In this document: piece by piece, positions 1 through 64,000 of the stretch
Position numbering within the stretch: position 1 is the stretch's first letter
How the letters are laid out: the number at the start of each line of letters is the position of its first letter
NCBI GenBank assembly: GCA_001780275.1
Contig: MFGB01000023.1
Location: 69,375-133,374 of the forward strand
Reading direction: 5' to 3'
DNA: 64,000 nt
Source: Candidatus Falkowbacteria bacterium RIFOXYA2_FULL_47_19
GTDB lineage: Bacteria > Patescibacteriota > Patescibacteriia > Patescibacteriales > UBA12075
The notes under the pieces: model-generated
Told to the model about the DNA's origin: nothing
Databases searched by the model: none
The model's input: only the letters and a program-made list of their open reading frames with translations
Made by a program: the position numbers and the translations under genes

Positions 1-3000
1 TTACCATTTTTATCAATCGGAATTACAATTTTTATATCTTTAATAATATTTACCGTAATTCTTTTGTTTTGCTCTCCACGCGCATATTGCTTAAGATTTT
101 CTTTTAAAAAAGAATAAACAAAATCTAAAGAAATATTTTTTATAGATTTTTTAGGGATCAACGCACCACAATGCGTAGTCATGCTAAATTTATTTCTCCT
201 TAAAAAAACTGTCCCTGCATGCACGCCGTCAGTTGTCCAGGTTATACAATTACAATCATAATCATATGTATTTATATTTCCTATTATTCCTTCGTCAACA
301 GTTTGCGAGGAATAAAGAGGATATTGGCCTCCATTATTTTGTATATATTTATTTGTATATTTTGATTTTCCTTTTTCAATATCAAATATATCTTTGATGC
401 GTTCTGTCTTATTGTTTCCTGAAGGAGCTTTTATTTCTATATTTAAATCATTAATTTTTTTCTTATATTCTTCGATCCGTGCTTTTGTTTCCTCTACAAA
501 TACTAGCTTTTCAACTATTTGATTTTGAGAAATTATATCAATTTCACCATACGTATCAACAGGAAAATCAATTTCAATATCAGCCAACATCGAAGGATAA
601 ACTTTTGTAAATTCATCCTCGCCATTTTCTCCCTTACGACCTTTTGCCAAATTTCTTAAAATAGGTTCTAGCTTATGCTTAACATATTTTATATTGATAT
701 TATCTTTTTTTGGTTTTAACAGTCCTCTATCACCATTTATTGAAAATTTTCCTGAAATTATTTTTATATACCCAGCAAAACCGTTCGTTGCCCAAGTAAG
801 AAATTCGCCATCAAAGTCATAAGCATTAATATGTGTTAATGGGGCATTATTAGAAGCAGAATAAACTGCGAATTTACCCTTATTTTTATCCCCATATTTC
901 TTTGTGTATTTTGAGAGGCCTTTTTCAATATCAAATAATTCTTTGAGCAAAAAAGGTTTATTATTTATTTTAGTCTTTTTTTTTTCTGAAATTTCCTTTA
1001 TTTCATCTTGAAATTCTTTAATTGAATTTCCAACATCACTGATTATTGAAGCAAACTCTAAAAGCGTTACCTTTTCTTTCTTTTCTCTTATACCAATTTC
1101 AATTTTTTCTTTTTCTGTCCACCAATTATCAATTATCCAACTTTCTTCAATATTATCAGTAAATTTACTTAGAGGTTGCAATTTACATCTTTTGTCAGTA
1201 TTAATTTTTTCAAACCCCTTTTTATTTCCTTTAAAAAATGAGTACAAAGCAACAGCTTCCTGCAGATCATTCTGATCAATATCAAAGCGGTAAATATTTC
1301 TCGATTCCCCTATCTCGCTTACTAAATACGTAAATATTGGATCTTTTTGAAAATCTTTTTTATCAATTTTTTTTGTAATAGCTAAAATGTATGTCTTTTT
1401 ATTAGTTGTAAAAAAGGTATTTAACGGCAAAGAAATTATTCCATCAATATAACACTCGTCTAAAATAAACTCTCTTAAATTTCTATCGTTTTGACGATTT
1501 AAGATTCCGTCTGGAATAACTACAAATGCCTTCCCTCCTGGTTTAAGGGCACGTATTACCCACTCCATAAAAAGCCCTTCTACCCCCATGGCATTTACTT
1601 TATAGTAATTGATTAAATCGCCGTCTTTTTTGATTTCATCCTTTAAATTACCGCTTCCACTCGTAACATATGGGGGGTTAGTTAGAATTAAATCATATTC
1701 ATTTTCTACAGGATCAGATAATGTTCCCAGAATGGAATTTGTTTTTAATGTAAAACTATCATTAAACAGTTTTGCAAATTCTTTCGTATATGTAGGGTTA
1801 TCTTTAATCAAATCAGAAAAATAAATTAACATATTTGCTTTTGCTAATATGATTGTCTTTTGTTCATCCTTGTCAAAACCTTTATCAAAACCATGAATAA
1901 TAATTTTGGGAGTAATCCCATTTTTATTAATTTTATAAAATTCATCCAGCCTTGTAACTAATGGCTCAAGAAGAAATTTGCCAACACCACAAGCAGGATC
2001 ACAAATTTTTATCCCTTCTTTAATATTGTCTTTCGCCATTTCTATAATTGGCCGAATTACTTTCAACGGAGTAAAAAACTGTCCCCAATTTTTTTTACTA
2101 ATACTTTCTTTTAAGAAGCTTTCAAAAAGCTGACTTTTAAAGTCATAGTCTATATGTTCCAATTTTCCATATTTGTTAAATTTATCTAAAACGGTTTTGA
2201 ATGTTGTACTATAACCCTTTACTGCTTTCTGGTCTTTGCTTACAAAAATTGTACCATTGATAATTGTTGTCTTATCATCTATATTTTGTGGAAACAATTC
2301 TTTAATTTTTGGACGAACGGTGTTTGCATAATACTCTAAAACAAACCCCTGATCTCTTTTGTCATATAGATTCATCAAATACTCAAAATTTTCAGGCTCT
2401 TGTAGTACTTCAAGGTCACTAAGATACTTAAAAATAAATAACTCAACAAAAGTATAAAGACAATTTTCAGGGGTAGCACCACTTACCGACCAAATGTCTT
2501 GCCAAATACTTTTTGCTAAATTAGTTGGGTTTATTAATTTTTTGGGCTTAATATTATCATTTTGCTCATTAATTGATTCGTTAATCTTTTGAATCATTTC
2601 TGCTAACTTATCGTCTTTAGGATCAAACAAATATTTTATTTCTTTTCCCTCTTCGTCTTTAATTCTATTATTTGTTAGAGCATTAACCCACACGGATTCT
2701 TTTGTGTCTGTTGCAATAAATATTTTGGCTCCAAGTTTTTTTGCTACTTCAATTTCTTGTTTTATAGCTTTATTTTTCTGAGCTTCTGTTTTGAATTCCT
2801 GAGGAGTCTTATACTCAATAACTGCAATAACTTGTTTTTTTTGTATTACAAGCGCGTCTGGTTTTTTCTTTTCTAAAATACCATAATCAGTATCACGAAT
2901 TTTTTTATATCTTTTTAAGGCCTTTACAGTCGTAGCGCCTATATTATAAAAATCCCACTTTCCGATTTTAGGTGGGTTTTCAACAAGATCTTTTTGTAAT

Positions 3001-3013
3001 AATTCTTCGCTCA
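1..3013 (-). CDS. Single-chain type IIB/IIG restriction-modification-specificity fusion (PD-(D/E)XK nuclease + gamma-class N6-adenine methyltransferase + two HsdS-like target recognition domains); C-terminus runs off the window start
   Basis: Absent from the ORF track because there is no stop in the window. My minus-strand translation from the ATG at 3011-3013 stays open for >1000 codons (MSEELLQKDLVENPPKIGKWDF...). Motifs in order: KPDALVIQKKQVIAVIEYK (PD...ExK); ICDPACGVGKFLLEP (AdoMet motif I); LILTNPPYV (NPPY motif IV); then two paralogous TRD starts, LFDIEKGLSKYTKKYG and IFDIEKGKSKYTNKYI, separated by a charged helical spacer. This architecture matches AloI/PpiI/TstI-type enzymes. Confidence 0.8.
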
Positions 3014-3083
3014 TAATAATATCATTATTTTTTGCTTATTTCTGCCAATTTTTCAGTATTTTTTTTACTGTGTATAACAGTAA

Positions 3084-3138
3084 TATTATACCATAGAAAA
3101 TATATGAAAGCCAACTTGGGGGTGCGTATTATACCATA
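3084..3138 (-). promoter_or_regulatory. Two copies of a 12-bp direct repeat that read TGGTATAAT (extended -10 like) on the minus strand, upstream of the RM gene
   Basis: tattataccata occurs at 3084-3095 and 3127-3138. The reverse complement TATGGTATAATA contains TGnTATAAT. The nearer copy is ~70-80 nt upstream of the RM ATG. Confidence 0.35.
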
Positions 3139-3348
3139 AAACCTCTTTTTTTAAAATTATTTTATCCACACTTTCTTTTCCTCGGTAAAAAATGTATAAT
3201 TAAAAATATGTTAATGTCAAATAAAGCTACCTATGAAATCAATTTGTTTAATAAAAACAAAAATAAAATTACATGTTTATTCAATACCGAAAACTTAAAA
3301 TCATTGGAGTAAGAGCCGGTTTTATTGTCAACAAAGTTATATATTAAG

Positions 3349-3374
3349 CTCGGGTTTATTGCCCGGGTTTTTTT
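3349..3374 (+). terminator. Hairpin plus T-run immediately before the first gene of the phage-like element
   Basis: The sequence is gctcgggtttattgcccgggttttttt: a short GC stem followed by T7. Confidence 0.45.
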
Positions 3375-3382
3375 AAATCAAA

Positions 3383-4192
3383 ATGCCAGTCCAGAGATTA
3401 AAAGAAAAGATACTCGAATTGACCGGACTTTTGTGCGCCGAAACCGGGATATTCCAGAAACTTGTAATCATTTACAAGTATATCCGCCTGCTCAATACTG
3501 ATCCGCTGGCAAAAAACATCCTGCAGGGCATTTTTGACGAAACCACGGCCACCATGGGCGAATTGTGCAAGGGTGTAACAGACGAAAAGGAATTCATCAA
3601 CGTTAGCGGAGAAGCGCTGTTCACAAACGAATTCTGGCTTTACTTTTCTAACTTGCAAAAAATCCACGACCGGATGAAAAAACTGAAGCAAGAGCCGACC
3701 TGCAACCGGCAGGAAGTCAGGGATTTATGCAATCTGTTTTCAAAGCCGTATTCCGGCGAAATGCTTGAATTATCCGTTAAGATCGTGAACAGCAACGTCT
3801 TTGAACGGCTCGATCAAGAGGGGTTCGTCAATGGCCACGAACTCGAGGGCAAAACATACTTCGACCAGAAGCGGAGCATTTTGTATATAAAGGGGCAAAA
3901 GGTTTTGATCAATATCCAGGACAAGATCACGAACGCCCACAAGATACTAAAATACATCTTCATCGACAACAAGAAAAACCTGGAAGACGATTTTTTCTAT
4001 TCGGAAATAGCCGAAGACGAATTTCAGGATACGGAATACAAGAGCAATCAGAAAGCCTGGGAAACTTACCACATCGCCTGCCGGTATATAAACAAGAAAG
4101 TCATGGAGCAGACCAATAACAAAGTAACGAATTTTCTGATCTACAACACCGGCAAAACCGGAAAAGTAAAATTGAATAAAATCTATCTGTAA
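3383..4192 (+). CDS. Hypothetical protein, first gene of the phage-like element
   Basis: 269-aa ORF followed by a clean terminator. I recognise no motif. Confidence 0.5.
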   Translation: MPVQRLKEKILELTGLLCAETGIFQKLVIIYKYIRLLNTDPLAKNILQGIFDETTATMGELCKGVTDEKEFINVSGEALFTNEFWLYFSNLQKIHDRMKKLKQEPTCNRQEVRDLCNLFSKPYSGEMLELSVKIVNSNVFERLDQEGFVNGHELEGKTYFDQKRSILYIKGQKVLINIQDKITNAHKILKYIFIDNKKNLEDDFFYSEIAEDEFQDTEYKSNQKAWETYHIACRYINKKVMEQTNNKVTNFLIYNTGKTGKVKLNKIYL

Positions 4193-4220
4193 GCCGTTTT
4201 GACATAAATCGTCTCAATAA

Positions 4221-4247
4221 AGCCTCGAATATTCGGGGCTTTTTTTG
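4221..4247 (+). terminator. Rho-independent terminator
   Basis: The stem is agcctcgaa / ttcggggct, followed by T7. It is flanked by two copies of tttgacataaatc (4198-4210 and 4248-4260). Confidence 0.7.
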
Positions 4248-4328
4248 TTTGACATAAATCTTTACATAAACTTTTGTCAAACCCGTTTTTATATGATGAA
4301 GACATAATCCGCAAAATAAAGGTCGATT

Positions 4329-4625
4329 GTGGAAAAATTAATTCATCAGTCAAAAAAACAAATGTTCAAGATCACAGGCACGCTCAAAAAAGAGGAAATA
4401 AGGGAATTTACCCGCAAGGACGGCACGCCCGGCAAAAGCCGGACTCTCTACGTCGAACCGGCGGGAAGCGTTTATCCGATCAAGGTCAATTGCTCCGATC
4501 TGGAAACTAAAATCGGCAAGCAGGGCGACACGGTAACGCTCGAAGTTGAAGCTTTCCCTTACGTCATCCAAGACGGCAAGCGCAAAAAAGCCTTTCTCGA
4601 CATCTACATTCCTAACAAAAAATAA
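4329..4625 (+). CDS. Candidate ssDNA-binding protein (g5p-like by size and position)
   Basis: The ORF has a GTG start at 4329. An internal ATG at 4362 gives 87 aa (MFKITGTLKK...), the size of Ff gVp. The sequence looks beta-rich and sits at the head of the structural module. No direct motif proof. Confidence 0.45.
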   Translation: MEKLIHQSKKQMFKITGTLKKEEIREFTRKDGTPGKSRTLYVEPAGSVYPIKVNCSDLETKIGKQGDTVTLEVEAFPYVIQDGKRKKAFLDIYIPNKK

Positions 4626-4627
4626 AT

Positions 4628-4780
4628 ATGGATTTTCTTATCGAAAACCACGGAACATTAGTTCTTACCGATGAGGCATTGGATTTAATCAATTTTTTCA
4701 GCCAATTGCTCACGGTATCATTCGCTATTCTGTCCGGACTCATTTCGATATTGATCGTCATAATTATTTTTAAGAAATGA
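4628..4780 (+). CDS. 50-aa single-TM protein (minor virion protein candidate)
   Basis: Hand-translated: MDFLIENHGTLVLTDEALDLINFFSQLLTVSFAILSGLISILIVIIIFKK. It starts 2 nt after the previous stop. Below the ORF-track size cutoff. Confidence 0.5.
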   Translation: MDFLIENHGTLVLTDEALDLINFFSQLLTVSFAILSGLISILIVIIIFKK

Positions 4781-4781
4781 T

Positions 4782-4892
4782 ATGGCCGGCATGGTAAACA
4801 ATTTATTCCTGGGCTTTGGCCTTTCCCTCGTTCTCCCGCTCGCGCTCTTAATCATCATAAGCATTTTTTTGACGTTTATCTCGGGCAAGTAG
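4782..4892 (+). CDS. 36-aa single-TM protein (g7/g9-like candidate)
   Basis: Hand-translated: MAGMVNNLFLGFGLSLVLPLALLIIISIFLTFISGK. There is a 1-nt gap to the previous ORF. Confidence 0.45.
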   Translation: MAGMVNNLFLGFGLSLVLPLALLIIISIFLTFISGK

Positions 4893-4893
4893 T

Positions 4894-5046
4894 ATGTGTT
4901 CTGAATTCATAACCCTCGCTAGCTCCTGTTATCTCGACAACTTCGCTTTAATCGCCGAAGTGTTCGAAAGGGCTTTCACTTTGGGGATCGTGATCGGGAC
5001 AGTGGTCGGCGTACTGCTGTTATTCGTCAATAAAATTAACAGGTAA
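4894..5046 (+). CDS. 50-aa single-TM protein (minor virion protein candidate)
   Basis: Hand-translated: MCSEFITLASSCYLDNFALIAEVFERAFTLGIVIGTVVGVLLLFVNKINR. There is a 1-nt gap to the previous ORF. Confidence 0.45.
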   Translation: MCSEFITLASSCYLDNFALIAEVFERAFTLGIVIGTVVGVLLLFVNKINR

Positions 5047-5052
5047 AAACTT

Positions 5053-5325
5053 ATGATTAACAAAATGACAAGCGCATTGTCCAAGGGAAAAACGGCGGTT
5101 CTCGCCTTTGTCCTGGCTCTCGTCGGCGGTCTGCTCTCTTTCGGAGGTTCCGCATTGGCCGCGGTCGATCCGTCAGTGTCTTCCACCACGGGAATGGTTG
5201 TTGACACCATGAAAGAGAACGTAACCGGCGTAATCACCGCCAACATCGCGAATATCGTGATCGTCGGCGTGATCATCTTCTCAATCGGTTTCGTTTGGAA
5301 GCTGGCCCGCAGATTCATGAAATAG
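5053..5325 (+). CDS. Inovirus-type major coat protein
   Basis: 90 aa. It has a signal peptide ending GGSALA|AVDPS, an acidic/amphipathic N-part, a hydrophobic helix (ITANIANIVIVGVIIFSIGFVW) and a basic tail (KLARRFMK). This is the canonical g8p layout. Confidence 0.75.
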   Translation: MINKMTSALSKGKTAVLAFVLALVGGLLSFGGSALAAVDPSVSSTTGMVVDTMKENVTGVITANIANIVIVGVIIFSIGFVWKLARRFMK

Positions 5326-5384
5326 GCGCGGAAAGGGGCCGGGGCTAATTCGGCTCCGGCTCCTTTCTTAATTCTAAAATCAAT

Positions 5385-6995
5385 ATGAAAAAATATTTGA
5401 CTACAATTATCCTGCTATTCGGGCTGTTCGGAATCAAAACAGTATTTGCCAAGGAATACAGTATTTCAGTCCCCATAATAACAGATACGGCCAATTGGCC
5501 CCCGCCTTACGAAATATCCTGGGGCGGTGATACTTCCGCGAGCAAACAGTTTTTCGGTCAAGAATTCCGCACCGCTTCGACCCAGAATATCATCGACGGA
5601 ATCGAAGTATATATGAAAGTGGATAACGGCTGTCCGTCTTCGCCGACTTACGATCTGGCGCTTAGCCTGTTCAAAGGCCACCCGGACGAAACCGATATTC
5701 TCGTGGCGACGGCGGAAATGTCCTTGTCGGACTGCCAGGAAATTCTTAATACCGGCTATGTTTGGTACGACTTCCTGTTTCCGGAAACCGTAAGCATTAC
5801 CCCGAGCGCCTATCACCATTTCCGCCTATACTCCGGCGACCGGACTGATGGCGAAAGATACGCCCACGCCACATACTCAGACTACCGCGCCAGTGCCGGT
5901 TATTACTACTATTCAACAACCGAAGGCTTTGTGGAAAGCCCTTACGATATGGCTTTTCGGACGTATTCAGGCAGACCGTCATGGACGTTCGAAATTACTG
6001 ATCCATTGACCGGTTCGATGAAAATTAAAGACACGACGGTTCAGGTAAGCGGAACATGTATCACGAACGGCGCAAATCGGATCGCTTTAACCAACGATTG
6101 TTCGGATTTTTCAGGTCTTGATTATACCTTGGACTGTGTTGACCATACGTTCGCGGGCGAGATTTACTATGACGGCTTATCGGACTGGATCGTAGCGGTG
6201 GACATTGACAGCGTGGCCACGGATTGCGTCAATTACGACCTTTTAATGGACGTGGTGGATATTGACGGGATCGAAGTGATCGAAGGATACCCGGACGATT
6301 GGTATTTCAATTATGACTATTACGACGATTTCGATATTGTCATCAATTCCCCGGCATTTGTGGACGCGCTGACCCTACCGATCGGAAGCACGAACGTTGA
6401 TATTTCTTTCAAGTTCGTTTATCCAATGCCGTTATCGCCGAACGTAACATTCCACATTAGGCAATATGATCAAAACGGCAATCTGCTTAACGCCGATTAC
6501 CACGATGAAACGCTGATTAATATGACCGATACCAATAATTACATTGTTAATTTCACGGCTTCGACTTCGCCCCTGCATTACGTCGTCCAGCTATTCAACG
6601 GTTCCGAACTTTCCCGGCAGTTTCCGTTCGGGATTTACGTTTCCGATCTGGATTTCACGCATAATCCGGACGATTACAAGTTCTTCTTTCCCCGCCTGGT
6701 GGAAAAGCTAAGGCAGAAAATAATCTTCAATTATTTCTTCGGATTTTATGACAGCTTTTACAATCTTTTTTCAGCGACCGGAACGCCTGAATCGGCCGAG
6801 GCATTGGATGTCAGTTTTGTGGCCATGTCGGATGACGGCCAGTATGATCTGGAAGTCCCGATCTTAAAAGGCTCCGATCCGTCCGTCAAGTCGTTCGCCC
6901 AGGGCATGAGGCCGTACATAATCGCTTTTCTCTGGATCGGCTTCGCCGTTTATGTATTCCTAAGAGTCGCCAAGATGTTTGAAAGCGACGAATAA
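5385..6995 (+). CDS. Secreted, C-terminally anchored virion protein (g3p-like adsorption protein candidate)
   Basis: N-terminal signal peptide (MKKYLTTIILLFGLFGIKTVFA) and C-terminal TM anchor (YIIAFLWIGFAVYVFLRV). It is the largest ORF of the structural module and follows the coat gene. Confidence 0.5.
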   Translation: MKKYLTTIILLFGLFGIKTVFAKEYSISVPIITDTANWPPPYEISWGGDTSASKQFFGQEFRTASTQNIIDGIEVYMKVDNGCPSSPTYDLALSLFKGHPDETDILVATAEMSLSDCQEILNTGYVWYDFLFPETVSITPSAYHHFRLYSGDRTDGERYAHATYSDYRASAGYYYYSTTEGFVESPYDMAFRTYSGRPSWTFEITDPLTGSMKIKDTTVQVSGTCITNGANRIALTNDCSDFSGLDYTLDCVDHTFAGEIYYDGLSDWIVAVDIDSVATDCVNYDLLMDVVDIDGIEVIEGYPDDWYFNYDYYDDFDIVINSPAFVDALTLPIGSTNVDISFKFVYPMPLSPNVTFHIRQYDQNGNLLNADYHDETLINMTDTNNYIVNFTASTSPLHYVVQLFNGSELSRQFPFGIYVSDLDFTHNPDDYKFFFPRLVEKLRQKIIFNYFFGFYDSFYNLFSATGTPESAEALDVSFVAMSDDGQYDLEVPILKGSDPSVKSFAQGMRPYIIAFLWIGFAVYVFLRVAKMFESDE

Positions 6996-7245
6996 ATTTA
7001 TGCTAAATTTTATCGAAAAAATCTTGATTGCCATTTTCTCGCTTCTGCCGGACGCCGATCCGGAAAATAACGTGCTGGCTATGGTCGCAAGCGCGATTGA
7101 AACGGTCAAGCCCTCTTTCTACAACATCGATCTGATCTTTCCGATCTTGACTTTGTTTAAAATATTAATGCTTGCCATTTTTGTTGAAGCCACGATCTTC
7201 CTGATTACTCTGGTCATCAAAGTGGCGGTATTTTTCCGAGGATGA
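6979..7245 (+). CDS. Small polytopic membrane protein (g6p-like, or membrane partner of the ATPase)
   Basis: 88 aa with two hydrophobic segments. It overlaps the previous ORF, and its stop overlaps the ATPase start (ATGA at 7242-7245). Confidence 0.4.
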   Translation: MKATNKFMLNFIEKILIAIFSLLPDADPENNVLAMVASAIETVKPSFYNIDLIFPILTLFKILMLAIFVEATIFLITLVIKVAVFFRG

Positions 7246-7967
7246 TAACTATAATAACCGGCAAGCCGGGAGCGGGCAAAACTTTATTTCTGACATACCA
7301 GGCCTTTGAGATGTTAAAGCGGGGCTATGACGTTTACGCCAATTGGAAACTTGATTTTAACACCTACATCGAAAAGAAGAAACTGAACACGGACAAATTC
7401 GGACAAGTCTATTTCTGGTCGGAGATCGCCGAACTTCTGCACATCAAGGGCGGACAGATATTCATTGACGAAGCACAAGGCTATTTCGATTCCCGCGAAT
7501 GGCAGGAAATGCCCCCGAGCGCAAAGCAGAAATTTTCCGCCCACAGGCACGACGTCAGAAAGGACGAAGACGGCACGATCATTCCTTTAGACATTTGGGC
7601 GGGCGTTCAGCACACCTCAAACATCGACAAGCGGATCCGAGATTTGGGACAGCACTTTGCCGAAATACGCAATATCTGGAAAAAAGTATTCATGATTTCC
7701 TACTTTGAGTTAAAGGATTTAAAGGACGATATGGTCAGCCGGAAAGCCGTAAAAAGAAGATTGTTTTTATTCAGCAAGGCAAAAGCCGAGTGCTACAACA
7801 CGCACGAAGCCGTCAATTTCATCGAATATCCGGAATTCCCGTATCATCGGGAATATGAAAACCGGTTTTCAAACAACAATACCGGCCTGATTCCCGACTC
7901 TCCGGATATTCCGCCCTTTTCCCGCAAGTCCCTTGGCGAATACAAAAAAAGGGAGCGAACCCGGTAA
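7242..7967 (+). CDS. Zot / pI-like filamentous-phage assembly ATPase
   Basis: N-terminus MITIITGKPGAGKTLFLTYQAFEMLKRGYDVYAN carries a Walker A motif in the position typical of the Zot family. Walker B is IFIDEAQ. I see no TM segment within this ORF. Confidence 0.8.
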   Translation: MITIITGKPGAGKTLFLTYQAFEMLKRGYDVYANWKLDFNTYIEKKKLNTDKFGQVYFWSEIAELLHIKGGQIFIDEAQGYFDSREWQEMPPSAKQKFSAHRHDVRKDEDGTIIPLDIWAGVQHTSNIDKRIRDLGQHFAEIRNIWKKVFMISYFELKDLKDDMVSRKAVKRRLFLFSKAKAECYNTHEAVNFIEYPEFPYHREYENRFSNNNTGLIPDSPDIPPFSRKSLGEYKKRERTR

Positions 7968-7987
7968 GGCTCGCTCCCTTGATTTGT

Positions 7988-8278
7988 TTATTCGGTCGCA
8001 ATGACCTGCACGTCGAAGAAAAGGTTGATCGTTTTGGGAAATTTTTTCACGACCTCGCCGTTCTTGTCCTTCTTCTCGATTACGACGAAAGACTTGATGG
8101 CTTTTTCGCCCGATTTGACCCGGTAGCCGATCTTGTTCCACTGCCTGATAGTCATGCAGTTGATCTTCGGGTCGTAACGGTTGGCTTCGTCCGAACCCCA
8201 CCGCTCCTTGATCTGTTTGCGAACCAGTGTTTCGGTTGTTTCCGAACCGGTCCAGTTTGTAGTGATTTTCTTTTCCAT
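7988..8278 (-). CDS. Small protein, possible ArdC-N-like ssDNA-binding domain
   Basis: MTIRQWNKIGYRVKSGEKAIKSFVV resembles the ArdC N-terminal pattern (Q..lG..VkKGEk). It is the only minus-strand gene in the element. Assigned by motif memory only. Confidence 0.3.
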   Translation of the reverse strand: MEKKITTNWTGSETTETLVRKQIKERWGSDEANRYDPKINCMTIRQWNKIGYRVKSGEKAIKSFVVIEKKDKNGEVVKKFPKTINLFFDVQVIATE

Positions 8279-8500
8279 AAGAATAAATCACGGCCGATTT
8301 TTTAAAAACCGATCTGGCAAGGCCGTTTGTTGCCACATCAGGATATGGCCTACATAGCGTCTGATAGCTTGCCTTAGTCAAGGTGGAGACTTGTACTACC
8401 TTGATAAAGGAAAAGCTGACGCTAAAATGGACTACCCTGATGAAGTCAAAAACGCCTCCGCTTCGGCTTATTCCTTGTCTTTTAAATTTCTTTCGTGCGG

Positions 8501-8550
8501 GCAAATATTTTGGCGGACGAGTCTGCCCGACCGGCCGCCAAAATATTTGC
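8501..8550. repeat. Perfect 16-bp inverted repeat with an 18-nt spacer in the 360-bp non-coding region upstream of Rep (origin candidate)
   Basis: gcaaatattttggcgg (8501-8516) pairs with ccgccaaaatatttgc (8535-8550). Confidence 0.8.
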
Positions 8551-8641
8551 AAACAGGATTTCAAGGCAAAGTAAATCCGCGGGCGGATTGCTTCTCTTAA
8601 CTTGATTATATTCACACATCTAACGAAAACAATCATCGTTT

Positions 8642-9442
8642 ATGGCTTATACCTACGACTTCAAGGTCGTGGTTTCCGGCAAGCAAGTGGAAGTGTTTAA
8701 GTACAAGAAAAATATTTGGCGCGAATATGACAGCCCAAAGGACGAGCAGGTAAAAAAGCCAAAACAATTAAATATATTCGAACAACAAAAATTAAAAGAA
8801 CAGCAAATTAAGTCTTCTATAAACCGGACAAAAACTGAACTACGCAGGTTGATCAATTCAAATCCGGGTTTAAACAAATTTATGACTCTCACTTTTGCCA
8901 AATCCACGACTGACATCGCGCAAGCGAATTACATCTTTAATCAGTTCATCAAACGGATATCTTACCGATATCCGGATTTTCAGTATATTGCCGTTCCGGA
9001 ATTTCAAAAGGACACGGATTTTTACGGGCGCAAAAAGGAAAATGGCGGATCGGTTCATTATCATCTGCTTTGTAATCTGCCTTATATCGAAATGAGCGCT
9101 TTGGAATGGCTCTGGGGGCAAGGCATGGTAAACATCCGGGAAACCGGCCAGGTCAACAACCTGGGGGCGTATATGTGCAAATACCTGGGCAAGGAATTGT
9201 TTACCGGCCGGATGTTCGGTAAGAAAAAATATTTCCGATCGCAAAGCCTGTCCGAATCGGTCGAACTGATCGGCTGGTACGCGATGAAATTCGTGGAAAA
9301 ATTTTTGTCCTTGATTTCGCCGGTGTTCGAAAAAACTTTTTATTCCGAATGGGTCGGCATGGTCGATTACAAGGCTTTTACGCTGGGGTTTGTGCCGTTT
9401 AAAAACGGCTATGAGCGGTCGATAATTTTTAATTCAGCCTGA
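8642..9442 (+). CDS. Rolling-circle replication initiator (HUH endonuclease superfamily)
   Basis: Motif 1 is FMTLTF, motif 2 is VHYHLLC (HUH), and motif 3 is GAYMCKYLGKE (catalytic Tyr). Confidence 0.8.
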   Translation: MAYTYDFKVVVSGKQVEVFKYKKNIWREYDSPKDEQVKKPKQLNIFEQQKLKEQQIKSSINRTKTELRRLINSNPGLNKFMTLTFAKSTTDIAQANYIFNQFIKRISYRYPDFQYIAVPEFQKDTDFYGRKKENGGSVHYHLLCNLPYIEMSALEWLWGQGMVNIRETGQVNNLGAYMCKYLGKELFTGRMFGKKKYFRSQSLSESVELIGWYAMKFVEKFLSLISPVFEKTFYSEWVGMVDYKAFTLGFVPFKNGYERSIIFNSA

Positions 9443-9612
9443 TGAAATTCACCAAAGAACAATTAAACGGTTTTATCGCCTTATACCAAAATGAATTCGG
9501 CGAAAAACTAAGTCCGGCCGAAGCGGAAAAACAAGCCTCCGCCTTGGTATCTTTGGTTAAAGCGACATATAAGCCGATGAGCAGGGAAGAGTTTAAAAAA
9601 TACGCTAATTGA
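9442..9612 (+). CDS. 56-aa hypothetical protein translationally coupled to Rep
   Basis: The ATG overlaps the Rep TGA (ctgATGa). Hand-translated: MKFTKEQLNGFIALYQNEFGEKLSPAEAEKQASALVSLVKATYKPMSREEFKKYAN. Confidence 0.4.
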   Translation: MKFTKEQLNGFIALYQNEFGEKLSPAEAEKQASALVSLVKATYKPMSREEFKKYAN

Positions 9613-9657
9613 CAATCCGTAACTTGCAAAAATGAATATTTGTGGTAGGATAATATT

Positions 9658-9761
9658 GAGACCTAACAGAATTGAATACAGCAAAAGCTTTTATCTATTT
9701 GTACCCGAAAGGGGCGGCTCCTGCCGACAAATAGGGCTTTTGCTTTATTCTGTTGGGTCTC
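9658..9761. repeat. ~104-nt nested imperfect hairpin (candidate packaging signal or complementary-strand origin)
   Basis: Three nested arm pairs: gagacctaacagaat (9658-9672) with attctgttgggtctc (9747-9761); gcaaaagc with gcttttgc; tatttgt with acaaata. Confidence 0.7.
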
Positions 9762-9780
9762 CAGGGCCGTCCCTTTTGTT

Positions 9781-10002
9781 ATGGAAAAAGAAAGAATCCA
9801 AAAACTTAAATTCCACGTAAAAAGCGAAGACTATTTCGGCACTTTGGCCACGATTTTGGATTTGTTCAGATTGGATGTTCTGGAAAAGAAATTTATTTTT
9901 GACAAAGACAAAGTCTTGAAGCAGATAGTAAAGGATTTGAAATATCTGCAAGATAATTTCGTAATCGTTAAGAAAAATGAGCGACACACAGACACAAAAT
10001 AA
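9781..10002 (+). CDS. Hypothetical 73-aa protein upstream of the integrase (RDF or regulator is possible but unsupported)
   Basis: The ORF overlaps the integrase start by 26 nt. No motif recognised. Confidence 0.35.
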   Translation: MEKERIQKLKFHVKSEDYFGTLATILDLFRLDVLEKKFIFDKDKVLKQIVKDLKYLQDNFVIVKKNERHTDTK

Positions 10003-11584
10003 ATATTTCGCTTATGTCCGCAAGTCTACCGAGGGCGAAGAACGGCAGGCGCTTTCGATTGAGAGCCAAAGGGATAAGGTGATCGAACAATTCCCCCATT
10101 TGGAAATCGTCGACACTTTGGAAGAAAGGCACTCCGCCTTTAAGCCGTACAACCGGCCCGCTTTTGAAGATATGATCCGGCGAATCAAGAAAGGCGAAGC
10201 CAACGGCATTATCGCCTGGCACCCGGACAGACTATCAAGAAACGAGATCGACGCGTCCACTCTCACCTATCTCGTGCGGACGGACGTTATCAAAGACTTA
10301 AAATTCGGATCGTACAATTTCGACAACAGCCCGGAAGGAATCATGATGTTGCAATTGGCACTTTCACAGTCGCAATATTTTTCTTCCAAACTCGGCAAGG
10401 ATGTAAAAAGAGGTTTGCAGAAAAAAATCCAAATGGGCTGGCGCCCCGGCCTGGCTCCGGAAGGTTATTTGAACATAATCGCGCAACAGCAAGGACTTAA
10501 AGAAATAAAGATCGATAAAAAACGCTTTTTCCTTTTGCGCCGGGCAATCGATAAATTTCTGACTGGCGCTTATACGGCTATGGAAGTACTGAATATCCTG
10601 AACAATGAATGGGGCTATAAGACGGTTAAACGGCGCAAGCTAGGCGGGAACGAATTATCAAAAAGCACCTGGTACAAGATTTTAACGAATCCTTTTTATG
10701 CCGGTGTAGTCGTTTTCAACGGAGTCGAAACCAAAGGCAAGCACAAGCCAATGATCACGATCAGCGAATACAACCGTATCCAGGAACTGCTCGGACTTCA
10801 TGGGGCCAAAAGACGGCCAAAGGAAAAGAATTTCATCTATTCCGGCATATTCAAGTGCGGAAACTGCGGATGTTCGATCACCGCCGAACACAAGACCAAA
10901 TTCATCAGAAGCAAGAAAAAAGTCAAAGATTACAGCTATTACCATTGCACCCGCAAAAAGAAAAACAACCCTTGCAAAGAAGGGTCGATCGAAGAAAAAA
11001 ACCTTGAAAGCCAGATCAAGAAGAACCTTAAAAAGCTGAAAATGCACCCCAAATTCCTGGAATGGGCTTTGGAGTACCTGGACGGCCAAAAAGGCCGGGA
11101 AAGGGTCGAGGAAAAGCAAATAAAGGATAACAAGGAAATGGAAGCCAAGGAACTGGAAAAGCAGATTTCCGCCCTGACAATGATGAGGGCGAAAGATTTA
11201 TTAAGCGACGAGGAGTATTTGAGCGAAAAGAAAAAATTACAGGACAAGGCCAAAAAATTGACGGAAAAAGAAGAAGACAAATTGACCGGCGATGAGCTGA
11301 TCGAGCTGACAAAGGAAAATTTCGTGTTTTCCGCTTACGCCTTAAAAGAGTTTGAAACCGGCGGAAAAGAGGGCAAAAGAGAGGTGCTTGCCAAGTTAGG
11401 TTCGAACCACGAAATAATCGACAGAAACCCTTGTATTTCAATCTATAAATGGCTTTTGCCGATCTACGAGTCCATGGAATCGTATAACGCCGAAATGGCA
11501 AGGTTAGAACCAAAGGAAACCCCGATAAACACAACACAAAAAGAGGCTTACGCCTCTCTTCGTCTACGATGGCACGGGTGGTAG
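9977..11584 (+). CDS. Large serine recombinase (integrase)
   Basis: N-terminal resolvase-type catalytic domain (YVRKSTEGEERQALSIESQRD, GIIAWHPDRLSRN). It also has a recombinase domain, a Cys-rich zinc ribbon (CGNCGCSITAEH...YYHCTRKKKNNPC) and a long charged coiled-coil. The last 15 nt overlap the 3' end of tRNA-Trp. Confidence 0.9.
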   Translation: MSDTQTQNKYFAYVRKSTEGEERQALSIESQRDKVIEQFPHLEIVDTLEERHSAFKPYNRPAFEDMIRRIKKGEANGIIAWHPDRLSRNEIDASTLTYLVRTDVIKDLKFGSYNFDNSPEGIMMLQLALSQSQYFSSKLGKDVKRGLQKKIQMGWRPGLAPEGYLNIIAQQQGLKEIKIDKKRFFLLRRAIDKFLTGAYTAMEVLNILNNEWGYKTVKRRKLGGNELSKSTWYKILTNPFYAGVVVFNGVETKGKHKPMITISEYNRIQELLGLHGAKRRPKEKNFIYSGIFKCGNCGCSITAEHKTKFIRSKKKVKDYSYYHCTRKKKNNPCKEGSIEEKNLESQIKKNLKKLKMHPKFLEWALEYLDGQKGRERVEEKQIKDNKEMEAKELEKQISALTMMRAKDLLSDEEYLSEKKKLQDKAKKLTEKEEDKLTGDELIELTKENFVFSAYALKEFETGGKEGKREVLAKLGSNHEIIDRNPCISIYKWLLPIYESMESYNAEMARLEPKETPINTTQKEAYASLRLRWHGW

Positions 11585-11643
11585 GAATCGAACCCACGCA
11601 AAGGGTTTTGGAAACCCTTGTACTACCATTATACTACACCCGC
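11570..11643 (-). tRNA. tRNA-Trp (anticodon CCA), CCA end encoded
   Basis: Hand-folded, 74 nt: acceptor GCGGGTG/CACCCGT; D-arm GTAT/GTAC; anticodon arm AGGGT-TTCCAAA-ACCCT; T-arm GTGGG-TTCGATT-CCTAC; discriminator G, then CCA. Confidence 0.9.
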
Positions 11644-11735
11644 CTACGTCCCGAAGCCTCGGGACTTCGGCGCCTGTCCGCCTTTGGAGGAGGCAATGCC
11701 CGCAAAAACCCCGTGGCAAACGGCAATATTTAAAT

Positions 11736-12608
11736 TTAAATTTTTTTTAACCTCTTCGCTTTCTCTCCCGGTTCCAGATAATTCTCCCTGTTCACCACCC
11801 TCTTCCCTGTCTGTTTTTCAAGTTGTTTTCTCGCCTCGCCGGAAATCCGGCCGCCCTTATGCGCCGCTTTTTCGTTCGGGTCATATCCGACAGCCTTATC
11901 TGTTTCCGCGATCTGGCGGGTGGACATCTCGGCTAAAGCCGTGAAGATCAATTCCGCCTCGCTCATGTGATCGCGCAGATTCTCCTGTTTTAAATTTTTT
12001 AACCGCTTGTGCGACCCGACCGATAATCCGCTCCATTCCCGATGGATAATATTCGTTAAAGCCGCGTACTCGTCCGGTTTCTCGACGCCGTGGTCAGACC
12101 AATAGTCGGTCAGCTTATTCCGCGTTTCAACCCCAAGCATCCTTTGTTCTATCCACTTCTTGCTCCGCCCGAGTATTTGCCAATTCTGGCGGCCCCTATT
12201 GACCGCCAACTCAGGATCAACCGTCTCCCGCATCCGCTCATATCCTACTTTGGCCAGCCATAATTTTATCGGCTCCGCCTTGGGTGAAGGCACGGATTGG
12301 ACTAAACGCAAAATTCCTTCAACATCCGCGACGTCCGTGCTGTATTTTTTACCATCTTTAGCTTTTAATTTCAGTTGGTGACAATTTGTCACCGACTGGT
12401 TTCCCTCTCGCCTAAGCCTTTCCTTGAGTTTATTCCAATATTTTCTCGCCTTTTGAAAATCGGGTTGTTCCGTCAAAATAACAATAATATCCACCACGCT
12501 AAAATACCATTTTTCTTCCTTTTTGTTCCAGTCGCGGCGCACGGGATGATCTTCAAATATCACTATCAATCTGTTGTTTTTTTCCTCCTTCATAAAATCA
12601 GTTATCAA
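11736..12608 (-). CDS. Bro-N domain / DinD-like DNA-binding protein
   Basis: The N-terminus (FEDHPVRRDWNKKEEKWYFSVVDIIVILTE) fits the Bro-N pattern. The C-terminal half loosely resembles DNA-damage-inducible protein D. Confidence 0.5.
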   Translation of the reverse strand: MITDFMKEEKNNRLIVIFEDHPVRRDWNKKEEKWYFSVVDIIVILTEQPDFQKARKYWNKLKERLRREGNQSVTNCHQLKLKAKDGKKYSTDVADVEGILRLVQSVPSPKAEPIKLWLAKVGYERMRETVDPELAVNRGRQNWQILGRSKKWIEQRMLGVETRNKLTDYWSDHGVEKPDEYAALTNIIHREWSGLSVGSHKRLKNLKQENLRDHMSEAELIFTALAEMSTRQIAETDKAVGYDPNEKAAHKGGRISGEARKQLEKQTGKRVVNRENYLEPGEKAKRLKKI

Positions 12609-13107
12609 TTATCTTGAAAACCTCCGGCCTTTTCTTCAATATATAATCGAACCGATCGATCGCTTCTCCGGTCATTTCGTTGAATAGGGGCGTGCCGCCG
12701 GCGTAATAAGTTCCGATCGGATCGCCGTAACGGTTGAGATCATTGGCGATAAGCCAGGCGTCGATCGCGTCCTTGGCCTCCCGCGTCAGGTCTTTCGCGT
12801 CTATGACCGCCGCTTCCAGTTTTTCCCTGTCAAAAGTGGAAGTGGCTGCGGATTCAGTTGAAGTACTGCTCTCCGGAAAAAACCTGTTCTTTAGATCGAT
12901 TACCGACTGCCCGATCTTTACGAGATCGATATCCGGAAGCTTTATCCCGGTCGACGTTCCCGTTTCGGTTTCGATCCCGAATTCAGCGAACAGCTCCCCC
13001 GCTTTATCATCCGCCTTCTTAAGTCCGTCCGTAACCGCGCAGCCGGAAAGCAAAAAAAGCAGCACCGCCGCCAGCACCAATCTATACTGTTTCACCGCCT
13101 TACCCAT
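12598..13107 (-). CDS. Lipoprotein, unknown function
   Basis: An internal start gives MGKAVKQYRLVLAAVLLFLLSGC, a signal peptide plus lipobox (LSGC). Confidence 0.6.
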   Translation of the reverse strand: MGKAVKQYRLVLAAVLLFLLSGCAVTDGLKKADDKAGELFAEFGIETETGTSTGIKLPDIDLVKIGQSVIDLKNRFFPESSTSTESAATSTFDREKLEAAVIDAKDLTREAKDAIDAWLIANDLNRYGDPIGTYYAGGTPLFNEMTGEAIDRFDYILKKRPEVFKIIDN

Positions 13108-13176
13108 AAAAACAATATAGTTAAAAAAACAAAACACCAAACGCAAAATTTCCCCGAAACAGGATATTCCCACCCG

Positions 13177-13218
13177 TCGACTTCAATCGACAATCGAAAA
13201 TCGTCAATCGAAAATCAC
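13177..13218. repeat. AATCGAAA-type word repeat
   Basis: The sequence is tcgacttcaatcgacaatcgaaaatcgtcaatcgaaaatcac. It overlaps the rpmG stop codon. Confidence 0.7.
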
Positions 13219-13370
13219 TTCGTTTCTTTGTGCTTGACGTGCTTCTTGCAGTACTTGCAGTACTTGTTCATCTCCAGGCGGCCCTTCAGGGTCTTTTTGT
13301 TCTTGCGCGAAAAATAATTGACGCGCTTGCACTCCGTACACTCTAATTTTATCATGTTATCCTGCGACAT
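13215..13370 (-). CDS. rpmG: 50S ribosomal protein L33
   Basis: Below the ORF-track cutoff. Hand-translated: [51 protein letters not shown]. It shows the CxxC...CxxC zinc-ribbon L33 signature and ends with TGA. Confidence 0.9.
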
Positions 13371-13476
13371 ACAATTCGATAACAGAAAACAGACTTACGG
13401 TGTCTGCCTTATGTTAATTTAATATTTACTTAATTATAGTAATATAAAGAGGAAAAAAAGTCAATAACCGCGAATA

Positions 13477-13499
13477 TAAAAAAACATCCCCCCGGGATG
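13477..13499 (-). terminator. Rho-independent terminator after the glutaredoxin-like gene
   Basis: The minus strand reads CATCCC-GGG-GGGATG followed by a T-run. Confidence 0.6.
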
Positions 13500-13530
13500 C
13501 TTCCGCCATGCATATATTATTCACTTTCCC

Positions 13531-13812
13531 TTAACCTTTAAAAATAGCCTCTAATAAGATCTCGCGGTCATAACCTACATGAAAATCCTTTTTGCCGTTT
13601 TTTACGATGACAATTACCGGGATGCCTGATTGGCCGGATACGCTGATCATTTCCTTGGCCCGTCCGTAATCCGAGAGCACGTTATATTCGGTAAAAACAA
13701 TATTATGTTCAATTAAAAAATCCTTTGCCATTCGGGAATACCTGCACGCAGGGCTCGAATACAGAATTACCTCGATTATATTCTTCTTTCCGTTAATACT
13801 GACCTCGTTCAT
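13531..13812 (-). CDS. Glutaredoxin-like (NrdH/Grx family) protein
   Basis: ILYSSPACRYSRMAKDFLIEHNIVFTEYNV carries a CxxS motif and the thioredoxin-fold layout, including GIPVIVI. Confidence 0.7.
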   Translation of the reverse strand: MNEVSINGKKNIIEVILYSSPACRYSRMAKDFLIEHNIVFTEYNVLSDYGRAKEMISVSGQSGIPVIVIVKNGKKDFHVGYDREILLEAIFKG

Positions 13813-14035
13813 AAGCGATACGGCAGATTAATTTTATATTTTCATAATTAATCCGTTTTTCCCAAAATTAAACAGAGAATCCCTAAAGGCGGCGGATTCC
13901 CCGCGGCTTTTAAAAACTCTCCGGGTATTTAAATCAAACAAATCAAATATGGTCTTACAATATAATAGTAATATTAAAATAGTGTTAAAACCTGATAATC
14001 TAAAGATTAAATTTTTGAATAAATCATCCAGTAAA

Positions 14036-14064
14036 CAAAAAAACGGGAATTTCTCCCGTTTTTT
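14036..14064 (-). terminator. Rho-independent terminator after desulfoferrodoxin
   Basis: The minus strand reads ACGGGAGAAATTCCCGT followed by T7. Confidence 0.65.
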
Positions 14065-14090
14065 GCCGTTATTAGGTAAAAAATGATTGT

Positions 14091-14465
14091 TCAGACCTTC
14101 CATAATCCGTGCAAATTGCAATATTCCCTGGCCTCCGCGCTCTCCGCCTTGATCAAAAATTCCGCCACTGCCGGTTCCCCGGGTTTAAGCGTCTGCCGGT
14201 AAGACCGGCCGTCGGCTATTAATTCTATCCATTCTATGTAATGGGACGCTTCCATCGGATGCGGCACCGACCCGATCTTTACCCGGAAACCGCCCTCGAT
14301 TCTCTCGATTACCGGCACGTGCTTTTCTTCGGCCGCGTCTTCGGTATTCTCCTGCCGGAGTTTCATCGGCTGTCCGCAGCAAACAAGTTCGCCGGCTCCC
14401 GTATGGAGCACCTCAACGATATTGCCGCAAATCTCGCATTTATAGATTTGTTTTAATTGAGTCAT
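14091..14465 (-). CDS. dfx: Desulfoferrodoxin (superoxide reductase)
   Basis: N-terminal desulforedoxin motif ([14 protein letters not shown]...LVCCGQPM) plus a neelaredoxin-type C-terminal domain. Confidence 0.9.
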
Positions 14466-14468
14466 ATT

Positions 14469-14568
14469 TTAGGCGTTAGGCTCTAGGATGTTAGGCGTTA
14501 GGATGTTAGGCCTTAGGGTGTTAGGCGTTAGGATATTAGGCGTTAGGGTGTTAGGCGTTAGGATGTTA
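14469..14568. repeat. Tandem array of ~15-bp units built from TTAGG(C/A) words
   Basis: The units are gttaggcgttaggat / gttaggccttagggt / gttaggcgttaggat / attaggcgttagggt / gttaggcgttaggat. There are no unique spacers. Confidence 0.85.
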
Positions 14569-14596
14569 TAAATTCTAAAAGCCTAGAGCCAAGAGC

Positions 14597-14950
14597 TTAT
14601 ATGTTATTATAGATTAACTTATTTAATATTCTCATAACTTCATTCAATAAACCATCAACCGAACCGTAATCATTGATAGTGCGGTAATGCAATCTTTTCG
14701 CGATTTCTATTTGCGTTTCCAATTCGGATCCGGACGCATATGCGATCAATAAAAAACGTCTAAACTCCCCTTTTGCGCCCCTCATTTTACCTTCAGCGAT
14801 GTTTGATGGCAGAGACACAGCCGCTCTTCTTATTTGCGAACTTAATCCGTATTTCTCGCATTCGGGAAATTTTCCGGTCAACGCATACACGGCCACAACT
14901 AAATCCATCGATTTTTGCCATACAACCAAATCTTTGTATGTAGTACTCAT
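14597..14950 (-). CDS. Four-helix-bundle protein ('23S rRNA intervening sequence protein' family)
   Basis: Family-typical motifs are present: YKDLVVWQKSMDLVVAVYALTGKFP..EKYGLSSQIRRAAVSLPSNIAEG and ASGSELETQ. Confidence 0.85.
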   Translation of the reverse strand: MSTTYKDLVVWQKSMDLVVAVYALTGKFPECEKYGLSSQIRRAAVSLPSNIAEGKMRGAKGEFRRFLLIAYASGSELETQIEIAKRLHYRTINDYGSVDGLLNEVMRILNKLIYNNI

Positions 14951-14977
14951 AGATATCTAAAGCCTAAGGCCTAGAGC

Positions 14978-15559
14978 CTAATAAACTTCCGCCTTCACCT
15001 GATAATATCCCTGAGGGTGGCCGCAGGCCGGACAGGCCGCGGGCGCGGATTTGCCACGGTGCTCGTAACCACACTGACGGCAGACCCAGACCGTTTCCTC
15101 ATCCTTCTGAAAAAGCGTTCCGCTTTCGAATTCGGCTAAAAGCTTTTTATAACGCTCTTCGTGGTGGGCCTCCGCCCGGGCGATCGAGCGCAGGCGGCCG
15201 GCGATCTCCGGCAGATTCTCCTTATTCGCTTCGTCAGCGAAATCCGGGTACATTTTCGTGTATTCGTGGTTTTCTCCCGCAATCGCCGCTCTGAGATTTT
15301 CCGCTGTCGTTCCGATCACGGTCGGCACTTCGGCCTCAACCTTGATATCGGCTTTTTTCCCATTTTGCTCTTCGAGTCCGTTGATCAGGCGCATGAGCCA
15401 TTTGGCGTGCTCCCGCTCCTGCTCGGCGGTTTCCAATAAAACAGCCGAAATCTGCTCATAACCTTCCTTTTTGGCGATCTTAGCATAGATCGTGTAACGA
15501 TTCCTGGCCATCGATTCGCCGATAAAAGCCTTCGCCAGATTGTTGATGGTATTTTGCAT
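14978..15559 (-). CDS. rbr: Rubrerythrin
   Basis: A ferritin-like di-iron domain (ARNRYTIYA...EQEREHAKW...AEAHHEERY) plus a C-terminal rubredoxin motif (CRQCG...CPACG). Confidence 0.9.
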   Translation of the reverse strand: MQNTINNLAKAFIGESMARNRYTIYAKIAKKEGYEQISAVLLETAEQEREHAKWLMRLINGLEEQNGKKADIKVEAEVPTVIGTTAENLRAAIAGENHEYTKMYPDFADEANKENLPEIAGRLRSIARAEAHHEERYKKLLAEFESGTLFQKDEETVWVCRQCGYEHRGKSAPAACPACGHPQGYYQVKAEVY

Positions 15560-15711
15560 ATTTTTTGATACGCTTAATATTAATATAAAAACAAAAATTA
15601 AAATTAATTTAAAATCGGACCAATCCCGGACATCTTCAAATCACCCTCCTTAAAACTTGAAGATGACCCCTGTTTATATCTGTCATTATAACAGACTGAA
15701 TAAATTTTATC

Positions 15712-15752
15712 AAAAAATAAAAAATCCCCGTTTATAAAACGAGGGGATTGTT
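15712..15752 (-). terminator. Terminator after ilvE (symmetric, flanked by A- and T-runs)
   Basis: The stem is aatcccc...ggggatt, flanked by an A-run and a T-run. Confidence 0.6.
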
Positions 15753-15754
15753 TT

Positions 15755-16831
15755 TTATATCTTTACTTCTTCTACCCATCCGAACAGGTCCGGATATTTG
15801 CCGTATTGCATGCTGACCAGGATGTCGTAGAGCTGTTCCGTTACCGGTCCGGCTTTTTTATTGTCCAGGACGTACTTCTTCCTTTGATAATAGAGTTCGC
15901 CCACCGGCGCGATCACCGCGGCCGTGCCGCTGCCGAAAATTTCCGTTATCTCCCCGCCTTTTATCTGGCCGATGATATCGTTGATGTCGAAATAGGCCTC
16001 AATTACGGCCAGGCCCAGGCTGTCCGCCAGCTTTAATACCGAATCCCGGGTGATTCCCGGCAGAATATTGCCGTTCAGGCGCGGGGTAAACAGGGCTTTT
16101 TCCCGGCACGCGAAAAAAATATTCATGGCCCCCACTTCTTCGACAAAACGGTGTTCTTTGGCGTCAAGCCACAAAACCTGGTCATAACCGGCATTCTTGG
16201 CCTTTTGGAGGGCGGGCAGGCTGCCGGCGTAATTGGCGGACGCCTTGATGTCGCCCAGGCCGCCCGCGGGCACCCTGGACATTTTTTCCTCCACGTATAT
16301 CCGGGAAGGTTTGAAACCGGAAGCGAAATACGCCCCCACCGGACTTAGGATAATCCCGAAAAGATATTCTTTGGCGACCCTGACCCCCAGCCCCGGTTCT
16401 GTCGCTATCATGAAAGGACGGATATAAAGGGAAGAGCCCGGAGATCGCGGGATCCAGCGGATATCAGTTTTAATAAGCTCGAGCATCGCCTGCTGAAAAA
16501 CGGCCGGATGTACCGTTGGCATCTCCAGACGCCGGGCGCTCGCGTTAAAACGGCCGATATTGTCCTTGTGCCGAAACAAGGCGAATTTATCCGGTCCCCG
16601 GTAATAGGCCTTAAGCCCCTCGAATATTCCCTGGGCGTAATGGAGCATCATGCCGGCCGGACTGATCGCCAGGTCGCGGCAAGGGGTAATCGCGGCCCCG
16701 TGCCATTTATCCGGCTCGTTCCATTTCATGGTGAACATATGGTCCGTAAAATACCGCCCGAAACCCAAGCTGTTTTCATCCGGCAACGGACGCAGATCTT
16801 TCTCTGGAATTCTTTCGATCGTGATATCCAT
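15755..16831 (-). CDS. ilvE: Branched-chain amino acid aminotransferase
   Basis: Class IV aminotransferase similarity is evident by eye (FEGLKAYY..., LYIRPF..., GDIKASANYA). The start is moved to MDITIER, which is preceded by GGAGG. Confidence 0.85.
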   Translation of the reverse strand: MDITIERIPEKDLRPLPDENSLGFGRYFTDHMFTMKWNEPDKWHGAAITPCRDLAISPAGMMLHYAQGIFEGLKAYYRGPDKFALFRHKDNIGRFNASARRLEMPTVHPAVFQQAMLELIKTDIRWIPRSPGSSLYIRPFMIATEPGLGVRVAKEYLFGIILSPVGAYFASGFKPSRIYVEEKMSRVPAGGLGDIKASANYAGSLPALQKAKNAGYDQVLWLDAKEHRFVEEVGAMNIFFACREKALFTPRLNGNILPGITRDSVLKLADSLGLAVIEAYFDINDIIGQIKGGEITEIFGSGTAAVIAPVGELYYQRKKYVLDNKKAGPVTEQLYDILVSMQYGKYPDLFGWVEEVKI

Positions 16832-16988
16832 TTTATCCTCCAAATTTAAAATGTGCAAAATTTAATTTTATTAACCTAAAACGATAATTATAAATTTGTA
16901 AAAGATATCTCTCGCTCTTTATTTTTAAGAAAGCGGGATCCCGCCGTGGCGGTGATAAATTCGTGGGTTTTTATTAATTATGGCGCAT

Positions 16989-17849
16989 TTAAATCTGGCA
17001 AACCGGGCAATAACTCGTTCCCCGCCCCGCCACTTTCTTTTTCCGGATCGCCCCGCCGCAACGCCGGCATTTTTCCCCGGCCCGGCCGTAAACTTTAAGG
17101 CGACGCACGAAATCGCCCTTATGCCCGTCCGCGTCCACGTAACTATTGAACGTGGTGCCGCGGTATTTTATCCCGGCCCGCAGCACCGCTTTGGCCGCTT
17201 TAACGATTTTCGCCGTTTCCTTATCGGTCAAAGTATCGGCCGCGCGGGCAGGGTCAACGCCGGCGATAAACAAGGTTTCATCGGCATAAATATTGCCCAA
17301 TCCGGCAACCAGGGCCTGGTTCAAGAGCAGAGCCTTGATATTCATCTTTCTTTTATTTAATAAATTTTTCAAAAAAACGCCGTCAAACCTCCTGTCCAGC
17401 GGCTCCGGACCGAATTTTTCTTTGATAGCCGCCAATTCTTCCGCGTTAACTATTTTCATATAGCCGAAAGTCCGCATATCGTTAAAAAACAATCTGCCGC
17501 CGTCCGAAAACTCCAAAAAGACCCGCGTGTGCTTATCGGGCAGCTCCCGGATCGCCTTCCGGTCGCTATGCCCCCCGGCTATCACGAGGCCGCTATTCCG
17601 GTAGATAAGCTGTCCGGTCATTTTTAAATGCACCAGCAAAAACCCGCCGCCCCGCGCCAATTTTAATATCAAAAGCTTTCCCACCCTCCCGATATCCGTA
17701 AATTTATTTTTCAGTAAAATTTTCTTAAAATCCGACCGCTTATTCTTGACCGTTCTGGCCAATAAAATACCGATATCCGCTATTCCGATATAGAGTATCC
17801 GTTTTTTCAGATCATTTCTAATTGTCTCCACTTCGGGTAATTCCGGCAT
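16989..17849 (-). CDS. mutM: Formamidopyrimidine-DNA glycosylase
   Basis: The true start is MPELPEVETIRNDL (catalytic Pro2). The C-terminal zinc finger is CRRCGG...CPVCQ. Confidence 0.9.
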   Translation of the reverse strand: MPELPEVETIRNDLKKRILYIGIADIGILLARTVKNKRSDFKKILLKNKFTDIGRVGKLLILKLARGGGFLLVHLKMTGQLIYRNSGLVIAGGHSDRKAIRELPDKHTRVFLEFSDGGRLFFNDMRTFGYMKIVNAEELAAIKEKFGPEPLDRRFDGVFLKNLLNKRKMNIKALLLNQALVAGLGNIYADETLFIAGVDPARAADTLTDKETAKIVKAAKAVLRAGIKYRGTTFNSYVDADGHKGDFVRRLKVYGRAGEKCRRCGGAIRKKKVAGRGTSYCPVCQI

Positions 17850-17910
17850 AATTTTTGCGATTCTAATTAAACGCCTAAAGCCTAAAAACAGCATATCACT
17901 TTTCCCAAAA

Positions 17911-17938
17911 ATAAAAAACCCCGTTTTTCAAACAGGGC
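17911..17938 (-). terminator. Rho-independent terminator
   Basis: The minus strand reads CCCTGTTTGAAAAACGGGG followed by TTTTTTATTTTT. Confidence 0.55.
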
Positions 17939-17951
17939 TGTTTTTGTTTTT

Positions 17952-18710
17952 TCAATGGAAATCAGAGAGAAAAATATTTTTTTTGTCCAAGGCGTTAACC
18001 AGGCTTTGGCCGGAAATGATCCGGGTTTCAATTTCCGCTCCGGTAAAATGCGTCTTTAAAAAATCGTCCAGTCCGTCCGGAACGTTGATAATTTCATTCC
18101 CCAGCCAGGGATAAAAATGGAAACCGTGTTTTTCGCCAAAAACAGTGCCGACGATCCGGCGCGATATTTCGTCCAGATGATCGGCGGTATTGTGTTCCGC
18201 GCAAACCGTAAAATGGCCGTTAACGACGAGCCTTGATCCGCCTCTTTTAAGAAAATCGAAACAGGCCAGCTCCGACTCGTAATATTTCGATCTCTCCCGG
18301 ATATTGCGCGGAGCGTTATTCTCTATGCTTTCAAAAACCCTTCTTTCTTTGTCCTTGTCCCAGGGGACCCGGAACTCGAAATAACGGATAAAATAATCCG
18401 CGGTCGGCAGGATCAGGACGGATTCCCGCGTCAGATAACGCGTATACTCCTCGAAACGCTCGACCTGGAAACTTAAGACCCCGAAACGCCTTTCTTCACA
18501 TAAAAGGCAAAGCCGCGCCCAAGCGAGCTCTTCCTCGATTTTAGGTTCGGCTATCCCCGCCATTATCGGCGGCAGATTCTCCTCTAAAACAAACCAACGG
18601 CCGTTATGGAAATGCTCCTTCGCTTTTTTGTGCGGACATTCCAGACTGTTAATGAGCAGCCGGCTCATCTTATGATCCCGCTTTGCCGCCGACTTCCTGC
18701 TGATAGCCAT
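17952..18710 (-). CDS. Hypothetical protein
   Basis: A long ORF in the operon orientation. No motif recognised. Confidence 0.5.
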   Translation of the reverse strand: MAISRKSAAKRDHKMSRLLINSLECPHKKAKEHFHNGRWFVLEENLPPIMAGIAEPKIEEELAWARLCLLCEERRFGVLSFQVERFEEYTRYLTRESVLILPTADYFIRYFEFRVPWDKDKERRVFESIENNAPRNIRERSKYYESELACFDFLKRGGSRLVVNGHFTVCAEHNTADHLDEISRRIVGTVFGEKHGFHFYPWLGNEIINVPDGLDDFLKTHFTGAEIETRIISGQSLVNALDKKNIFLSDFH

Positions 18711-18858
18711 TTTCTCCTCCTCGGTTTCAGCCTAAAAAAACGAATCTGCGCGTTTTAATCCTGTTTATCTCGACCTCTACCAGGAACATATTAAGGGGCC
18801 CGGCCTGTGTATGCCCGCTCTAAGCATCCGTCCTCCCGTCAATCCCTTCTTCCGGCCG

Positions 18859-19650
18859 TTATTTTAATCCGATAGTGGCGACGACCGGTTTGTGGTCCGA
18901 AACCTTGATTTCCGATAATATGCGGTAAGACAGGAATTCAAGTTCCGGGGACACGAGGATCCAGTCGACCCGGCGCCCGATCTTGGGGCAGGTCGGTATT
19001 CTCATTTCCGGAGCGTAGGTTTTAAGGTCCAGCCGGTCGCACAAGCGGCGCAAGGACGATTTTTTATGGTGCCATTCACAGTTAAAATCCCCCATGACGA
19101 CCATGGGCCGCCGCCGCGGATAAAAAAAGTCCATGATCTCGTCGGCTTGCCGGGAACGGATCCGGCTCCGGTAGCAATCGAGGTGAAGGGAAACGATATC
19201 CACTTCGGTTTCCGGCCGTCCGGGCCAGACGATCGTGCCGGTTACGAACCCTTTGCGGAACATGGGCGGGGACGGATCGAAGCTTACCGATCGCGAATCG
19301 CTCATGGGCAACCGGGAGAGCAGGGCCGTGCCGTAAAGCAGGTTCAAGCTCAGTTTCGGCGCGAGCTTCGGCCGGTTCACGTGCTCCCCCTGGATAGCTT
19401 CGCGGTAACCGGCTTTAGCGGCCAGATACGCGATATGGTTGAATTTTCCGCTCCAGAGAGCGCATCGGTCCGCCTCCTGCAGGGCCACGATATCGGCTTC
19501 CTCCGTCCGGTGGAGGAATGCGATCTCGTCAAGATTCTTCTCTATCCTTGTCCGGCCTTGAAAGACATTCCTCCGAAAAGGGTTTTTTTGCCCGATCTTC
19601 CACCCATGGCGGATATTCAACGTCATGAGCTTTAATGCTTGTTTATCCAT
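18859..19650 (-). CDS. Endonuclease/exonuclease/phosphatase (EEP) family protein
   Basis: Motifs LMTLNIRHG, IVALQEAD, VVMGDFN and SDHKPV. The start is placed at MDKQ, 10 nt after GGAGGTG. Confidence 0.8.
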   Translation of the reverse strand: MDKQALKLMTLNIRHGWKIGQKNPFRRNVFQGRTRIEKNLDEIAFLHRTEEADIVALQEADRCALWSGKFNHIAYLAAKAGYREAIQGEHVNRPKLAPKLSLNLLYGTALLSRLPMSDSRSVSFDPSPPMFRKGFVTGTIVWPGRPETEVDIVSLHLDCYRSRIRSRQADEIMDFFYPRRRPMVVMGDFNCEWHHKKSSLRRLCDRLDLKTYAPEMRIPTCPKIGRRVDWILVSPELEFLSYRILSEIKVSDHKPVVATIGLK

Positions 19651-19741
19651 AAAAAAATGCCACCTCCGGCGCATATAGCTTTAATAATATTTTTATCATA
19701 CCTCGCCGCCGCTGTCAACCTGGAAAAAGGTTAAAATAACA

Positions 19742-19770
19742 TAAAAAAACGGTTAAATGAATAACCGTTT
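19742..19770 (-). terminator. Rho-independent terminator after nadE
   Basis: The minus strand reads AACGGTTA-TTCATT-TAACCGTT followed by T7. Confidence 0.7.
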
Positions 19771-19821
19771 ATTTTCGCGTTTTACATATTGGTCTGGCTT
19801 TTTAACGCTCTGCGCAGCCGG

Positions 19822-20793
19822 TCAATCGACCAAACCCTCTGCCCGCAGGATGTCTCGCGACAAGCCGGGAGCGGGTTCGACCTTATGGCGGGTTTTTTCT
19901 TCGATCAGGCGCAGAAAGGCGATCAGTTCCGCCTGTTCCCGGTCAAACCCGAGTTCGGCCATCATGCGCTCACGGGGCCAATCCTTTTTCTTGCCCGTGA
20001 TAACGCCCTCGGCAAGATTAGCTTTAAGCGCCCAGGCGATATTACCTTCGGTCGAAGCCGTACCATAGGATAAGGCTATATTAAAGCCTTCCCTCTGCGC
20101 CCAACCGGTAAGTTCATTCTCGTCGTTATGAGCATCGCCGCGCGCTAAAAGATCGGCGGAAGGAAGTTTATTGGCGATACGTTCCAGAATCGGAGCAGAC
20201 ATCTCTCCGGCCAGATAAACGGCGATTTGGCGCACTTCCGACTTAGTCAGGCCGTTTAAGATATTATTATCGACGGCTCCGTCGCCGAACTTATCGAAAT
20301 ACCGCAGCAGATCGTCTTCTTCCATGTTGCCGGTCCCGAAAATCCTTCCCCCGCCGTTATCGATCGCCTTGGCGATAAAACCGGCCATAGGCGTTGTTAG
20401 ACGTGATTTCAGGGAGGCGTATGCGTTGTCCCAGCCGGCCGCGGCCGCATCGGGCGTATTCTCGTCGTGCCATGGTAATCCGGCGGCCGCGAATTGACTG
20501 AAGCATTGCCGGAGAAATTCGTCATAAATCGGGTTGCCGTCGATCTCGATCAGCTTAAAGCCGAGAGCGTCGCGCAAGGCGCGGATATCGTTCCGGTGTT
20601 TCGGATCGGAACGGACATCGCGGTAAAGGACTGCGGTATTGTCCGGACCGAACGCACGGACGAGGATCGCCGCTATAACCGAAGAGTCGACCCCTCCGGA
20701 GCCGGCCACGAAAACCTTTGAACAGCAGCTACCCAGTTCCAACGCCCGACTTTCGAGTTTTTGCACGATTTTAGAGATTGGTGCTTTGAACAT
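19822..20793 (-). CDS. nadE: NAD+ synthetase-like PP-loop ATPase
   Basis: A PP-loop (VAGSGGVDSSV) and NadE-like downstream blocks (GTGNMEEDDL..., KSEVRQIA). At 323 aa it is longer than typical NH3-dependent NadE. Confidence 0.75.
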   Translation of the reverse strand: MFKAPISKIVQKLESRALELGSCCSKVFVAGSGGVDSSVIAAILVRAFGPDNTAVLYRDVRSDPKHRNDIRALRDALGFKLIEIDGNPIYDEFLRQCFSQFAAAGLPWHDENTPDAAAAGWDNAYASLKSRLTTPMAGFIAKAIDNGGGRIFGTGNMEEDDLLRYFDKFGDGAVDNNILNGLTKSEVRQIAVYLAGEMSAPILERIANKLPSADLLARGDAHNDENELTGWAQREGFNIALSYGTASTEGNIAWALKANLAEGVITGKKKDWPRERMMAELGFDREQAELIAFLRLIEEKTRHKVEPAPGLSRDILRAEGLVD

Positions 20794-20873
20794 AATTTTT
20801 CTCCTTGGGTTATTTTCTATATGAACCTGGTTATCGACAAAAGACGGCGGGATAAATTCCTGCCGCGGGTTGT

Positions 20874-21836
20874 TTACGACAGCAAGGGCCTGATGGCGTT
20901 CGCGTAAAGGCCGCTTATATCCGCTCCGATGAACTTATCCATATTAGCGACCAGCGGGTTCCGGCTCATCGGGTGCGAATTCGTATGCACTACCCATTTT
21001 AAAGGCGAAGCGATGATCTTTTTTATCACCTCATCGCTATTCGGGGCCAGATGGCTCAAAACGGCCGAAACGCTTCGCGCGCCTTTGCTCAGGTAGGCAT
21101 TGGCGGCATCGATCAAAGTCTTGAAGCTGCGGCTCATGTCGTCGTAAATGATGACGTTTTTTCCGTCCACGTCTCCGATCACGAGGTCAACTTCCGTTTC
21201 TTCCCCCCGCCTGGTTTTATGGACGAAAGCCATGTCCGGAACCTTGAACCGTTCGGCGAAATACTTGACCCAGAGCGGTCGCCCGAGATCGGCGGAGGCG
21301 AACATGAAATCATTGAACCGTATCTTTTCGAGGGCGCCGACCAGAAGGTCGCCGCCGTAAAGCTCAAAGCGCAGGCAATCCCCCTCGTAATAATGCACCA
21401 GGCCGCCGACATGCAGATCAAAGTGGAAAAAAGCGTTGCCTAATCCGGTGTTGGGAATACTGGACAATATCCTGATATTCGCTTTAGCTGTGACGATCTC
21501 GCCGGGAAGCACCGCCCGCTCCATGGTCGAATAACCCATGAACGGGATCAAGAATATCCGCCTGGCGGTACCGTAACCGGCCAAAGCGCAACCCACCCGG
21601 TAAAGCTCGTGAAAATCCTCGTCGGTATTGGTACTGCCGACAAAGATCGCGGTCCGGCCGAATAATTCGGCGCGGTCATCGATGCTTAAGCGGTAATACC
21701 TCTCGCCGCCGCCGAAGATCTTTCTTTCAACGCGTCCCACCGTCGGAATGCCGAGTCTAGCGGCTACCAATTCGGCGAAATACAAAGAAGCTTCGGTGGA
21801 AAATATCGCTATCTTCTTCCTGTCGGACTTTTTCAT
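20874..21836 (-). CDS. prs: Ribose-phosphate pyrophosphokinase (PRPP synthetase) homologue, divergent
   Basis: The layout is Prs-like (IFSTEASLYFAELVAARLG..., IPFMGYSTMERA, VIIYDDMSRSFKTL). The flexible-loop motif reads GYSTMERA where canonical Prs has GYARQDRK. Confidence 0.7.
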   Translation of the reverse strand: MKKSDRKKIAIFSTEASLYFAELVAARLGIPTVGRVERKIFGGGERYYRLSIDDRAELFGRTAIFVGSTNTDEDFHELYRVGCALAGYGTARRIFLIPFMGYSTMERAVLPGEIVTAKANIRILSSIPNTGLGNAFFHFDLHVGGLVHYYEGDCLRFELYGGDLLVGALEKIRFNDFMFASADLGRPLWVKYFAERFKVPDMAFVHKTRRGEETEVDLVIGDVDGKNVIIYDDMSRSFKTLIDAANAYLSKGARSVSAVLSHLAPNSDEVIKKIIASPLKWVVHTNSHPMSRNPLVANMDKFIGADISGLYANAIRPLLS

Positions 21837-21875
21837 GCCGCACCTCCGATAAAATATTAATTTACAAAGAACGCT

Positions 21876-21962
21876 CCCTTATTATAAACGCCCGGATGAG
21901 CGGTTATAATAAGGGGGCGGCGGGACGCAGGGACGATCATCCGTCTCTGCGTTCCCGCCGCC
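21876..21962 (-). promoter_or_regulatory. Two adjacent strong hairpins in the leader of prs
   Basis: The first is a 12-bp perfect stem: cccttattataa (21876-21887) with ttataataaggg (21904-21915). The second is a ~15-bp GC stem: ggcggcgggacgcag (21916-21930) with ctgcgttcccgccgcc (21947-21962). The RBS GGAGGTG and the ATG follow on the minus strand. Confidence 0.6.
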
Positions 21963-21970
21963 GTTTAATA

Positions 21971-22414
21971 TTACTCCGGCAAATTTAACAATTTCTCCCG
22001 CCGGTCCTTTATCTTTTTCCTGAGTTTTCGGGCCTCGTCCCTGGTAAGCGCGGCCGCGCGGGCCATATCCGCTTCCAGCTGATAGATTTTCTTCCAACCG
22101 TTACCGCGGCGGCCTTGCGTAATACGGGCCTCTTTAATGCTGGCTTTGGCCCGCTCTAATTCAGCTTGGGCGGAAGTGAATTCGCCCTCTGCCCGCCAGT
22201 GGACCGCCTGTTTGATCCGGACGGAAGCTTCGATCAGATAAGGTTCGGCATTCGCTTCCCGCCGATAAGACGGCCAGAAAAAAATCCCGACCAGCATAAA
22301 GATCGCCAAAAGCGCCAGAACCATGCACTTTAAATCTTTCCGCCAGTCAAACCACGCTTCGCCGTTGTAGTCTGATCCTTCCGGACCGTGATTGCAATCG
22401 TTTTCGTCGTACAT
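21971..22414 (-). CDS. Membrane-anchored coiled-coil protein, unknown function
   Basis: One TM segment (MVLALLAIFMLVGIFFW) followed by charged helices. The RBS GGAGGTGA overlaps the upstream TGA stop. Confidence 0.5.
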   Translation of the reverse strand: MYDENDCNHGPEGSDYNGEAWFDWRKDLKCMVLALLAIFMLVGIFFWPSYRREANAEPYLIEASVRIKQAVHWRAEGEFTSAQAELERAKASIKEARITQGRRGNGWKKIYQLEADMARAAALTRDEARKLRKKIKDRREKLLNLPE

Positions 22415-22418
22415 ATGA

Positions 22419-22871
22419 TCACCTCCCGAAAATTCTCGTTTCTATCTTCCCCTGGACTAATTCCAGGTCCTTCTCCTTCAGGCCGGCGTTTATTTCCCGG
22501 CGATAAAAAGATGAACTGCGCCAATATTTTCTTTCGTCGTATTTAAGCGGCGCCGGCCGAAACGGGCGCCAATAACGGCTGACCCTGAAAGCGGCGCGTA
22601 TTCCGAATTCATCCAGCAAAAAACCGTAATAAGTCGTGCGGTTTCCGACCGGATGCCCTCCGCCCTGGATAAAAAGCCTGTCGCCGGAAGATCTTATTCC
22701 GTCCGCTTCTTCCCGGAAAATATGCCAAATCTCATCCCGGGCCTCTTTTTTCAGAAAAAAATATTTTTGCCTTTCGCTTAAGAATCTCCCGCCGCGCCTG
22801 GATAGGCGGTGGCAGGCGGATAAAATCTCGCGACCCGCCGTCAAACACGGCAAAATAATTTTCGCTTCCAT
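22419..22871 (-). CDS. Hypothetical protein within the NAD cluster
   Basis: 150-aa ORF with an AAGGAG RBS. No motif recognised. Confidence 0.45.
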   Translation of the reverse strand: MEAKIILPCLTAGREILSACHRLSRRGGRFLSERQKYFFLKKEARDEIWHIFREEADGIRSSGDRLFIQGGGHPVGNRTTYYGFLLDEFGIRAAFRVSRYWRPFRPAPLKYDERKYWRSSSFYRREINAGLKEKDLELVQGKIETRIFGR

Positions 22872-22993
22872 GATAACTCCTTGAAATTTTACTTGTTTTT
22901 GGTTTAAAGAACGTCTCCTCGCTGCAAACGCTTAAATATTTTAAGTGTTTATAGTAAGGGGCGGAAAAAGTTTTCTCCGCCTTTTTTTATTTT

Positions 22994-24247
22994 TTAATAC
23001 TTGCAATCTTCCTTAAAAGTTACGTTATAGCCGATCTCGGCTTTTACTTCTTCAATATCGGCCGGCGCGCCGATGGCTTTGGCGATATTATCGGAAGTTT
23101 TGACCGTGCCGCGTCCGTTGGACCAAACCGCTTTCGAAACGATCGACGGCGTCGGAATCCCGACGTCGTTAGTAAGGTCCGTCCCCCAGCCGTAGCCGTA
23201 ATTCATAAGGCTTGTCACGTACTGGGCGTACTCGGCCATAGCTTCAACCGTCAGACCATCGGAAAAGATCACGCCCGTCTTCATCGGATCCAGGCCTGTT
23301 TCCCGGCATTTACGGAGAACCTTCCAGACGTATTCGTCGGCCGGACCGGAATCATGCCGGAAAAAATTCCACCAGGCGAACATCTCCGCGTTCATATTCT
23401 GAAATGCGAAATCCGTGGAATAGGTATCGGTCAGGGCGGTCATAAGAGCGGGCGCGAAAAGTTCGTGCCACTGTTCATAGACCTTATTCTGGGAAAAGGC
23501 CACCCGGTTATCCCGATCATGATAGACCCCGAAAAGAACCTGGAAAAGCGAGTGTGCCATCGTGCCTTGCGGAACCTCCCCTCTCTCCAGGGCCAGCGCC
23601 ACGTTAGAGGTGCCGATGACCTGATCGGGCAAGATCCTGCGCAGGCGGTAATACACTTCCCTTTGCCACCAGAGGCCATGGAAGCGCCGCCGGGTGCCGA
23701 ACTCAACGATATTTTTGATCTCCGGATGCTTCTTTAAAAAAACTATCTTGGCATCCAGATTATCCAAGCCCTCGAAGGCCACATCCGCGACATCAAGCTT
23801 GTATTTCGCCATATATCCCCGGCCGAAAAGGCTGGAAACGATGGATAGCTTCAGGGTTTCCCAAAGCTCCACTTCCGTCCATTTTCCCTGAGCTTCGATC
23901 TTCGGGTTGTCGCCGTCAGCACTGATAGCGAGTTGTCCGAAGTCCAGCTTGAGATCTCCCAGAAATTCCATGAAATCAGGAAAACGCCCGAAGATATTGA
24001 CGCCCTTGATATTGATCTGCGCGAGCTTCGTCAAATCGGCCTTGTCGATCCGGAGCGTGGAAACGTGATGCAGTTCCTCGGCCAACTGATCCGGATCAAT
24101 ATATTCAAGCAGAGGCAGGCTCTTGGTCCGGTTCTTGAAAGCATACCTGACCGGCACGTCCGGATAGTACCGAAAGGCGAAAAGAAGCATGAAAAGCTTA
24201 TAAGCGTCCAAATCTAAAAGCGAATTAATGATCCATTTCTTTTTCAT
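22994..24247 (-). CDS. pncB: Nicotinate phosphoribosyltransferase (PncB type)
   Basis: Blocks align by eye with E. coli PncB: SLLDLDAYKL, GKWTEVELWET, EFGTRRRF, GTSN, GTMAHSLF, ALTDTYSTD, RHDSGP, VIFSDGL. Confidence 0.85.
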   Translation of the reverse strand: MKKKWIINSLLDLDAYKLFMLLFAFRYYPDVPVRYAFKNRTKSLPLLEYIDPDQLAEELHHVSTLRIDKADLTKLAQINIKGVNIFGRFPDFMEFLGDLKLDFGQLAISADGDNPKIEAQGKWTEVELWETLKLSIVSSLFGRGYMAKYKLDVADVAFEGLDNLDAKIVFLKKHPEIKNIVEFGTRRRFHGLWWQREVYYRLRRILPDQVIGTSNVALALERGEVPQGTMAHSLFQVLFGVYHDRDNRVAFSQNKVYEQWHELFAPALMTALTDTYSTDFAFQNMNAEMFAWWNFFRHDSGPADEYVWKVLRKCRETGLDPMKTGVIFSDGLTVEAMAEYAQYVTSLMNYGYGWGTDLTNDVGIPTPSIVSKAVWSNGRGTVKTSDNIAKAIGAPADIEEVKAEIGYNVTFKEDCKY

Positions 24248-24257
24248 GAATCACCCC

Positions 24258-25283
24258 CTACGAGTATAATTCACGGCTGAATTCATCAGCCAGGGTAAAT
24301 ACCTCGTCCCGGTTACTAAGTCCGTCCGCGAGGCGCGCCGGGAATAACCTATCTCCGTTAAGCGCGCCGAGCATGGAGGCCAGGATCGATCCGTTCGTGT
24401 CCGTATCGCCGCCGGCCGACACTACGTCGTAAAGCGATTTAATGGAATACGGGTTCCGCAGGAAAAAGGCGTAAATAAAAGGCAGGCAGTCGTAAATATA
24501 GGCTTGACCGCCACCGAAACCGTTTATAATCTCTTCGTCGGTCAAACGGTTGTTGTCAAGTCTGATGCGTGACGCCAAATCCTCCAGCCGGGAGAACAGA
24601 CTATCTTTGATCTTAGGTACTCCGTATAAGCCGGCACAATAATATCCGTCATCACAGCCGTCCAAAATAGCGGCCAGAAATTCCAGATGGCTGAAGTCCG
24701 CGGCCCTCTCCAGATTCAAAAGATAAACCAGAGCATAAAGCTGAGTAAAAGTAGCCGCTACCGCCATATCGGAGTTATGCGTCATGACCGTGAACCTGAT
24801 CAGGTTATCCCGATCTTTTTCTTCCAGTCGGCCGAAAACGGACAGAGCCGGATAGTGGCGCGCGAAATAAGCCGCCACCGGACCGGTTTTCATAAGCACG
24901 CCGTTCCCGCCGCTCCCCTTAACTCCGGCTTCGCGCCAGAGCGAGCCTTTGACCATGTTTTTCATCGCCTGCCTGGTAGTGCGGCCCCAGCCGAAAGTTT
25001 TACCGTCCCAATAAGCTTCCAAAAGCCGGCTGGCGATATGTTCCGGATCAAAGCATCCGCAACCGATGATCGACCGGGCGACAATAGCGCTTTGCTGCCA
25101 ATCGTCCGTTATGCCGGACTTAAGACCCTTGAACCATTTGTGATCCGCGTCCGGATCGATATAGCCGGTTATCCGGCCGTGTCGACCGCGGATCTTGGCC
25201 GCGTCGTAGGTTTCGACCGCCATCCCGAGCTGGTCGCCGATGGCGACGCCCTTAATAAGGCCTCGAATCTTATCCTCTCTCAT
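24258..25283 (-). CDS. ADP-ribosylglycohydrolase family protein
   Basis: N-terminal GVAIGDQLGMAVE and C-terminal GGDTDTNGSILASMLGA, both hallmark ARH/DraG motifs. Confidence 0.85.
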   Translation of the reverse strand: MREDKIRGLIKGVAIGDQLGMAVETYDAAKIRGRHGRITGYIDPDADHKWFKGLKSGITDDWQQSAIVARSIIGCGCFDPEHIASRLLEAYWDGKTFGWGRTTRQAMKNMVKGSLWREAGVKGSGGNGVLMKTGPVAAYFARHYPALSVFGRLEEKDRDNLIRFTVMTHNSDMAVAATFTQLYALVYLLNLERAADFSHLEFLAAILDGCDDGYYCAGLYGVPKIKDSLFSRLEDLASRIRLDNNRLTDEEIINGFGGGQAYIYDCLPFIYAFFLRNPYSIKSLYDVVSAGGDTDTNGSILASMLGALNGDRLFPARLADGLSNRDEVFTLADEFSRELYS

Positions 25284-25307
25284 GATTCCTCCAGGTTAAC
25301 CGTTCGT

Positions 25308-26336
25308 TTATTGGTTCATAAGTTCGTAACCGCGCGCGAAATCATCGTTATTCATGCCCATGGCCCGTTTGATCAGGATATCGCGGTCGAATGGATTCTT
25401 CGTGTCCCGGAATTCTTCCAGAAGCCCGGCAGCCTTAAGTTCGGTCAGAAATGGCCTGGAGCTTACCCGGATCGGATAATCCGAACCATAAACGATCCGG
25501 GAATGGATAATTTCATCGGCCAAAGACGCTTTAAGGCGCGCTTTCCGGTGCACAGAAGACATGCCGGCCGTATCAAAATAAAGATTGGCCCGCGCTTTTA
25601 CCATAATTTTCATCAAATTAAATTGCCCGGATCGATTAACGTAAGGCGTTCCGCCGGCTAAGTGAGCCGCGCAAAGACTTACGTTTTTGGAAAGCGGCAA
25701 CCCGAGTCTTTCTAAACGGGCGTATAACCTCTTTAAAACCGGCAAGGCAAACTCAAACCCGACGTGGGTCAAAATCGTAATACCGGCATCCCGGGTCAGA
25801 TCATAAAACTCGTTGATATGCGAAGAATATTCTTCAACGCGCCGGACCGGGAAATAAGCGCCTCCGTCCGGGCTGAAGCTCATGACAGAAGGCAGCCATT
25901 TCATAATCTTAATTCCGCGCTCAATGCATTTAGCGAGCTCTTCCCGCCAATCGGCGCGGACCGGGTTGATCGAGGCCGCCGGGATGATCTTGTCCGGACT
26001 TAAACGGTGTAATTCCCAGACCGCGTCATTACTTACGTATAGTGATGTATGTGTTTTATCCAGCTTTCCGTCGAGATCATAAACGCCGTCAAAGGGCAGC
26101 ACCACGACATGGGACAAGGCGGATTCTTCGATATGGCGAAGCATCGCGTTGCGGTATTCCTCGTGCAGCCTTTCAATGTTATAAAAATAGGGGTCGTTCA
26201 AGTCGTACGGATCAACGCCGATCCCTTTAAGATAAGAATTCATCCGAAGACTTCTGATAAACTGGGTGTTTACAAAGCCGTCTTTGAGATCAAATGCAAA
26301 AAGGTGGCAGTGCACATCTATGATATTTCCGGCCAT
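25308..26336 (-). CDS. Metal-dependent amidohydrolase (TIM-barrel, amidohydrolase_2-like)
   Basis: N-terminal IIDVHCHLF metal-binding motif and a late GSDYP motif. Confidence 0.65.
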   Translation of the reverse strand: MAGNIIDVHCHLFAFDLKDGFVNTQFIRSLRMNSYLKGIGVDPYDLNDPYFYNIERLHEEYRNAMLRHIEESALSHVVVLPFDGVYDLDGKLDKTHTSLYVSNDAVWELHRLSPDKIIPAASINPVRADWREELAKCIERGIKIMKWLPSVMSFSPDGGAYFPVRRVEEYSSHINEFYDLTRDAGITILTHVGFEFALPVLKRLYARLERLGLPLSKNVSLCAAHLAGGTPYVNRSGQFNLMKIMVKARANLYFDTAGMSSVHRKARLKASLADEIIHSRIVYGSDYPIRVSSRPFLTELKAAGLLEEFRDTKNPFDRDILIKRAMGMNNDDFARGYELMNQ

Positions 26337-26442
26337 TTATTCTCCCTTCGCTTTTTAGTTGTTTCTATTTAAAGAGCTATCCATAATGTCCGAAGATCTG
26401 ATTTACCTCCAAACCACATCTCTGAACACTAAAAAGTTACGA

Positions 26443-26518
26443 GCCTGCCCCGTGATCCCGACGCTTCGGGATTTTACGGTGCCTGCCCCGTGATCCCGAC
26501 GCTTCGGGATTTTACGGG
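26443..26518. repeat. Two tandem 38-bp copies of a nested hairpin, starting 1 nt after the nadD-nadK stop
   Basis: The unit is gcctgccccgtgatcccgacgcttcgggattttacgg(t/g), at 26443-26480 and 26481-26518. The two copies are identical except for the last base. On the minus strand the first copy folds CCCCGU-AAA-AUCCCGA-AGCG-UCGGGAU-C-ACGGGG; in the second copy the outer stem is shorter (CCGU with ACGG). Confidence 0.9.
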
Positions 26519-26519
26519 G

Positions 26520-27896
26520 TTATGAGATAAGATACGGCAGATTGAGCCTGGTGTGCTTAGCCACAATATCCGATTCCCGCAAAAACGCCAATTCGACCGC
26601 GGCGACACGACTCTGACTTACGCGCATGCTCTCTATGTCTCCTAAAGGCACGCCGTCCACGAATCCGCGCACCGGGCGCTTTTTACCGCCGATGGTTTTA
26701 AATTCTACTGCCGCGTCCCGGGAAATAACCGAATTCTTCCAGTTGGCCGGCTCGGCTATGTTCATGCCGGCAAGGATCAGATGCGAGGCGTAAGGCGGCA
26801 GGGAAAAACCGGCGATATGGCGCGCATAGCCGGTCGAACCGGCCGCGGTCGCGACCAAAAGGCCGTCTCCGGCCACCTTCGGAATAAAGCAGCCGTCAAG
26901 CTTTACCTCGAACCAGGCCGACTGCCCCCCGCGGCGCTCCGCCCAGGCATCGGCGAAACCGACCGTTTGGATCCGTTCGCCCTTCGAATTTTTTATAAGA
27001 ACGGACAAAAGCGGCAGTTGATAAACGACGAAAGGCTTATTTAAAATATCCGGATCCCCCTCGTTCAATAAAAATCCCTGGTGCCCGGCGTTAACCCCGA
27101 TAAAGGGCAGGCGAAGAGCCCAGTATTTCCGGATCGCCCGGAGCATTGTCCCGTCGCCGCCGATAACGACGATCGCGTTCGCCTCCTTAAGGCCGGCGCT
27201 CTCGCCCGATCTATTTTTAATTTCGACGGCCTTGCCGTTTTTTTCGTCCGCCACGAAAAAAGGCTTTAAGCGGTTTAGTTCAAGGATCGCTTTCTGCTGG
27301 GGGAAAATACCCCGGTAAAGGTTATACCGCTTGATGTACGCGGCCACTTCCGGGGCAACCAGATCATCGACCGGCTTATGGTTAAAGACCCGGTTCCTGA
27401 TCTCCGTGCTCGACCCCGAGTGATCGGGACTTATTACTGTATGGCGCGGCGGCAGATCGGCTTCGTTCCATTCGTAGCCGGAACGTTTCACGACGACAAA
27501 ATTACTTTCTTTCCAGAGCTCTTCTCCGCGCTCCCATTCCCTCTGGATCGCCGCACGGCCCTCCGATCCTCCCTGGACAAGGTCGAAGCCGATAACGTGC
27601 CAGACCTCTCCCCTGATCCCGTATCTTTTTTCGAGTTCGTGCGTCCGCGTAAAGACATTATTGCTAAGATCGGCGTGATCCACTCTCACTTTTTCAGGCA
27701 ATCCCCTGAGGGCCAGATCGGCCATGGCCGCCCGGTGCACCGGCTCGATATCGTTGGTCGTGGCCTTGTCCGGCCGCGGGCCGCAGAGCACGACAATAAT
27801 CTCGTCGAATTCCGGCAAGAGTTTCTTGATAATATTTATGTGATGCGTCCCCAGGGGATTGAAACTTCCCCCGAAAAGCGCGACTTTTCTTTTCAT
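26520..27896 (-). CDS. Fusion of nicotinate/nicotinamide mononucleotide adenylyltransferase (N-terminal) and NAD kinase (C-terminal)
   Basis: The N-terminus is VALFGGSFNPLGTHHINI, the (H/T)xGH nucleotidyltransferase motif. The C-terminus has VVIGGDGTMLRAIRKY (GGDG), NAGHQGFL and VATAAGSTGYARHIAG, which are NAD-kinase motifs. Confidence 0.8.
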   Translation of the reverse strand: MKRKVALFGGSFNPLGTHHINIIKKLLPEFDEIIVVLCGPRPDKATTNDIEPVHRAAMADLALRGLPEKVRVDHADLSNNVFTRTHELEKRYGIRGEVWHVIGFDLVQGGSEGRAAIQREWERGEELWKESNFVVVKRSGYEWNEADLPPRHTVISPDHSGSSTEIRNRVFNHKPVDDLVAPEVAAYIKRYNLYRGIFPQQKAILELNRLKPFFVADEKNGKAVEIKNRSGESAGLKEANAIVVIGGDGTMLRAIRKYWALRLPFIGVNAGHQGFLLNEGDPDILNKPFVVYQLPLLSVLIKNSKGERIQTVGFADAWAERRGGQSAWFEVKLDGCFIPKVAGDGLLVATAAGSTGYARHIAGFSLPPYASHLILAGMNIAEPANWKNSVISRDAAVEFKTIGGKKRPVRGFVDGVPLGDIESMRVSQSRVAAVELAFLRESDIVAKHTRLNLPYLIS

Positions 27897-27910
27897 GACC
27901 TTTTGATCGT

Positions 27911-27942
27911 CCGGTAGAGACGTGGCATTGCCACGTCTCTGC
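27911..27942. repeat. Hairpin CCGGTAGAGACG-N-CGTCTCTGC (copy 1)
   Basis: The sequence is ccggtagagacgtggcattgccacgtctctgc. It lies 14 nt upstream of the nadD-nadK ATG. Confidence 0.8.
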
Positions 27943-28056
27943 TAAGCGCGACGGTTATAAAAAATTTTCCTAAAAAACTTAATCCCAATCGCTTCGGATA
28001 AAATTTTTTAGAAGCGAGGAGAATGGCTTTCTCCTCGCTTGTTTTTCTCAAACTCT

Positions 28057-28611
28057 TTAAACGATCTTCGCTCCGTAGAGTTTTTCCATGCGCTTCAGAG
28101 AGAATTCATGCGCATGGTTGTCAAAGTCAGCTACCCCCAAGCGCGGCACGACGATCCCGTAGTCCCGATTGGCGAGTCCGCCGACCGTATCCATAACGCA
28201 GATAGAGGTACAAACTCCGACCACCTCCACCTCTGTCGCTCCCCCCGGGACGCTCAAATGCTTCATGAGAATATGCAGCGAAGTGTTAAAAAATCCGCTG
28301 TAACGCTGTTTATTTATAATGTACTCAAAACTGCCGCCGGATCTCCAGGCCTGAGTGTCCGGCCACAGCTCGCCAACAATATTCGCGCCCCATGTGCCAG
28401 TCACGCAATGCTCAGGAAAACGCCGGAATTCCAAATCGTTTTTTTTGTGATTGTCGCAGAGAAAAACGATCAGGTCTTTTTGCACCCTGGCTTTTTCCAG
28501 CTCGCTTTTGACAAACGGAATTATGTGGCGGCCACTTTCAAAATACAGCGCCCCACCCGGAGTTATAAAATCATTGAGCATATCCACTATGATCAAAGCT
28601 CTGTGTTCCAT
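28057..28611 (-). CDS. pncA: Nicotinamidase / isochorismatase-family hydrolase
   Basis: ALIIVDMLNDF carries the catalytic Asp, and VVGVCTSICV carries the catalytic Cys. The gene sits next to pncB and nadD. Confidence 0.75.
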   Translation of the reverse strand: MEHRALIIVDMLNDFITPGGALYFESGRHIIPFVKSELEKARVQKDLIVFLCDNHKKNDLEFRRFPEHCVTGTWGANIVGELWPDTQAWRSGGSFEYIINKQRYSGFFNTSLHILMKHLSVPGGATEVEVVGVCTSICVMDTVGGLANRDYGIVVPRLGVADFDNHAHEFSLKRMEKLYGAKIV

Positions 28612-28644
28612 CTTTTCCCCCTTTCTTATCCGTGATCAATAGGA

Positions 28645-29103
28645 TTAAACCCGGCGGCGCTGATACGCGCGCCGTGTTCTGATCAAGCTTTCCATGCCGG
28701 CCTTGAATTTATCCCTGATCTTTTTCGGCCGGGTTTCCGCCTCCTTGGCTGGTACGCGCAGATGAGCGTCAAATTCGTCGCCGGGATAATTTTGAATGGC
28801 GATTTGCAATTCCCGAATTATCTCAACCGGTATTTCCGGTCCGGCGGACAATGCCCCGCTATTACGGCGCGTGTCGTCATCCAGAAAAATCATCGGCCAC
28901 TCTCTGGCTCCAGCGCCTGACCCGACAAACAGAATTTTGGATCTTTCATCTTTTTCATCAGCACCCATGCTCTCCGCGATCACCGGGCACTGAAAAATAT
29001 TCAGGACATCCTGCAATTCGCCCAAAGACAAACCGCTGATGTCCAGGATCGGCAACCCGTCCTCGAAATAAATGATCAGGCACATATTTTTCTTCTCGCG
29101 CAT
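28645..29103 (-). CDS. Hypothetical protein
   Basis: 152-aa ORF with a GGGGGTGA RBS. No motif recognised. Confidence 0.45.
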   Translation of the reverse strand: MREKKNMCLIIYFEDGLPILDISGLSLGELQDVLNIFQCPVIAESMGADEKDERSKILFVGSGAGAREWPMIFLDDDTRRNSGALSAGPEIPVEIIRELQIAIQNYPGDEFDAHLRVPAKEAETRPKKIRDKFKAGMESLIRTRRAYQRRRV

Positions 29104-29214
29104 AGAATCACCCCCCTTTTCAATCTTTTAAAGAGTTATTCGGCTAAAAAGAACCATTAAAATAAAAAATTTTATCTCAAAAAAATTTTTCAGGTAAAAT
29201 TTTCTGTTTTATAA

Positions 29215-29235
29215 TTTTACTTATATTAAGTAAAA
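29215..29235. promoter_or_regulatory. 21-bp perfect palindrome in the AT-rich gap downstream of the NrtR-like gene (candidate operator)
   Basis: The palindrome is ttttactta-tat-taagtaaaa. It lies ~110 nt upstream of the 152-aa ORF start. Confidence 0.4.
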
Positions 29236-29381
29236 ATTAAAATCTGGGTTTTTTCTTCGAAATTCATTAAACTTTAACACAAAAATTTTAATTTGTCAAG
29301 TGCAAAACACCCCACCACTCTCTCTTCCGGTCCGATCATCTTATTATTGTATTTTATACACTAACTAAAGACAAAAAAATA

Positions 29382-30056
29382 TCAGAGTATCTCGATATTT
29401 TCCGGACGGTGGGAAAGGAAGCGGTAAAGGGCGGCCGGACGGTTGGCCTCGCCGATCGTCTTTTTTTCGGTCGCCTTAAGAATCTTAAGGGCCAGGATCT
29501 TTTTCCGGAAATTGCGCTTGTCGAGTTCCCTGTCCAGTATTATTTCGTAGGTTTTCTGCATATCGCCCAAGGTGAACTCTTCCGGGAGAAGGCTATAAAC
29601 GACATTCGTGTACTCCAGTTTCACGCGCAAGCGCTTGACGGCGCAGCCGATTATTTCCTGGTGGTCGTAAGCGAGCTCGGGCAGTTTATCGACCGGATGC
29701 CACTCCACTCCACCGTATTCCGCGCTCGTCTTTAATTTAAGGCCGGCGTTGGGGATAAGCGCGTAATAAGCGACGGACACCACCCGGCCGAAAGGGTCCC
29801 GATCCACCCGGCCGAAAGTATAGAGCTGTTCCAGGAAAACGTCCGTGACGCCGGTTTTCTCCTTAAGTATCCGGCGAGCGGCATTATCCACTGATTCAAG
29901 CGGCCGGACAAGACCGCCGGGAGCGGCCCACATATCCAAAAACGGCTTTTTCTTCATCTTAATGAGTAAAACCTGAAGTTTTCCGTCCTTAACGGTAAAG
30001 ATAACGATATCGGCGGCGATCACGGCGAACTTGTATTTCGGCTGTATTTTGGGCAT
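29382..30056 (-). CDS. nrtR: NrtR-like regulator (Nudix domain with degenerate Nudix box plus C-terminal winged-helix domain)
   Basis: The Nudix fold has an incomplete box (APGGLVRPLESVDNAARRILKEKTGV). The C-terminal ~90 aa (EYTNVVYSLLPEEFTLGDMQKTYEIIL...FRKKIL) is typical of NrtR. The gene sits in an NAD-gene context. Confidence 0.7.
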   Translation of the reverse strand: MPKIQPKYKFAVIAADIVIFTVKDGKLQVLLIKMKKKPFLDMWAAPGGLVRPLESVDNAARRILKEKTGVTDVFLEQLYTFGRVDRDPFGRVVSVAYYALIPNAGLKLKTSAEYGGVEWHPVDKLPELAYDHQEIIGCAVKRLRVKLEYTNVVYSLLPEEFTLGDMQKTYEIILDRELDKRNFRKKILALKILKATEKKTIGEANRPAALYRFLSHRPENIEIL

Positions 30057-30156
30057 ACTCGTGTCTTAGAATTAAAAACGTCAAATGTCTGGTGCTGGGT
30101 GTTTGTGTATATCTAACACTATTATAGCATTGCGGAAAACCCTGTCAAGACCCCGC

Positions 30157-30181
30157 AAAAAAAGACGGTACTAAGTACCGC
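30157..30181 (-). terminator. Rho-independent terminator after the ABC exporter
   Basis: The minus strand reads CGGTAC-TTA-GTACCG followed by TCTTTTTTT. Confidence 0.7.
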
Positions 30182-30205
30182 CCCATGATTTTAAAAATAT
30201 TTTTC

Positions 30206-32062
30206 CTATTCCCTCGATAGCTGTTGTTTCGCCATTCCGTAATAAAGGCCTTTTTGCGATAGCAATCCGCTATGCGTGCCCTTTTCGGCTACTTTTCCCC
30301 CGGAAAGTATATAGATCGTGTCCGCGTCCCTGATGGTAGCCAGCCGGTGCGCCACGACGATCTTGGTGAAAAAGTACCTTTCCCTGAGTATTTTAAGGTT
30401 GATCTGGATCGCCTCTTCCGTTTTCGGATCCAATTGCGACGTCGGTTCGTCCAAAACAAGCACCTTGGCGCCTTTCATTATTACAAGTATCGCCCGGGCC
30501 AGTTCAAGTCTTTGTCTTTGTCCGCCGGAAAGACGAGCTCCCCGCTCCCCTACTATCGTGTCTATCCCGTCGGGAAAATGCTTCGCCTCTTCGATGTTGG
30601 CGATCCTTAAGGCCATATCCCTTTCCCCTTTGGTGGCCGAACAGATTATTTTGCGGCTCCAGCCGTCGATATAACGGCAGGCGAAAGTGATATTGTCATC
30701 GATGCTGCGGTCGAAAATGAAAGGATTCTGGAGAACAACCGCGAAATGGCTCAAATACCACGGGCGGTCGATACGGCCGATATCGGTTCCGTCAAGCCTG
30801 ACCAGGCCTCCATCCGGTTCGTACATGCGAAAGAGAAGATTTAAAAGCGTGGTCTTTCCGACGCCGGTGGCGCCGGCGATAGCCGTCGTCTTTCCCGCCT
30901 CGATCGTCATGTCCAGGCCGCGGAGTATCGCGGCGGATTTGCCGGTTTCCTTGTTGTAGTAAGAAAAATCCACTTTTTCCAGATCAAAACGGCCGTGGAA
31001 CTCTTTCGGAACAGTTACGTCCGGTCCGATCAAATTCTCTTCCGGTTCGTCCAGAAGATCCTTCATCCGGTTGACGGCCACCAGGTTTTTTAATACCCGC
31101 GCGTATATATAGATGAACATCGACAAAGTGTTGAAAGTGGTCGCGCCGGTCGAATAGATATAAACGACCGTGCCCAGATCGACCTTGCTCTTAAGCACGA
31201 AGTCGAAACAAAACCAGAGGGTCACGTAAAAAAACAAATACAGGATGCCGGAAACGGCGGATTGGTAATACTGGAGCCTTTTGATCGTCTTGATGTCGAT
31301 ATCCTTGATCTCGCCGCGCATCCGGGCGTACTCGAGGTTCGAAACCTCTTCCTGTCCGTAGATCTTAACCGTAAAGACGCCGATGATCGACTGGCAGAAA
31401 ATATCGCTGGCCTGCTCCTTTTTCGATTGGATCTTGTCCCAGATCGGACCGAATTTCACGTAACTAAGGTAATTTATGTAACCGGCCGGAATGAAGGGCA
31501 GGAGAAAAATAAGGCCGAGCCGCCAATCCATGAAAAGGATGAGGCCGATATTAAGTACCAGAAACATGAACTGCCCGACCAGTGCGGACATAGTATCGCC
31601 GACGACGTTTACCAGGGTTTTGGAGCCGTTGTCTATCCGGGCGATCTTGGCTCCCGTATTGTTGTGGTTATGATAATCAAGGGAAAGCGCCAGAAGCTTG
31701 GCGTGAGCGATGACCGGAAAGTGGTTTTCCAAAAATATAAGTATCTTCTGGGCTCTGACCTCTTTAAAGAACCGGAACAGGATATTGACTACCGTTAAGC
31801 CGGCCATGACCCAAAAAAGACAGATAACCGCATTGCTCCAATAAGTTACTTCGGTGCCGGGCTTTAAATTCACGAATAATTTAAAAAGAAACGGGAACGA
31901 CAAATCGATCGATCTGATCACGACTATCCAGAAAACCACGGTTAAAACCGCTTTCCGCTGGCCCTTCAGAAGAGACCAAAGATTCCGCATGCTTTTCGCG
32001 AAATAACCGGCGCCGCTCTCGGCGATGCCGCCTAACTTGCTCATAGCCCTCATAGCGATCAT
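30206..32062 (-). CDS. ABC exporter, fused permease and ATPase (MsbA/ABCB-like)
   Basis: Six predicted TM helices. Walker A is GATGVGKTT, the signature is LSGGQRQRLELARA, and Walker B is VLVLDEPTS. The true start may be one of the nearby internal Met codons (32053 or 32044). Confidence 0.85.
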   Translation of the reverse strand: MIAMRAMSKLGGIAESGAGYFAKSMRNLWSLLKGQRKAVLTVVFWIVVIRSIDLSFPFLFKLFVNLKPGTEVTYWSNAVICLFWVMAGLTVVNILFRFFKEVRAQKILIFLENHFPVIAHAKLLALSLDYHNHNNTGAKIARIDNGSKTLVNVVGDTMSALVGQFMFLVLNIGLILFMDWRLGLIFLLPFIPAGYINYLSYVKFGPIWDKIQSKKEQASDIFCQSIIGVFTVKIYGQEEVSNLEYARMRGEIKDIDIKTIKRLQYYQSAVSGILYLFFYVTLWFCFDFVLKSKVDLGTVVYIYSTGATTFNTLSMFIYIYARVLKNLVAVNRMKDLLDEPEENLIGPDVTVPKEFHGRFDLEKVDFSYYNKETGKSAAILRGLDMTIEAGKTTAIAGATGVGKTTLLNLLFRMYEPDGGLVRLDGTDIGRIDRPWYLSHFAVVLQNPFIFDRSIDDNITFACRYIDGWSRKIICSATKGERDMALRIANIEEAKHFPDGIDTIVGERGARLSGGQRQRLELARAILVIMKGAKVLVLDEPTSQLDPKTEEAIQINLKILRERYFFTKIVVAHRLATIRDADTIYILSGGKVAEKGTHSGLLSQKGLYYGMAKQQLSRE

Positions 32063-32254
32063 CCTCAGTTGGCTGTTTATATTTTAAACGAACGAATCAA
32101 TATACCTTAACACGTTTTCCGTGAAACGGCAAGCCTTATCCGCAAGTGCGTTCGAATTGACTTTAACCGGCATTTTTGCTAAGGTGCAAATAGATTCTAT
32201 CGAATAAAATATAGCGTTCTTTAATATTCTCTGGCGGCTAACAAGGGGGTTATC

Positions 32255-33646
32255 ATGGGAAAACCGCAAATTATCGAAAAATTCGATCGTGAAAAGATTT
32301 TAGGAATAATGAGGGAAAATGTCCGACCCGGCATGACGATTGCCATCCCGACTTTTTTTTCTGTCGGAGTGGCTCTTGATCTGGTCCATCTACTCTCGGA
32401 GACCGGCACAAACGGCCTCAAGGTCATAAGCAACGACACCGGCCTTCCCGGCCTGAGCGTCGGACGGCTCATAGCGAACGGGCAGATCGAGAAACTGCTG
32501 ATTTCCTATATCGCCACCAACCCGGAGGCCATGAAAATGTTCCAGGCGGGCAAGATCAATATCGACCTGTACCCGCAGGGCACGCTCATAGAGATGCTCG
32601 ATTGCGGCGGAAAGGGATTGGGGGGTTTCTACACGCCGACCGGCGTCGGTACGGCCGTGGAAGAGGGCCGGGAAACAAAGATGATCAGCGGAAGAAAGCA
32701 GATATTTTTCGAGGCTCTCCGCGCCCGGGTCGGGCTTATCAAGGCCCACAAAGCCGACCGCTACGGAAACGTCGTATTCCATAAAACCGCCCGCAACTTC
32801 AACGAAGCCGCGGCCCAGGCTTCCGACTTTACGATCATAGAGGTCGACAAAATTGTCGATCGCCTGGATCCCAACCGAATCCATCTGCAATGCGCTTACA
32901 CCGATGTCATCGTAAAAAGTTCCGGGGCCTGGAAAAAGCTTCTAACCGTAAAACGGAAGGAGCTCTCCGGTCTTGGTCCGGCCCGCCAAATGGTCGTTAA
33001 ACAGGCCGCGCGCCTCATAAAAAGGCTTTTTCCGGACGGGGCGATCGTCAATCTCGGCATCGGAACGCCCCTGGAAATAGCGTCCCTGCTCAAGAGAGAG
33101 GACAATATCATGCTCATGTCGGAAAACGGCCTTCTGGGCATGGGTCCCCCGCCCGATATGATCGATAATGAGATAGTGAACGCGGGACGCGGTCCGGCTT
33201 CCGTCTCCCCCGGCGGATCATTCTTCGACAGTGTCCGCGCCTTCGGCATGATCCGCGGGGGCCGGGTCGACGCGACCGTCCTCGGAGGCTACGAAGTGAG
33301 CGCCACCGGCGATCTCGCCAATTACACGATCCCGGGAAAAAGCTTTCCGGGTATCGGCGGAGGAATGGATCTCGTGACCGGAGCGAAAACGGTCATTATC
33401 GCCACGGAGCATACGGCCGGAGGCAAACCTAAAATACTCGAAAAATGCACCCTGCCTCTGACCGGCCAAGGGGTCGTTAAATGGATCGTAACCGATCTGG
33501 CCCTGATCGAGATCACCCCCGAAGGGCTCGTACTTCACGAAGTGGCGCCCATTGCGGACGATCTGGCCGCGTCCATCGAAAAGATCAGATCCTTAACAGG
33601 CGCCGACCTGCGCCTCTCCCCCAGCGTAAGATTTTTTTCAAACTAA
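32255..33646 (+). CDS. Family I CoA-transferase with fused A and B subunits (3-oxoacid/acetate CoA-transferase type)
   Basis: The N-half is ScoA/AtoD-like. The C-half carries LMSENGLLGMGP, which contains the catalytic Glu motif of the B subunit. Confidence 0.85.
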   Translation: MGKPQIIEKFDREKILGIMRENVRPGMTIAIPTFFSVGVALDLVHLLSETGTNGLKVISNDTGLPGLSVGRLIANGQIEKLLISYIATNPEAMKMFQAGKINIDLYPQGTLIEMLDCGGKGLGGFYTPTGVGTAVEEGRETKMISGRKQIFFEALRARVGLIKAHKADRYGNVVFHKTARNFNEAAAQASDFTIIEVDKIVDRLDPNRIHLQCAYTDVIVKSSGAWKKLLTVKRKELSGLGPARQMVVKQAARLIKRLFPDGAIVNLGIGTPLEIASLLKREDNIMLMSENGLLGMGPPPDMIDNEIVNAGRGPASVSPGGSFFDSVRAFGMIRGGRVDATVLGGYEVSATGDLANYTIPGKSFPGIGGGMDLVTGAKTVIIATEHTAGGKPKILEKCTLPLTGQGVVKWIVTDLALIEITPEGLVLHEVAPIADDLAASIEKIRSLTGADLRLSPSVRFFSN

Positions 33647-33681
33647 AAACGGATAAACCGATCATCGCTTATTAAATAAAC

Positions 33682-33715
33682 CCCCTAACCGCGGAAAAGT
33701 TAGGGGTCTTTTTTT
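33682..33715 (+). terminator. Rho-independent terminator
   Basis: The stem is cccctaac / gttagggg, followed by tcttttttt. Confidence 0.75.
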
Positions 33716-33833
33716 GCCGCCATGCATTTCCCGCTCCGCTCTCTGGCAAGTTCCGGACAAACGCGCCGATAGAAATTCCCGGGCAATAAAAAAAGAACTC
33801 ATGGTTCTTTTGATTTGGCGCGTCTGTTTTCGT

Positions 33834-34631
33834 TTAACTTTCTTTCGTATTAGAAGCAGAGGCCAGCTTTCTCTGTACGTCTCTTATCAGAAAACCGAAA
33901 GAAAATAAGCTATACGAAAAAAATAAATAAGCCAACCCCCAAAAAAAATCAAGTCCCCGATACGGCCAGATGCCTTCCATATATAGAGAATAATTGGCGG
34001 CGTACGCGATATCCGCGACCACGAATAATGTCATGCCTATAAGCATATGGAGCCAGGGAAAAAATATTTTTCCGCCCCTGTATTCTCTGATGATCAATAT
34101 TATCAATACCGTCATTATCGCCAGTATGATATCGCCGACACCGTAAAAAATATTGATCGCATTATTGAGCCAGGGCAGCCCCTTGTCATAACCGGCGATC
34201 ACGCCGTAATGCGCGGCCAGATAAACCGACAAAACCGAAAAAACAGCGGTTATGATTATCCTTTTAAAGGTCCAGGCTATCTTCCCTTTTTTTATTTCAA
34301 ACAAAAATCCCGCGGCCAAAAAAGGATACCCGAGCAAATAGAAAAAATCCCATAAAAACGTCTGGCGATCCTCAAAAAAACCCGACACGACCCACATGGC
34401 CTCTGCTATAAACCAGCCGGTTAAACCCAGGACGATCAGGAATATGGAAAAATTCCTTACGCCGCTGAACTTAACTGCGTAAAAACCGCCGATAACGCAC
34501 ATTAAGGGGGGTAATAAATAAGCGATACCGCTTACTCTGCTCCCCAGGGCCTCTTCTTTTATAAATAAATACGAAGCCAGCAGAATTACATAGATAATCG
34601 ATAATAAAATGATCAGATGTCCCTTCTTCAT
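33834..34631 (-). CDS. Polytopic integral membrane protein, unknown function
   Basis: About 8 hydrophobic segments. Confidence 0.55.
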   Translation of the reverse strand: MKKGHLIILLSIIYVILLASYLFIKEEALGSRVSGIAYLLPPLMCVIGGFYAVKFSGVRNFSIFLIVLGLTGWFIAEAMWVVSGFFEDRQTFLWDFFYLLGYPFLAAGFLFEIKKGKIAWTFKRIIITAVFSVLSVYLAAHYGVIAGYDKGLPWLNNAINIFYGVGDIILAIMTVLIILIIREYRGGKIFFPWLHMLIGMTLFVVADIAYAANYSLYMEGIWPYRGLDFFWGLAYLFFSYSLFSFGFLIRDVQRKLASASNTKES

Positions 34632-34828
34632 AAATTTAAAAATGGTTCGATTTGCTTTTTAGCATTATCAGGACCTACGATTTCTGATAATAATTCCTCC
34701 AGAGTCTGCATGATCATGGGCTCCGGAATAACCATAAAATGCTTTTCATACATCTTCGCGGTCGTATCTCCTAAATAATTCGAAATCAGTCCGGTTGCCT
34801 TTGATATAATCGCATCTTTTTTCGTCAT
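34628..34828 (-). CDS. Hypothetical 66-aa protein
   Basis: The ORF overlaps the downstream membrane protein gene by 4 nt. Confidence 0.4.
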   Translation of the reverse strand: MTKKDAIISKATGLISNYLGDTTAKMYEKHFMVIPEPMIMQTLEELLSEIVGPDNAKKQIEPFLNL

Positions 34829-34874
34829 AGTGTTGTACTGAATTCATTATAGCATTATCGGCATAACATGGAAA

Positions 34875-35369
34875 TTAACCAAGGAGCTTATCGACAACAG
34901 TAACGGTTTTGTCCAAAATAACATCGCCTTCGCCAAACCGAAAAACCGCCTTCACTAATTTACCATTCATTACCGCCGGCACCCAAAATTCATCATCCGG
35001 CCACATCTCGCTAAAAGGAAGTTCGGATACTTCGAACCATTCCGGCCTCATCTCCTCCGACTCAGAGGGTTCCCCCTCCCACTTTTCGGCGAAAAACACG
35101 TGCACCGCCTGGTCCCAGTCCGGATTATGCGGAAAACAAAATTCCAGGATCGCCCTTTTATCGAGATCGCGCACGCGCACGCCGATCTCTTCTTCCGTTT
35201 CCCGGACCGCGGCTTCTTCAATGCTTTCTCCCGGATTAAGCTTGCCGCCGACGCCGTTCCACCGGTTTACCCCGAAGCCGCGCTTTTTCATGGCCAAACA
35301 GACCCGGTCTATTTTATCCCCGGATCTCTTTATCAGGAATACGAGAGTGGCATTTCTTAGTTGAGGCAT
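34875..35369 (-). CDS. Nudix hydrolase (MutT-like)
   Basis: An intact Nudix box (GGKLNPGESIEEAAVRETEEEIGV). The start is moved to MPQLRN so that the ORF does not overlap the tRNA. Confidence 0.8.
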   Translation of the reverse strand: MPQLRNATLVFLIKRSGDKIDRVCLAMKKRGFGVNRWNGVGGKLNPGESIEEAAVRETEEEIGVRVRDLDKRAILEFCFPHNPDWDQAVHVFFAEKWEGEPSESEEMRPEWFEVSELPFSEMWPDDEFWVPAVMNGKLVKAVFRFGEGDVILDKTVTVVDKLLG

Positions 35370-35380
35370 ATTTTTCAGGG

Positions 35381-35467
35381 CGGAGGGAGTGGGATTTGAA
35401 CCCACGGTAGGCGTTAACCCACAACAGTTTTCAAGACTGTCGCCTTAAACCGCTCAGCCATCCCTCC
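35381..35467 (-). tRNA. tRNA-Ser (anticodon UGA)
   Basis: Hand-folded: acceptor GGAGGGA/TCCCTCC; anticodon arm ACAGT-CTTGAAA-ACTGT; long variable arm; T-arm GTGGG-TTCAAAT-CCCAC. Confidence 0.85.
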
Positions 35468-35517
35468 ATTCTAAATATCGAGTGTCAAATCACCGTTCAA
35501 CACTCGACATTTGATTG

Positions 35518-35607
35518 CGGAGAGGGAGGGATTCGAACCCTCGAGAGGCTTTTAAGACCCCTAGCACGTTAGCACCGTGTCGCTTTCGACCACTCAGCCA
35601 CCTCTCC
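35518..35607 (-). tRNA. tRNA-Ser (anticodon GCU)
   Basis: Hand-folded, 90 nt: acceptor GGAGAGG/CCTCTCC; anticodon loop GTGCTAA; long variable arm; T-arm GAGGG-TTCGAAT-CCCTC. Confidence 0.8.
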
Positions 35608-35637
35608 GAAGTATCATTATTTTTTATTTTTCGCGAT

Positions 35638-35784
35638 GGATTCGCCCAGTCATCCGACTGGACGCCGGGTCGGATGACCCGGCGAACCCTCGAGAGGCTT
35701 TTAAGACCCCTAGCACGTTAGCACCGTGTCGCTTTCGACCACTCCCCGCCCGAGGCGGGTCCGCCTTGGGCGGAAGCCACCTCT
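35638..35784 (-). pseudogene. tRNA-Ser(GCU)-derived pseudo-copy, truncated at both ends, with a 30-nt insert in the D-loop and a 40-nt insert in the T-loop
   Basis: It is identical to the neighbouring tRNA from position 3 through the T-loop, apart from two GC-rich inserts. The D-loop insert is cccgcccgaggcgggtccgccttgggcgga (35745-35774). The T-loop insert is gcccagtcatccgactggacgccgggtcggatgacccggc (35644-35683). The 3' acceptor strand is missing. Confidence 0.8.
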
Positions 35785-35797
35785 TTATAAAATATTA

Positions 35798-36049
35798 TTA
35801 TTTAATCGTATCACGCAAAAGATATTTTATCCTTTCTCTGCCCTGACCAGACTTTAAAAATTTCTCTTCCGTTCTAGCATCTTTTTCTGATTTGAAAACT
35901 TCATAATAGACCAAAACCCAGGGTCCATTATTGTTTGTAAAATCTGATTTTCGAAAATTATGTTCTTTTATCCGTCTTTTTAAATCAGAAGTAAATCATT
36001 TATATAACTTATTGTTTTTTTCGCTTTTTAGTATGTAAACATAGAACAT
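35798..36049 (-). pseudogene. Small GIY-YIG nuclease-domain gene (83 codons) with an in-frame TGA at the conserved YIG glycine; AT-rich
   Basis: Hand-translated: MFYVYILKSEKNNKLYK*FTSDLKRRIKEHNFRKSDFTNNNGPWVLVYYEVFKSEKDARTEEKFLKSGQGRERIKYLLRDTIK. The TGA is the complement of 35996-35998. It aligns with the Gly in the LY-x-G-x-T-x-D-L motif of the UPF0213/GIY-YIG family. Confidence 0.75.
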
Positions 36050-36061
36050 AACGAATTCAGC

Positions 36062-36109
36062 CCACTCCCCGCCCGAGGCGGGTCCGCCTTGGGCGGAAGC
36101 CACCTCTCC
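36062..36109 (-). repeat. Second copy of the tRNA-Ser 5' segment carrying the same 30-nt D-loop insert (direct repeat flanking the GIY-YIG gene)
   Basis: ccactccccgcccgaggcgggtccgccttgggcggaagccacctct is repeated at 35739-35784 and 36062-36107. This copy also includes the complete 5' end GGAGAGG. Confidence 0.85.
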
Positions 36110-36182
36110 ATGCCTATATTTTATTATTTCCCTGATTTATGCTATAATTACTATATAAAAATAATCAAAAAAAGTCAAATAT

Positions 36183-36683
36183 ATGGAGGATAATATTAAA
36201 ACCATAGATTCCGGCCGGGAATTATTCGGCTGGAGAGTGGATGAATTCATTAAACACGACCGCTCCCGCTCCTGGTATGCGAAAGCGATCATCATCGCTT
36301 TTTTAATGCTCCTTTTCGCCTTTTTGACATCTAACTTTCTTTTTGCTATTATTATAATAATTTTTGCGTTGATAATTATTCTGCACCATGACCGCGAACC
36401 GGAAAGAATCAGGGTCGGCGTAACCGACCAGGGAATTATTATCGGCCAAAGGTTTTATGATTATGATGAAATGAGGAATTTCGCCATTGTCTATAAACCC
36501 GGGCAGGGCATCAAAAACCTGTATTTCGAATTTAAAAGCGTTGTAAGGCAAAGGCTGTCGATTCCTCTGGAAGGCGAGAACCCCTTGCCAATCCGGGAAA
36601 ATCTGCTAAAATATTTACCGGAAGACAAAGAGCGGACCGATATACCGTTATCCGAACTGCTGTCAAAAATATTTAAATTATAA
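36183..36683 (+). CDS. Membrane protein, unknown function
   Basis: A TM hairpin (AIIIAFLMLLFAFLTSNFLFAIIIIIFALIIIL) followed by a soluble C-terminal domain. Confidence 0.55.
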   Translation: MEDNIKTIDSGRELFGWRVDEFIKHDRSRSWYAKAIIIAFLMLLFAFLTSNFLFAIIIIIFALIIILHHDREPERIRVGVTDQGIIIGQRFYDYDEMRNFAIVYKPGQGIKNLYFEFKSVVRQRLSIPLEGENPLPIRENLLKYLPEDKERTDIPLSELLSKIFKL

Positions 36684-36703
36684 TCTTTGATTCTTAAATA
36701 GAG

Positions 36704-36730
36704 GCAGGTGTCTTCTACCTGCTTTTTATT
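36704..36730 (+). terminator. Rho-independent terminator
   Basis: The stem is gcaggt / acctgc, followed by tttttattt. Confidence 0.7.
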
Positions 36731-36736
36731 TAACTC

Positions 36737-36808
36737 GCACCCGTCGTTCAACGGATAGGACACAAGATTGCGGATCTTGTAATCGAAGTTCGATTCTTCG
36801 CGGGTGCA
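36737..36808 (+). tRNA. tRNA-Arg (anticodon GCG)
   Basis: Hand-folded, 72 nt: acceptor GCACCCG/CGGGTGC; anticodon arm CAAGA-TTGCGGA-TCTTG; T-arm CGAAG-TTCGATT-CTTCG. Confidence 0.85.
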
Positions 36809-36928
36809 CATCTAAAAACAGGAACCTTTTGGTTTCTGTTTTTGTTTTAACTTGACACAATACAAAAAATATGCTAAATTTAAATATTAAAATTAAGCTT
36901 AAAATTGCTCTTAAAAAAGGAGGGGGCC

Positions 36929-37372
36929 ATGATAATTAAATTGCCCGGACAGTATTCCGGCGAAAAGATCATCGCGGCTTTCGACGAAGCCGCAACGTTT
37001 CAAGAAAATCCCGAAAAAAAATGGGAAACGGAAAAATTCGTCAAAGAATATCAATACGAACCCGGCTCCGTCAGGCAAACTGTCAGAAGCCTGGGCGTAC
37101 GTGCCCAGCCCTACTTTTTAAAAAAGAAATGGGGGCTTTGGGGCAAAAAAATCTGGAAGCTGTTTTACGACCTAAAGTTCACCTTAAAACCGGTAACTAT
37201 TTCCGAACTCTACGATGAGATTGATTTGTCTGTTCGCTACGTTTATGATGGCGATCAATACTTTGAATACGTGGCTACCGACCCCAGTAGTCCGGCGTTT
37301 GAGGATATCCGTCCGCAACTGGAAATGATTCTACAAAGATTCTACGACTTTCTCAAAACGCAAACCTCCTAA
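36929..37372 (+). CDS. Hypothetical protein
   Basis: The ATG is preceded by AAGGAGGGGG. The TTG start given in the ORF track is less likely. Confidence 0.5.
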   Translation: MIIKLPGQYSGEKIIAAFDEAATFQENPEKKWETEKFVKEYQYEPGSVRQTVRSLGVRAQPYFLKKKWGLWGKKIWKLFYDLKFTLKPVTISELYDEIDLSVRYVYDGDQYFEYVATDPSSPAFEDIRPQLEMILQRFYDFLKTQTS

Positions 37373-37397
37373 AATCGTAAAAAAATACCAAAAAAAT

Positions 37398-37421
37398 ACG
37401 GACACACCCTGTCCGTTTTTT
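37398..37421 (+). terminator. Rho-independent terminator
   Basis: The stem is acggaca / tgtccgt, followed by tttttt. Confidence 0.7.
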
Positions 37422-37462
37422 AATTCATAGAAATATCATTTATTTTATGCTAAAATATAATT

Positions 37463-39559
37463 ATGCTAACTTTAGATACTGACATAACTAAAATAAACCG
37501 TATCGGAGCGACTACCGCCAAACGCCTCTATTCACTCGGCATAAAAACGGCCCGGGACCTGCTTTTATATTTCCCTTATCGGTATGAGGATTTCCGGGCT
37601 CCGGCTCCGATCGGGGGGCTCTCAGCCGGACAATCCGCCAATGTGGTCGGGCAAATCGAGCATATTCACGGCCGGAGAAGTTTTCGCCGCCGCCTGTCCG
37701 TAACCGAAGCGATAGTTAACGACGGGACGGACAGCCTCAGGGTTATCTGGTTTAATCAGCCGTTTATCGCCCGTTCGCTCGCGGTCGGCGACCGGGTCTC
37801 TTTGGCCGGAAAGATCGAGGGCGATTACGGCGGCTTTATGATGAAATCGCCGGTTTACGAGAAAATAACCGCCGGGGGAGGCCTCCATACCCAGGGGCTT
37901 GTCCCGGATTACCATCTGACCTTTGGGCTTACGCAAAAGCAGATCCGGTTCCTCGTCAAAGAGGTAATCGATCTGGCTGATAAATTTCCGGACTATTTGC
38001 CCCCGGAAATCGTCCGCGGCCAGAACCTGCTTACCCTTGATAAAACCATAAAAAAAATCCACTTTCCCGATGACCTTAACGATATCGAACTCGCCAAAAA
38101 ACGTTTAGCCTGGGATGAGCTTTTTTTGGTTCAGGCGCGGTCGCAGCTGACGCGCCGGGAGCTAATGCTTACCCGGGCGAAAGCGGTAAAATTCAGGGAA
38201 AAAGACACAAAAACCTTCGTGGATTCCCTGCCTTTCCGCCTGACCGACGACCAGAAGAAAGCCGCCTGGGCGATACTTAATGATATGGAAAAAACCGAAC
38301 CGATGGCGCGCCTTTTGGAAGGAGACGTAGGCAGCGGCAAAACCCTGGTCGCCGTTATCGCCATGCTTAATGCCGCCCTGAACAAAAAACAATCAGTTCT
38401 TATGGTACCGACCGAGATCCTCGCGCATCAGCATTTTGCGGTTATTTCCAGGCTGCTTTCCGCCATGAAAATATCCGTCGGACTGATCACTAGAAGTAAA
38501 AAAGCCATTTTCCCGGAACAAACGGATAAAAAAATAAATTCTTCATTCATCATTCAAAATTCAAAAATCATCATCGGCACCCATTCCCTGATCCAGGAAA
38601 AAATCGAATTCAATGATCTATCTCTGGTAATAATAGACGAACAGCATCGCTTCGGCGTCGATCAACGCCGAATGCTGATGCAAAAAACATCTTCCCGATC
38701 GGCAACCGAAAACCGACAATCAAAAATCGAAAATCTCCCCCATTTATTATCCATGACCGCCACCCCGATCCCCCGGTCTCTGGCCCTGGCCTTATTCGGC
38801 GACCTTAACCTGTCCGTCATCCGGGAAATGCCCAAAGGCAGGAAGCCGATTACGACCAAGGTCGTACCGGAGGAAAAACGCGAAGCTGCCTATAAATTCA
38901 TCCGCGATCAGGTTAAAGAGGGCAGACAGGTATTCGTGATCTGCCCCTTGATCGATCCTTCGGACAAGCTCGGAGTTAAATCCGTCAAAGAAGAATTCGA
39001 AAAACTCGACAAAACGATATTTCCCGATCTACCTGTCGGACTGCTACATGGCCGCCTCAAACCGAAAGAAAAAGAAAAAATCATGGCGGATTTTCTCGAT
39101 AAAAAAACAAAGATCCTCGTGTCCACTTCGGTCGTCGAAGTCGGCGTGGATGTGCCCAACGCCACAATCATGATGATCGAGGGCGCCGACCGTTTTGGGT
39201 TGGCGCAACTGCACCAATTCCGCGGGCGGGTCGGCCGGGGAGAGAACCAGTCTTATTGTTTCCTCTTTGCCGAAAGCCGGGCTTTGAGAACCGCGCAAAG
39301 GCTTAGCGCGATGGAGAAATATTCGAGCGGCTTCGATCTGGCCAAGGTCGACCTTAAATTCCGCGGTCCGGGAGAGATTTACGGCACGGTCCAGAAAGGC
39401 TTTCCGGAATTCAGGATCGCGTCCCTCTTTGATCACGAGCTCATCGAAAAAACCAGCCAAGCCGCCGCCGCTCTCATAAAAAAAGATCCGGAGCTTAAGG
39501 AGTATCCGGAGCTTAAGGAAAAATTAGGGGAGTATGAGAAACGAGTGCATTTGGAGTAA
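37463..39559 (+). CDS. recG: ATP-dependent DNA helicase RecG
   Basis: Wedge/OB N-domain. Helicase motifs are GDVGSGKT, IIDEQHRFGV, MTATPIPR and QLHQFRGRVGRG. Confidence 0.9.
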   Translation: MLTLDTDITKINRIGATTAKRLYSLGIKTARDLLLYFPYRYEDFRAPAPIGGLSAGQSANVVGQIEHIHGRRSFRRRLSVTEAIVNDGTDSLRVIWFNQPFIARSLAVGDRVSLAGKIEGDYGGFMMKSPVYEKITAGGGLHTQGLVPDYHLTFGLTQKQIRFLVKEVIDLADKFPDYLPPEIVRGQNLLTLDKTIKKIHFPDDLNDIELAKKRLAWDELFLVQARSQLTRRELMLTRAKAVKFREKDTKTFVDSLPFRLTDDQKKAAWAILNDMEKTEPMARLLEGDVGSGKTLVAVIAMLNAALNKKQSVLMVPTEILAHQHFAVISRLLSAMKISVGLITRSKKAIFPEQTDKKINSSFIIQNSKIIIGTHSLIQEKIEFNDLSLVIIDEQHRFGVDQRRMLMQKTSSRSATENRQSKIENLPHLLSMTATPIPRSLALALFGDLNLSVIREMPKGRKPITTKVVPEEKREAAYKFIRDQVKEGRQVFVICPLIDPSDKLGVKSVKEEFEKLDKTIFPDLPVGLLHGRLKPKEKEKIMADFLDKKTKILVSTSVVEVGVDVPNATIMMIEGADRFGLAQLHQFRGRVGRGENQSYCFLFAESRALRTAQRLSAMEKYSSGFDLAKVDLKFRGPGEIYGTVQKGFPEFRIASLFDHELIEKTSQAAAALIKKDPELKEYPELKEKLGEYEKRVHLE

Positions 39560-39578
39560 GGCTTAATGGCATTCCACT

Positions 39579-39667
39579 GATTCGTGATTCGTGTAAATTC
39601 GTCGGTTATTCGTATTATTCGTCGCATAAACGAATTTCACGAATTTATAACGAATCTACACGAATCG
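39579..39667. repeat. ATTCGT / ACGAAT word array forming a long imperfect hairpin between convergent recG and mpg
   Basis: The sequence is gattcgtgattcgtgtaaattcgtcggttattcgtattattcgtcgcataaacgaatttcacgaatttataacgaatctacacgaatc. Confidence 0.85.
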
Positions 39668-39687
39668 ATTGGTCGCAACTGCCATAT

Positions 39688-40263
39688 CTATTTCTTAGAA
39701 ACAAACCCGTCCCCCTTAACATAGAACCGCCACAATTTTTCCTTATACTCGCCGGCATAGTCCACGCCTATCCTTGCGGCCCGCGCGACAAGCGGTTTTA
39801 TCCCTCCCTCCCGGTCTTCGATCCAAAGGCCGTGTTTTTTTACGAAAACCGGCAAACCGTTGAATGACTTATCTATCCGCAAGGCTTTGGTCAAGCGTGC
39901 CGGCCCGTCGAAACGACATTTGATATTTGACCGTTGATATTTAACATACGGTTCAACCGCCCTAATAAGCACGGCCGCCGGGTAACCCTCTTCTCCGGTA
40001 ACAATATTAAGCATGTAGTGCATCCCATAAGTGAAATAAACGTATATCATTCCGGGAGCGCCGAACATGACGGCATTGCGCGGAGTGCATCCCCGACTGG
40101 CGTGGCTGGCCAGGTCGCGGGGACCGTGATAAGCTTCGGTTTCCACTATCTTAAACCGTCCTATCGTTCCATCGGGAAGCGACCGCGCTAAAAAACAACC
40201 CAGAAGGTCCCGGGCGATTTTTAATGTATCTCGATTGTAAAATGATTGAGGCAGTATTTTCAT
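39688..40263 (-). CDS. mpg: DNA-3-methyladenine glycosylase (Mpg/AAG family)
   Basis: Motifs ARDLLGCFL, IVETEAYHGP.D.ASHA, GMIYVYFTYGMHYMLN and LIRAVEP. Confidence 0.85.
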   Translation of the reverse strand: MKILPQSFYNRDTLKIARDLLGCFLARSLPDGTIGRFKIVETEAYHGPRDLASHASRGCTPRNAVMFGAPGMIYVYFTYGMHYMLNIVTGEEGYPAAVLIRAVEPYVKYQRSNIKCRFDGPARLTKALRIDKSFNGLPVFVKKHGLWIEDREGGIKPLVARAARIGVDYAGEYKEKLWRFYVKGDGFVSKK

Positions 40264-40272
40264 TGCTACGAC

Positions 40273-40305
40273 GGGCAGAGACGCGATTAATCGCGTCTCT
40301 ACCGG
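40273..40305. repeat. Hairpin CCGGTAGAGACG-N-CGTCTCTGC (copy 2, opposite orientation); it overlaps the radA stop
   Basis: The sequence is gggcagagacgcgattaatcgcgtctctaccgg. On the minus strand the radA codons ACC CGG TAG form the start of the motif. The mpg ATG is ~10 nt downstream. Confidence 0.8.
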
Positions 40306-41642
40306 GTTATCTTCTTAACGATCTCTTCCAGTTTTTTCACTTTCGTCAATTCAATTCCATCGACTTTGGCGTTAAAGTCAGGAATTATCGCTTTAGTAAA
40401 ACCGAGCTTCCGGGCTTCATCAAGCCTGGCCTTAAGCTTACCTATGTTGCGAACCTCCCCGCCCAGGCCGACCTCGCCCAAAACGATCGTCTTGCGGTCA
40501 ATCGTCTGGTTTAAAAGAGAAGAGCTGATCGCTAAACAGACGGCAAGGTCCAGGGCGGGGTCGCTTACCTTAAGCCCGCCGACAATATTTAAAATAATAT
40601 CCTGGTTGCTTAAATTTATCTTGGCGCGTTTAGTAAGGACGGCCGACAAAACCTGCAGCCGGTTAAGATCGAAGCCGGAGGCTTTCCTCTGAGGGTAGCC
40701 GAAAACGGTCTTAGTAACCAAGGCCTGAATCTCGACTAAAAACGGCCGCGTACCTTCCATTACGGAGCTTATGACCGTACCGGATATCGATTCCCCTTCC
40801 CCTAAAAAAATTCCGGCCGGATTCTTTATTTCCTTGAATCCTTCTCCGGTCATTTCGAATATCCCGAGCTCATTGACCGAGCCGAACCGGTTCTTAGTCG
40901 CCCGCAATATCCGGAAATCCCTGGCCGGATCGCTTTCCAGGTAGATTACCGTATCCACCACGTGCTCCAGCTGCTTAGGACCGGCGACGCCGCCGTCCTT
41001 GGTAATGTGGCCGACCAGTATCACGGCGATATTTCTCCGCTTGGCTATCTCGAGGAATTTTACGGCCGCCGCCCTGATCTGGTTTATGCCCCCGGCCTCT
41101 CCCGGCAGTTCGGAGGAATAGACCGTTTGCACGGAATCTATCACCGCTACCGACGGTTTAAGATCGATCAGGCCGGCGACTACTTTATCGACGTCGGTTT
41201 CGCCGATGAATTTGATGTTGCCGAGGCGACATCCGAGACGCTCCATCCGGTCCTTGACCTGTCCGGCCGATTCTTCGCCGCTAACGTAAACCGCTCCGCC
41301 CTGGCCGCTTGATCCGGCGATCGCGTCGGCTATCTGAGCGAGTATCGTCGACTTTCCTATGCCCGGTTCGCCGGAAATAAGCGTCAGCGACCCCCTGACC
41401 AAGCCTCCGCCCAAACAGCGGTCAACCTCTCCTATCCCGGTAGGGATCCGAATGAGCCCGCCCTCTTTTATCTTATCCAAATCGATCGCTGGCGCCGGTT
41501 CCGCCCGTATTTCTCCGTTTTCTCCGGTGTTTCCGGCCGAAAGCGTTCCCCAGCCGCCGCATTCCAAACAACGCCCATTCCACTTAGAGAATTGGGCGCC
41601 GCATTTATTGCAGGAATAAATTGTTTGGGTGTTGTTGGACAT
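40299..41642 (-). CDS. radA: DNA repair protein RadA/Sms
   Basis: N-terminal zinc ribbon (CNKCGAQF..CLECG), Walker A (GEPGIGKST), the KNRFG motif and a Lon-like C-terminal domain. Confidence 0.9.
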   Translation of the reverse strand: MSNNTQTIYSCNKCGAQFSKWNGRCLECGGWGTLSAGNTGENGEIRAEPAPAIDLDKIKEGGLIRIPTGIGEVDRCLGGGLVRGSLTLISGEPGIGKSTILAQIADAIAGSSGQGGAVYVSGEESAGQVKDRMERLGCRLGNIKFIGETDVDKVVAGLIDLKPSVAVIDSVQTVYSSELPGEAGGINQIRAAAVKFLEIAKRRNIAVILVGHITKDGGVAGPKQLEHVVDTVIYLESDPARDFRILRATKNRFGSVNELGIFEMTGEGFKEIKNPAGIFLGEGESISGTVISSVMEGTRPFLVEIQALVTKTVFGYPQRKASGFDLNRLQVLSAVLTKRAKINLSNQDIILNIVGGLKVSDPALDLAVCLAISSSLLNQTIDRKTIVLGEVGLGGEVRNIGKLKARLDEARKLGFTKAIIPDFNAKVDGIELTKVKKLEEIVKKITR

Positions 41643-41831
41643 GACTATTTAGATATCTATCACTTGCGAATTGTAACCGCGATATTGAATATTATAATTT
41701 TAGTTAATACGGATCTTCACGTTTAGCGAAGGTTATATGTTTTTCTTTTCTATATTCTCCGTTGATAATGGATATTGGGATATTATTAGCGGCCTGAGCA
41801 TTTAATATAAAACGATACAACTTAAAATTGT

Positions 41832-41862
41832 AGCATAATATCCAATATCTAATATCCAATAT
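41832..41862. repeat. 31-bp exact repeat (copy 1) of the GATATTGG word family
   Basis: agcataatatccaatatctaatatccaatat is identical to 48480-48510. The inverted partner ggatattgggatattat lies at ~41770. Confidence 0.85.
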
Positions 41863-41890
41863 CCGACATCAATAACGCTCAAGATAACGA

Positions 41891-42670
41891 TTATTCCGCC
41901 GGGACATTCTTGTCCGCCTTCTCCAATTCTATTTTAACCATCTTCTCCAGATCTTCATAGCTTATCTCTCCCATCACCTCCTGATCGTTGACATACATGA
42001 ACGGAATGCCGTTGATCCCGAGCGCGTCGGCTTCTTCTATGTTGTCGTATATCGCTTTTTTCGGCCGGGACGCGTCCAGGCATTCGTCGAAATTACCCCG
42101 GTCAATGGATATCGTGTCGGCTATCTTATCGAAAGTTTCCCGGCTGAAATCGGCGTTATATTCATAAAGGAAATCGTGATAGGGCCAGAACGCTCCCTGC
42201 TCGAAGGCGCATCTGGCGGCCAGGGCGGCCCGGAAAGAAGCGGAGCCCTGGTCATTCTCGGGATAGTCTTTCCAGACCAACTTTGTCTTGTATTTATAAT
42301 TCTGGAGTATTCGCTTTAAAATCTGCTCCTGTTTCCGGCAAAAATCGCATTCAAAATCGGCAAAATAGACGATCACGACCGGGGCGTATTTGTCTCCCGT
42401 GCTGGGGTCCAGGTCGGTTATTATCGGCCCGGCAAGCATGTCTTTAAGCGACGGATTTTTAGTGATGTAGGGATCGTCTTCGGTGTAATCCGTGTTGATA
42501 TAGATTTTTTCCGATGACGGCTGGCTCATCGCGATGTTCGCCTCCATATTACGGTAGCCCCACTCGAGCTTCCAGAACAGCAGCAAGACACCGATCACCA
42601 AAAACGTTCCTAATGACGCGGACACGAAAAGCGGAACTGTATATTTATTACCTTTAGATGATTTTAACAT
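41891..42670 (-). CDS. Membrane-anchored DsbA-family thiol:disulfide oxidoreductase
   Basis: An N-terminal TM segment, a CxxC motif (FADFECDFCRKQ), a thioredoxin-fold length and GINGIPFMYV. Confidence 0.7.
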   Translation of the reverse strand: MLKSSKGNKYTVPLFVSASLGTFLVIGVLLLFWKLEWGYRNMEANIAMSQPSSEKIYINTDYTEDDPYITKNPSLKDMLAGPIITDLDPSTGDKYAPVVIVYFADFECDFCRKQEQILKRILQNYKYKTKLVWKDYPENDQGSASFRAALAARCAFEQGAFWPYHDFLYEYNADFSRETFDKIADTISIDRGNFDECLDASRPKKAIYDNIEEADALGINGIPFMYVNDQEVMGEISYEDLEKMVKIELEKADKNVPAE

Positions 42671-42724
42671 AAAATATAATTTAACCTTAATTATCCGCTT
42701 ATAATGGATTAAATCCGATCAAGG

Positions 42725-43390
42725 CTACTTAGCCTGCCAATTGGCGCTGTCCACTTTCCAGGCGCCCATTTCTTTCGTGAAATTTATTATTATATCCTGG
42801 TCGAAGGACCGGGAAACGTTACTGGTCGAACTGGCGGCCTCCCGCCGGATAGTTCTAACGAGGACGCTCGCTTCCCCGGTGTAATCATCAAGATCCATGA
42901 TCTCCTGGGTAACCGCCTTAGTGACGATGCCGTAATACAGGCTGTTATCGATCCCCTTTTTTTGTTCGCCGGCGACAAAGGTATCGGCCCAATTCTTCAT
43001 GCGCTGACTCATGAATATTTTAAGATCGGTAACATTGCTGAAATTCGACTGGTTGGAGTAACTGCCGAATCGTTCGGAAAAAGAAGCCGCCATCCGCAGA
43101 AGATCATATTTACCGGCGTAATCGTCCCCCGGTTCTTTCGTTATCACCACTTCTTTTTCCCCGGTCTTCTCGACCGGATTTTCGGTAACGACTATCTTTT
43201 TGGGCTCTTTTACGACCTGGACGGTATTTTCCACCGGGATGACGGTATTCGTTACGCTTGCCGGCTGCTTCCTCCACCTGCCTAAAAAATCATAGAAAGA
43301 AAACCCGTCGAAAAAAATAACGTAAACCACTCCGCCAAGAAGCAGGATACCTAATAATATTATGATAACGCCTATTAACCGTCTTTTCAT
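42725..43390 (-). CDS. N-terminally anchored protein, possible VirB8-like (NTF2-fold) T4SS component
   Basis: A single N-terminal TM segment (LIGVIIILLGILLLGGVVYVIFF) plus a ~130-aa C-terminal domain. It lies directly downstream of the VirB4-like gene. The assignment is positional and topological only. Confidence 0.3.
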   Translation of the reverse strand: MKRRLIGVIIILLGILLLGGVVYVIFFDGFSFYDFLGRWRKQPASVTNTVIPVENTVQVVKEPKKIVVTENPVEKTGEKEVVITKEPGDDYAGKYDLLRMAASFSERFGSYSNQSNFSNVTDLKIFMSQRMKNWADTFVAGEQKKGIDNSLYYGIVTKAVTQEIMDLDDYTGEASVLVRTIRREAASSTSNVSRSFDQDIIINFTKEMGAWKVDSANWQAK

Positions 43391-43431
43391 ATTAGTGAGC
43401 TTTAAACAGGATCGTATTTACGCTTCCCGGC

Positions 43432-45354
43432 CTATATTTCCGCGCCGCCCGCTTTGCCGGATTTATCGCTTTCATTTCCCATCTCCGCGGCAAATTCTTT
43501 TTTTGCTTCCTCGATCTCGAGAAGCTGCCTGGGGTCGGAAGTGATAAGCTGATCTTCAGTATATGAAGCCACGACTTTAATGGCCGCGTGTTTGCTGCCG
43601 GCGAAAAATATGCCTTCTCCCACGCCGCATTCCAAAAGCAGGTATTTTTCCCCTTCGGTCAAAACGAACACTTTCTGTATCAAGTCGATCGCGGCGGTCG
43701 ATTGCTTAAGAAGGAGCTGCAGGGACGAATTGGTCACGATCGCCTGCCCGTAAGGCGAAACCAGAAAGTCGTTCACGTCCTGCGTGATCGTGGTTACTCC
43801 CAGATAATATTTACGGCAGCGTTTTACCAGGGCATAAATGAATTTCGCGCTGTCTTCGTGCTGCATGAGCCACCAGGCTTCGTCTATTACCAGTATTCTT
43901 TGCTTGGTTTCGCTCCTGACAACGTTCCAGATATAATTTATGACCATATAGATAGCGATCGGCCGAAGCTCGTCTTCAAGGTCCCGGACCGAAAAGCATA
44001 CCAGCTGGTTATCCATTTTGACGTTCGTGGGATTATTGAAAAGCCCGGAAAATGTGCCCTGGGTATATTTACGGAGACGAAGAGCCAGGTCGTTGCCGCC
44101 CTCCATGCCCTCAAGAATGTCCTGAAAATCCTGCATGATCGGGGGTTCCACTTTGGATAGATCGCAGTCGGGGGTTACATCCTTCTTGGCATAGGTTTCC
44201 AATAGCGCCCGATCAACCACGGAATCTTCTTCATGGGTAAGATCACCGAGCATGAGCCGGATAAGCCCCTTAACCGTTATTACGGCGCTTCTGATGATAT
44301 CGCCCGGTTTGGCGTCGCCTTCGATGGCGCGCGGCAGATCGAAGGGGTTGATCTTATTTTCGCTGGACAGGGAAACATTTATATAAGTGCCGCCGACGGC
44401 GTCCGACAAATGCTTATACTCGTATTCCGGATCAATAATGATAACTTCCGTACCAAGCATCAAGGAACGCAGGACCTCCAGCTTTATGGCATAGCTTTTG
44501 CCGGCGCCGGAAGTGGCGAATACGACCGTATTGGCGTTTTGCAGGCTGAAACGATCGAAGAGGATCAGGCTGTTGTTGTGGCGGTTTATGCCGTACAATA
44601 TACCGTTATCGGTGGTAAGCTCGCTGGAAATAAAAGGAAAGGACGAAGCGATGGGAGAAGAATTCATGTTGAATGTTATGTAAAGCTCGTCGTTGCCTAA
44701 AGGCAAGGTCGAATTAAATCCCTGCTCCGACTGATAAAAGACTTTTTTCGAATAAACCAGGCGGGAGCCGAAAATATTCTCTATTTCCCCGGTCATTTTT
44801 TCCAGTTCTTCCCTGGAATCGGAATAGATCGTGACATAAAGCGCGAATTGGAAGAATTTTTCTATTCCCTGGGTTAAAGCGTCGCGCAAGGCCTCTATAT
44901 CCCTTAAGGCCGTTTCCCTTAGGGGGTCGCGCGCGGCGCCTTTCTCGGCGTCGGATATGATCTGCGCCTCCAGGGCGCCGACTTTCTTTTTTAACTGTTT
45001 TAGAATTATCGAGCTTTCAACCGGATAGAAAAACATGGCGACGTCAAAAGTAGAATTCAGATTGATGATCGGCGCGAACCAGCCGACGCTTATGTAGCGG
45101 GGATAAGTGATGACAAAGAGGGTTCGGACGAATTTACCCCCCAATATCACGTGATTGGGGTTGATCTTCATGCTGGCCGGGGCGATCAGATCCTTGATGG
45201 ATACGATGCCGCGGCGGTATGTTTTTTCCTCTTCGATATATTCTTCGGTGATCTCTATCGAACGGCTTTCTTCCCTGATCCTGCGCTTTTCGGTTTCTTC
45301 TTTTTCCCGAACCAATTTTTCTTCATTTTTTTGTGCTTGTTGGGGTTGGAACAT
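43432..45354 (-). CDS. VirB4/TrsE-like type IV secretion ATPase (middle and ATPase portion)
   Basis: Walker A is VFATSGAGKSYAIK and Walker B is ILVIDEAWWLM. The upstream region (LIAPASMKINPNHVILGGKFVRTLFVITYPRY) is typical of VirB4. Confidence 0.8.
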   Translation of the reverse strand: MFQPQQAQKNEEKLVREKEETEKRRIREESRSIEITEEYIEEEKTYRRGIVSIKDLIAPASMKINPNHVILGGKFVRTLFVITYPRYISVGWFAPIINLNSTFDVAMFFYPVESSIILKQLKKKVGALEAQIISDAEKGAARDPLRETALRDIEALRDALTQGIEKFFQFALYVTIYSDSREELEKMTGEIENIFGSRLVYSKKVFYQSEQGFNSTLPLGNDELYITFNMNSSPIASSFPFISSELTTDNGILYGINRHNNSLILFDRFSLQNANTVVFATSGAGKSYAIKLEVLRSLMLGTEVIIIDPEYEYKHLSDAVGGTYINVSLSSENKINPFDLPRAIEGDAKPGDIIRSAVITVKGLIRLMLGDLTHEEDSVVDRALLETYAKKDVTPDCDLSKVEPPIMQDFQDILEGMEGGNDLALRLRKYTQGTFSGLFNNPTNVKMDNQLVCFSVRDLEDELRPIAIYMVINYIWNVVRSETKQRILVIDEAWWLMQHEDSAKFIYALVKRCRKYYLGVTTITQDVNDFLVSPYGQAIVTNSSLQLLLKQSTAAIDLIQKVFVLTEGEKYLLLECGVGEGIFFAGSKHAAIKVVASYTEDQLITSDPRQLLEIEEAKKEFAAEMGNESDKSGKAGGAEI

Positions 45355-45413
45355 GCTTGTTGGATCGCTCTTAAAGATTTTAATAAGGTTTATACGGACT
45401 TATCGCCCAGACG

Positions 45414-46103
45414 CTAGTTATTGAACCTTAGCTGGTTCACGTCCGCGAGGTTCTGATTGGCCGAGGTGGTCGGATTATACGAATTATAATATAGCTCAAT
45501 AAGACCTTGGGTGTCCAGCTGGATCGCGTTTAAGCCGACGGAGTTCAAGCCTCCGATTATGTGCTCGACCCGGTGCGTCAGGTCTATACGGCGGCGAAGA
45601 AATTTTTCCTCTTTCATCTTGATAAGGGTTGTCGGCTTGAAAACATCGATGAAACGGGAAAAAAATCCCTTTTGCGTATCGGAAAAAAGATTATAAGGCA
45701 CAACGATATAAAAACGCTTATTCATGATCTTGCTCATGGATATGAGCTCGCTTATGTACTGGATATACTCCGCCGTTTGCATCTTTAAAAGCTCATTGGT
45801 CTGTTCTTTCTCTTTCTGTTTTAAAGTTTCCATATAGTTTTCGATGTTGAGCTCGCGGGACTGAATGACTATCTGCAGGGGGAAGCTTATATTGTTCAGA
45901 AAGCTTACGTAAGCCGAAATTATAGCGTTCTGCTCTTCTTCGCTTTTTAGGGCGAAATTAATGCTGGAAACCAGGATAACCGCCCGGAGGCTCCCGTCGC
46001 GTAAGATCACCGTGTCTTCCTTGATCTCGGCTATATCAAGATATTTCTGGGTGGAGATGCTTATTTTGTGCCTGGCTAAATTTGGCGCCTTTTTTTGGGG
46101 CAT
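45414..46103 (-). CDS. Protein resembling the N-terminal domain of Gram-positive VirB4 proteins (split VirB4?)
   Basis: IAEIKEDTVILRDGSLRAVILVSSINFALKSEEEQNAIISAYVSFLNN matches the N-terminal pattern of Tn916 Orf16-type VirB4 as I recall it. It is a separate ORF 59 nt upstream of the ATPase. Confidence 0.45.
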   Translation of the reverse strand: MPQKKAPNLARHKISISTQKYLDIAEIKEDTVILRDGSLRAVILVSSINFALKSEEEQNAIISAYVSFLNNISFPLQIVIQSRELNIENYMETLKQKEKEQTNELLKMQTAEYIQYISELISMSKIMNKRFYIVVPYNLFSDTQKGFFSRFIDVFKPTTLIKMKEEKFLRRRIDLTHRVEHIIGGLNSVGLNAIQLDTQGLIELYYNSYNPTTSANQNLADVNQLRFNN

Positions 46104-46135
46104 ATCTGAATAGGATTACGAATTACTTATAAAAT

Positions 46136-46612
46136 TTAAATTTTGATGTCCAGCTCCGATTTTATCTTAGACATCTTGTTTTGGGGTCCGTTTTCGCCGC
46201 GATAAGCTCCCTGAGTATCCACGATCAATGACAATTCCGTCAAACGCGAACTGCTCCACATCTTACTCTGCGTCTTGGGAGCCTCTTCCACGATCTTTAT
46301 CTCTTTTTCCGGCGACAGCGTTTCCTGCCCGGTAGCGTTGTTCCAAACCCTCAAAAACGGCCGTTTGGAGGTCTGTAGGAAATTCAGGACGAAAAAATGG
46401 AACGGCATGCCGTTGATCTTCAGAAAAGCGACTACGCCGCCCATAAAAAATATCACGATGGCCATGGTTAAAAACAGCGAAAAATCGAAAAGCTTATAAC
46501 AAGCGCCGATTATGACAAAACTCGTGAGCATTATAACGAATTGCCGGCTGGTTATGGGGCCGAAGATCTTATCCTCGACATCGATAAATTGCGGGACGGT
46601 GAACTGTTGCAT
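46136..46612 (-). CDS. PrgI-family (VirB3-analogue) membrane protein
   Basis: The start is moved to MQQFTVPQFIDVEDKIFGPITSRQFVIML, followed by two TM helices. This is the PrgI family signature. Confidence 0.65.
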   Translation of the reverse strand: MQQFTVPQFIDVEDKIFGPITSRQFVIMLTSFVIIGACYKLFDFSLFLTMAIVIFFMGGVVAFLKINGMPFHFFVLNFLQTSKRPFLRVWNNATGQETLSPEKEIKIVEEAPKTQSKMWSSSRLTELSLIVDTQGAYRGENGPQNKMSKIKSELDIKI

Positions 46613-46626
46613 ATTATAAGCGACGC

Positions 46627-46730
46627 GTTTTCGTTTGTTTCGTAATTTTTCGTTATATTCGTGTTTGGTGTTATTATAACAAAAACACGAAAATAACGAA
46701 TATCCGCGAAACAAAACGAACAATTAAAAT
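46627..46730. repeat. TTCGT / ACGAA word array forming a ~100-nt imperfect hairpin upstream of the PrgI-like gene
   Basis: ttcgttatattcgtgttt pairs with aaacacgaaaataacgaa (one mismatch). The outer arms are tcgtttgtttcg and cgaaacaaaacga. Confidence 0.8.
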
Positions 46731-46737
46731 CCTTTGT

Positions 46738-48261
46738 TTAAAACCTCAAATCCTTATTTAAATCCATAATAGCGTTGAATTCTTCCTGGGTCAAATATTC
46801 CGCGTTCGCTTTTAAGCGGTCGATAATAACGGCTTCTATGCTTTTATGCTCTCCGATACTCTCCTGTCCGATGGAAAGATAAAGTTTGTAGAGCGGGCTT
46901 TCGCGCCAGGCTTTTATTCCTAATAACCTCTGGCTGTAATTATCTTCTTCCAATAATTTTATCTTTCCCTTGATACTGGTAGCGGCAACGGCCGGATCGT
47001 CGCTTAAACGTCGAAAATCAATAAGGCTCATTTCCCCTAATTCGTCTACCGGCCCGGTCAATTTGGTTTTAGGGACATACTTGATGTCATCCATCCTGGT
47101 TTTTCCGGGGAGCGAGGCCTCGCTTCTGGCCTGAGCCATACTTACCCGTCCCGGAACGGCCGTTTCTTTCGGTTTTTCGATGATCGGTGCCGGTGCCATA
47201 GGGCGGATAATCGGCGGGGACGGCGGCGGCAAATCCGGGATCGGCTTATAAATGCCGGCGGTTTTCGGCGCGGATACACCGCTCGCCAAGGGCAATACGG
47301 ATTCTTCTTTTTTCTTAAGGTCGATCACGGCGGCTTTTTCCGGCGACATCTGTCTGACAGCGGAATCGGTTTTTAAATCGATGGCCGGAGGCAATATTAC
47401 GGGAGCCGTTCCTTTATCCTTCTGCTGGTCGTTTTTCGGTTTCACCGCCAATTTGCTGAAATCATAAGCCGGATCGGCGGATCCGCCGAGATCCTTGGCG
47501 ATTTCGGCTTTCTTCGCGGGCGCGTCTTCGGGTAATTTCATCTTAACCGGCGGTTTTATCTTTTCCGCCTGTTTGAGCTTCTGTTTTTCATTTTCCGCCG
47601 CGGCCATAATGCCGTCGACCGACTTTTCGTCGAGCTCCAATCCGCCTGAATTTACCGGCCGCATCAAGGCCAGCTTCGCGTCTATCTTGTTCCGCGTGCC
47701 GCGCAGATACGTTTTTAATACCGACCGCAAGCGATTGACGAGGTCCTCCGAACTTAAATTTATCTTCGCGGCCGTTATGACGCCGTTAATAGCCTCTTCG
47801 ACGCGTTCAGCCGTCACTTCGACCTGTTCGCCTGCCCGCTCCAATGTCTTGGTAAGCATCTTCACCTCTTCCTCGTCCTCCGGCGAAAAGAAAAAATTAG
47901 AACTGCGCACGGCCGCTTCGCTGGCCCGTTCTTTCGCCCATTTATCAAGCTCATCCCCAGCCGCGGCGACCGCTTCGCCGGCTTTAAACCCCAAATAATC
48001 AGCTACACCTGCAAACACCCTTGTTTTTAGTTCTTGCACCAGCTGTTCCGCGTGGCGTCCGTCCAGATTGTATTCAAAGACGAAATATTTATTCAGGTCC
48101 AAAAGTGCGATATCCCTGACCATAACCCTCATTACGACGCTTGCCAGATTGACGCTGTGCTTCTTTTCCATTTCCGCGACCGCCCGCAGCGTTTCCGGGG
48201 AAGATATTTTCGCCCGAAGTTCCCGGGGAAGCTGATTGTATTTTTGTAAGTATGTGATCAT
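46738..48261 (-). CDS. Hypothetical protein, low-complexity Pro/Ala/Lys-rich centre
   Basis: 507-aa ORF in the T4SS-like operon. No motif recognised. Confidence 0.5.
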   Translation of the reverse strand: MITYLQKYNQLPRELRAKISSPETLRAVAEMEKKHSVNLASVVMRVMVRDIALLDLNKYFVFEYNLDGRHAEQLVQELKTRVFAGVADYLGFKAGEAVAAAGDELDKWAKERASEAAVRSSNFFFSPEDEEEVKMLTKTLERAGEQVEVTAERVEEAINGVITAAKINLSSEDLVNRLRSVLKTYLRGTRNKIDAKLALMRPVNSGGLELDEKSVDGIMAAAENEKQKLKQAEKIKPPVKMKLPEDAPAKKAEIAKDLGGSADPAYDFSKLAVKPKNDQQKDKGTAPVILPPAIDLKTDSAVRQMSPEKAAVIDLKKKEESVLPLASGVSAPKTAGIYKPIPDLPPPSPPIIRPMAPAPIIEKPKETAVPGRVSMAQARSEASLPGKTRMDDIKYVPKTKLTGPVDELGEMSLIDFRRLSDDPAVAATSIKGKIKLLEEDNYSQRLLGIKAWRESPLYKLYLSIGQESIGEHKSIEAVIIDRLKANAEYLTQEEFNAIMDLNKDLRF

Positions 48262-48345
48262 GGGTTGGATATTATTTTTTCGTGTTAGTGCGGATTTTGA
48301 TATTTATTGAATATCCCATATCTTTCTTTATTTATATTGTTCTTT

Positions 48346-48510
48346 GATATTGGATATTAGATATTGTGATACAGGAAAAAATTGTTTCTATGATATAAAA
48401 ATATCATGGCCGCTAAATTCGGAAATCAGATACGGAATATTAGATATCTATTTTATTAGAGTGCGTAATTTAAAACTGCAGCATAATATCCAATATCTAA
48501 TATCCAATAT
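48346..48510. repeat. MITE-like unit: 20-bp perfect terminal inverted repeats ~125 bp apart; includes 31-bp exact repeat copy 2
   Basis: atattggatattagatattg (47-66) pairs with caatatctaatatccaatat (48491-48510). The segment 48480-48510 is identical to 41832-41862. Confidence 0.75.
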
Positions 48511-48525
48511 TCCGGTTTCGATTAT

Positions 48526-49260
48526 TTAACCCCTGACAATTCTCTTTTCCATCTTCCTTATCTCCTCATCCAGTGCTTTGCGCTCAAGGCTGCCGGCCGG
48601 ATATTTATTCGCTTCAATGCGCAGATCTTCTATTTTTGCTTCCTCACTGATCTCTTCTTCGATGGCCATGCGCTCAAGTCCGCCGGCCTCGTAATTCTCC
48701 TCTTCTTTCTTTAATTCGTCTATTTCCTTTTCTTCCTCCGTTCTGGGGGCGCCGGCGACGGAACGCGCCTTGCTTAGATCCTCCTCGCGTTCGATCGGGA
48801 TTATCTCCCACTTTTCTACCGGCACGCCATTAAGGCTCTCCGGAAAGAACTTAAGATTCCGGTAAAGGGATAAAAGCTTCCTGACCATCTCTTTCTCAAA
48901 GTCGTCAAGGCGCTGGCAGTTCGGCGAGTAAGTAACGTACTTCGTCAAAGCGACATTATCGAAGATCCCGCTGCCATTCGTCCTGATAAAATCCCGAAGC
49001 CAGTTCCGGACGCTCGGGGCATGCGGAGATCCGTCCAGTATAAAAGTCTTATGCGTCAGTTTTTCCGGGTTCTTATAAAGCGCGTATTCCAGTTCGTTTT
49101 TGAACTTAACATCTACGGCTATAAAATCTATGATATCGTCGTTTAATTCTTCCAGTAACGTATAATCATCCAACTCGAACACATCGCCCAAATTTCCTTC
49201 AAAAAGTTCCAATGTATCCTGTTTCGCCCCTTGGTTGGTATTGTTGTTAATATTCTCCAT
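48526..49260 (-). CDS. Hypothetical protein with an acidic C-terminal repeat
   Basis: 244-aa ORF. The C-terminus contains the repeated AGGLERMAIEEEI / AGSLERKALDEEI. Confidence 0.5.
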   Translation of the reverse strand: MENINNNTNQGAKQDTLELFEGNLGDVFELDDYTLLEELNDDIIDFIAVDVKFKNELEYALYKNPEKLTHKTFILDGSPHAPSVRNWLRDFIRTNGSGIFDNVALTKYVTYSPNCQRLDDFEKEMVRKLLSLYRNLKFFPESLNGVPVEKWEIIPIEREEDLSKARSVAGAPRTEEEKEIDELKKEEENYEAGGLERMAIEEEISEEAKIEDLRIEANKYPAGSLERKALDEEIRKMEKRIVRG

Positions 49261-49267
49261 AAAGATT

Positions 49268-51697
49268 TTACGCCCTGCCCTCGTGGATGGATTTTAATGT
49301 ATTATTCTTGTTCAAAGCTTCCATGAATTTAGAGTGATCGCTGCGAGTTGTAGCATTTGCGGCAGCATCCACCATCTGTTTCAGGACCAAGGGATCTACC
49401 TTGCCCATCTTCTGCATGGAATCAAGTTTTTGTATGCTGATATTATTGGCGAACGCCCGCGCGAAATCGGCATTCAAGAAATTGTCAGACTTGATCTTGG
49501 ACAAATGCTCCGGTTTGGCCTCGCTTATCAATCTCTCCATTTGAGCCGGAACGCCGTCCATGGCCTTAACCACATTGCCGGTCATGCCGGCATAGAATTT
49601 ACGGTGTACCCGGGCGTTATCGGTAAAATCGCCGCTGGCATTCAAAGCCGCCAACCTGCTATCGGCCGCGGCCTCTACCTTGTTGCGGTCATCCTGCGTC
49701 CGTATCATGCCCTCCACCGAATCCGCGAATTTAAGATTGCCGACCGTATCCCTGATAAGCTCCAGCGTCTCTCCCGTAATCTGGGAAGTATCGAGGTTAT
49801 CGACCCTGATAGTGCCGTCCTTGACCTTGGCCTGGAAAGCGGCGCTGGAATTGTTCCATAAACCGAAACGCCTATCGGCCGTATCATTGAATTCTTTCAT
49901 CAGGGTGGGCAATCCTTCAATATTGGATTTGGCCTGTTCGAGCTGTTCTTTATTCTTGAATTCGCTCATGGCGTTAAGCATCATGGAGGCGGTCTGCTTT
50001 TCATTCTTCGAGGCGCTCTTGTTGTCCAATATCCTTCTTAACTCGGCCGCGGACAAGTTCCCGAAATCCTGCTTCAGGCTGTTGATCTTCTTGGCGGCGG
50101 TCTCGTCAAGCGCGCGCCGGGCCGGACTATAAGCTTTCCGGAATTCCGCCTTGGTTTCGAGAGCCCGATGTTTGGCGACCACTTTGCCGCTAAGATCTTT
50201 AACGGTAATACCCGCCATATTGTTCCTTTCATACACTAAATCGCCGTGTCTTTGCGTAGCGCCCGTATTAAGGTCTTTCAGATCTTCCCATGCCTCGAAT
50301 ATCTTTTCCTTGGCTTCGCTCTTCTGCCGTCTCTTTTCACGGTATGTTTTGCGATCAGCTTCCGACCGGAACAGGTCCATGCTAACCTTACTGGTAAGCT
50401 TGCCGACTGTTTGGTTTTTAACCGCCTGCAGCGCAGCCCCGGCGGTCGCGGTCGTGGCCTTATACCGTCCGAACCACTTATCCCCGCTTTCCTCGACTTT
50501 GCGCTTCCGCTCGCTTTCGCGGCGCGCCGCGAAGGCGCCGTAGCGCTCGCGCACCCGGCGCACGCCCGTGTATTTCTGGGCCCAGCCGAGCCCCTTACCG
50601 GCCATACTGCCGGCGAGTCCTCCGGCCTGCTGGGTAATGATAAGCCCGCCGACTAAAAGGGCCAAGGTAACGGAGTAAGTCTGGAAAGAGGCGACGCTCC
50701 AGAAATCCGAGGGTATGTTGCTGATAAATTCCCCCTCAAGCATGTCCGCCCTGAGCGTGCTCATCGAAGATTGAGCGGTCGATAGGGCCAGCCAGTAGAA
50801 AAACGCCAATATCGGCCCCGTTACCACCTGCTTAGTGAACTCGCTCCACCATTGTCCCGCATATTTCTGCCCGCCGGGAAACGCCGAGCATAAATAAGCG
50901 ATCGGCGAAAGAATAATATAGATCCAAAGCATTACTATGCGAAAAAGCAGGATTAAAAATAAAACGACTACAACCACGAACGCAACGATGGCGGCCGCCA
51001 ATCCGGCCAAAAGAGCCCCGAACATCGACGAAAGATCGATTGGTAAGTTCGGATTTCTCGCGGCCGCTCTGGCCATCGTAAGCATATCTTCCATGCCCAA
51101 TAGATCGACAAGCCTATTTGATCCAGTGCCCAATCCTTGCACGAAGGTGAGCATGATAAGCTGGGAAAAATCTATGATCAATCCGCAGATCATCTTGGAA
51201 AAATTTATGAGTACGGCCATGATGATAAGTTTCCCTAAAAGCCTTTTAGCGCTGTAGCTCTCCTGCCTTAAGATCGTGGCGAAGGCGATCACTAAAAGGA
51301 TCAGGACGAAGAACATATTGCACAGGTCCCGGACTATTACCCAGCCCCGGTTAACGGTCTCCACGTTGATGAAATGATTCCATTCGAACACGTCCTGCAT
51401 TACGCTGGTCACTAAAATAAATAAAAGACCGATGCCCCTCACTATCTCATACACGATCCTGGTCATGGCTAGCATCAATTTTTCCGTTATGGAATTGCCC
51501 TCTATATTAATTCCGTTATTCCTTAAGCACTCCTGGTAAGCGGCTATTTGCTCGTCGGTAGCGTTTAGGCCGGGATTGTTGCATATAGGGGTCTCGGCGT
51601 TACTTACGGAAGGAAACAACAAAAAAACCAAAAAACAGCCCGATAGGACCAGGGTAACAGACTTCCAATCCTTAATTTTCTTGAATTTTTTTTCCAT
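49268..51697 (-). CDS. Polytopic membrane protein with a long soluble C-terminal domain (VirB6/TrbL-like candidate)
   Basis: A signal peptide, at least 6 TM segments in the first ~370 aa, and a charged C-terminal half. The assignment rests on position in the VirB4/PrgI cluster and on topology only. Confidence 0.45.
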   Translation of the reverse strand: MEKKFKKIKDWKSVTLVLSGCFLVFLLFPSVSNAETPICNNPGLNATDEQIAAYQECLRNNGINIEGNSITEKLMLAMTRIVYEIVRGIGLLFILVTSVMQDVFEWNHFINVETVNRGWVIVRDLCNMFFVLILLVIAFATILRQESYSAKRLLGKLIIMAVLINFSKMICGLIIDFSQLIMLTFVQGLGTGSNRLVDLLGMEDMLTMARAAARNPNLPIDLSSMFGALLAGLAAAIVAFVVVVVLFLILLFRIVMLWIYIILSPIAYLCSAFPGGQKYAGQWWSEFTKQVVTGPILAFFYWLALSTAQSSMSTLRADMLEGEFISNIPSDFWSVASFQTYSVTLALLVGGLIITQQAGGLAGSMAGKGLGWAQKYTGVRRVRERYGAFAARRESERKRKVEESGDKWFGRYKATTATAGAALQAVKNQTVGKLTSKVSMDLFRSEADRKTYREKRRQKSEAKEKIFEAWEDLKDLNTGATQRHGDLVYERNNMAGITVKDLSGKVVAKHRALETKAEFRKAYSPARRALDETAAKKINSLKQDFGNLSAAELRRILDNKSASKNEKQTASMMLNAMSEFKNKEQLEQAKSNIEGLPTLMKEFNDTADRRFGLWNNSSAAFQAKVKDGTIRVDNLDTSQITGETLELIRDTVGNLKFADSVEGMIRTQDDRNKVEAAADSRLAALNASGDFTDNARVHRKFYAGMTGNVVKAMDGVPAQMERLISEAKPEHLSKIKSDNFLNADFARAFANNISIQKLDSMQKMGKVDPLVLKQMVDAAANATTRSDHSKFMEALNKNNTLKSIHEGRA

Positions 51698-51718
51698 TGG
51701 AATTGATCACTGATCAAA

Positions 51719-52231
51719 TTATAATCCCGCGTATAACTTGGCGAACCACCCGAATATCCCCGTGGTAAAATCTATTATAATAATGACTGCCGCTATGATC
51801 GCGATGATACATACGAATAAAACTACATCGAAAACTACCAAGGCTATCTTCTCTACTAAATTTATCCCCTTGCTTTCTGATTGGCCGAAAGCGTTAGCGA
51901 CGCCGCCGAAAGCCGATTGCCATTCGCTCCCGAGTTTTCCGAAAAATTTTTCTCCCAGGGTCATACCTCCTAAAACATGCAGGTTTATGTAAGGCAGACC
52001 CAGGAAAACGAATCCCCAGACCGTCGAGATCGATTCCCAAGCGGACCGGAGAAGCCAATCGGTCCCCTTCCGGGCCGGCGCGGTTATCGCTGTAGCCGCT
52101 TTATCCATAAAGCCGCCCTCTTCTTTTCCGGGGGCGCTCCGCAAGCGTTTAAGCTCACCGGCAATCGCCTCTTCGTCTCCGGATCCATCTTCGTCTTCTT
52201 GGTTTGTATCGAAATCTTCGTTCATATGCAA
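51719..52231 (-). CDS. Small membrane protein with an acidic N-terminus
   Basis: Two or three TM segments (VWGFVFLGLPYINLHVLGG and VVFDVVLFVCIIAIIAAVIIII). Confidence 0.5.
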   Translation of the reverse strand: MHMNEDFDTNQEDEDGSGDEEAIAGELKRLRSAPGKEEGGFMDKAATAITAPARKGTDWLLRSAWESISTVWGFVFLGLPYINLHVLGGMTLGEKFFGKLGSEWQSAFGGVANAFGQSESKGINLVEKIALVVFDVVLFVCIIAIIAAVIIIIDFTTGIFGWFAKLYAGL

Positions 52232-52249
52232 TGGTCGCTTTCCCCTTTA

Positions 52250-55200
52250 TTATCGTTCAGTTACCACTATCCAGGCGTTCGAAAATCCGTCCGTGTCCCA
52301 ATCGCCGTAGAGCTGGTAACCTTGCGCCGTTCCTCCCGGACAGGGAAAGCCGTCAGTGCCGTTATTGCACCATCCCCAATTATCCTTAACTTTTAAGCTC
52401 GGCCGAACCACGCAGCAATCGCTTTGCGAAGGACAGATAAAGCCGCTCGAAACGTTTTCGTAATTGCGGGCCAGGGCGTTGGCCGCGCCGCAATAGACCG
52501 TATTCTGCCCCGCGCCGTAATTCATGACCCGCTTAGCCCTAAGATCCCAATAGCTGTACAAATGGAACAAGGAATGGGGATTTTCCCAGTTTTTCCGGTC
52601 GCGCATCTCGACGCCGGACACGACCGTACCTTCGTTATCTCCCCAATCGACCGCGTACATGACGAGCGGCAGCTGATCGGCGTCCACGATGCTGTTGAAC
52701 GTCAGATTAACGAAGCCGTTGCCGTGTATCGCCGGAAAAGGCGGATTGCCCGGATTATTATCGACCGTGATATTCTCTATTCTCGGTTTTACGCCGCAAA
52801 AATCGCAGTGCTCGGAACCCAGGGTCGTGCCCGGACACTGGAAGCAGTCCCCGTCATTGCACTCCCCTTCCTGCGTACTGGGGTTGAGATCCCAGACCGG
52901 CCGTGCCCAGTCGTTTCCACCCGCGCTCTTGCAGGTATTTATCGGCGGATCCCAGAAGGTAACTTCTCCGGTCCCCATCGGTACCGCTGAATAGCGCCCG
53001 GCCCGGGTAGAGGCCAGGACGCAATAATCGTTAAGGCAGATCTGCCGGTCGTTGCATTGCCCGCCGACATTATCGCCCCCGACGCAGGTGTCCCACTCGC
53101 AAGTCGTATAATAAGCGCAATCCGCGTTAGAATTGCAGGTATCATGGGTTTCGTTGCATAACGCTTGCCCGGCAACGCCGTTCGGAGAGGGCAAGGTCCA
53201 ATAATTGACGCAGGTCTGCCGTTCCAGGGCCGTACAGCAATCGGCGCCGCAATCATCCGTACCGTCGGCATTGCCGTCGCCGCAACAAACCTCGCAGCAA
53301 TCGCTCGCGATACAATTCACTCCGCCGGCTCCGCAGACGGTGTTAAAGGCGCTGCAGGCGTTAGCTGTGCTTAATTGCGCCGCTGTCTGTCCTTCGAATA
53401 ATATATCATTGCATGGATCAGTCGTGGCTATCTGGCCGTTGACGCAATTCCGATAATTAACGGATACACCACTGGCATTAACGTTATACATCGGGGTGTC
53501 GTAAGTTCCGCTTTCCCTGTACATAACGCAGCGCGCCTGGCAGGCTCCGTTCGGACACTGGTTCATATCGTAAGAGCAGTCCGTGGCCGAGTTAGCGGCG
53601 CAATGCCCTTCCGTCCCCTGCCATTCCCAAACCCCATAGCTTTGGGCGAATATCCGCCTTAGCTTCTGGTGCGGATCGATCGTGGCTAATTCCACGTTAA
53701 AAAGATCCTGGTTACAGCGCTCGCCCGCCGGACAAGTCAAAAAAGTCTGCTGCCAATTTTCGTAACACGGATTGGTGTCGTCATTCGGACAATAATTTAT
53801 TACGCCAGTGGGCCGATTGACCGGTACGTTATAACAGACATCCCCGCTTATATCGCAGAGTCCCAGATGCCCGCACTGGCTGCCGACGCAGTCATACGGC
53901 GCTCCGGCCCGGGCCGCATCCGTCGATTCTCCGAGCATATAGAGGGGCTGAAGACCGCCCTGATCGCCGTCGCTGTCCCATTCATAAGGATTATTGACCG
54001 GAGCCGGCGGTACGGCGGAACCGTAAGGCGTGTCATCGGTGTCATAACGGTAACGGAGCTCCGCTATCTCGTAGGGACTGCCGGTGTTGACGCGGGCGGT
54101 CCAGGCTTTATTTTGTCCGGTCGCATTGACCGTTTGCCAGATCTTCTGGCAGGTCAGATTATAGTTTCGCGGATCGAACGGCGCCGAGTCTACGCCGGTG
54201 TCGTATATCCTGACTCCATCCCTGGTCTCATCCCAGCCGCCGTTATCCAACCCGTTGAATTTTACTAGGTTGCCGTTATAACGATACCACATGCCGGTAA
54301 CGAGGTGATCTTCGATCGGCGTGCAATAATAACGGATCGTTACCCGGCGTCTAAAAGCGTTGCCGCCGCTATGTCTGGTTATCCTTATACGATATCCGCC
54401 GTTCTGGATCCCCTCGTCTTCGGCCGGACAGACATTAGCCGCGCCCTCCATCTCTTCTTCGTCGGGGAAAAATACCTCTCCCGGTATTCCTACAAGTAAA
54501 ATTCCGGCTATATTGCCTAAAAGGGTCAGACCTGATTGCCTGATAGTCCTTAAAAGCCTCTCTTCGCGATGTTCGACCAAGATAAAATCGGCCCGGACAT
54601 TATCGCAGTAATAAACCGGGAATTTTCCGGAATAACCGCTATAAATATCCTCGTCCGAAACGCCGTCGCCCTTGACCCGGTCGACCGGCCACCAGGTTAC
54701 GCAATTCTCGGCCGACCCGGGATAACGGTCGTATTCAAGGCAATACCCCCAAAATCCTTTTTTTCGTATACCGGTGTCCTCTATATAATCGCAGCTTAAG
54801 GATTCATTTTCCGGATAAAGACGGCAAGTTTGCGGTACCCATTTTCCGGTTTGCGCGAACAGGGCCGGGCTTAATTTTATGTCATCCATATAATAATTGC
54901 CGTCCCCGGTCGTGGATAAAACAAGTCTTATTCTTTGAGCGGTGGACTGGACCTGGAATCTCTGATTTAAGAACGTCCAGGGATGGCCGTATTCCAGGGA
55001 TAGGCCTACCGCCGATTCGAGCAGGACGCCCTCGGCGTTGTACTGCTCGATCGTGATGTCGGCGGATTGAGTGCTTAAGTTCTGGGTGTCTATCATGGCC
55101 GAAATAATATAATGCAAACCGCTCATCGCTTCGATAAGATCGGATTCGATAGCGTAACCCTTGCCCGCTTTAAGGAAAGAACTGCCTTCGGGAGAGAACC

Positions 55201-58200
55201 CGACGCCTTCGTTTTGTGCCGCCACCGGATTATCGATCACTCGGAAAAAATCCGCGCTCCAGACGAGATCGCTCCGCGACAGATTCCAGCCGATCGGATA
55301 ACCGTTGTTTCCCGATATTTCAAAGTTGCCGTTATTAAGATAGATCACTTCGCCCTCCTGTGCCATGGCGCCGAAGGGGAAATAATCGGCTTCCTCCGAG
55401 CCGCCTATATAGCCCACCTTGCTGTAACCGGTCGTATTGGCATACAGATCCGCGTCCGCCGAGCCGGTATAGGTTTGATTCTCCTGCCTCGATATGATGA
55501 AATTATCGCAATCGCCGTTATCGTCAAGGCTGTCGCACAGGCCTGTGCCGAAACATACATTCGCCCCTTTTCTGTCTTTGATATAACTCCGGCAGGACAA
55601 CCATTCATTGCAAACCCTGTCCGGTTTTACCTTAAGAATGGCGTTGGCGTCGCAACTGTCCAGGCCGCAATTGCGAGGATTTCCGTTTTCCGGCACCGGA
55701 CTGTTATCAGCATCAAAAACGAGGGCGGCATAATTTACGTCGATATTATCGCCGCCGGTAATGGCGCGTTCGTTGAACAAAACGCATCCTTCCTCGTAAT
55801 TAATGACACCGTTGCAATCCGTTCTGTTAAGATCCCTTTTCAGCTGGTAGCTGACAACCGCCTTATTGATAATAACTTTAGTGCCGTTATTGACCGCCGC
55901 GTTACCGGCGTCCGCTATTATATCCGTATCGGTCCTCGATACGCCGTATTCGGTAAAAAATCTCAAACTGGCCCTTTCTCCGGCCGTAGACCCCAGGCTA
56001 AGAGTGGAAACCGGCGTCTGAAAACGATTATTATCCGCTAAGACGTAAAAAACCGTGATCGGATTGCCGTCCCCGTCCCGGGCCGTAACCGTTACGGAAT
56101 TAGCGCCTTCGACCGTCAATATGTAAAGCGTATTCGGATCCAGGTCGATTTCCTGGTTGCCGGTCGATATTTGCCAGCCATCGGCAGTGCCGTCCAGATC
56201 AACATCCTGGGAAAAATCGCCGTTATAGATCTCGTTAGTATTGAAATCAGACCGGGGATCGACGTATTCGCTGCAACCCGCCTGATCAGCGGAACAGAGC
56301 CCGGCCCAAAATCCGTAAGTATCGATCGTGGGCTGGTTTACGATATTGCCGTTGCCGCCGTAACCGATCGTTTTTATCGGACTGGCCGCGGATGTGCAAA
56401 GATAATCGTTCCTGTCCTGAATACAGCTATAGCGGCATTGGCCGGCCTCGCAGGTCATAAAAGATCCGCAGTCGGCGTTTTCCGAACAGGCCAGTCCGTT
56501 CGAACCGCAATCGGCGGCTTTAAGGCATAATCGGTTTTCCAAGGGCTGGAAGAAGCCTGCCGTCGAGGTGGCGTCGATTTCGCCATTAACCGCTGACAGC
56601 GGATCCGAACCGTCGTCGCAGCGGCTTACCTGTTTCTGGTACCATCCCCAGCTCAATTCGCTTGCTCCTAAACCGGCGCCCTGCTTCCATTCGCAGGTCT
56701 GGTCGCCGGGATCCTTAAAATATTCAACGCCGTCTTTAGCCGCCCAGGCTTCGCAACCGGCTGTATTTTCGTCGCACAATATGCGGTCATACTCATCCGG
56801 ATCGTTTTTCCGGAATATTTCGTCATAAACCGCCTGGCCGCTGAATTCATGAGGGAGACCCAGGCGGCTGCAGCCTTTGCCGGCCGGACCGCATTCCTTT
56901 TCCGGATCGGCCACGAGATAAACGAAACTATCCGCCAAAATCGATTCGCAATCCTCTCCGTCCGCCGGATCGCAAACCCCGTCGCCGCCGTCATTCCAGA
57001 AGGTCGCCCCGAAGTCGGTCGAATTGTGCGTATCGATCGCCAGCTCGCAATTAACGGCCGATTGGTCGCAAAGTTGGGTGAATCGGCGCAAATAATAAGT
57101 CAACCCCTCTTTGTCGCTCCAGGTGCCGCAACCCAGGTTATGGAGTTCGCCGGCCGGATTGCCGTTTATATCGTTAAAGCATGAATCCGGGATATTCCGG
57201 GAATTCTTCAGAAGATAATAGCGATCGACGATCTCCGTCAGCCGGATATCATCGATAAAAAAATTGCCGTTTGCCGTTATGACCAGGCTCTCGTCGGCCG
57301 CTACCGCGTGATCGACGGCTGTAAGATCGAGTTCATAAAGCCGCCACTCGGGAGTCAGGGTAAGCGACAGCAAAGGATCGGATGTAAAAGAAGACGCGTT
57401 GGAACTGTTGGAAATAACGATCGAATTGAATTGCGTGGCCGGAGAACCGCCGCCGGCGTTCTGTTTGGCGATAAAGCGGATATTATATGATTTTCCTTCG
57501 TTAATAAGGTTGCCTAAATTAAGGCTTGTCCCCACGGGAGCGGGACCGGAAACGGAAAGGGATTCCCCTCCCACAAAAAGAGATTCGCTGTCCGTCACGA
57601 CCGTAGCGCCTCCCGTCCCGCGCCAGCCCTGCGCGCTGCCTTCGAAATCGCTGGCGGCTATTACGCGGATATTGCTGCCGGTTGATCCGGTGTATTCACG
57701 GCAAGAGGCCTGGGAAGCCGAGCATTTCCTTCCTTCGCCCGGTATGGCCATATATATGCAGGCGCCATGGTCGTTGCGCCAGGTTCCTCCGTTCTTGCAG
57801 TAAACGCATTCCTGCTGAACCGCGTCGTAATGCATGCTGTTCGGATCGGGATCAAGGGCGGCACAAGCGGCCGCGCCGATATCAGCGCCCGTTACCGGGT
57901 CTCTGACTATATTCTGCTCGGTGCGGCGATACGGATGGCAATCTTCGCCACAGGTTATCGTCCGGCTGAAAAGATGGTAGGAAAGCTGTCCGCTCTGGTT
58001 ATAGTATTCCCGGCAATCGGGGTTATAACCCGGATCGGTCGGCGGCAGATTATAGATCGTAAGATTGCATTCGGTTCCGTCGGGAGAGGTTACGTCCGGC
58101 TCCGCGCCGGCGGCCTGGAAAAGATGCGCCTTTAACTGATAGCCTGTCTCCGATGATCCCTCCCATGTATAGAAATTGGCGCAATTCGCGCCCGGATCGT

Positions 58201-61048
58201 TGGGCCGGACGCATTGCTTTAGATAAGTATAGTATTCCTTGCTTTCGCCGCCTTGTCCGATCGTATCGAGATTGGTAAATTCGTCGCAACCGACCGAAGC
58301 CGCGCCGCAGCGTTTAGCGGTTTGCGGTATCAGGAAGGAAGGCTTTAGATCGTCAAAAGAAGTGGCTGACTGAAGGTAATCATCGTAACCGACGCATTCC
58401 GCCGGGCAATAATCGGCGGCTGATATCCTGGCCGGTATGGTTAATCCTCCTTTGGCGCTCGTGAACAGCTTGCACCCGACCTCGCTTTGGTTGCAAAGCC
58501 TGGTAAACTCGCCGCAAAGAGCGGGAGCGTCGCTCCTTAAGCTGTGATCGACTCCGGGATTAACGTAGCATTCCTGGGCCATATACTCCGGGATCAATTT
58601 AAAATAGCTGACCCCGTTCGCGCGATAATCGCTATAGGCGGTGGCGGCCGGCCCTCTCTCGACTTTGATCGCGTCTATCCGGCAACTGTCGCCTCCGACA
58701 TCGGTAGTGCCTTCAATACTTATAAGCACTTGGTCGCCTCCGGTAAAAACATGACTGACCGAAAATGACCGCCAATTGCCGGAAGTTGCCAACGGAGCGG
58801 AGCTATGGTTGACGGCCCAATTGTTATTGCTGCCGATATTGATAGTGCCGCCCTCCCCGCAGCCTTTGGCATAAATCGAAAAGGTTAAAACTTCGTTTGC
58901 CAGAGACATGGGCGAAGACAGGAATATCGGTACCGCGGCCGGACCGTAGTTAGCGGGCAAATGGACGCTGCAGCTACCGAAGGCCGCGTCCTGGTCGCAT
59001 CTCTGGTCGAATCCCGCGGCTGGATCCTCAAAACTTGAATTATTGAAAAAATTAGTGCCCTGGCCGGGTAAAGCGCGGATAAATTCATGGCATCCCTCGG
59101 TATCCGCGTCGCACTCTTCGGAATCGCCGTCAAGGAATAACTTCGACCCGGCGCTTGGGGTGCAGGTAAAGATCCCGGCGTTAGCGTCGTAATCCTGGCA
59201 ATACTCTTTGCAGCCGGCGTTATCGGCGTTGCAATTGCCGTAATTAAGGGTATTTTTAAGGTAAGATGCGGTTATACCTCCCTCGCCCCGGAAAGTTTCG
59301 CAACTGTTGTATACCGGATTACAGGTTTTAGAGCCGAAACTCCACCGCCTTCTTTCTTCCGTGCAGTAACCGTAGCTTTGGCAGGAGCCGTCGTAATCTT
59401 CGTTTATACAGGTCTGTTCGTCGGCGCAATATTTATCGTTGCGGTTGACGGTCAGTTCGCTGTCATCACCCGAACCGACCACGGTTTCGATGAGTAATTC
59501 CGGTCCCGGCCCCTCCCGTTTGCAGTAATTAAGGGGGGCTTTAAGGACCCAGTTGGGATCAACCAGGCCGGCGCACCACGATCTCGTATCGGCCGCGGAA
59601 CCGTAATCATCATCGGCCTCGTAGCAGTTGACCAGGTCCTCTAGATTCCTGGCTCCGTTGGTTCCGCCCAAACTCGGATCTCCGGGATGATCTTTTATGT
59701 ATTGGGCGGCTAATTCCCAGCCCACCGGCAAGATCCGGAATTTACGCAATATGATCATAGACCGATAAGGATAACCTTCGTTATAATTCGGCTCCAATCC
59801 GTCGGACGTGAAGCCGAATATTCCTCCGGGATTAAGAAAACCCTGATTCATCGCTTCCCCGACCGTTAACCGGTCCTCGACCGCCTTCCGGAATTTATTG
59901 GTAATAACGCAGTTGGTCGGGCCGGCCTTGGTAGGCTTCGGACAAGTAGTGAGTTCTCCCAGGATATTATAATCCCCTCTGATATTAAAATCCGGCTCAA
60001 CCAACTTCCGGAATTTTTCCTTGGCGGCCGCGATCCCGCCGACATTCGAACCGGAATAATAATCGGTCAGGCCGGAACCGGAAAGCCCATAGTCGCCCGA
60101 ATAGGGACTGGTGGTTTTCTTTCCCTGCCCGAGCTTCTCCATCATGCGGTTAAAGAGGGTTACCGCCAGTTGATTCAAAAAAACGTTGATCGCGTCTTCA
60201 AAAGGATTTTCGGTGGTTTGCGCGAATTGTATCCCCTGGACATTGCTCGCGAAATTCCGCCGGCGCTCCGCTTCTCCAGGGGGGGCGGTTCGGTCTCCAC
60301 TGATCAAACCGGTTACGTCAAGCCAGCCTCCGGTCTCGTTCCGGTCCCTTAATCCGGCTTCCGCGGCCGCGTCCTTGTCGGCCATAAAACCGGTATGAAG
60401 CGTCAAAACCTGGATAAAATCATTCCCGTACGGATCGAACATGGTCTGAAATTTATTCAAAAAATCCCCCTGGGACAATTCCGCTTCCCAATTCTCTTTC
60501 ATCTGAGTGAATGAGCAGCGGGGTTTTTCCGGCCTTTCAACGCGAACCAGGCCCAGTCCGATCCTAAGGCGAAGCTGTAGGTCGGGGTTGCACAAATTAA
60601 AATTCCGGCCGGCCATCTGTTCTATAAAAGTGCCGGCCGCGTTATCGGCGACATTAGTGAGATATTCCCCCCAGCCTTCCGTGATAAAAAGCGGTTTTTG
60701 CCCTTTGCCGCCGGATCCGAGCCAGGTGGCCGTATCGTAAGCTACCGTATTCATGGCGGTGCGGAGAGCCGACCAAAAAGCGGCCGACCCCGCCTTTTTC
60801 CAGGCGAAATCCTCGGCCTGTTTATACCATTCCTTTACCCAGCTGGCGAGATTCTTCGCTGTTTGCGTCACGGTAGCTTTTAGTCCAAGCTTATCCGATG
60901 TTTTAATGGAATTCGGGTCAATCCCGCCCATCCCCGTAAGATCAATTGATTCCGCCCGCGCCCGGTAGATTCCCAAAACAGGCATTAATAAAAAAATATT
61001 AACAATCAGTAAAATAAAAAATAATTTGAAACTAAATTTTAATTTCAT
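52250..61048 (-). CDS. Giant (2932 aa) secreted Cys-rich surface protein with four CBM4_9/jelly-roll-like modules
   Basis: N-terminal signal/anchor (MKLKFSFKLFFILLIVNIFLLMPVLG). There is very high Cys content, e.g. DCCEVCCGDGNADGTDDCGADCC. Four module starts of the NGxFE...GW type are present: FFNNSSFEDPAAGF, ASDFEGSAQGWRG, IYNGDFSQDVDLDGTADGWQ and LNNGNFEISGNNGYPIGWNL. Confidence 0.8.
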   Translation of the reverse strand: MKLKFSFKLFFILLIVNIFLLMPVLGIYRARAESIDLTGMGGIDPNSIKTSDKLGLKATVTQTAKNLASWVKEWYKQAEDFAWKKAGSAAFWSALRTAMNTVAYDTATWLGSGGKGQKPLFITEGWGEYLTNVADNAAGTFIEQMAGRNFNLCNPDLQLRLRIGLGLVRVERPEKPRCSFTQMKENWEAELSQGDFLNKFQTMFDPYGNDFIQVLTLHTGFMADKDAAAEAGLRDRNETGGWLDVTGLISGDRTAPPGEAERRRNFASNVQGIQFAQTTENPFEDAINVFLNQLAVTLFNRMMEKLGQGKKTTSPYSGDYGLSGSGLTDYYSGSNVGGIAAAKEKFRKLVEPDFNIRGDYNILGELTTCPKPTKAGPTNCVITNKFRKAVEDRLTVGEAMNQGFLNPGGIFGFTSDGLEPNYNEGYPYRSMIILRKFRILPVGWELAAQYIKDHPGDPSLGGTNGARNLEDLVNCYEADDDYGSAADTRSWCAGLVDPNWVLKAPLNYCKREGPGPELLIETVVGSGDDSELTVNRNDKYCADEQTCINEDYDGSCQSYGYCTEERRRWSFGSKTCNPVYNSCETFRGEGGITASYLKNTLNYGNCNADNAGCKEYCQDYDANAGIFTCTPSAGSKLFLDGDSEECDADTEGCHEFIRALPGQGTNFFNNSSFEDPAAGFDQRCDQDAAFGSCSVHLPANYGPAAVPIFLSSPMSLANEVLTFSIYAKGCGEGGTINIGSNNNWAVNHSSAPLATSGNWRSFSVSHVFTGGDQVLISIEGTTDVGGDSCRIDAIKVERGPAATAYSDYRANGVSYFKLIPEYMAQECYVNPGVDHSLRSDAPALCGEFTRLCNQSEVGCKLFTSAKGGLTIPARISAADYCPAECVGYDDYLQSATSFDDLKPSFLIPQTAKRCGAASVGCDEFTNLDTIGQGGESKEYYTYLKQCVRPNDPGANCANFYTWEGSSETGYQLKAHLFQAAGAEPDVTSPDGTECNLTIYNLPPTDPGYNPDCREYYNQSGQLSYHLFSRTITCGEDCHPYRRTEQNIVRDPVTGADIGAAACAALDPDPNSMHYDAVQQECVYCKNGGTWRNDHGACIYMAIPGEGRKCSASQASCREYTGSTGSNIRVIAASDFEGSAQGWRGTGGATVVTDSESLFVGGESLSVSGPAPVGTSLNLGNLINEGKSYNIRFIAKQNAGGGSPATQFNSIVISNSSNASSFTSDPLLSLTLTPEWRLYELDLTAVDHAVAADESLVITANGNFFIDDIRLTEIVDRYYLLKNSRNIPDSCFNDINGNPAGELHNLGCGTWSDKEGLTYYLRRFTQLCDQSAVNCELAIDTHNSTDFGATFWNDGGDGVCDPADGEDCESILADSFVYLVADPEKECGPAGKGCSRLGLPHEFSGQAVYDEIFRKNDPDEYDRILCDENTAGCEAWAAKDGVEYFKDPGDQTCEWKQGAGLGASELSWGWYQKQVSRCDDGSDPLSAVNGEIDATSTAGFFQPLENRLCLKAADCGSNGLACSENADCGSFMTCEAGQCRYSCIQDRNDYLCTSAASPIKTIGYGGNGNIVNQPTIDTYGFWAGLCSADQAGCSEYVDPRSDFNTNEIYNGDFSQDVDLDGTADGWQISTGNQEIDLDPNTLYILTVEGANSVTVTARDGDGNPITVFYVLADNNRFQTPVSTLSLGSTAGERASLRFFTEYGVSRTDTDIIADAGNAAVNNGTKVIINKAVVSYQLKRDLNRTDCNGVINYEEGCVLFNERAITGGDNIDVNYAALVFDADNSPVPENGNPRNCGLDSCDANAILKVKPDRVCNEWLSCRSYIKDRKGANVCFGTGLCDSLDDNGDCDNFIISRQENQTYTGSADADLYANTTGYSKVGYIGGSEEADYFPFGAMAQEGEVIYLNNGNFEISGNNGYPIGWNLSRSDLVWSADFFRVIDNPVAAQNEGVGFSPEGSSFLKAGKGYAIESDLIEAMSGLHYIISAMIDTQNLSTQSADITIEQYNAEGVLLESAVGLSLEYGHPWTFLNQRFQVQSTAQRIRLVLSTTGDGNYYMDDIKLSPALFAQTGKWVPQTCRLYPENESLSCDYIEDTGIRKKGFWGYCLEYDRYPGSAENCVTWWPVDRVKGDGVSDEDIYSGYSGKFPVYYCDNVRADFILVEHREERLLRTIRQSGLTLLGNIAGILLVGIPGEVFFPDEEEMEGAANVCPAEDEGIQNGGYRIRITRHSGGNAFRRRVTIRYYCTPIEDHLVTGMWYRYNGNLVKFNGLDNGGWDETRDGVRIYDTGVDSAPFDPRNYNLTCQKIWQTVNATGQNKAWTARVNTGSPYEIAELRYRYDTDDTPYGSAVPPAPVNNPYEWDSDGDQGGLQPLYMLGESTDAARAGAPYDCVGSQCGHLGLCDISGDVCYNVPVNRPTGVINYCPNDDTNPCYENWQQTFLTCPAGERCNQDLFNVELATIDPHQKLRRIFAQSYGVWEWQGTEGHCAANSATDCSYDMNQCPNGACQARCVMYRESGTYDTPMYNVNASGVSVNYRNCVNGQIATTDPCNDILFEGQTAAQLSTANACSAFNTVCGAGGVNCIASDCCEVCCGDGNADGTDDCGADCCTALERQTCVNYWTLPSPNGVAGQALCNETHDTCNSNADCAYYTTCEWDTCVGGDNVGGQCNDRQICLNDYCVLASTRAGRYSAVPMGTGEVTFWDPPINTCKSAGGNDWARPVWDLNPSTQEGECNDGDCFQCPGTTLGSEHCDFCGVKPRIENITVDNNPGNPPFPAIHGNGFVNLTFNSIVDADQLPLVMYAVDWGDNEGTVVSGVEMRDRKNWENPHSLFHLYSYWDLRAKRVMNYGAGQNTVYCGAANALARNYENVSSGFICPSQSDCCVVRPSLKVKDNWGWCNNGTDGFPCPGGTAQGYQLYGDWDTDGFSNAWIVVTER

Positions 61049-61071
61049 TTATTTATATAAATATTTAAAAA

Positions 61072-61755
61072 TCATTCCGCTAAAATCTCCTTGTAAATAT
61101 TCACAATCTCCTCGTCGCTGAATTGCCCGATCATGGCTTCATCGGCTCCGGAGCTTATGAGGAGCGTGCGCAGATCGGCCGCACTCATCTCTCCGCCGAA
61201 AACCTTGGCCGCGTCCGGTGTTTCGCCGCCGGAGCTTTCCGCGGCCGGAATCGCAGTATTGGCCCGGTTCAGTTGTTCAAGGATATCCGCCATGGAATCG
61301 GCCGGAGCGGGGGTCTTGCCCGCTTCATCAGCATCGGCTGACGCCTCAGTACCGTAACATTCCCGGTCTTCAGGGCAATTCGGATCATGCTCGGAATCTA
61401 TTTCGTTTTTATCCAAAAACCCGTCGCTGTCGCTATCTTCGAGATACGGAGAGGTTTTATAAAGATAAAGTTCGTCGCCATCGGACAAGCCGTCGCCGTC
61501 GGTATCTTTAGAGTATAGATCATCTTGTTCAGAGTTTGTATCAAGGGGGATTACACTATTAATTGCGCCGCTATTATTAATCCCGGACAGGTTATTTTTA
61601 AATTGCGCCGACCAGAGGAATATGATAAAAATAGTAAAAAAACCCAAAACCACCAGGGATATCTTCTGGTTCTTATTAAGGCCGGGCTGGATAGGCGCAT
61701 ATTCCGGCTCCCTGTTTTCCTGCTTGCTCTCAAAACCTTGTTCGTTGTTTAACAT
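61072..61755 (-). CDS. Membrane-anchored protein with thrombospondin type-3-like calcium-binding repeats
   Basis: One TM segment (ISLVVLGFFTIFIIFLW), then DTDGDGLSDGDE and DSDSDGFLDKNE (DxDxDG repeats). Confidence 0.65.
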   Translation of the reverse strand: MLNNEQGFESKQENREPEYAPIQPGLNKNQKISLVVLGFFTIFIIFLWSAQFKNNLSGINNSGAINSVIPLDTNSEQDDLYSKDTDGDGLSDGDELYLYKTSPYLEDSDSDGFLDKNEIDSEHDPNCPEDRECYGTEASADADEAGKTPAPADSMADILEQLNRANTAIPAAESSGGETPDAAKVFGGEMSAADLRTLLISSGADEAMIGQFSDEEIVNIYKEILAE

Positions 61756-61838
61756 TAATATATAAAAATAATTATATTTTATTCAGGTTGAACTTTTTAC
61801 CAGTTATACACAATACGGCAATTAAATTATAACATAAT

Positions 61839-62687
61839 TTACCTCAAAACACCAAATAATTTTAACCAACCATCAAGACTTAGTTCCTGGGCCCTGATCA
61901 TTTCGTCGAAACCGGCATCGCGAATCTTTTGCCCCGCTTCTTCATGTGTAATATGATACCCTGAGGCCAAATTATTCTTAAGCATCTTTCGTCGGGAGCT
62001 GAATCCGATCCTGACTAACTGAAAAAACTTTTTTTCGTTAATTTTCGTTCCGGTCCAGGGCTGGCCGCCCTCTCGGATGGATAATTTTATGATCGCGCTA
62101 TCCACTTCCGGCACCGGCCAAAATTTATCTTTCGTAACATAACCGATTATTTGCGGTTCGGCAAAGAATTGCACGGATACCGATAGTAGGCTCATTTTCC
62201 CCGGCTTGGCCGCGACCCGTTCCGCTACCTCTTTTTGCAGCATCAAAACCATCATCTCCGGCTTATTTTTTAATTCGTAAACCTTGCGCAAAAAAATTGA
62301 AGTGATGTTGTAAGGCAGATTAGCGACTATTTTAAAGTTTCCAATTTCCAATTTCCAATATCCAATTTCCGGTATGAAATCCAGAATATTGGTATTAATT
62401 ATTCTCACATTCTTCGCTTTACACTCTTTTAATCTATCGCCTAAAACCATAGCCAGTTTATCGTCCAGCTCCACGGCTATCACCTTTCCGGCCTTTTTAG
62501 CTAATCTTTCAGTTAAATATCCTAATCCCGGCCCTACTTCCAGAACCGTATCATCCTTGGATAACCCGGCTGCTTCAACGATCTTTTCATACGTCTCTTT
62601 ATCCACTAAAAAATTCTGCCCGCGCGAACGGGCAGGGATAATAGCGTGCGATTGGCACAGACTCTTGGTTTGCCGCAATAAATCCAT
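61839..62687 (-). CDS. rsmA: 16S rRNA (adenine1518/1519-N6)-dimethyltransferase
   Basis: Motifs GQNFL, VLEVGPGLGYLT and ANLPYNI. Confidence 0.9.
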   Translation of the reverse strand: MDLLRQTKSLCQSHAIIPARSRGQNFLVDKETYEKIVEAAGLSKDDTVLEVGPGLGYLTERLAKKAGKVIAVELDDKLAMVLGDRLKECKAKNVRIINTNILDFIPEIGYWKLEIGNFKIVANLPYNITSIFLRKVYELKNKPEMMVLMLQKEVAERVAAKPGKMSLLSVSVQFFAEPQIIGYVTKDKFWPVPEVDSAIIKLSIREGGQPWTGTKINEKKFFQLVRIGFSSRRKMLKNNLASGYHITHEEAGQKIRDAGFDEMIRAQELSLDGWLKLFGVLR

Positions 62688-62689
62688 AA

Positions 62690-63178
62690 TTATTCAACTA
62701 AATTTCGAAATCCGGCGATCACGAAATCAGCGGCCTCGACTAATCTCTGGATCCGAGAGGCGCCGGGCCCGGGAACGCCGATCACTTTCGGCAGGGTGTC
62801 TGATATTCCGCCAACGATAGTGTCCAGCCCCACAGTGGGCATGACCCCGCCGCCTTTATACACAAATCCCTGCATGGGGCAAATTTTCGTACCACCCCTC
62901 TGGCCGGTAAACTGGATTTCGGAATAGTCCGCGCAAACATAATTTCCCGTCACTGGTCCGCATTGAGGACAATTCTTGCAGACACCGTCCGGAGGCGTTG
63001 AAACGCAAACCGGCTGATACATCGTTACTCGTCCGCCATCCTGCCAGGGCAGAGCGGACAGGGCCTCGGCCGTGTTCCGGAATTCCAGATAATTTCTTAT
63101 ATCCAGACCCAGAAAGGCCGCGCCACAAAACAAAATAATTCCGCCAATCATTAAAATTTTCTTTTTTTTATTCAACAT
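62690..63178 (-). CDS. Secreted or anchored Cys-rich hypothetical protein
   Basis: An N-terminal TM segment (ILMIGGIILFCGAAFLGL) and multiple Cys residues (CVSTPPDGVCKNCPQCGP..YVC). Confidence 0.5.
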   Translation of the reverse strand: MLNKKKKILMIGGIILFCGAAFLGLDIRNYLEFRNTAEALSALPWQDGGRVTMYQPVCVSTPPDGVCKNCPQCGPVTGNYVCADYSEIQFTGQRGGTKICPMQGFVYKGGGVMPTVGLDTIVGGISDTLPKVIGVPGPGASRIQRLVEAADFVIAGFRNLVE

Positions 63179-63251
63179 ACTAAAAAATCCTAAAACCTAA
63201 AGCCTAATAACATTATAGCAAAAACCGAACAAAATTGGTATAATAAAAACA

Positions 63252-64000
63252 TGAATAAATATCAATACATTATTATCACGATCATCGGATTTACATCAGC
63301 GGCTTTATTTATGGCTAACTGCGGCTCAGCCTCGGAAAATCTGGCGCAAAAATTATCCGGCCGGATTCTTTTGCAGGTCGAACAGCATGGCGAAGCCTGG
63401 TACATAAGTCCCAAAGACCGAAAACGCTATTTTCTTTCCCGGCCGCTCGACTGCTTTAATATGATGCGCGGCGCCGGTACCGGCATCACCAACACTGATC
63501 TGAATAAAATTCCAGTGGGCTTTATTGAAGAAGTATGCGCCGCGGAGATGCATTGCCAAATCTCTGCCGATGCTGATCAGGATGGCATTGAAGATAACCT
63601 GGAGATCGCCCTGGGAACGGATCCGAATAATACCGATACCGACGGCGATGGCTATAGCGATAAAGAAGAGGTTAAAAACGGCTTCAATCCCTTCTCCACT
63701 GGTCCGTGGGCGATCGAACAAAGCTTTACCGAACAAAACAAGGGCAAAATCTTTCTGCAAATAGAGGGCGTGGGCGAAGCCTGGTATGTAAACCCGTCCG
63801 ATCTTAAGCGTTATTATCTTGGGCGTCCGGCTGACGCGTTTAGAGTTATGCGGAATCTCGGGTTAGGTATAAGCGACCGCGATCTTAATACTATCGCGAT
63901 CGGCGATAAGCTGGGGGCGCCCGAACCGGTTATCGTCCCGCCGCCAGCGCCGGAATTTTGTTCCGCTAAATTTTCCGCCAGCGCTGTTATGACGGACGCG
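63252..64000 (+). CDS. Lipoprotein/secreted protein with two GEAWY-type repeat domains and a DxDxDG calcium-binding linker; runs off the window end
   Basis: Absent from the ORF track because there is no stop in the window. Hand-translated: MNKYQYIIITIIGFTSAALFMANCGS...GRILLQVEQHGEAWYISPKDRKRYFLSRP...DTDGDGYSDKEE...GKIFLQIEGVGEAWYVNPSDLKRYYLGRP... Confidence 0.7.

Follow-up and report, generated by a model that had tools for sequence, protein, structure and literature searches.

Several short sequence words recur in the intergenic spacers of a 64,000-nt stretch of DNA (the window) that comes from Candidatus Falkowbacteria (CPR/Patescibacteria) and matches Candidatus Falkowbacteria contigs. An initial annotation sorted these words into at least four families, described each locus as direct copies of a single word followed by inverted ones, forming a hairpin of 40-100 nt, and recognised in them no classical terminator, CRISPR or known REP element. 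The question is whether such families exist, what kind of element the arrays represent and what these elements could do between genes.

The arrays are real, and the loci named in the initial annotation lie at or near the places it gave. The window contains seven loci with at least four copies of a 6-mer (gap <=40), compared with a mean of 1.36 and a maximum of five in 100 first-order Markov simulations, and three loci with at least five copies, compared with 0.08 expected. Intergenic DNA makes up 10.7% of the window and includes 12 of 23 occurrences of TTAGGC (2.5 expected, p=1e-6), 16 of 52 of ATTCGT (p=7e-5), 26 of 120 of GATATT (p=3.5e-4) and 10 of 55 of AATCGA (p=0.065). Within the 64-kb window the words are enriched 2-5 times between genes. 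Over the window and 45 related loci, word clusters are about six times denser in intergenic than in coding DNA. Word hairpins occur, on small counts, at 35.7 per 100 kb in convergent gaps, 19.5 in co-directional gaps, 11.5 in divergent gaps and 0.6 in coding DNA.

Intergenic tandem repeats are dominated by a period of 7 (35 observed, 3.5 simulated); units measure 5-8 nt, predominantly 7 nt, and are separated by spacers of 0-5 nt. The word loci are not four separate families but belong to a single type of element, simple-sequence repeats (SSRs) with a tandem unit of 7 nt (5-8 nt), often accompanied by an inverted copy. The direct-then-inverted arrangement holds at only four loci, and each TTAGGC locus is direct-only. 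Four hairpins enclose no ORF:

39579-39667, unstranded: ATTCGT hairpin (ATTCGT x5, 7-nt loop, ACGAAT x4)
46627-46730, minus strand: TTCGT hairpin (TTCGT x4, ACGAA x3-4; z -4.6)
41643-41890, minus strand: GATATT element between a DsbA-like gene and RadA ((GGATATT)4 at 41864-41836, (AATATCC)2 at 41785-41770)
48262-48525, minus strand: GATATT element between a 244-aa and a 507-aa gene ((GGATATT)4 at 48510-48484, (AATATC)3 at 48371-48346)

The ATTCGT hairpin is flanked by the convergent stops of RecG (39559) and methylpurine glycosylase (39688), and its RNA fold has a z of -4.9 on the plus strand and -5.9 on the minus strand. All nine mismatches between its arms fall in spacers and none in the 24 word positions (P=5.7e-6). 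This locus carries ATTCGT/ACGAAT as proposed, but 46627-46730, assigned to the same family, has one exact ATTCGT and one exact ACGAAT and is really a TTCGT/ACGAA hairpin, which takes up the 125-nt spacer that separates the 507-aa gene (stop at 46738) from a PrgI-like gene (true start at 46612). The two GATATT elements are paralogous. The one upstream of RadA has a loop of about 50 nt, leaves about 125 nt from its 3' arm to the RadA start and folds weakly (z -0.9); the other has a loop of about 110 nt and a z of -3.3. Hairpins do form, but the proposed length of 40-100 nt is too short for the GATATT structures.

Apart from the RadA-upstream element, hairpin stability ranges from z -3.3 to -8.8, and the stems are AT-rich and 20-40 bp long. 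In seven of ten co-directional cases the stop codon precedes the hairpin by less than 30 nt and the next start follows it by less than 25 nt, and this leaves no room for a promoter. The sense strand folds clearly better than the antisense strand in only six of ten, the strands being otherwise about equal, and there is thus no reason to prefer RNA to DNA as the level at which selection acts. The NCBI start call for one gene is a TTG within a hairpin, and the JGI call for the same gene differs.

The arrays adjoin stop and start codons, as the initial annotation observed, and no hairpin carries a T-run, a feature it had noted as lacking in most; its exclusions of known identities stand. Intrinsic terminators have a short GC-rich stem followed by a T-run, as opposed to the AT-rich stems found here; ordinary terminators of this kind occupy other gaps of the window, and a consensus terminator scan gave no match at the word-hairpin loci. 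A CRISPR array requires repeats of 23-50 nt with unique spacers of similar length, far from the units and spacers seen here. REP/BIME elements require a single consensus, and the words differ both between loci and at orthologous positions; no transposase or RAYT gene occurs among the annotated ORFs of the 64-kb window. The word loci match no Rfam family. Of the features of MITEs, inverted arms and two-copy paralogous families are present, with no target-site duplication recognised. The heptad anatomy of omega-type operators is present, one array lies between convergent stops, and no ribbon-helix-helix gene is found among the annotated neighbours.

Two of the TTAGGC loci belong together. The locus at 14469-14568, taken previously as its own hairpin, carries its words in a single orientation (TTAGGC x7 or TTAGG x12, period 7/8), and its inverted partner is the array at 14953-14981 (GCCTAA x2 and GCCTAG), on the other side of an ORF. 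The two arrays are the arms of one long-range stem around this gene, forming a cassette:

14951-14985, minus strand: 5' arm of the cassette stem; the mRNA strand reads TTAGGCTCTAGGCCTTAGGCTTTAGA
14597-14950, minus strand: four-helix-bundle gene ('23S rRNA intervening sequence protein', Avd-like; Pfam PF05635), in the loop of the stem
14466-14596, minus strand: 3' arm region; GGCTCTAGGCTTTTAGA, second copy at 14575-14592, then the array

The cassette lies between the rubrerythrin and desulfoferrodoxin genes. The first TTAGGC of its 5' arm overlaps the TAG stop codon of rubrerythrin, and the arm stops 5 nt short of the ATG of the four-helix-bundle gene; the 3' array comprises about 13 units of CCTAAC/GCCTAA, with 3 nt between it and the desulfoferrodoxin ATG. 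The encoded protein matches Pfam PF05635 (E=2.6e-36, 124.5 bits, cut-off 33.8), TIGR02436 (117 bits, cut-off 24) and PDB 2GSC (E=1.6e-24), an entry with five chains. Genes of PF05635/TIGR02436 are very abundant, with over 6000 matches at E<=1e-10 from one query. In the MFE fold of the 525-nt cassette, 40 long-range pairs join the 5' and 3' arms. The window contains no rRNA, and the cassette lies outside 23S rRNA helix 25 or 45. The cassette has the architecture of an ORF-carrying 23S rRNA intervening sequence (IVS), but within a rubrerythrin-desulfoferrodoxin operon.

The same build is found in most of eight other CPR cassettes examined. In L100, L101 and L102, MFE folds of the whole cassette contain 27-39 long-range pairs between arrays; flanking inverted word arrays also occur in L105, L106, L109 and L005, and are weak in L107. 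The energy of the upstream/downstream duplex is below the 5th percentile of 483 control ORFs in six of nine cassettes. Some of the fetched arrays are masked as N. The cassettes of L100 and L105 share the gene context of the window, and copy number differs between the window and L100, with 3-4 versus eight upstream heptads and about 13 versus about five downstream units. Related four-helix-bundle proteins go with related TAGG/TAGC words, and the divergent L005 protein with a different word. In two genomes a cassette shares its word with an ORF-less hairpin 1-2 kb away: AGAAGT in L005, and in L101 a TTAGG x4 / CCTAA x4 hairpin that fills a junction of ABC-transporter genes.

The remaining arrays are direct-only, contrary to the direct-then-inverted rule, which fails at 17866, 63181 and 13184. 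The last of these had been given for the word AATCGAAA under a garbled coordinate ('13177-18'). A further array lies inside a gene:

17866-17890, minus strand: TTAGGC x2 in the leader of the Fpg gene, direct (GCCTAA x2 as read)
63181-63215, minus strand: TTAGG(C) x3-4, direct (CCTAA x3), between a TATAAT-like box and the ATG of a 162-aa gene
13174-13216, minus strand: CGATTG/CGATTT heptads (CAATCGA x4.7 on the plus strand, array 13184-13216)
62338-62370, minus strand: GAAATTG/GATATTG x4.7, in frame inside the KsgA/RsmA gene, encoding PEIGYWKLEIGNFK

The true start of Fpg is the ATG at 17849 (MPELPEVE), not 17894, and an altered form of its leader array is kept in the sister genome. The 162-aa gene has no canonical Shine-Dalgarno sequence. 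The 13174-13216 array begins at the stop codon of rpmG (L33), is self-complementary via a TCGA core and was not found at the same junction in the sister genome. In-frame heptad arrays occur both in the KsgA gene and in a tRNA synthetase gene.

In the comparison with sister genomes that the initial annotation had proposed, the ATTCGT hairpin is kept in L086, at 76% nucleotide identity. The sister species L003, whose genes are 88-93% identical, aligns everywhere but in four hairpin regions, three of which carry other words: AGTATT at the position of the ATTCGT hairpin, GCGAAT...ATTCGC at the 507-aa-to-PrgI junction, and a 31-bp AGTATT-heptad hairpin (z -8.8) at the 244-aa/507-aa junction, the two AGTATT elements being paralogous copies. 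The 'families' are not stable sequence families: even in so close a relative, the word changes at orthologous positions. At the 244-aa/507-aa junction L005 carries a four-helix-bundle cassette. Two junctions were compared more widely: in most relatives they measure only 3-12 nt or consist of a short gap (3-12 nt in 24 of 33 at the 507-aa-to-PrgI junction; a short junction in most between DsbA and RadA), and different lineages have different insertions. The hairpins at these two junctions are lineage-specific insertions. Words are conserved and spacers drift, both within arms (P=5.7e-6) and between species (Fisher p=1.2e-4), spacer lengths are mirrored between arms, and different genomes draw on the same few words (CGAAT, CGATT, GATATT, TTAGG). 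The heptamer unit, the long-range stem around a gene, the unstable words and the lineage-specific insertions are all points beyond the initial annotation.

The explanation preferred here, at a probability of roughly 0.55, is that these are heptamer arrays and hairpins built by slippage that play an RNA-level role in polycistronic mRNAs. Short words, mostly of 7 nt, would be amplified in tandem through slipped-strand mispairing, and a nearby inverted copy of an array would yield a long low-complexity palindrome, in many places. A single lineage-typical process could produce all loci in three forms: the IVS-like cassette, with a TTAGGC array before the ATG, an inverted CCTAA array after the stop and the gene in the loop; the ORF-less hairpins (ATTCGT, TTCGT, GATATT) inserted at gene junctions; and the direct-only heptamer arrays in leaders. 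Transcribed within polycistronic mRNAs, the arms would pair into 20-40 bp of double-stranded RNA, which RNase III or a similar enzyme may cut or which may block exonucleases, so that the stability and translation of neighbouring cistrons would be uncoupled; in the cassette, the stem may also mask the ATG of the four-helix-bundle gene. The word hairpins are most likely such double-stranded stems, that is, RNase III-type processing or stability elements, and would not be efficient intrinsic terminators. Copy number and even the words turn over fast, with the hairpin build persisting. A plain stem model does not predict that words are conserved as spacers drift, and this hints at recognition of the words themselves. 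The loops of the window's ORF-less hairpins contain no detectable remnant of a four-helix-bundle ORF, and none of the cassettes found has ATTCGT or GATATT arms; a common origin of the cassette and ORF-less forms therefore rests on the two examples from L005 and L101.

It is possible, if only tentatively so, that the palindromes are neutral or selfish DNA with no host function, arising by heptamer slippage with inverted duplication or template switching, or as MITE- or REP-like mobile palindromes. Such an origin would fit the lineage-specific insertion at junctions that most relatives keep short, the replacement of whole elements between genomes about 90% identical, the paralogous pairs (GATATT in the window, AGTATT in L003) and folding without strand asymmetry, and the heptad arrays in frame within the KsgA and tRNA synthetase genes argue for a pervasive mutational process. 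Yet words are kept as the spacers between them drift, both inside a single hairpin and across about 24% nucleotide divergence, the same junction gained hairpins independently in several lineages, and the window offers neither target-site duplications nor a transposase or RAYT gene. Terminators or attenuators of a non-canonical, T-run-less kind are very improbable. The hairpins do start 4-58 nt after stop codons, their density peaks in convergent gaps, and both strands of the RecG/MPG hairpin fold, as expected of a bidirectional terminator, but this genome uses ordinary terminators elsewhere, and with the next start mostly less than 25 nt away, a hairpin that ended transcription would shut off the gene that follows.

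The arrays could be binding sites for a sequence-specific, oligomeric nucleic-acid-binding protein, either an omega-like ribbon-helix-helix protein or the four-helix-bundle protein itself; contiguous 7-nt units in both orientations, conserved words with free spacers of mirrored length, the limited vocabulary shared across genomes and the match between cassette proteins and their words all agree with this, as do the homology of PF05635 to Avd (PMC10053308) and the five chains of 2GSC. It is nevertheless quite unlikely, given several unrelated words in one small genome, the change of word at orthologous positions, an array flanked by convergent stop codons, a place where a promoter would not be expected, and no candidate DNA-binding protein gene beside the ORF-less hairpins. 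An extended version, in which the four-helix-bundle protein would recognise its own flanking arrays at one word per subunit, the cassettes would be autonomous selfish or mobile IVSs in CPR mRNA operons and the ORF-less hairpins their non-autonomous derivatives, is doubtful.

To our knowledge, PF05635/TIGR02436 genes have no known function outside diversity-generating retroelements; if protein-array recognition were true, they would gain their first cis-acting partner and a testable role. The inverted heptamer arrays flanking most CPR cassettes examined are a concrete RNA or DNA partner to test, and they connect four-helix-bundle genes with the long-standing question of intervening sequences in rRNA. 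The ORF-less hairpins show that long elements able to form double-stranded RNA are continually inserted and replaced within operons of small CPR genomes, a turnover that bears on how bacteria with few regulators set the relative expression of neighbouring genes. They also call for caution in assembly and gene calling.

The known systems closest to the cassette are the 23S rRNA IVSs of Leptospira, Coxiella and Xanthomonas, which carry an S23p/PF05635 ORF: the same protein family lies in the loop, and complementary termini pair into a stem around the ORF, about 30-40 bp long. In Coxiella, the ORF-carrying IVS has terminal inverted repeats forming a 28-bp stem that RNase III cuts (PMC4990558). 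The cassette described here differs in lying between protein-coding operon genes, not in 23S rRNA, and in having arms of tandem heptamer words whose copy number is variable. A second parallel is hmw1 of H. influenzae, where RNase III processes a long hairpin in the 5' UTR that has a heptamer SSR, (ATCTTTC)n, as one of its arms (PMC12721329). Both systems have a heptamer SSR of variable copy number beside a start codon as a long hairpin arm, with transcription inferred in the present case. However, the second arm at hmw1 is a G-rich region, compared with an inverted repeat copy here, and hmw1 is a single phase-variable adhesin locus of a pathogen, whereas the present elements occupy many housekeeping junctions.

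As summarised in PMC4679880, prokaryote LSSRs have units of 5-11 nt, mostly heptamers (Mrazek 2007), and TAACTGA repeats occur in Beggiatoaceae, cyanobacteria and Bacteroidetes (PMC4679880). The TRF arrays here likewise repeat a unit in the 5-11-nt range, in tandem and in direct orientation, over lengths beyond those expected by chance; their copy number differs between close relatives (the window and L100), and they share with those LSSRs an intergenic excess of heptamers, often a few nucleotides before starts without a Shine-Dalgarno sequence. TAACTGA is one genome-wide word and almost always direct (169 direct sets, one indirect), in contrast to the many local words found here, where inverted pairs make up half of the strong loci.

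REP/BIME elements are imperfect palindromes of enterobacteria that lie between cistrons or at operon ends and act on mRNA stability; REPs have one consensus, hundreds of copies and a link to RAYT transposases. The present palindromes are also intercistronic and may act at the RNA level, but have no common consensus, and no RAYT-like gene was seen in the 64-kb window. The ribbon-helix-helix protein omega of plasmid pSM19035 binds contiguous 7-bp operator units, direct and inverted, at plasmid promoters, with one heptad sequence and one cognate protein. The contiguous 7-nt units found here, direct and inverted, resemble these operators, yet they comprise several words, one locus lies between convergent stops, and no cognate gene was identified. 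Heptamer SSRs and IVS elements are thus both known kinds, and the elements described here are a variant of both.

The word loci named in the initial annotation are all present, at or near the positions it gave, and they exceed chance. An unbiased scan of the window for local clusters of one 6-mer in either orientation found seven loci with at least four copies, versus 1.36 in Markov simulations, and three with at least five copies, versus 0.08; all but one of the seven are intergenic. Intergenic DNA (10.7% of the window) contains the words more often than expected (TTAGGC, p=1e-6; ATTCGT, p=7e-5; GATATT, p=3.5e-4), in line with the intergenic recurrence first described. The AATCGAAA array is real, but its coordinates had been garbled and its true span is 13184-13216; the array at 46627-46730 exists but is built on TTCGT/ACGAA, not ATTCGT; and direct-then-inverted use of one word, proposed for each locus, yields self-contained hairpins at only four. 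The features concerned are:

14466-14985, cassette, a four-helix-bundle gene bracketed by word arrays
14597-14950, minus strand, four-helix-bundle gene (PF05635/TIGR02436, 117-aa product)
39560-39687, ORF-less hairpin at the RecG/MPG junction
41643-41890, ORF-less GATATT element upstream of RadA
46613-46737, ORF-less hairpin between the 507-aa and PrgI-like genes
48262-48525, ORF-less hairpin between the 244-aa and 507-aa genes
62338-62370, in-frame heptad array in KsgA (GAAATTG/GATATTG x4.7), encoding PEIGYWKLEIGNFK
L110 7033-7073 (flank just past the window end), in-frame heptad array in an 827-aa class I tRNA synthetase (CGATTGC x4)

Around the word loci lie housekeeping genes or genes typical of CPR bacteria, including RecG, methylpurine glycosylase, RadA, a DsbA-like protein and a VirB4/TraG-PrgI type cluster, as well as Fpg, rubrerythrin, desulfoferrodoxin, L33 and KsgA. 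One contig of a Candidatus Falkowbacteria MAG (GCA_001778165.1) and a JGI aquifer contig each encode a protein identical to the window's RadA; Falkowbacteria and other Patescibacteria are the sources of the related loci. An assembly artefact is excluded by the identity of the NCBI and JGI contigs and by the recurrence of the same build in many independent MAGs. A CRISPR identity, also dismissed in the initial annotation, is ruled out by unit size, and DNA-uptake-like words are rejected, as the words show no enrichment beyond the arrays. Rfam searches of the window returned only four tRNAs at gathering thresholds and, in E-value mode, only sub-threshold miRNA-precursor-like matches on 46629-46720, a generic long hairpin.

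The basic repeat is 7 nt long. Most arrays have period 7 (or 7+8) in Tandem Repeats Finder, and among the intergenic sequences of the window and related loci (71 kb in all) 35 repeats had period 7, versus 3.5 simulated, while adjoining periods were enriched only 2-4 times. Heptamers dominate 5-11-nt prokaryotic simple-sequence repeats, with polymerase slippage given as the cause (Mrazek 2007, as summarised in PMC4679880), and the window's direct arrays are ordinary members of this class. About 16 kb of added flank from the same population (L110, L111) held no more cassettes or strong hairpins, its sole addition being the CGATTGC array. Both this array and that of KsgA lie in frame within essential genes; thus, heptamer expansion also writes short repeats into proteins.

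The four-helix-bundle gene is enclosed by complementary arrays. Along the mRNA strand, 5 nt separate the end of a TTAGGC array from the ATG, and a CCTAAC/GCCTAA array follows the stop codon; in the minimum free energy fold of the 525-nt cassette, 40 base pairs join the two. At the syntenic position, the sister genome carries a cassette built in the same way but with changed copy numbers (8 heptads upstream versus 3-4 in the window, and about 5 units downstream versus about 13); a second, paralogous cassette at another site there again has TTAGGC ahead of the gene and GCCTAA behind. Other CPR cassettes carry TAGC/GCTA, TAGGC/GCCTA, TTAGG/CCTAA or AGAAGT/ACTTCT arms. Against 483 control ORFs, six of nine cassettes had an upstream/downstream duplex energy lower than the 5th percentile, the strongest controls being spurious ORFs from GC-rich loci. 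At least three genomes have the cassette between rubrerythrin and desulfoferrodoxin, and a search of ~1.3 Mb of related loci for further four-helix-bundle genes added only the cassette of locus L005. Runs of N, marking masked sequence, start exactly in or beside the arrays downstream of such genes in three public loci (L102, 3415-3520; L108, from ~985; L109, from ~1060), and the arrays are therefore partly hidden in the public collection.

The ORF-less hairpins turn over rapidly. The sister species L003, whose genes are 88-93% identical, aligns with the window throughout, canonical terminator included, except in exactly the four intergenic regions holding these hairpins. Three of the positions carry word hairpins made from other words (AGTATT heptads at two, GCGAAT...ATTCGC at one), and the fourth has GATATT in direct orientation only. 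Of 33 relatives, 24 have only 3-12 nt at the 507-aa-to-PrgI junction; the gap between DsbA and RadA is also short in most relatives, and insertions at the two junctions differ by lineage (ACGAAT, AGAAGTT, AATTTTT, AATTAAG or plain GC hairpins). Thus, the hairpins at those two junctions are derived insertions with quick turnover; at the RecG/MPG junction the comparison covers only the three loci with synteny.

Shared words suggest that cassettes and ORF-less hairpins form one group. L005 has a cassette with AGAAGT arms upstream of the 507-aa gene and an AGAAGT ORF-less hairpin downstream of it. The sister genome has an ABC-transporter gene junction, 1.4 kb from a TTAGGC cassette, that is filled by an ORF-less hairpin (TTAGG x4 / CCTAA x4), with perfect (ATTAGGC)x7 arrays nearby. 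The window's ATTCGT and GATATT hairpins yielded no parent cassette, and HMM and tblastn searches of the loops of its ORF-less hairpins found no four-helix-bundle ORF remnant. The intergenic regions holding the two GATATT elements are paralogous across most of their length. In both (41819-41865 and 48467-48514), ATGCTRCARTTTTAA directly follows (GGATATT)4; it is a possible mini-ORF (MLQF*), and its two inter-copy differences are both synonymous third-position changes.

We propose, with a probability of roughly 55%, that these are slippage arrays in polycistronic mRNAs that act as double-stranded-RNA processing or stability elements. Slipped-strand mispairing would expand and contract the arrays, which would be transcribed as part of polycistronic mRNAs; the resulting 20-40-bp double-stranded RNA would serve in processing or stability, with RNase III as the likeliest enzyme, and in the cassette the stem may hide the start codon of the enclosed gene. 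Folding far exceeds that of shuffled sequences at 39560-39687 and 46613-46737 (z -4.6 to -5.9) and at 48262-48525 (z -3.3); the element upstream of RadA folds weakly (z -0.9). Functionless or selfish palindromes, the most serious competitor at about one chance in four, would be at home with the lineage-specific insertions, and a comparison of sense and antisense folding, run as a test of RNA-level selection, revealed no asymmetry. The ATTCGT hairpin is kept in the more distant relative L086 (76% nucleotide identity).

Within that hairpin, the 24 word positions are free of arm mismatches, all nine of which fall in spacers (P=5.7e-6), and spacer lengths are mirrored from arm to arm. Between the window and L086, 48 of 54 word columns are identical versus 21 of 40 spacer columns (p=1.2e-4). 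Conserved words with drifting spacers are not predicted by a plain stem, and this contrast keeps alive the idea that the words themselves are recognised, possibly by the Avd-like protein; arrays serving as protein-binding sites are an improbable explanation. Less probable still are terminators that dispense with a T-run. None of the ORF-less hairpins has one, and ordinary GC-stem plus T-run terminators occupy at least eight other gaps of the window. Word hairpins are densest in convergent gaps (35.7 per 100 kb, versus 19.5 in co-directional gaps, 11.5 in divergent gaps and 0.6 in coding DNA; small counts over ~1 Mb). Seven of ten co-directional hairpins start <30 nt past a stop codon and end <25 nt ahead of the next start, which leaves no promoter space and counts against efficient termination. 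A scan of 39400-48700 for consensus promoters and terminators gave counts equal to shuffles and no match at word loci.

The arrays affect start-codon calls. The PrgI-like gene starts at a TTG inside the hairpin in the NCBI annotation (46723, 195 aa) and at an ATG at 46612 in that of JGI (158 aa, MQQFTVPQF...), and the longest Fpg ORF, whose start at 17894 precedes the conserved MPELPEVE start (17849) by 45 nt, would translate the TTAGGC array. Other structured gaps lie elsewhere in the window. Two adjoining, very stable GC-rich hairpins between co-directional genes (21837-21970; MFE -69 kcal/mol for 134 nt) have neither T-run nor word structure. Upstream of the gene at 25308-26336, a gap of 183 nt contains a 38-nt unit perfectly duplicated in tandem (GCCTGCCCCGTGATCCCGACGCTTCGGGATTTTACGGT x2, 26443-26517); each copy has a GC-rich hairpin, and the duplication is not a word array. 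The 813-nt gap at 35370-36182, highly structured throughout, holds two tRNA-Ser genes beside exact internal repeats and looks like a partial tRNA duplication from an integrative element. An apparent integrated element (1-11650) adjoins tRNA-Trp (11570-11643).

7242-7967, Zot-like ATPase, in the integrated element
8642-9442, Rep ORF2/G2P-type replication protein, in the integrated element
9977-11584, large serine recombinase, in the integrated element
11736-12608, Bro-N protein, just past tRNA-Trp
35534-35595 and 35683-35744, 62-nt repeat, first copy within tRNA-Ser(GCT)
35739-35784 and 36062-36107, 46-nt repeat

The ATPase, replication protein and recombinase suggest an inovirus-like prophage in a CPR genome. 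The start of the NCBI MAG contig falls inside this element, near window position 8326. DNA of 29-33% GC at the window start contains a fused type I methylase/specificity ORF of 1042 aa that extends past the edge, and a 3-kb AT-rich stretch there, considered 'ORF-free', is actually a long minus-strand ORF running off the window.

We found no description in the literature of heptamer-word hairpins or operon-borne four-helix-bundle cassettes in CPR/Patescibacteria. The window's direct arrays resemble the TAACTGA repeats before start codons in Beggiatoaceae (PMC4679880). In the Haemophilus influenzae hmw1 leader, RNase III processes a long hairpin with a heptamer repeat as one arm (PMC12721329), an experimental precedent for processing of heptamer-arm hairpins. 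ORF-carrying intervening sequences (IVSs) of 23S rRNA have a stem that is cut by RNase III (PMC4990558); the cassette has the same architecture, but within an mRNA operon. It shares two defining features with these IVSs, the protein family and the enclosing stem, and lacks another, the 23S rRNA location. The cassette appears to work like an IVS, although it is not one in the strict sense.

Follow-up and report, generated by a model that had tools for sequence, protein, structure and literature searches.

A gene for a four-helix-bundle (4HB) protein lies between the genes for rubrerythrin (rbr) and desulfoferrodoxin (dfx) in the 64-kb stretch of DNA analyzed here (the window), and it is bracketed by inverted arrays of degenerate 7-nt repeats. 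Read along the gene strand, these arrays make up the two arms, 5' and 3', of a single stem-like structure that extends precisely from the stop of rbr to the start of dfx. We think it fairly probable that this is a cassette of the intervening sequence (IVS) type that resides in an mRNA instead of an rRNA. The features of the locus, in the order of transcription, are:

15685..15713, minus strand: promoter-like site upstream of rbr, from a consensus scan only
14978..15559, minus strand: rubrerythrin gene (rbr), 193 aa, upstream neighbor, from its ORF and profile matches
14957..14981, minus strand: 5' arm of sense NTAGGCN heptamers, from period-7 repeats reported by Tandem Repeats Finder and inverted repeats
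14597..14950, minus strand: 4HB gene, 117 aa, cargo of the cassette, from the PF05635 and TIGR02436 profiles
14575..14599, minus strand: short repeat GGCTCTAGGCTTTTAG in sense orientation, immediately 3' of the 4HB stop, from direct and inverted repeats
14469..14568, minus strand: 3' arm of about 13 antisense heptamer-type units, GCCTAAC / ATCCTAAC
14091..14465, minus strand: desulfoferrodoxin gene (dfx), 124 aa, downstream neighbor, TIGR00320 at 204.2 bits
14038..14064, minus strand: intrinsic-terminator-like hairpin with a T-run after dfx, from a consensus scan and an inverted repeat

An earlier note on this DNA had a 4HB gene separating dfx from rbr, and the three minus-strand ORFs with their profile matches bear this out. 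The rbr product matches NF045767 at 233.8 bits (cutoff 200) as well as PF02915. The 4HB protein scores above the curated thresholds of PF05635 (124.5 bits, cutoff 33.8) and TIGR02436 (117.3 bits, cutoff 24) and is thus a member of the '23S rRNA intervening sequence protein' family; a close solved homologue is PDB 2gsc (Xcc0516, E=1.6e-24). The promoter-like site has the form TTGATA-17-TATAAT, with 11 of 12 consensus positions and a TG extension, and the consensus scan found no terminator-like site inside the cassette. Judging by these signals, rbr, the 4HB gene and dfx apparently form a single transcription unit, with a putative start at 15685..15713 and a putative end at 14038..14064.

The 5' arm reads TTAGGCT CTAGGCC TTAGGCT TTAG on the gene strand. 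Its first heptamer supplies the TAG stop of rbr (14978-14980, CTA on the plus strand), and its last base lies about 6 nt before the 4HB ATG. The 3' arm is made of GCCTAAN units, complementary to the TTAGGCN units of the 5' arm, with a 15-nt double unit present 6.3 times, and stops 4 nt short of the ATG of dfx. Between the rbr stop and the dfx start, the cassette takes up all 512 nt. Tandem Repeats Finder reports the long array at 14475-14568 with period 15 (two heptamer-like units, 7+8), 6.3 copies, 87% matches and a score of 146, in agreement with the roughly 100-bp TTAGGCG/TTAGGAT array that the earlier note had placed to the left of the gene. This score is the second highest of the window's 50 Tandem Repeats Finder rows, after a 38-nt duplication at 150. 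Also present, as had been claimed, are the exact reverse-complement 12-mers, TTAGGCTCTAGG (14476-14487) and CCTAGAGCCTAA (14970-14981), the right one overlapping the rbr stop, and gcctagagcc at 14581-14590.

By our own estimate, about 0.09 lone 12-nt inverted matches are expected in 1.7 kb, which makes a single such pair merely borderline; the weight of the inverted-repeat claim comes from the arrays and their conservation in relatives. The arrays exceed chance at the locus. CCTAGAGCC occurs three times in 64 kb, every time at the locus, against an expected 0.23, and TTAGGCGTTAGG with at most two mismatches has 15 matches, 10 of them at the locus, against an expected 5.06; the observed counts (3 and 15) were each reached in 0 of 100 shuffles. 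The TTAGGCN units carry a TAG every 7 nt and therefore place stop codons in all three frames. The TTAGGCG/TTAGGAT units contain GG runs only, whereas a G-quadruplex requires at least four consecutive runs of at least three G, and we rejected that reading here.

Comparison with relatives shows how the cassette relates to its neighbors. Where it is missing, rbr and dfx are 0-5 nt apart, and at the closest empty sites only 0-2 nt separate stop from start (TAG-AC-ATG in L114, TAATG in L166). Because the two genes abut in these relatives, all 512 nt of the spacer are inserted sequence. Array length differs between close relatives, with 3 units on the 5' side and 13 on the 3' side here versus 8 and 6 in L007, whose 4HB protein is 98% identical. 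Another close relative, L089, has kept the arrays, but its 4HB gene is internally deleted, with the last 21 codons remaining beside intact rbr and dfx. The arrays probably lengthen and shorten by replication slippage. Relative to a distant cassette-bearing relative, rbr, 4HB and dfx are 66, 68 and 65% identical, and from this parallel divergence it follows that the copy here is an old resident. Such long residence fits a domesticated function as well as a selfish element. The 4HB protein is under purifying selection, with dN 0.007 and dS 0.041 against L007, and dN 0.13-0.32 with saturated dS against paralogues.

These comparisons divide the earlier suggestion of a mobile or recombination-prone cassette into parts. 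Insertion is borne out by the empty rbr-dfx sites, which are common among relatives, and proneness to slippage or recombination by the array lengths and by L089. Active mobility is not: identical copies, a target-site duplication (on comparison with the empty sites) and a transposase are all absent, and the copy has long been resident. A tblastn search found no further 4HB copy in the 64-kb window. The two observations named in that note as speaking against a cassette, unflanked copies elsewhere and an order conserved in distant relatives with no empty sites, both turned out otherwise.

The order rbr-4HB-dfx is common to three lineages (the window, L007 and L011), which, together with purifying selection and divergence at the neighbors' rate, is what one would see if the 4HB protein truly belonged to an oxidative-stress operon, for instance by regulating Rbr or Dfx or partnering with them, and the repeats were ordinary slippage-prone intergenic simple repeats. 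We give this very little credence. The 4HB gene is absent from 32 of the 33 loci in which the rbr-dfx spacer is at most 200 nt, it has decayed in L089 while both neighbors stayed intact, and the same gene with the same arms is found in unrelated operons, a survey of contexts (given below) that largely refutes a role tied to these two genes.

The layout recurs in 82 loci of CPR bacteria that carry homologues of the 4HB gene, with flanks similar to those that the earlier note had proposed to look for at other copies. Phased TAG heptamers lie upstream in 70 of the 82 loci and CTA heptamers downstream in 48, while arrays in the reverse orientation were seen upstream in 3 loci and downstream in 1, at a background of about 1% of 4006 windows. 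An array of at least three units is lacking on the 5' side in 12 loci and on the 3' side in 34. With a strict self-similarity score, a period is called in just 28 of the 82 loci because the arrays are degenerate, and it is 7 in 24 of these. Although the heptamer sequence varies among loci, the two arms of a given locus complement each other: the duplex of a locus's own arms reaches -43.0 kcal/mol versus -32.2 kcal/mol for cross-locus pairs (own better in 66 of 80, p = 1.7e-11), and complementary runs have a median length of 19 nt, versus 9-10 in controls. The arms are nonetheless imperfect, with mismatches that are mostly transversions. In 36 of 70 loci an array TAG doubles as the stop of the upstream gene, and in 27 it is the first TAG of the array; the median distance between the end of the 3' arm and the next start is 4 nt (at most 10 nt in 53 of 66 loci), and the duplex-span statistic for the arms is partly imposed by the shortness of the spacers.

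In both the MFE and the centroid fold of the 541-nt transcript, the ORF is closed by a helix between the 5' arm and the 3'-terminal part of the downstream array. Taken over all 541 nt, the folding energy is unremarkable (z = -1.3), and our structural claim is therefore confined to the arms. According to the mRNA-cassette model, the arms probably pair in the transcript and loop out the 4HB ORF. This pairing would bring two codons together at the base of a single helix: the stop of rbr, contained in the first 5' heptamer, and the start of dfx, which follows the final 3' heptamer by 4 nt. The stem might then serve as a substrate of RNase III and release the 4HB message, by analogy with the rRNA IVSs of the same family, for which excision by this enzyme has been demonstrated. 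Instead of this, or in addition, a ribosome that terminates at the arm TAG could melt the base of the stem and hand over to the dfx start, and such a hand-over would preserve the tight rbr-dfx coupling seen at the empty sites. The dfx start comes directly after the 3' arm, and a Shine-Dalgarno sequence would not fit between the two. For CPR bacteria, the design points to a hairpin-based stop-to-start spacer in place of a Shine-Dalgarno leader.

Whether the arms act as RNA or as DNA is a question on which the mismatch and strand-energy tests are uninformative. Mismatches of the G.U and A.C types occur in similar numbers (31 v 27; 10 v 6), and the sense duplex has just a slight stability advantage over the antisense duplex (48 of 80 loci, p = 0.04). 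The arrays could be terminal inverted repeats, and the 4HB gene the cargo, of a recombination cassette or a small non-autonomous transposon, either mobilized in trans or moved by recombination that involves arrays at separate loci, with the RNA structure incidental. This idea has been raised in the IVS literature (PMC4990558), and we consider it unlikely here, while granting it some room. It accounts for the inverted-repeat geometry, for presence or absence at orthologous sites, for the many unrelated settings in which copies occur, and for paralogues that share one genome; ORF-less hairpins built of these repeats could act as landing pads for a double crossover, and the mismatch test gives RNA no preference over DNA. 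However, the cassette has neither a transposase or integrase of its own nor a target-site duplication, although a trans-acting enzyme could lie outside the 64-kb window. Near-identical copies at different sites were not seen (the two copies in GCA_043801965.1 are 77% identical), and the arms vary in sequence and length. An element acting only as DNA also predicts neither the near-invariant orientation of the ORF relative to the TAG/CTA arms (70 v 3) nor arms that abut stop and start.

The same layout surrounds 4HB genes in five bacterial phyla, and the gene with its arms turns up in contexts as unrelated as an ABC transporter, accBC, araDA, cas genes, RNR and 23S rRNA. In Xanthomonas, a 4HB gene with GGGAATC arms lies between accB and accC, and Bacteroides has 4HB genes with AATTGAC arms; in Bacteroides thetaiotaomicron, one 4HB gene lies between araD and araA and another between genes for an aminotransferase and DAHP synthase. 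Cyanobacterial plasmids carry 4HB genes with the same arm design; in one cyanobacterial copy (L178), the arrays are direct, not inverted. In Azospirillum, a true IVS inside the LSU (23S) rRNA has GAGGACG/GATGACA arms around its 4HB gene. That the arms belong to the 4HB gene is shown by this recurrence of the design, in five phyla and also in a genuine 23S IVS. Hairpins of the same repeats without an ORF also span stop-to-start spacers.

The 23S rRNA IVSs (Leptospira, Coxiella, Xanthomonas-type, Azospirillum) share with our cassette the protein family, PF05635/TIGR02436, and an ORF set between stem-forming inverted repeats, here the perfect 12-nt pair plus flanking heptamers, with a stem in the predicted folds. 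In Coxiella, variable-copy tandem heptamers (GACAGAT) lie upstream of the ORF of the same family, the terminal stem is 28 bp long, and RNase III cuts at the first repeat (PMC4990558). Variable-copy heptamers 5' of the ORF are likewise found in Azospirillum and here, and the ORF is prone to decay in Coxiella as in L089. The host RNA differs: an IVS sits in helix 9, 25 or 45 of 23S rRNA, whereas the host here would be the transcript of a protein-coding operon. No rRNA was found in the 64-kb window, and the element lies between two protein-coding genes. The arms also differ in that they run from a stop codon to the next start, the first heptamer providing the stop codon.

Heptameric repeats have been described in Xanthomonas (GGGAATC) and Nostoc (GGGGAYT) by Rehm et al. 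(2015, PMC4692102). They are intergenic between co-oriented genes, with convergent pairs frequent (70 in Xcc), and lie with the G-rich strand just past a stop, sometimes overlapping it, or antisense just before a start; these authors read them as G-quadruplex formers and made no link to 4HB genes (PMC4692102). Our arrays match them in the 7-nt unit, the variable copy number and the geometry relative to genes, and exactly GGGAATC repeats flank the Xanthomonas accB-accC 4HB gene, but the TTAGGCN units here have GG runs only. In searches of openly accessible papers, we found none linking non-rRNA 4HB genes to heptamer arrays. The STRR heptamers of cyanobacteria were reportedly described by Mazel et al. 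in 1990, and to our knowledge heptameric simple repeats (STRR, GGGAATC) have been catalogued since that year without explanation. There is a likeness to REP/BIME elements, REPINs and MITEs too, as short palindromic units in operon spacers, with and without cargo, in many dispersed copies; REP elements have been proposed to influence mRNA stability and processing. In contrast to these, the cassette is built from tandem heptamers and not from one conserved palindrome, its arms are placed exactly stop-to-start and carry a conserved ORF, and no RAYT or transposase partner was seen.

The 4HB 'IVS protein' family is large, and we know of no function assigned to its non-DGR members since 1993. Our observations establish that 4HB genes and heptamers occur together; a causal tie to the protein is a proposal. 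In one form of it, which strikes us as distinctly improbable, protein and arrays are a functional pair: the pentamer would bind heptamer hairpins, as RNA or DNA, or help generate or maintain them genome-wide, and the 4HB gene would sit within one of its protein's own targets. Xanthomonas and Nostoc, reported to be heptamer-enriched (PMC4692102), do carry 4HB genes flanked by those repeats, the relative Avd is a nucleic-acid/reverse-transcriptase cofactor (PMC10053308), and the solved members 2gsc and 2rld each have five chains per PDB entry, Xcc0516 being described as a homopentamer. Long-term purifying selection on the protein and the co-occurrence across five phyla also agree with a pair, but common descent of the cassette could by itself account for the co-occurrence. 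Moreover, the Coxiella protein is apparently not made and its ORF is decaying while the IVS persists (PMC4990558), L089 retains arrays without the gene, and the heptamers vary so widely that a sequence-specific binder would need to track them.

More tentatively than for the cassette itself, we suggest that heptamer hairpins with or without a looped 4HB ORF might be one pan-bacterial class of stop-to-start spacer, encompassing the 23S IVSs, STRR and the GGGAATC 'G4' repeats, with the PF05635 pentamer as a trans-acting partner that binds, processes or propagates the arrays. If such a unified class is real, the reported associations of 4HB genes with CRISPR-Cas would be hitch-hiking insertions. 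If the design seen here is general, the 4HB family and the heptamer repeats would be two faces of one element, the repeats being its arms, and the rRNA IVS would be merely one insertion site. It would also mean that an insertion of about 500 nt can be tolerated between tightly coupled genes with the operon unbroken. The presence of a 4HB gene in a cas, ara or acc operon should accordingly not be taken as a functional association.

The protein resembles Avd, the accessory protein of diversity-generating retroelements (DGRs), in its homologous four-helix-bundle fold and pentameric family, but no DGR component lies nearby, and that the gene is an Avd gene seems to us scarcely credible. The weak matches to Avd models (PF22296 at 28.8 bits, NF033474 at 24 bits, phrog_3206 at E = 4.5e-07), and the fact that PF05635 is the commonest Pfam family in a DGR-associated dataset (PMC10053308), are what suggests it. 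Both curated models stay far below their cutoffs (40 bits for PF22296, 80 bits for NF033474), no reverse transcriptase or other DGR component is present among the genes called in 10 kb on each side, and we rejected the DGR reading on these two grounds. In the phage genome collection the protein has no match, and in PHROGs the weak Avd match alone. The PADLOC anti-phage defense models gave 0 families at E <= 0.01, and Rfam gave nothing in the region, either for the whole window at the gathering threshold or for 14000-15700 at E <= 1.

The short GGCTCTAGGCTTTTAG repeat just past the 4HB stop can form a local helix with the part of the long array farthest from the promoter (14470-14494), in a predicted fold of -23.1 kcal/mol (z = -2.7), and a counterpart of this repeat is present in the decayed relative L089.

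The arrays lie in a minus-strand locus that runs from rubrerythrin (rbr) through a four-helix-bundle (4HB) gene to desulfoferrodoxin (dfx):

15713-15685, minus strand: strong promoter-like site upstream of rbr, 11/12 plus TG extension (consensus scan only)
15559..14978, minus strand: rubrerythrin ORF, 193 aa (NF045767, 233.8 bits)
14950..14597, minus strand: 4HB ORF, 117 aa, "23S rRNA intervening sequence protein" family (PF05635, 124.5 bits; TIGR02436, 117.3 bits)
14465..14091, minus strand: desulfoferrodoxin ORF, 124 aa (TIGR00320, 204.2 bits)
14064-14038, minus strand: terminator-like hairpin 3' of dfx (consensus scan only)

The consensus scan found no terminator-like site between the promoter-like site and this hairpin. 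The nearest proteins, together with contigs of identical sequence, are from Candidatus Falkowbacteria (CPR/Patescibacteria) of Rifle aquifer metagenomes. An earlier note, made from the sequence alone, had described a tandem array left of the 4HB gene and its inverted counterpart on the right, and both are confirmed. The array (14475-14568) consists of 6.3 copies of the 15-nt double unit GTTAGGCGTTAGGAT (87% matches, score 146). Within it, TTAGGCTCTAGG (14476-14487) forms an exact inverted pair with CCTAGAGCCTAA (14970-14981), a word that contains the rbr stop codon (14978-14980), and gcctagagcc lies at 14581-14590. All three occurrences of CCTAGAGCC in the window are at this locus (0.23 expected), as are 10 of the 15 TTAGGCGTTAGG-like words (5.06 expected in the window).

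On the gene strand, the sequence 5' of the 4HB ATG reads TAT-TAG-GCTCTAGGCCTTAGGCTTTAGATATCT-ATG and is made of sense NTAGGCN heptamers, the first of which supplies the rbr TAG. The 4HB stop is followed by a short sense repeat (GGCTCTAGGCTTTTAG), a 9-nt spacer and about 13 antisense units (CATCCTAAC GCCTAAC ...), finishing GCCTAAAAT-ATG at dfx. Read in this way, the two arrays belong to a single inverted structure, as its 5' and 3' arms, and this structure spans the entire spacer from rbr stop to dfx start (14466-14977, 512 nt). When the 541-nt transcript is folded, the MFE and centroid structures alike pair the 5' arm with the last 3'-arm units, enclosing the ORF. The energy of the whole fold is ordinary (z = -1.3), and the structural signal is therefore confined to the arms.

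Comparison across CPR bacteria shows that the arms are complementary, specific to the 4HB family and matched within each locus. Scanning species-representative genomes gave 80 loci with homologues, and 82 non-redundant copies were analysed. Arrays were defined as at least three TAG at 6-8 nt spacing on the sense strand within 100 nt upstream, or the CTA equivalent within 120 nt downstream. The flanks that the earlier note had proposed to look for at other copies are widespread: upstream TAG arrays accompany 70 of the 82 and downstream CTA arrays 48, with the opposite orientation at three loci and one locus, respectively. Such arrays occur in about 1% of background 100-nt windows (42 and 43 of 4006). 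The heptamer itself varies by locus (TTAGGCN, TTAGCTN, GTAGTTT, GTAGTGA, TTAGGAA and others). Arms from the same locus form a more stable duplex than cross-locus pairs (-43.0 versus -32.2 kcal/mol; own better in 66/80, p = 1.7e-11), and their median complementary run is 19 nt, compared to 9-10 in controls. On a Doudnabacteria contig (L025), two 4HB paralogues (1442-1795 and 2913-3278) lie 1.1 kb apart and differ in their heptamers: the arms are of TTAGTTT/ATAGTAG type around the one with 62.5% identity to the window protein and of GCAGTAA/GCAATAA type around the one with 44%, which hints that arm sequence follows protein subfamily rather than genome.

The arms also have a stop-to-start geometry. 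At the loci that allow a period to be called with no assumption about TAG, 24 have a period of 7, three of 8 and one of 9. A sense stop codon is present in all 24 period-7 units, and a stop every 7 nt places stops in all three frames. Array TAGs terminate a long upstream ORF in 36 of 70 loci, and in 27 of these it is the first TAG that does so. Between the 3' arm and the following start codon there are a median of 4 nt (≤10 nt in 53/66), too few to accommodate a Shine-Dalgarno leader.

Versions without an ORF exist. The "background" arrays at CPR loci are mostly a T-arm, an 8-60 nt gap and a C-arm, amounting to about 21 distinct hairpins. Read on the operon strand, 16 of 22 entries have the stop of the upstream gene inside the T-arm, and in 13 of 22 the C-arm lies no more than 12 nt from the start of the following gene. 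The cassette thus amounts to such a stop-to-start hairpin whose loop carries a 4HB ORF. rRNA intervening sequences (IVSs) likewise exist both with and without an ORF. Elsewhere in the window heptamer arrays are nearly absent, being limited to short one-armed TTAGG-type runs at 17868-17886 and 63185-63207. Each lies directly 5' of a minus-strand start codon (TTTTTAGGCTTTAGGCG before fpg; TTAGGCTTTAGGTTTTAGGA preceding a gene that begins near 63178). A complementary partner array and a 4HB gene are missing in both cases. These runs may be remnants or half-elements. A one-armed array (GAACCAC x3, then GAACTAT/GAACTAC x ~10) also occupies the rbr-dfx spacer of an unrelated high-GC organism (GC-rich metagenome contig L124, 2396-2485), where the 4HB gene is absent.

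Related loci capture the cassette in several states. In GCA_043801965.1 (L007) the locus is as in the window and the 4HB protein is 98% identical, but the arms have 8 upstream and 6 downstream units, compared to 3 and 13 in the window. That genome also has a 77%-identical paralogue with TTAGGCN arms, flanked by a giant fn3 surface-protein gene on one side and an ABC transporter on the other. The closest relative to come out of a metagenome scan with dfx, L089 (rbr 91%, dfx 84%), has a decayed cassette: its spacer joins the upstream array to the final 21 codons of 4HB, and a T-arm/loop/C-arm hairpin separates these from dfx. Upstream rbr on the same strand was found at 43 of 80 dfx loci, 33 with a spacer of ≤200 nt. 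The comparison of rbr-dfx loci suggested by the earlier note finds the 4HB gene absent from 32 of these 33. In the most similar empty sites the genes abut, as ...CEEY-TAG-AC-ATG (L114) or overlapping TAATG (L166), so the whole window spacer is an insertion that separates two tightly coupled genes. The order rbr-4HB-dfx recurs in a distant Parcubacteria genome (L011), with ATAGGCA/GTAGGCG arms, and the identities to the window (66%, 68% and 65%, respectively) make the cassette an old resident. Purifying selection acts on the 4HB ORF (dN 0.007, dS 0.041 versus L007; dN 0.13-0.32 with saturated dS versus others). The earlier suggestion of a small mobile or recombination-prone cassette thus holds for insertion and for arm length, which varies between close relatives, but the locus shows neither a transposase nor a target duplication.

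The arrangement extends beyond CPR. On cyanobacterial plasmids, 4HB genes sit at cas6/cas4, cas10/cmr3, between two RNR subunits, among secretion genes and elsewhere. Nine of 12 loci examined have arms of inverted heptamers, the 5' arm being the purine-rich one (units include GTAGGGA, GGTGACA, GGAGATA, AGGGAAC, GGGTGTA, AGGGAAG, GGCAGAA and AGTCAGA). The copies on Anabaena sp. 90 pANA02 (L171), Pseudanabaena pPg_01 (L178) and a Picosynechococcus PCC 7003 plasmid (L172) lie between cas6 and cas4 (type I-D) or cas10 and cmr3 (type III-B), with GGTGACA/CTGTCAC, AAAGCTA/AAAGCCA (L178; direct, not inverted) and GGAGATA/TATCTCC arrays. 23S_rRNA_IVP figures among the genes or domains of cas loci in two studies (PMC3936711; PMC10910872, there in a figure legend). 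Because heptamer arms flank them, the cas-locus copies examined have the appearance of inserted cassettes and not of functional partners, and the published association may reflect insertion into operon spacers.

In Xanthomonas, the accB-accC spacer contains homologues 85% identical over the aligned region of crystallised Xcc0516, with GGGAATC-type arms upstream and CATTCCC-type arms reaching the accC ATG. These are the same heptamers that Rehm et al. described as quadruplex-forming, with 186 arrays, 70 convergent pairs and stop-codon overlap in X. campestris, drawing no connection to the 4HB gene (PMC4692102). Bacteroides copies sit at araD/araA and aminotransferase/DAHP synthase, with AATTGAC/ATTGTCA arms. 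At araD-araA (L188/L189, 1400-1500), a complete hairpin of these units precedes the 4HB start and an ATTGTCA arm follows the gene; L189 carries more units, so array length differs between strains. The Azospirillum lipoferum copy (arms GAGGACG/GATGACA) sits in an LSU rRNA gene (Rfam RF02541, 910 bits). In the Coxiella IVS, a variable number of tandem GACAGAT heptamers precedes a same-family ORF, the terminal stem measures 28 bp, and RNase III cuts at the first repeat (Warrier et al., PMC4990558).

The window cassette shares the family ORF, terminal stem and variable heptamers with IVS-type elements, but is not located in 23S rRNA. By analogy with rRNA IVSs, its arms would pair within the transcript, followed by RNase III cleavage. 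From the geometry, a ribosome terminating at the arm TAG could open the stem base beside the leaderless dfx start, which would keep rbr and dfx coupled as at empty sites. G.U-type and A.C-type arm mismatches are balanced (31 versus 27, and 10 versus 6) and the sense-antisense difference in arm stability is marginal (p = 0.04); neither comparison separates RNA-level from DNA-level selection. A role for the pentameric 4HB protein as partner of the heptamer repeats is an attractive possibility. A DGR accessory protein (Avd) was considered and rejected, with no reverse transcriptase within 10 kb and Avd scores below cutoff, as was a known defence gene, the 4HB gene having no match among the PADLOC models. 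Searches confined to openly accessible literature yielded no report of non-rRNA family members inside inverted heptamer arrays, or of Xanthomonas or Nostoc heptamer repeats flanking 4HB genes. The finding may connect three unexplained observations, and experiments follow directly in cultivable bacteria.

Elsewhere in the window, a large serine recombinase gene (~9977-11584) ends at a tRNA gene (11573-11643) with a ~12-nt overlap. Genes for a rolling-circle Rep (REP_ORF2-G2P, ~8642-9442) and a Zot-like ATPase (~7242-7967) are found past the recombinase gene. The region ~7240-11650 looks like an inovirus-like element integrated at the tRNA; its positions come from the gene table of L001 (window coordinate = 24951 - L001 coordinate). 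Gene content after the Bro-N gene differs between L007 and the window. A perfect 38-nt tandem duplication at 26443-26517 (GCCTGCCCCGTGATCCCGACGCTTCGGGATTTTACGGT x2.0, TRF score 150) has a small hairpin (ATCCCGACGCTTCGGGAT) in each copy.

Follow-up and report, generated by a model that had tools for sequence, protein, structure and literature searches.

We found that the ~10-kb cluster at positions 19822-30056 of the window (the whole 64-kb stretch of DNA analyzed here) very probably serves NAD(P) salvage on the chromosome of its host, a CPR bacterium, encoding the whole Preiss-Handler route under regulation by NrtR. Such a cluster would allow a tiny CPR genome to make NAD and NADP again from nicotinamide, and it also brings together a dedicated source of PRPP and a repressor predicted to sense ADP-ribose. 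An earlier note on this DNA had regarded the locus as unusual, a view that should be softened: nearly identical clusters are present in both CPR and other genomes (loci L085, L016, L018, L087 and L088), and the arrangements nrtR-pncA-pncB-nadD-nadE and nrtR-draG have already been listed (Rodionov et al., 2008; PMC2330246). The cluster is an expected example of an already known kind of operon.

Gene content of the cluster

The ORF list of the window contains 11 ORFs in this interval, every one on the minus strand, as the note had described. The minus-strand run is wider than the island, and all large ORFs from ~11.7 to 32 kb share that strand. The island proteins are 100% identical to entries A2303_02125 to _02175 of Candidatus Falkowbacteria RIFOXYB2_FULL_47_14. 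Families and motifs were assigned by Pfam and NCBIfam profiles, PDB comparisons and motif positions. Starting from nrtR, the gene order is nrtR, orf2, pncA, nadD-nadK fusion, Amidohydro_2 gene, ADP-ribosylglycohydrolase (ARH), pncB, orf8, orf9, prs-like and nadE, with the following features:

30121..30148, minus strand: nrtR promoter (TTGACA, 16-nt spacer, TATAAT; 12 of 12 matches, TG-extended)
30102..30122, no strand assigned: predicted NrtR operator 1, ATAGTGTTAGATATACACAAA on the minus strand, an exact TAGTGT-N7-ACA match
29382..30056, minus strand: nrtR, Nudix-like effector domain and C-terminal NrtR winged helix
29344..29364, no strand assigned: predicted NrtR operator 2, TTAGTGTATAAAATACAATAA on the minus strand, 18 nt past the nrtR stop
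28645..29103, minus strand: orf2, 152-aa protein, first gene past operator 2
28057..28611, minus strand: pncA, predicted nicotinamidase (nicotinamide to nicotinate), Isochorismatase family
28012..28040, no strand assigned: 12-bp-stem hairpin past pncA, possible partial terminator, T-run on the plus strand only
26520..27896, minus strand: nadD-nadK fusion, NaMN adenylyltransferase (residues 1-197) and NAD kinase (residues 216-441)
26443..26517, no strand assigned: 37-nt hairpin unit past nadD-nadK, present in two perfect tandem copies
25308..26336, minus strand: Amidohydro_2 (PF04909) gene, predicted metal-dependent hydrolase or decarboxylase, HxH motif and GSDYP
24258..25283, minus strand: ARH gene, DraG/ARH family, ADP_ribosyl_GH match with TDD and GGDTDT
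22994..24247, minus strand: pncB, predicted nicotinate phosphoribosyltransferase of class I type, NAPRTase_N and NAPRTase
22419..22871, minus strand: orf8, 150-aa protein of a rare family in which the motifs GRFxSxKQ and RRREINAGL are conserved
21971..22414, minus strand: orf9, 147-aa membrane-anchored coiled-coil protein, UniRef name DUF4398
20874..21836, minus strand: prs-like gene, Class IV-type PRPP synthase, Pribosyltran_N and Pribosyl_synth
19822..20793, minus strand: nadE, divergent NH3-type NAD synthetase (NaAD to NAD), NAD_synthase with SGGVDS
19747..19770, minus strand: intrinsic-terminator-like hairpin and T-run, end of the cluster

The proteins are divergent, since most NCBIfam equivalog cutoffs were missed (NrtR 160 versus 400, PncB 230 versus 269.55 and PRPS 95 versus 113). 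The families previously given to pncA, pncB and nadE were all kept in the profile searches, none being reassigned. PncA has the nicotinamidase-type PEHCVTGTWGA motif together with D10, K101 and C136, and PncB has GTRRR and GTMAH (the His of GTMAH is kept), with A. tumefaciens PncB as its top PDB match (3.7e-56). The strongly divergent NadE scored 68.7 bits against TIGR00552, only 5 bits above the cutoff of 63.65, and its lowest PDB E-value was 1.7e-8. The proposed NadD-NAD kinase fusion was borne out by its two domains, which carry GGSFNPLGTHH and SSTEIR in the NadD half and GGDG, NEG and GSTGY in the NadK half; with at least 120 full-length homologues across phyla, it is widespread and not peculiar to the Falkowbacteria genome.

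Profile matches also agreed with the ADP-ribosylglycohydrolase and amidohydrolase named before. The metal-binding motifs of ARH are intact and its product would probably be free ADP-ribose, whereas more distant homologues of the Amidohydro_2 gene sit outside NAD contexts. The three proteins described as unknown, orf2, orf8 and orf9, had no match in the family searches; they are real genes, as all three are conserved in the sister genome (L087; amino-acid identities of 39%, 72% and 57%, respectively), where the orf2 orthologue occupies the same position. One orf8 homologue lies two genes past an NAPRTase gene on an unrelated contig.

PRPP synthase-like gene

The suggestion that the prs-like gene supplies PRPP is supported by its Class IV signature, the published activity of this class, its genomic partners and its in situ replacement by a Class II-like PRPS in the sister genome, and the product is a putative PRPP synthase. 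As in the Class IV family (10.64898/2026.06.01.728777), the protein has STMER in the RF loop (GYSTMER, 101-107) and the FLAG-region Glu (Glu45), has lost the C-terminal allosteric tail and filament residues, and shows CPR affinity, CPR profiles being nearest to Class IV PRPS in that preprint. In contrast, its R5P loop reads RSFKT, while the family consensus is RSGxT and that of Class I is DTGGT. The protein also has DLH (140-142), K207 and DD (232-233). Eukaryotic relatives are 52-55% identical, and a recombinant eukaryotic member of Class IV converts R5P and ATP to PRPP (10.64898/2026.06.01.728777). No word beginning with "nicotin" occurs in the preprint, and hence the link of this class to NAD salvage is not discussed there.

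Among 80 genomes, about half of the loci of the prs-like family had a pyridine phosphoribosyltransferase within 6 kb, namely PncB-I in 9 of the 14 CPR-like loci, and PncB-II (30/66) or NadV (3/66) in the remainder. In the NadV partners the motif is that of Nampt (GGALLQKxDRD) rather than that of Namat, and Cytophagales family members adjoin both NadV and NrtR (L026, L043 and L063). A PRPP-synthase-like gene beside a pyridine phosphoribosyltransferase and near an NrtR gene is also found in the NrtR-regulated prs-nadV operons of Shewanella, Acinetobacter and Cytophaga hutchinsonii (PMC2330246); however, the partner in the island is PncB (nicotinate) whereas theirs is NadV (nicotinamide), and the likeness is one of gene arrangement.

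Comparison with the sister genome and related clusters

The sister genome contains the same island plus pnuC-nadR, and its comparison with our sequence revealed a mosaic: the interior (73-77% identical) diverges faster than the flanks (90-96%), pnuC-nadR is optional and the prs+nadE pair is exchangeable, being swapped for a Class II-like PRPS and a canonical NH3-dependent NadE (TIGR00552, 166 bits). The occupation of the same slot by this second pair argues that both pairs do the same job. A 93-aa ORF is a further indel, homology stops exactly at operator 2, and the 37-nt hairpin unit is present as a single copy in the sister genome. The divergent nadE paired with Class IV PRPS also occurs in L010 and L088, and most CPR clusters have a glutamine-dependent NadE in that slot. 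In CPR clusters NadD and NadK adjoin PncB, and several add a YffH/AdpP-like ADP-ribose pyrophosphatase, predicted to yield R5P.

NrtR and its predicted operators

The regulator proved to have the winged-helix domain expected of NrtR, matching the NUDIX and NrtR_WHD profiles (E = 6.5e-25). Its Nudix box is degenerate (RILKEK replaces REUxEE), and it is 96% identical to the L087 orthologue. The earlier note had proposed an NrtR motif search in five intergenic gaps; we counted seven, and the search yielded two 21-bp palindromes flanking nrtR (consensus TTAGTGT-N7-ACACTAA), whose GT-N7-AC core is that of the NrtR family operator (PMC2330246) and which have conserved counterparts in related CPR loci. 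An exact search for TAGTGT-N7-ACA gave only two copies in 64 kb, both beside nrtR; when up to one mismatch was allowed, there were six copies against 3.3 expected, without window-wide enrichment. A position weight matrix trained only on seven sites from other CPR loci ranked operator 2 first (28.7 bits) and operator 1 second (18.3 bits) among ~64,000 positions.

The first base of operator 1 is the final base of the nrtR -10 hexamer, a placement that would be expected for autorepression. Operator 2 overlaps a weak promoter-like site (29346-29374), and a TTGACA-17-TAAAGT promoter (29271-29299) lies downstream of it. Sites equivalent to operator 1 were present upstream of nrtR in L004, L009, L016, L085, L087 and L088; the two-site arrangement was also seen in L087 and L088, with one site each in L085 and L015.

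These features largely resemble those of NrtR NAD-salvage regulons (PMC2330246), in which a Nudix and winged-helix repressor adjoins Preiss-Handler genes and one such palindrome lies on the regulator's own promoter. The differences are the CPR host with its lineage-specific operator consensus, the additional PRPP synthase, NadD-fused NAD kinase, ARH, amidohydrolase and three genes without family matches, and the restriction of sites to 2 of the 7 gaps. Thus, most of the island may escape NrtR control. The Streptomyces nrtR1-draG locus (PMC2330246) likewise has an ADP-ribosylglycohydrolase clustered with NrtR, but the ARH gene here lies inside the salvage operon, after the Amidohydro_2 gene (24 nt to this upstream gene) and 10 nt upstream of pncB.

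Proposed pathway and regulation

From families and conserved motifs, we infer that PncA would deamidate nicotinamide to nicotinate, which PncB would combine with PRPP from the Class IV-type synthase to form NaMN. The NadD half of the fusion would then produce NaAD, NadE would amidate it to NAD, and the NadK half would produce NADP. NrtR is a Nudix-derived repressor whose catalytic box is degenerate, and it is predicted to bind both palindromes, operator 1 on the nrtR promoter and operator 2 before orf2-pncA. By analogy with characterized NrtRs, free ADP-ribose, a by-product of NAD consumption, may release it from DNA, and the clustered ARH could enlarge the ADP-ribose pool and feed the inducing signal. 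The five downstream units without an NrtR site would be expressed by read-through from the orf2 promoter or independently, their boundaries being putative.

Alternative explanations

A different chemistry for the same genes is suggested by phage NARP1 (Adps and Namat; Osterman et al., 10.1101/2024.02.11.579819), where PRPS-family and NAPRTase-family genes are also paired in NAD reconstitution. In a deamido version, the prs-like enzyme would make ADPR-PP from ADP-ribose supplied by ARH, the PncB-like enzyme would join it to nicotinate giving NaAD, and NadE would complete NAD. Phage "prs-nampt" pairs did prove to be Adps-Namat (10.1101/2024.02.11.579819), bacterial versions are known (PMC12774641), the prs-like protein is far from Class I (26% identity to E. 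coli Prs) with an altered R5P loop (DDMSRSFKT), its family shows close genomic linkage with pyridine phosphoribosyltransferases, NrtR and NadE, and ARH is in the same cluster. However, the protein is closer to E. coli Prs (76 bits) than to Adps (27-29 bits), lies outside the Adps clade and reaches no more than 42.7 bits with the phage PRPS family phrog_619, and it bears the signature of a class with active PRPP synthase. Moreover, the transferase looks like canonical PncB, not Namat; the NadV partners of the family show the PRPP-type Nampt motif without the adenine clamp; NadD, needless if NaAD were formed directly, is kept in CPR clusters; and the pyrophosphatase of sister clusters would compete for ADP-ribose. 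The island, unlike NARP1, also has NadD, NadE and PncA and is chromosomal under NrtR, and we consider this reading very unlikely. Hardly more probable is a Francisella-type NMN synthetase route, which converts NaMN to NMN, with the NadD domain acting as NMN adenylyltransferase. The NadE score barely above the family cutoff, its poor alignment to solved NaAD-specific enzymes and a NadK partner whose substrate would then come straight from the adenylyltransferase domain are in line with it, whereas the canonical or glutamine-dependent NadE found in the same slot elsewhere and the NadD-type rather than NadM-type adenylyltransferase argue against it.

Assuming Preiss-Handler salvage, its purpose and control may still be read in other ways. 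The mosaic structure, swapped cassette and indels described above, and the knowledge that NAD-depleting defence is met by phage NAD reconstitution (10.1101/2024.02.11.579819), would suit a mobile or exchangeable counter-measure to NAD depletion (e.g. by phage or host NADases) instead of housekeeping salvage. This seems unlikely: no integrase, transposase or repeat boundary was found at the island edges, GC content is similar to that of the neighbours, PADLOC gave zero matches, a reduced genome requires a salvage route anyway, and the cluster is widespread in CPR by vertical descent. A tentative but more credible possibility, though still the less favored one, is clustering without a shared regulon, in which NrtR would control only nrtR and orf2-pncA (pnuC-nadR-orf2-pncA in the sister genome) and the other units would be constitutive or under another factor. 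Such a reading touches only the regulation and leaves the proposed pathway intact. In the matrix scan, no NrtR site in front of nadD-nadK, the amidohydrolase gene, orf8, prs or nadE rose above background; hairpins come after pncA, nadD-nadK, pncB and orf9; and paralogous copies of an intergenic element, which contains a palindrome of its own and on which such a factor might act, lie upstream of orf8 and prs and were seen again in the sister genome. On the other hand, read-through is plausible because the hairpins have no T-runs on the coding strand, and in L088 an NrtR site lies immediately upstream of the Class IV PRPS-nadE pair, making this pair a predicted NrtR target in a related genome.

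Gene content of the island

As the earlier note had described, eleven co-oriented genes were found between positions 19822 and 30056, all on the minus strand. Each domain name that it had proposed was recovered with Pfam and NCBIfam, with concordant PDB sequence comparisons, and its overall reading, a complete Preiss-Handler route for NAD(P) salvage with an NrtR-like regulator, was correct and concerned a real finding.

Genes of the island in transcription order
29382-30056, minus strand, nrtR (1st)
28645-29103, minus strand, orf2 (2nd)
28057-28611, minus strand, pncA (3rd)
26520-27896, minus strand, nadD-nadK (4th)
25308-26336, minus strand, Amidohydro_2 gene (5th)
24258-25283, minus strand, ADP-ribosylglycohydrolase (ARH) gene (6th)
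22994-24247, minus strand, pncB (7th)
22419-22871, minus strand, orf8 (8th)
21971-22414, minus strand, orf9 (9th)
20874-21836, minus strand, prs-like gene (10th)
19822-20793, minus strand, nadE (11th)

The run of minus-strand ORFs extended beyond the island and covered about 11.7 to 32 kb; thus, the co-orientation is not island-specific. The host is a CPR bacterium; several island proteins matched Candidatus Falkowbacteria bacterium RIFOXYB2_FULL_47_14 (A2303_02125 to _02175) with 100% identity. Most island proteins scored below the NCBIfam equivalog cutoffs and are therefore divergent members of their families, not close orthologues of the curated sets.

The family assignments of the salvage enzymes all held. 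PncA, a putative nicotinamidase, matched PF00857 (Isochorismatase, E = 1.3e-29) and PDB nicotinamidases (at 1e-15), and its motifs comprised the Asp-Lys-Cys triad and metal site (D10, CDNH 52-55, PEHCVTGTWGA 66-76, K101 and C136). PncB contained the N-terminal and catalytic NAPRTase domains (PF17767 and PF04095) and the motifs GTRRR, GTMAH and GWGTDLTND; GTMAH (228-232) was aligned with GTNAH of 1ybe, and the conserved His of GTxAH is presumably the phosphorylated residue, after Salmonella PncB. It missed the cutoffs of NCBIfam models TIGR01514 (229.8, cutoff 269.55) and NF003704 (291.3, cutoff 379), and on these scores PncB is divergent, yet a full-length match to its family. NadE, a putative NH3-dependent NAD synthetase, passed both PF02540 (73.1 bits versus 21) and TIGR00552 (68.7 versus a cutoff of 63.65) and had the PP-loop SGGVDS at residues 32-37. 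The proposed fusion of NadD to NAD kinase was borne out by intact catalytic motifs of both domains in one polypeptide (GGSFNPLGTHH and SSTEIR of NadD; GGDG, NEG and GDG...GSTGY of NadK). This fusion is not peculiar to the genome: full-length homologues, about 460 aa long and at least 120 in number, were found in Patescibacteria, Planctomycetota, Verrucomicrobiota, Desulfobacterota and Acidobacteriota. On a 1.5-Mb contig (L085), the gene order was nrtR-pncA-nadDK-pncB-nadE(gln).

With regard to the remaining genes, ARH resembled MJ1187 and DraG and had the motifs TDD and GGDTDT with intact metal ligands. The Amidohydro_2 protein contained HxH and GSDYP, and no PDB relative was found by sequence; its homologues at about 40% identity had unrelated gene neighbourhoods, which in one case included archaeal-type ribosomal genes. 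Searches of Pfam, PADLOC and PHROGs with orf2, orf8 and orf9, and of NCBIfam with orf2 and orf8, gave no hits. The orf8 family was very rare (5 clusters among 1.84 billion representatives in an exhaustive HMMER search) and had the conserved motifs GRFxSxKQ and RRREINAGL; on an unrelated contig, one homologue lay two genes past a NAPRTase gene. The AlphaFold2 model of orf8 was confident (mean pLDDT 80), and Foldseek found no fold match to it in the PDB better than E = 1.

When PnuC, NadR, Nampt/Namat and Adps were used as tblastn queries, the window yielded no other NAD genes, and the prs-like gene was the only match of E. coli Prs. Among ten island and flanking proteins, no credible match to PADLOC defence families was observed, the sole hit being NrtR (E = 0.005). 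Matches of eight proteins to phage families (PHROGs) were limited to ARH, the PRPP synthase (PRPS, weak) and the NAPRTase (very weak). A literature search on NAD salvage in CPR bacteria found no paper combining all search terms.

NrtR and its predicted operators

NrtR consisted of an N-terminal Nudix-fold effector domain (PF00293, E = 2.8e-16, residues 16-133) and the wHTH domain that the earlier note had expected (PF21906 NrtR_WHD, E = 6.5e-25, residues 154-213, profile positions 2-61 of 61). The Nudix box was degenerate (GLVRPLESVDNAARRILKEKTGV; RILKEK versus the expected REUxEE), with two of the three REUxEE glutamates gone, which fits a sensor rather than a hydrolase. Its score of 159.9 bits missed the trusted cutoff of 400 of the NCBIfam equivalog NF050029; by this measure, NrtR is a divergent family member and no equivalog of the curated set.

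The operator of the NrtR family has been defined as a 21-bp palindrome with a GT-N7-AC core (PMC2330246). Scanning of the intergenic gaps for such palindromes, a check proposed in the earlier note, revealed two predicted sites.

Predicted NrtR operators
30102-30122, operator 1: ATAGTGTTAGATATACACAAA, starting on the last base of the -10 hexamer of the nrtR promoter (a perfect TTGACA-16-TATAAT)
29344-29364, operator 2: TTAGTGTATAAAATACAATAA, 18 nt past the nrtR stop codon and upstream of orf2-pncA

The exact pattern TAGTGT-N7-ACA occurred only twice in the 64-kb window, both times at these predicted operators. When one mismatch was allowed, no enrichment was observed window-wide (6 found versus 3.3 expected), and thus the case for the operators rests on position and conservation. 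Intergenic TTAGTGT-N7-ACACTAA sites likewise flanked nrtR in three CPR loci (L004, L009 and L016), and one more was present in a fourth (L015). We built a weight matrix from the seven foreign sites of these four loci only, with no window site included, and applied it to all window positions; the two operators ranked first and second (28.7 and 18.3 bits). The third-ranked hit (46665-46685) falls inside a PrgI-like ORF and was taken as chance. Matching sites were also found in L085, in the sister Falkowbacteria assembly (L087) and in a further comparison locus (L088), where one lay directly upstream of the orthologous prs-nadE pair. In the window, the matrix scan gave no comparable site ahead of nadD-nadK, the amidohydrolase gene, orf8, prs or nadE.

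By binding the predicted operators, NrtR would repress transcription from the nrtR promoter and from the promoter region of orf2-pncA, and ADP-ribose may lift this repression, by analogy with characterised NrtRs (PMC2330246). The inducing ADP-ribose could be supplied by NAD-consuming enzymes or by ARH. The units downstream of orf2-pncA might be expressed by read-through or independently.

The prs-like gene

Only for the prs-like gene was there a choice of roles, since phage 'prs-nampt' pairs proved to consist of Adps and Namat and to regenerate NAD from ADP-ribose (10.1101/2024.02.11.579819). The island protein shared 26% identity with E. coli Prs (76 bits) and was more distant from the Adps proteins of Bas63 and SPbetaL1 (27-29 bits). 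It belongs to a large family with the motifs GYSTMER, DLHxxGLVHYFEG and YDDMxRSGxT, a retained FxxGE and no C-terminal allosteric tail, which includes eukaryotic members at 52-55% identity. STMER in the RF loop (GYSTMER 101-107) was invariant across 20 aligned family members; in Class IV PRPS, its Thr replaces the equivalent of Class I Arg96 (10.64898/2026.06.01.728777). The FLAG-region glutamate, which is absent in Class II PRPS (10.64898/2026.06.01.728777), was retained (FGGGE 41-45, E45 invariant). The Class I C-terminal allosteric/filament residues were missing, as the alignment stopped before the NEESISAMFEH tail of E. coli, and the catalytic residues H142, D183, K207 and D232-D233 were conserved. 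Judged from its sequence, the gene has the features of Class IV PRPS as that June 2026 preprint defines the class, in which CPR profiles were closest to Class IV and the recombinant enzyme (of Corallochytrium only) converted R5P and ATP to PRPP (10.64898/2026.06.01.728777). A resemblance to plant Class II PRPS, used as a lead only, was superseded by these class definitions.

We surveyed 80 genomic loci of the prs-like family for the nearest pyridine phosphoribosyltransferase within 6 kb.

Nearest pyridine phosphoribosyltransferase in loci of the prs-like family
CPR-like loci (n = 14): PncB-I 9; PncB-II –; NadV –
Other bacteria (Cytophagales, Myxococcota, Planctomycetota, others; n = 66): PncB-I –; PncB-II 30; NadV 3

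NadE, PncA and NrtR were frequent neighbours in the 80 loci. In the non-CPR loci (L020-L083), the STMER-type PRPS was flanked by a 490-aa PncB-II on one side and by NadE(gln) or PncA on the other; NrtR was often nearby, and about half of these loci had no NAD gene within 6 kb of it. The three loci with NadV in place of PncB-II were from Bacteroidota.

Two readings of the prs-like gene were compared. Besides or instead of making PRPP, the Class IV-type PRPS of the island and its relatives beside PncB, NadV or NadE across many phyla might pyrophosphorylate ADP-ribose, and with PncB and NadE they would form a cellular, deamidated counterpart of phage NARP1; if true, NAD would be rebuilt directly from both products of its cleavage. 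The R5P loop of the protein, RSFKT, is odd compared with RSGxT of the family, and within this reading it is unlikely, though conceivable, that ARH serves as the source of ADP-ribose and that the loop accommodates the ADP moiety. On the other hand, comparison with the Adps of Bas63 and SPbetaL1 and with Namat revealed neither membership of the Adps clade nor a Namat neighbour with the adenine clamp GSxTxQxNTRD; the island neighbour was PncB, and the NadV partners carried the PRPP-type Nampt motif GGALLQKxDRD, not the clamp. In CPR clusters, PncB was accompanied by NadD and NadK, and frequently there was also an ADP-ribose pyrophosphatase of the YffH/AdpP-like type, an enzyme that would generate R5P. 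A NARP1-like role of prs and pncB was rejected as the main explanation, and we consider ADP-ribose pyrophosphorylation very improbable. The Class IV features, the activity reported in the preprint and the PncB, NadV, NadD, NadK and AdpP neighbours together speak for a PRPP synthase dedicated to pyridine salvage rather than for an analogue of Adps.

Mosaic structure of the island, as seen against a sister genome

A contig of the sister assembly (L087, GCA_043801965.1) was syntenic with the window from the CoA-transferase gene to Fpg. The flanks were 90-96% identical, versus 73-77% nucleotide identity in the interior from pncA to orf9, and nucleotide homology broke exactly at 29344, the edge of operator 2. 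Between operator 2 and orf2, the sister genome carried pnuC and nadR (in the region 6816-8685), genes for nicotinamide riboside uptake and salvage, which were not in the window; their counterpart there was a 278-bp AT-rich gap (29104-29381). The sister genome also had an extra 93-aa ORF (a 282-bp indel) after pncB. This comparison also shows conservation of the genes orf2, orf8 and orf9.

The prs and nadE genes occupied the same slot in both genomes and were not orthologous (24% and 29% amino-acid identity). In the sister genome, the PRPS was Class II-like (GTMER, FKDGW without the FLAG-region Glu, DDIVNSGGT) and NadE was a canonical NH3-NadE (TIGR00552, 166 bits). The window pair, a Class IV PRPS and a divergent 323-aa NadE, was also present in two other loci (L010 and L088). 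Therefore, prs and nadE have been exchanged in place as a cassette, which argues that both pairs do the same job.

Pathway model and implications

In the proposed route, PncA would convert nicotinamide to nicotinate, and PncB would join nicotinate to PRPP, made from R5P by the Class IV PRPS, to give NaMN. The NadD domain would then form NaAD, NadE would form NAD and the NadK domain NADP. CPR bacteria are regarded as host-dependent for most building blocks; this Falkowbacteria lineage would retain a self-contained and regulated path that leads from nicotinamide as far as NADP and has a PRPP supply of its own.

An nrtR-pncA-pncB-nadD-nadE cluster has been described in C. acetobutylicum, and prs-nadV in NrtR regulons of several phyla (PMC2330246). 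The pairing nrtR-draG in Streptomyces (PMC2330246) is a precedent for ARH beside NrtR. Thus, every piece of the island has a precedent in NrtR regulons, similar clusters recur in CPR bacteria, and this is no new system. The new points are modest: the CPR NrtR operator consensus, now concrete and usable in regulon reconstruction; the placement of the prs-like gene in Class IV, and the strong neighbourhood link between this class and NAD salvage; the in-place cassette exchange; and the same neighbourhood link for a Class II-like PRPS, which comes from one sister genome. Our results suggest a physiological setting in bacteria for the newly defined Class IV/II PRPS, in which these enzymes, free of allosteric regulation, supply PRPP to pyridine salvage and can be swapped as prs+nadE cassettes. 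A PRPS attached to pyridine salvage would explain the long-noted 'second prs' of NrtR regulons.

Other elements and neighbouring genes

A paralogous intergenic element preceded orf8 and prs in both genomes (22872-22993 and 21837-21970 in the window; 15218-15348 and 16256-16396 in L087), with the order GC-rich hairpin, CCCCTTAnTATAA, AT-rich palindrome and GG..GTTCTTT. This element may act as a further control point, serving either as a promoter or as the operator for another regulator. A perfect 23-bp palindrome (GAGACGTGGCAATGCCACGTCTC, 27917-27939) preceded the start codon of nadD-nadK by 20 nt and had no nucleotide match in L087; it could function as an operator or form an RNA hairpin. Just downstream of nadD-nadK (26443-26517), a 37-nt unit with the hairpin ATCCCGA/TCGGGAT was perfectly duplicated in tandem, and this duplication is recent, because L087 has one copy.

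Directly downstream of nadE, an endonuclease/exonuclease/phosphatase (EEP)-family gene (18859-19674), 96% conserved in L087, lay behind a terminator and had a promoter-like site of its own. The EEP enzymes include some NADP(H) phosphatases (nocturnin). On three unrelated contigs (L088, 13994-16882; L085, 13042-13995; a JGI contig with P0375), a radical-SAM gene of about 284-317 aa, absent from the window, lay near NaPRT/NAD salvage genes.

The window also contained a low-GC block with plus-strand ORFs (1-11643; 29-33% GC in the first 4 kb), which encoded a Zot-like protein (7242-7967), a Rep ORF2/G2P protein (8642-9442) and a large serine recombinase (9977-11584), the end of which adjoins tRNA-Trp (11570-11643). 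This block looks like an integrated inovirus-like element of a CPR genome. Finally, the regions 43432-48261 and 52250-61048 contained type IV secretion or conjugation-like genes, among them those of a TraG/VirB4 P-loop ATPase (43432-45354) and of a PrgI-family protein (46136-46723), and also a 2932-aa ORF.
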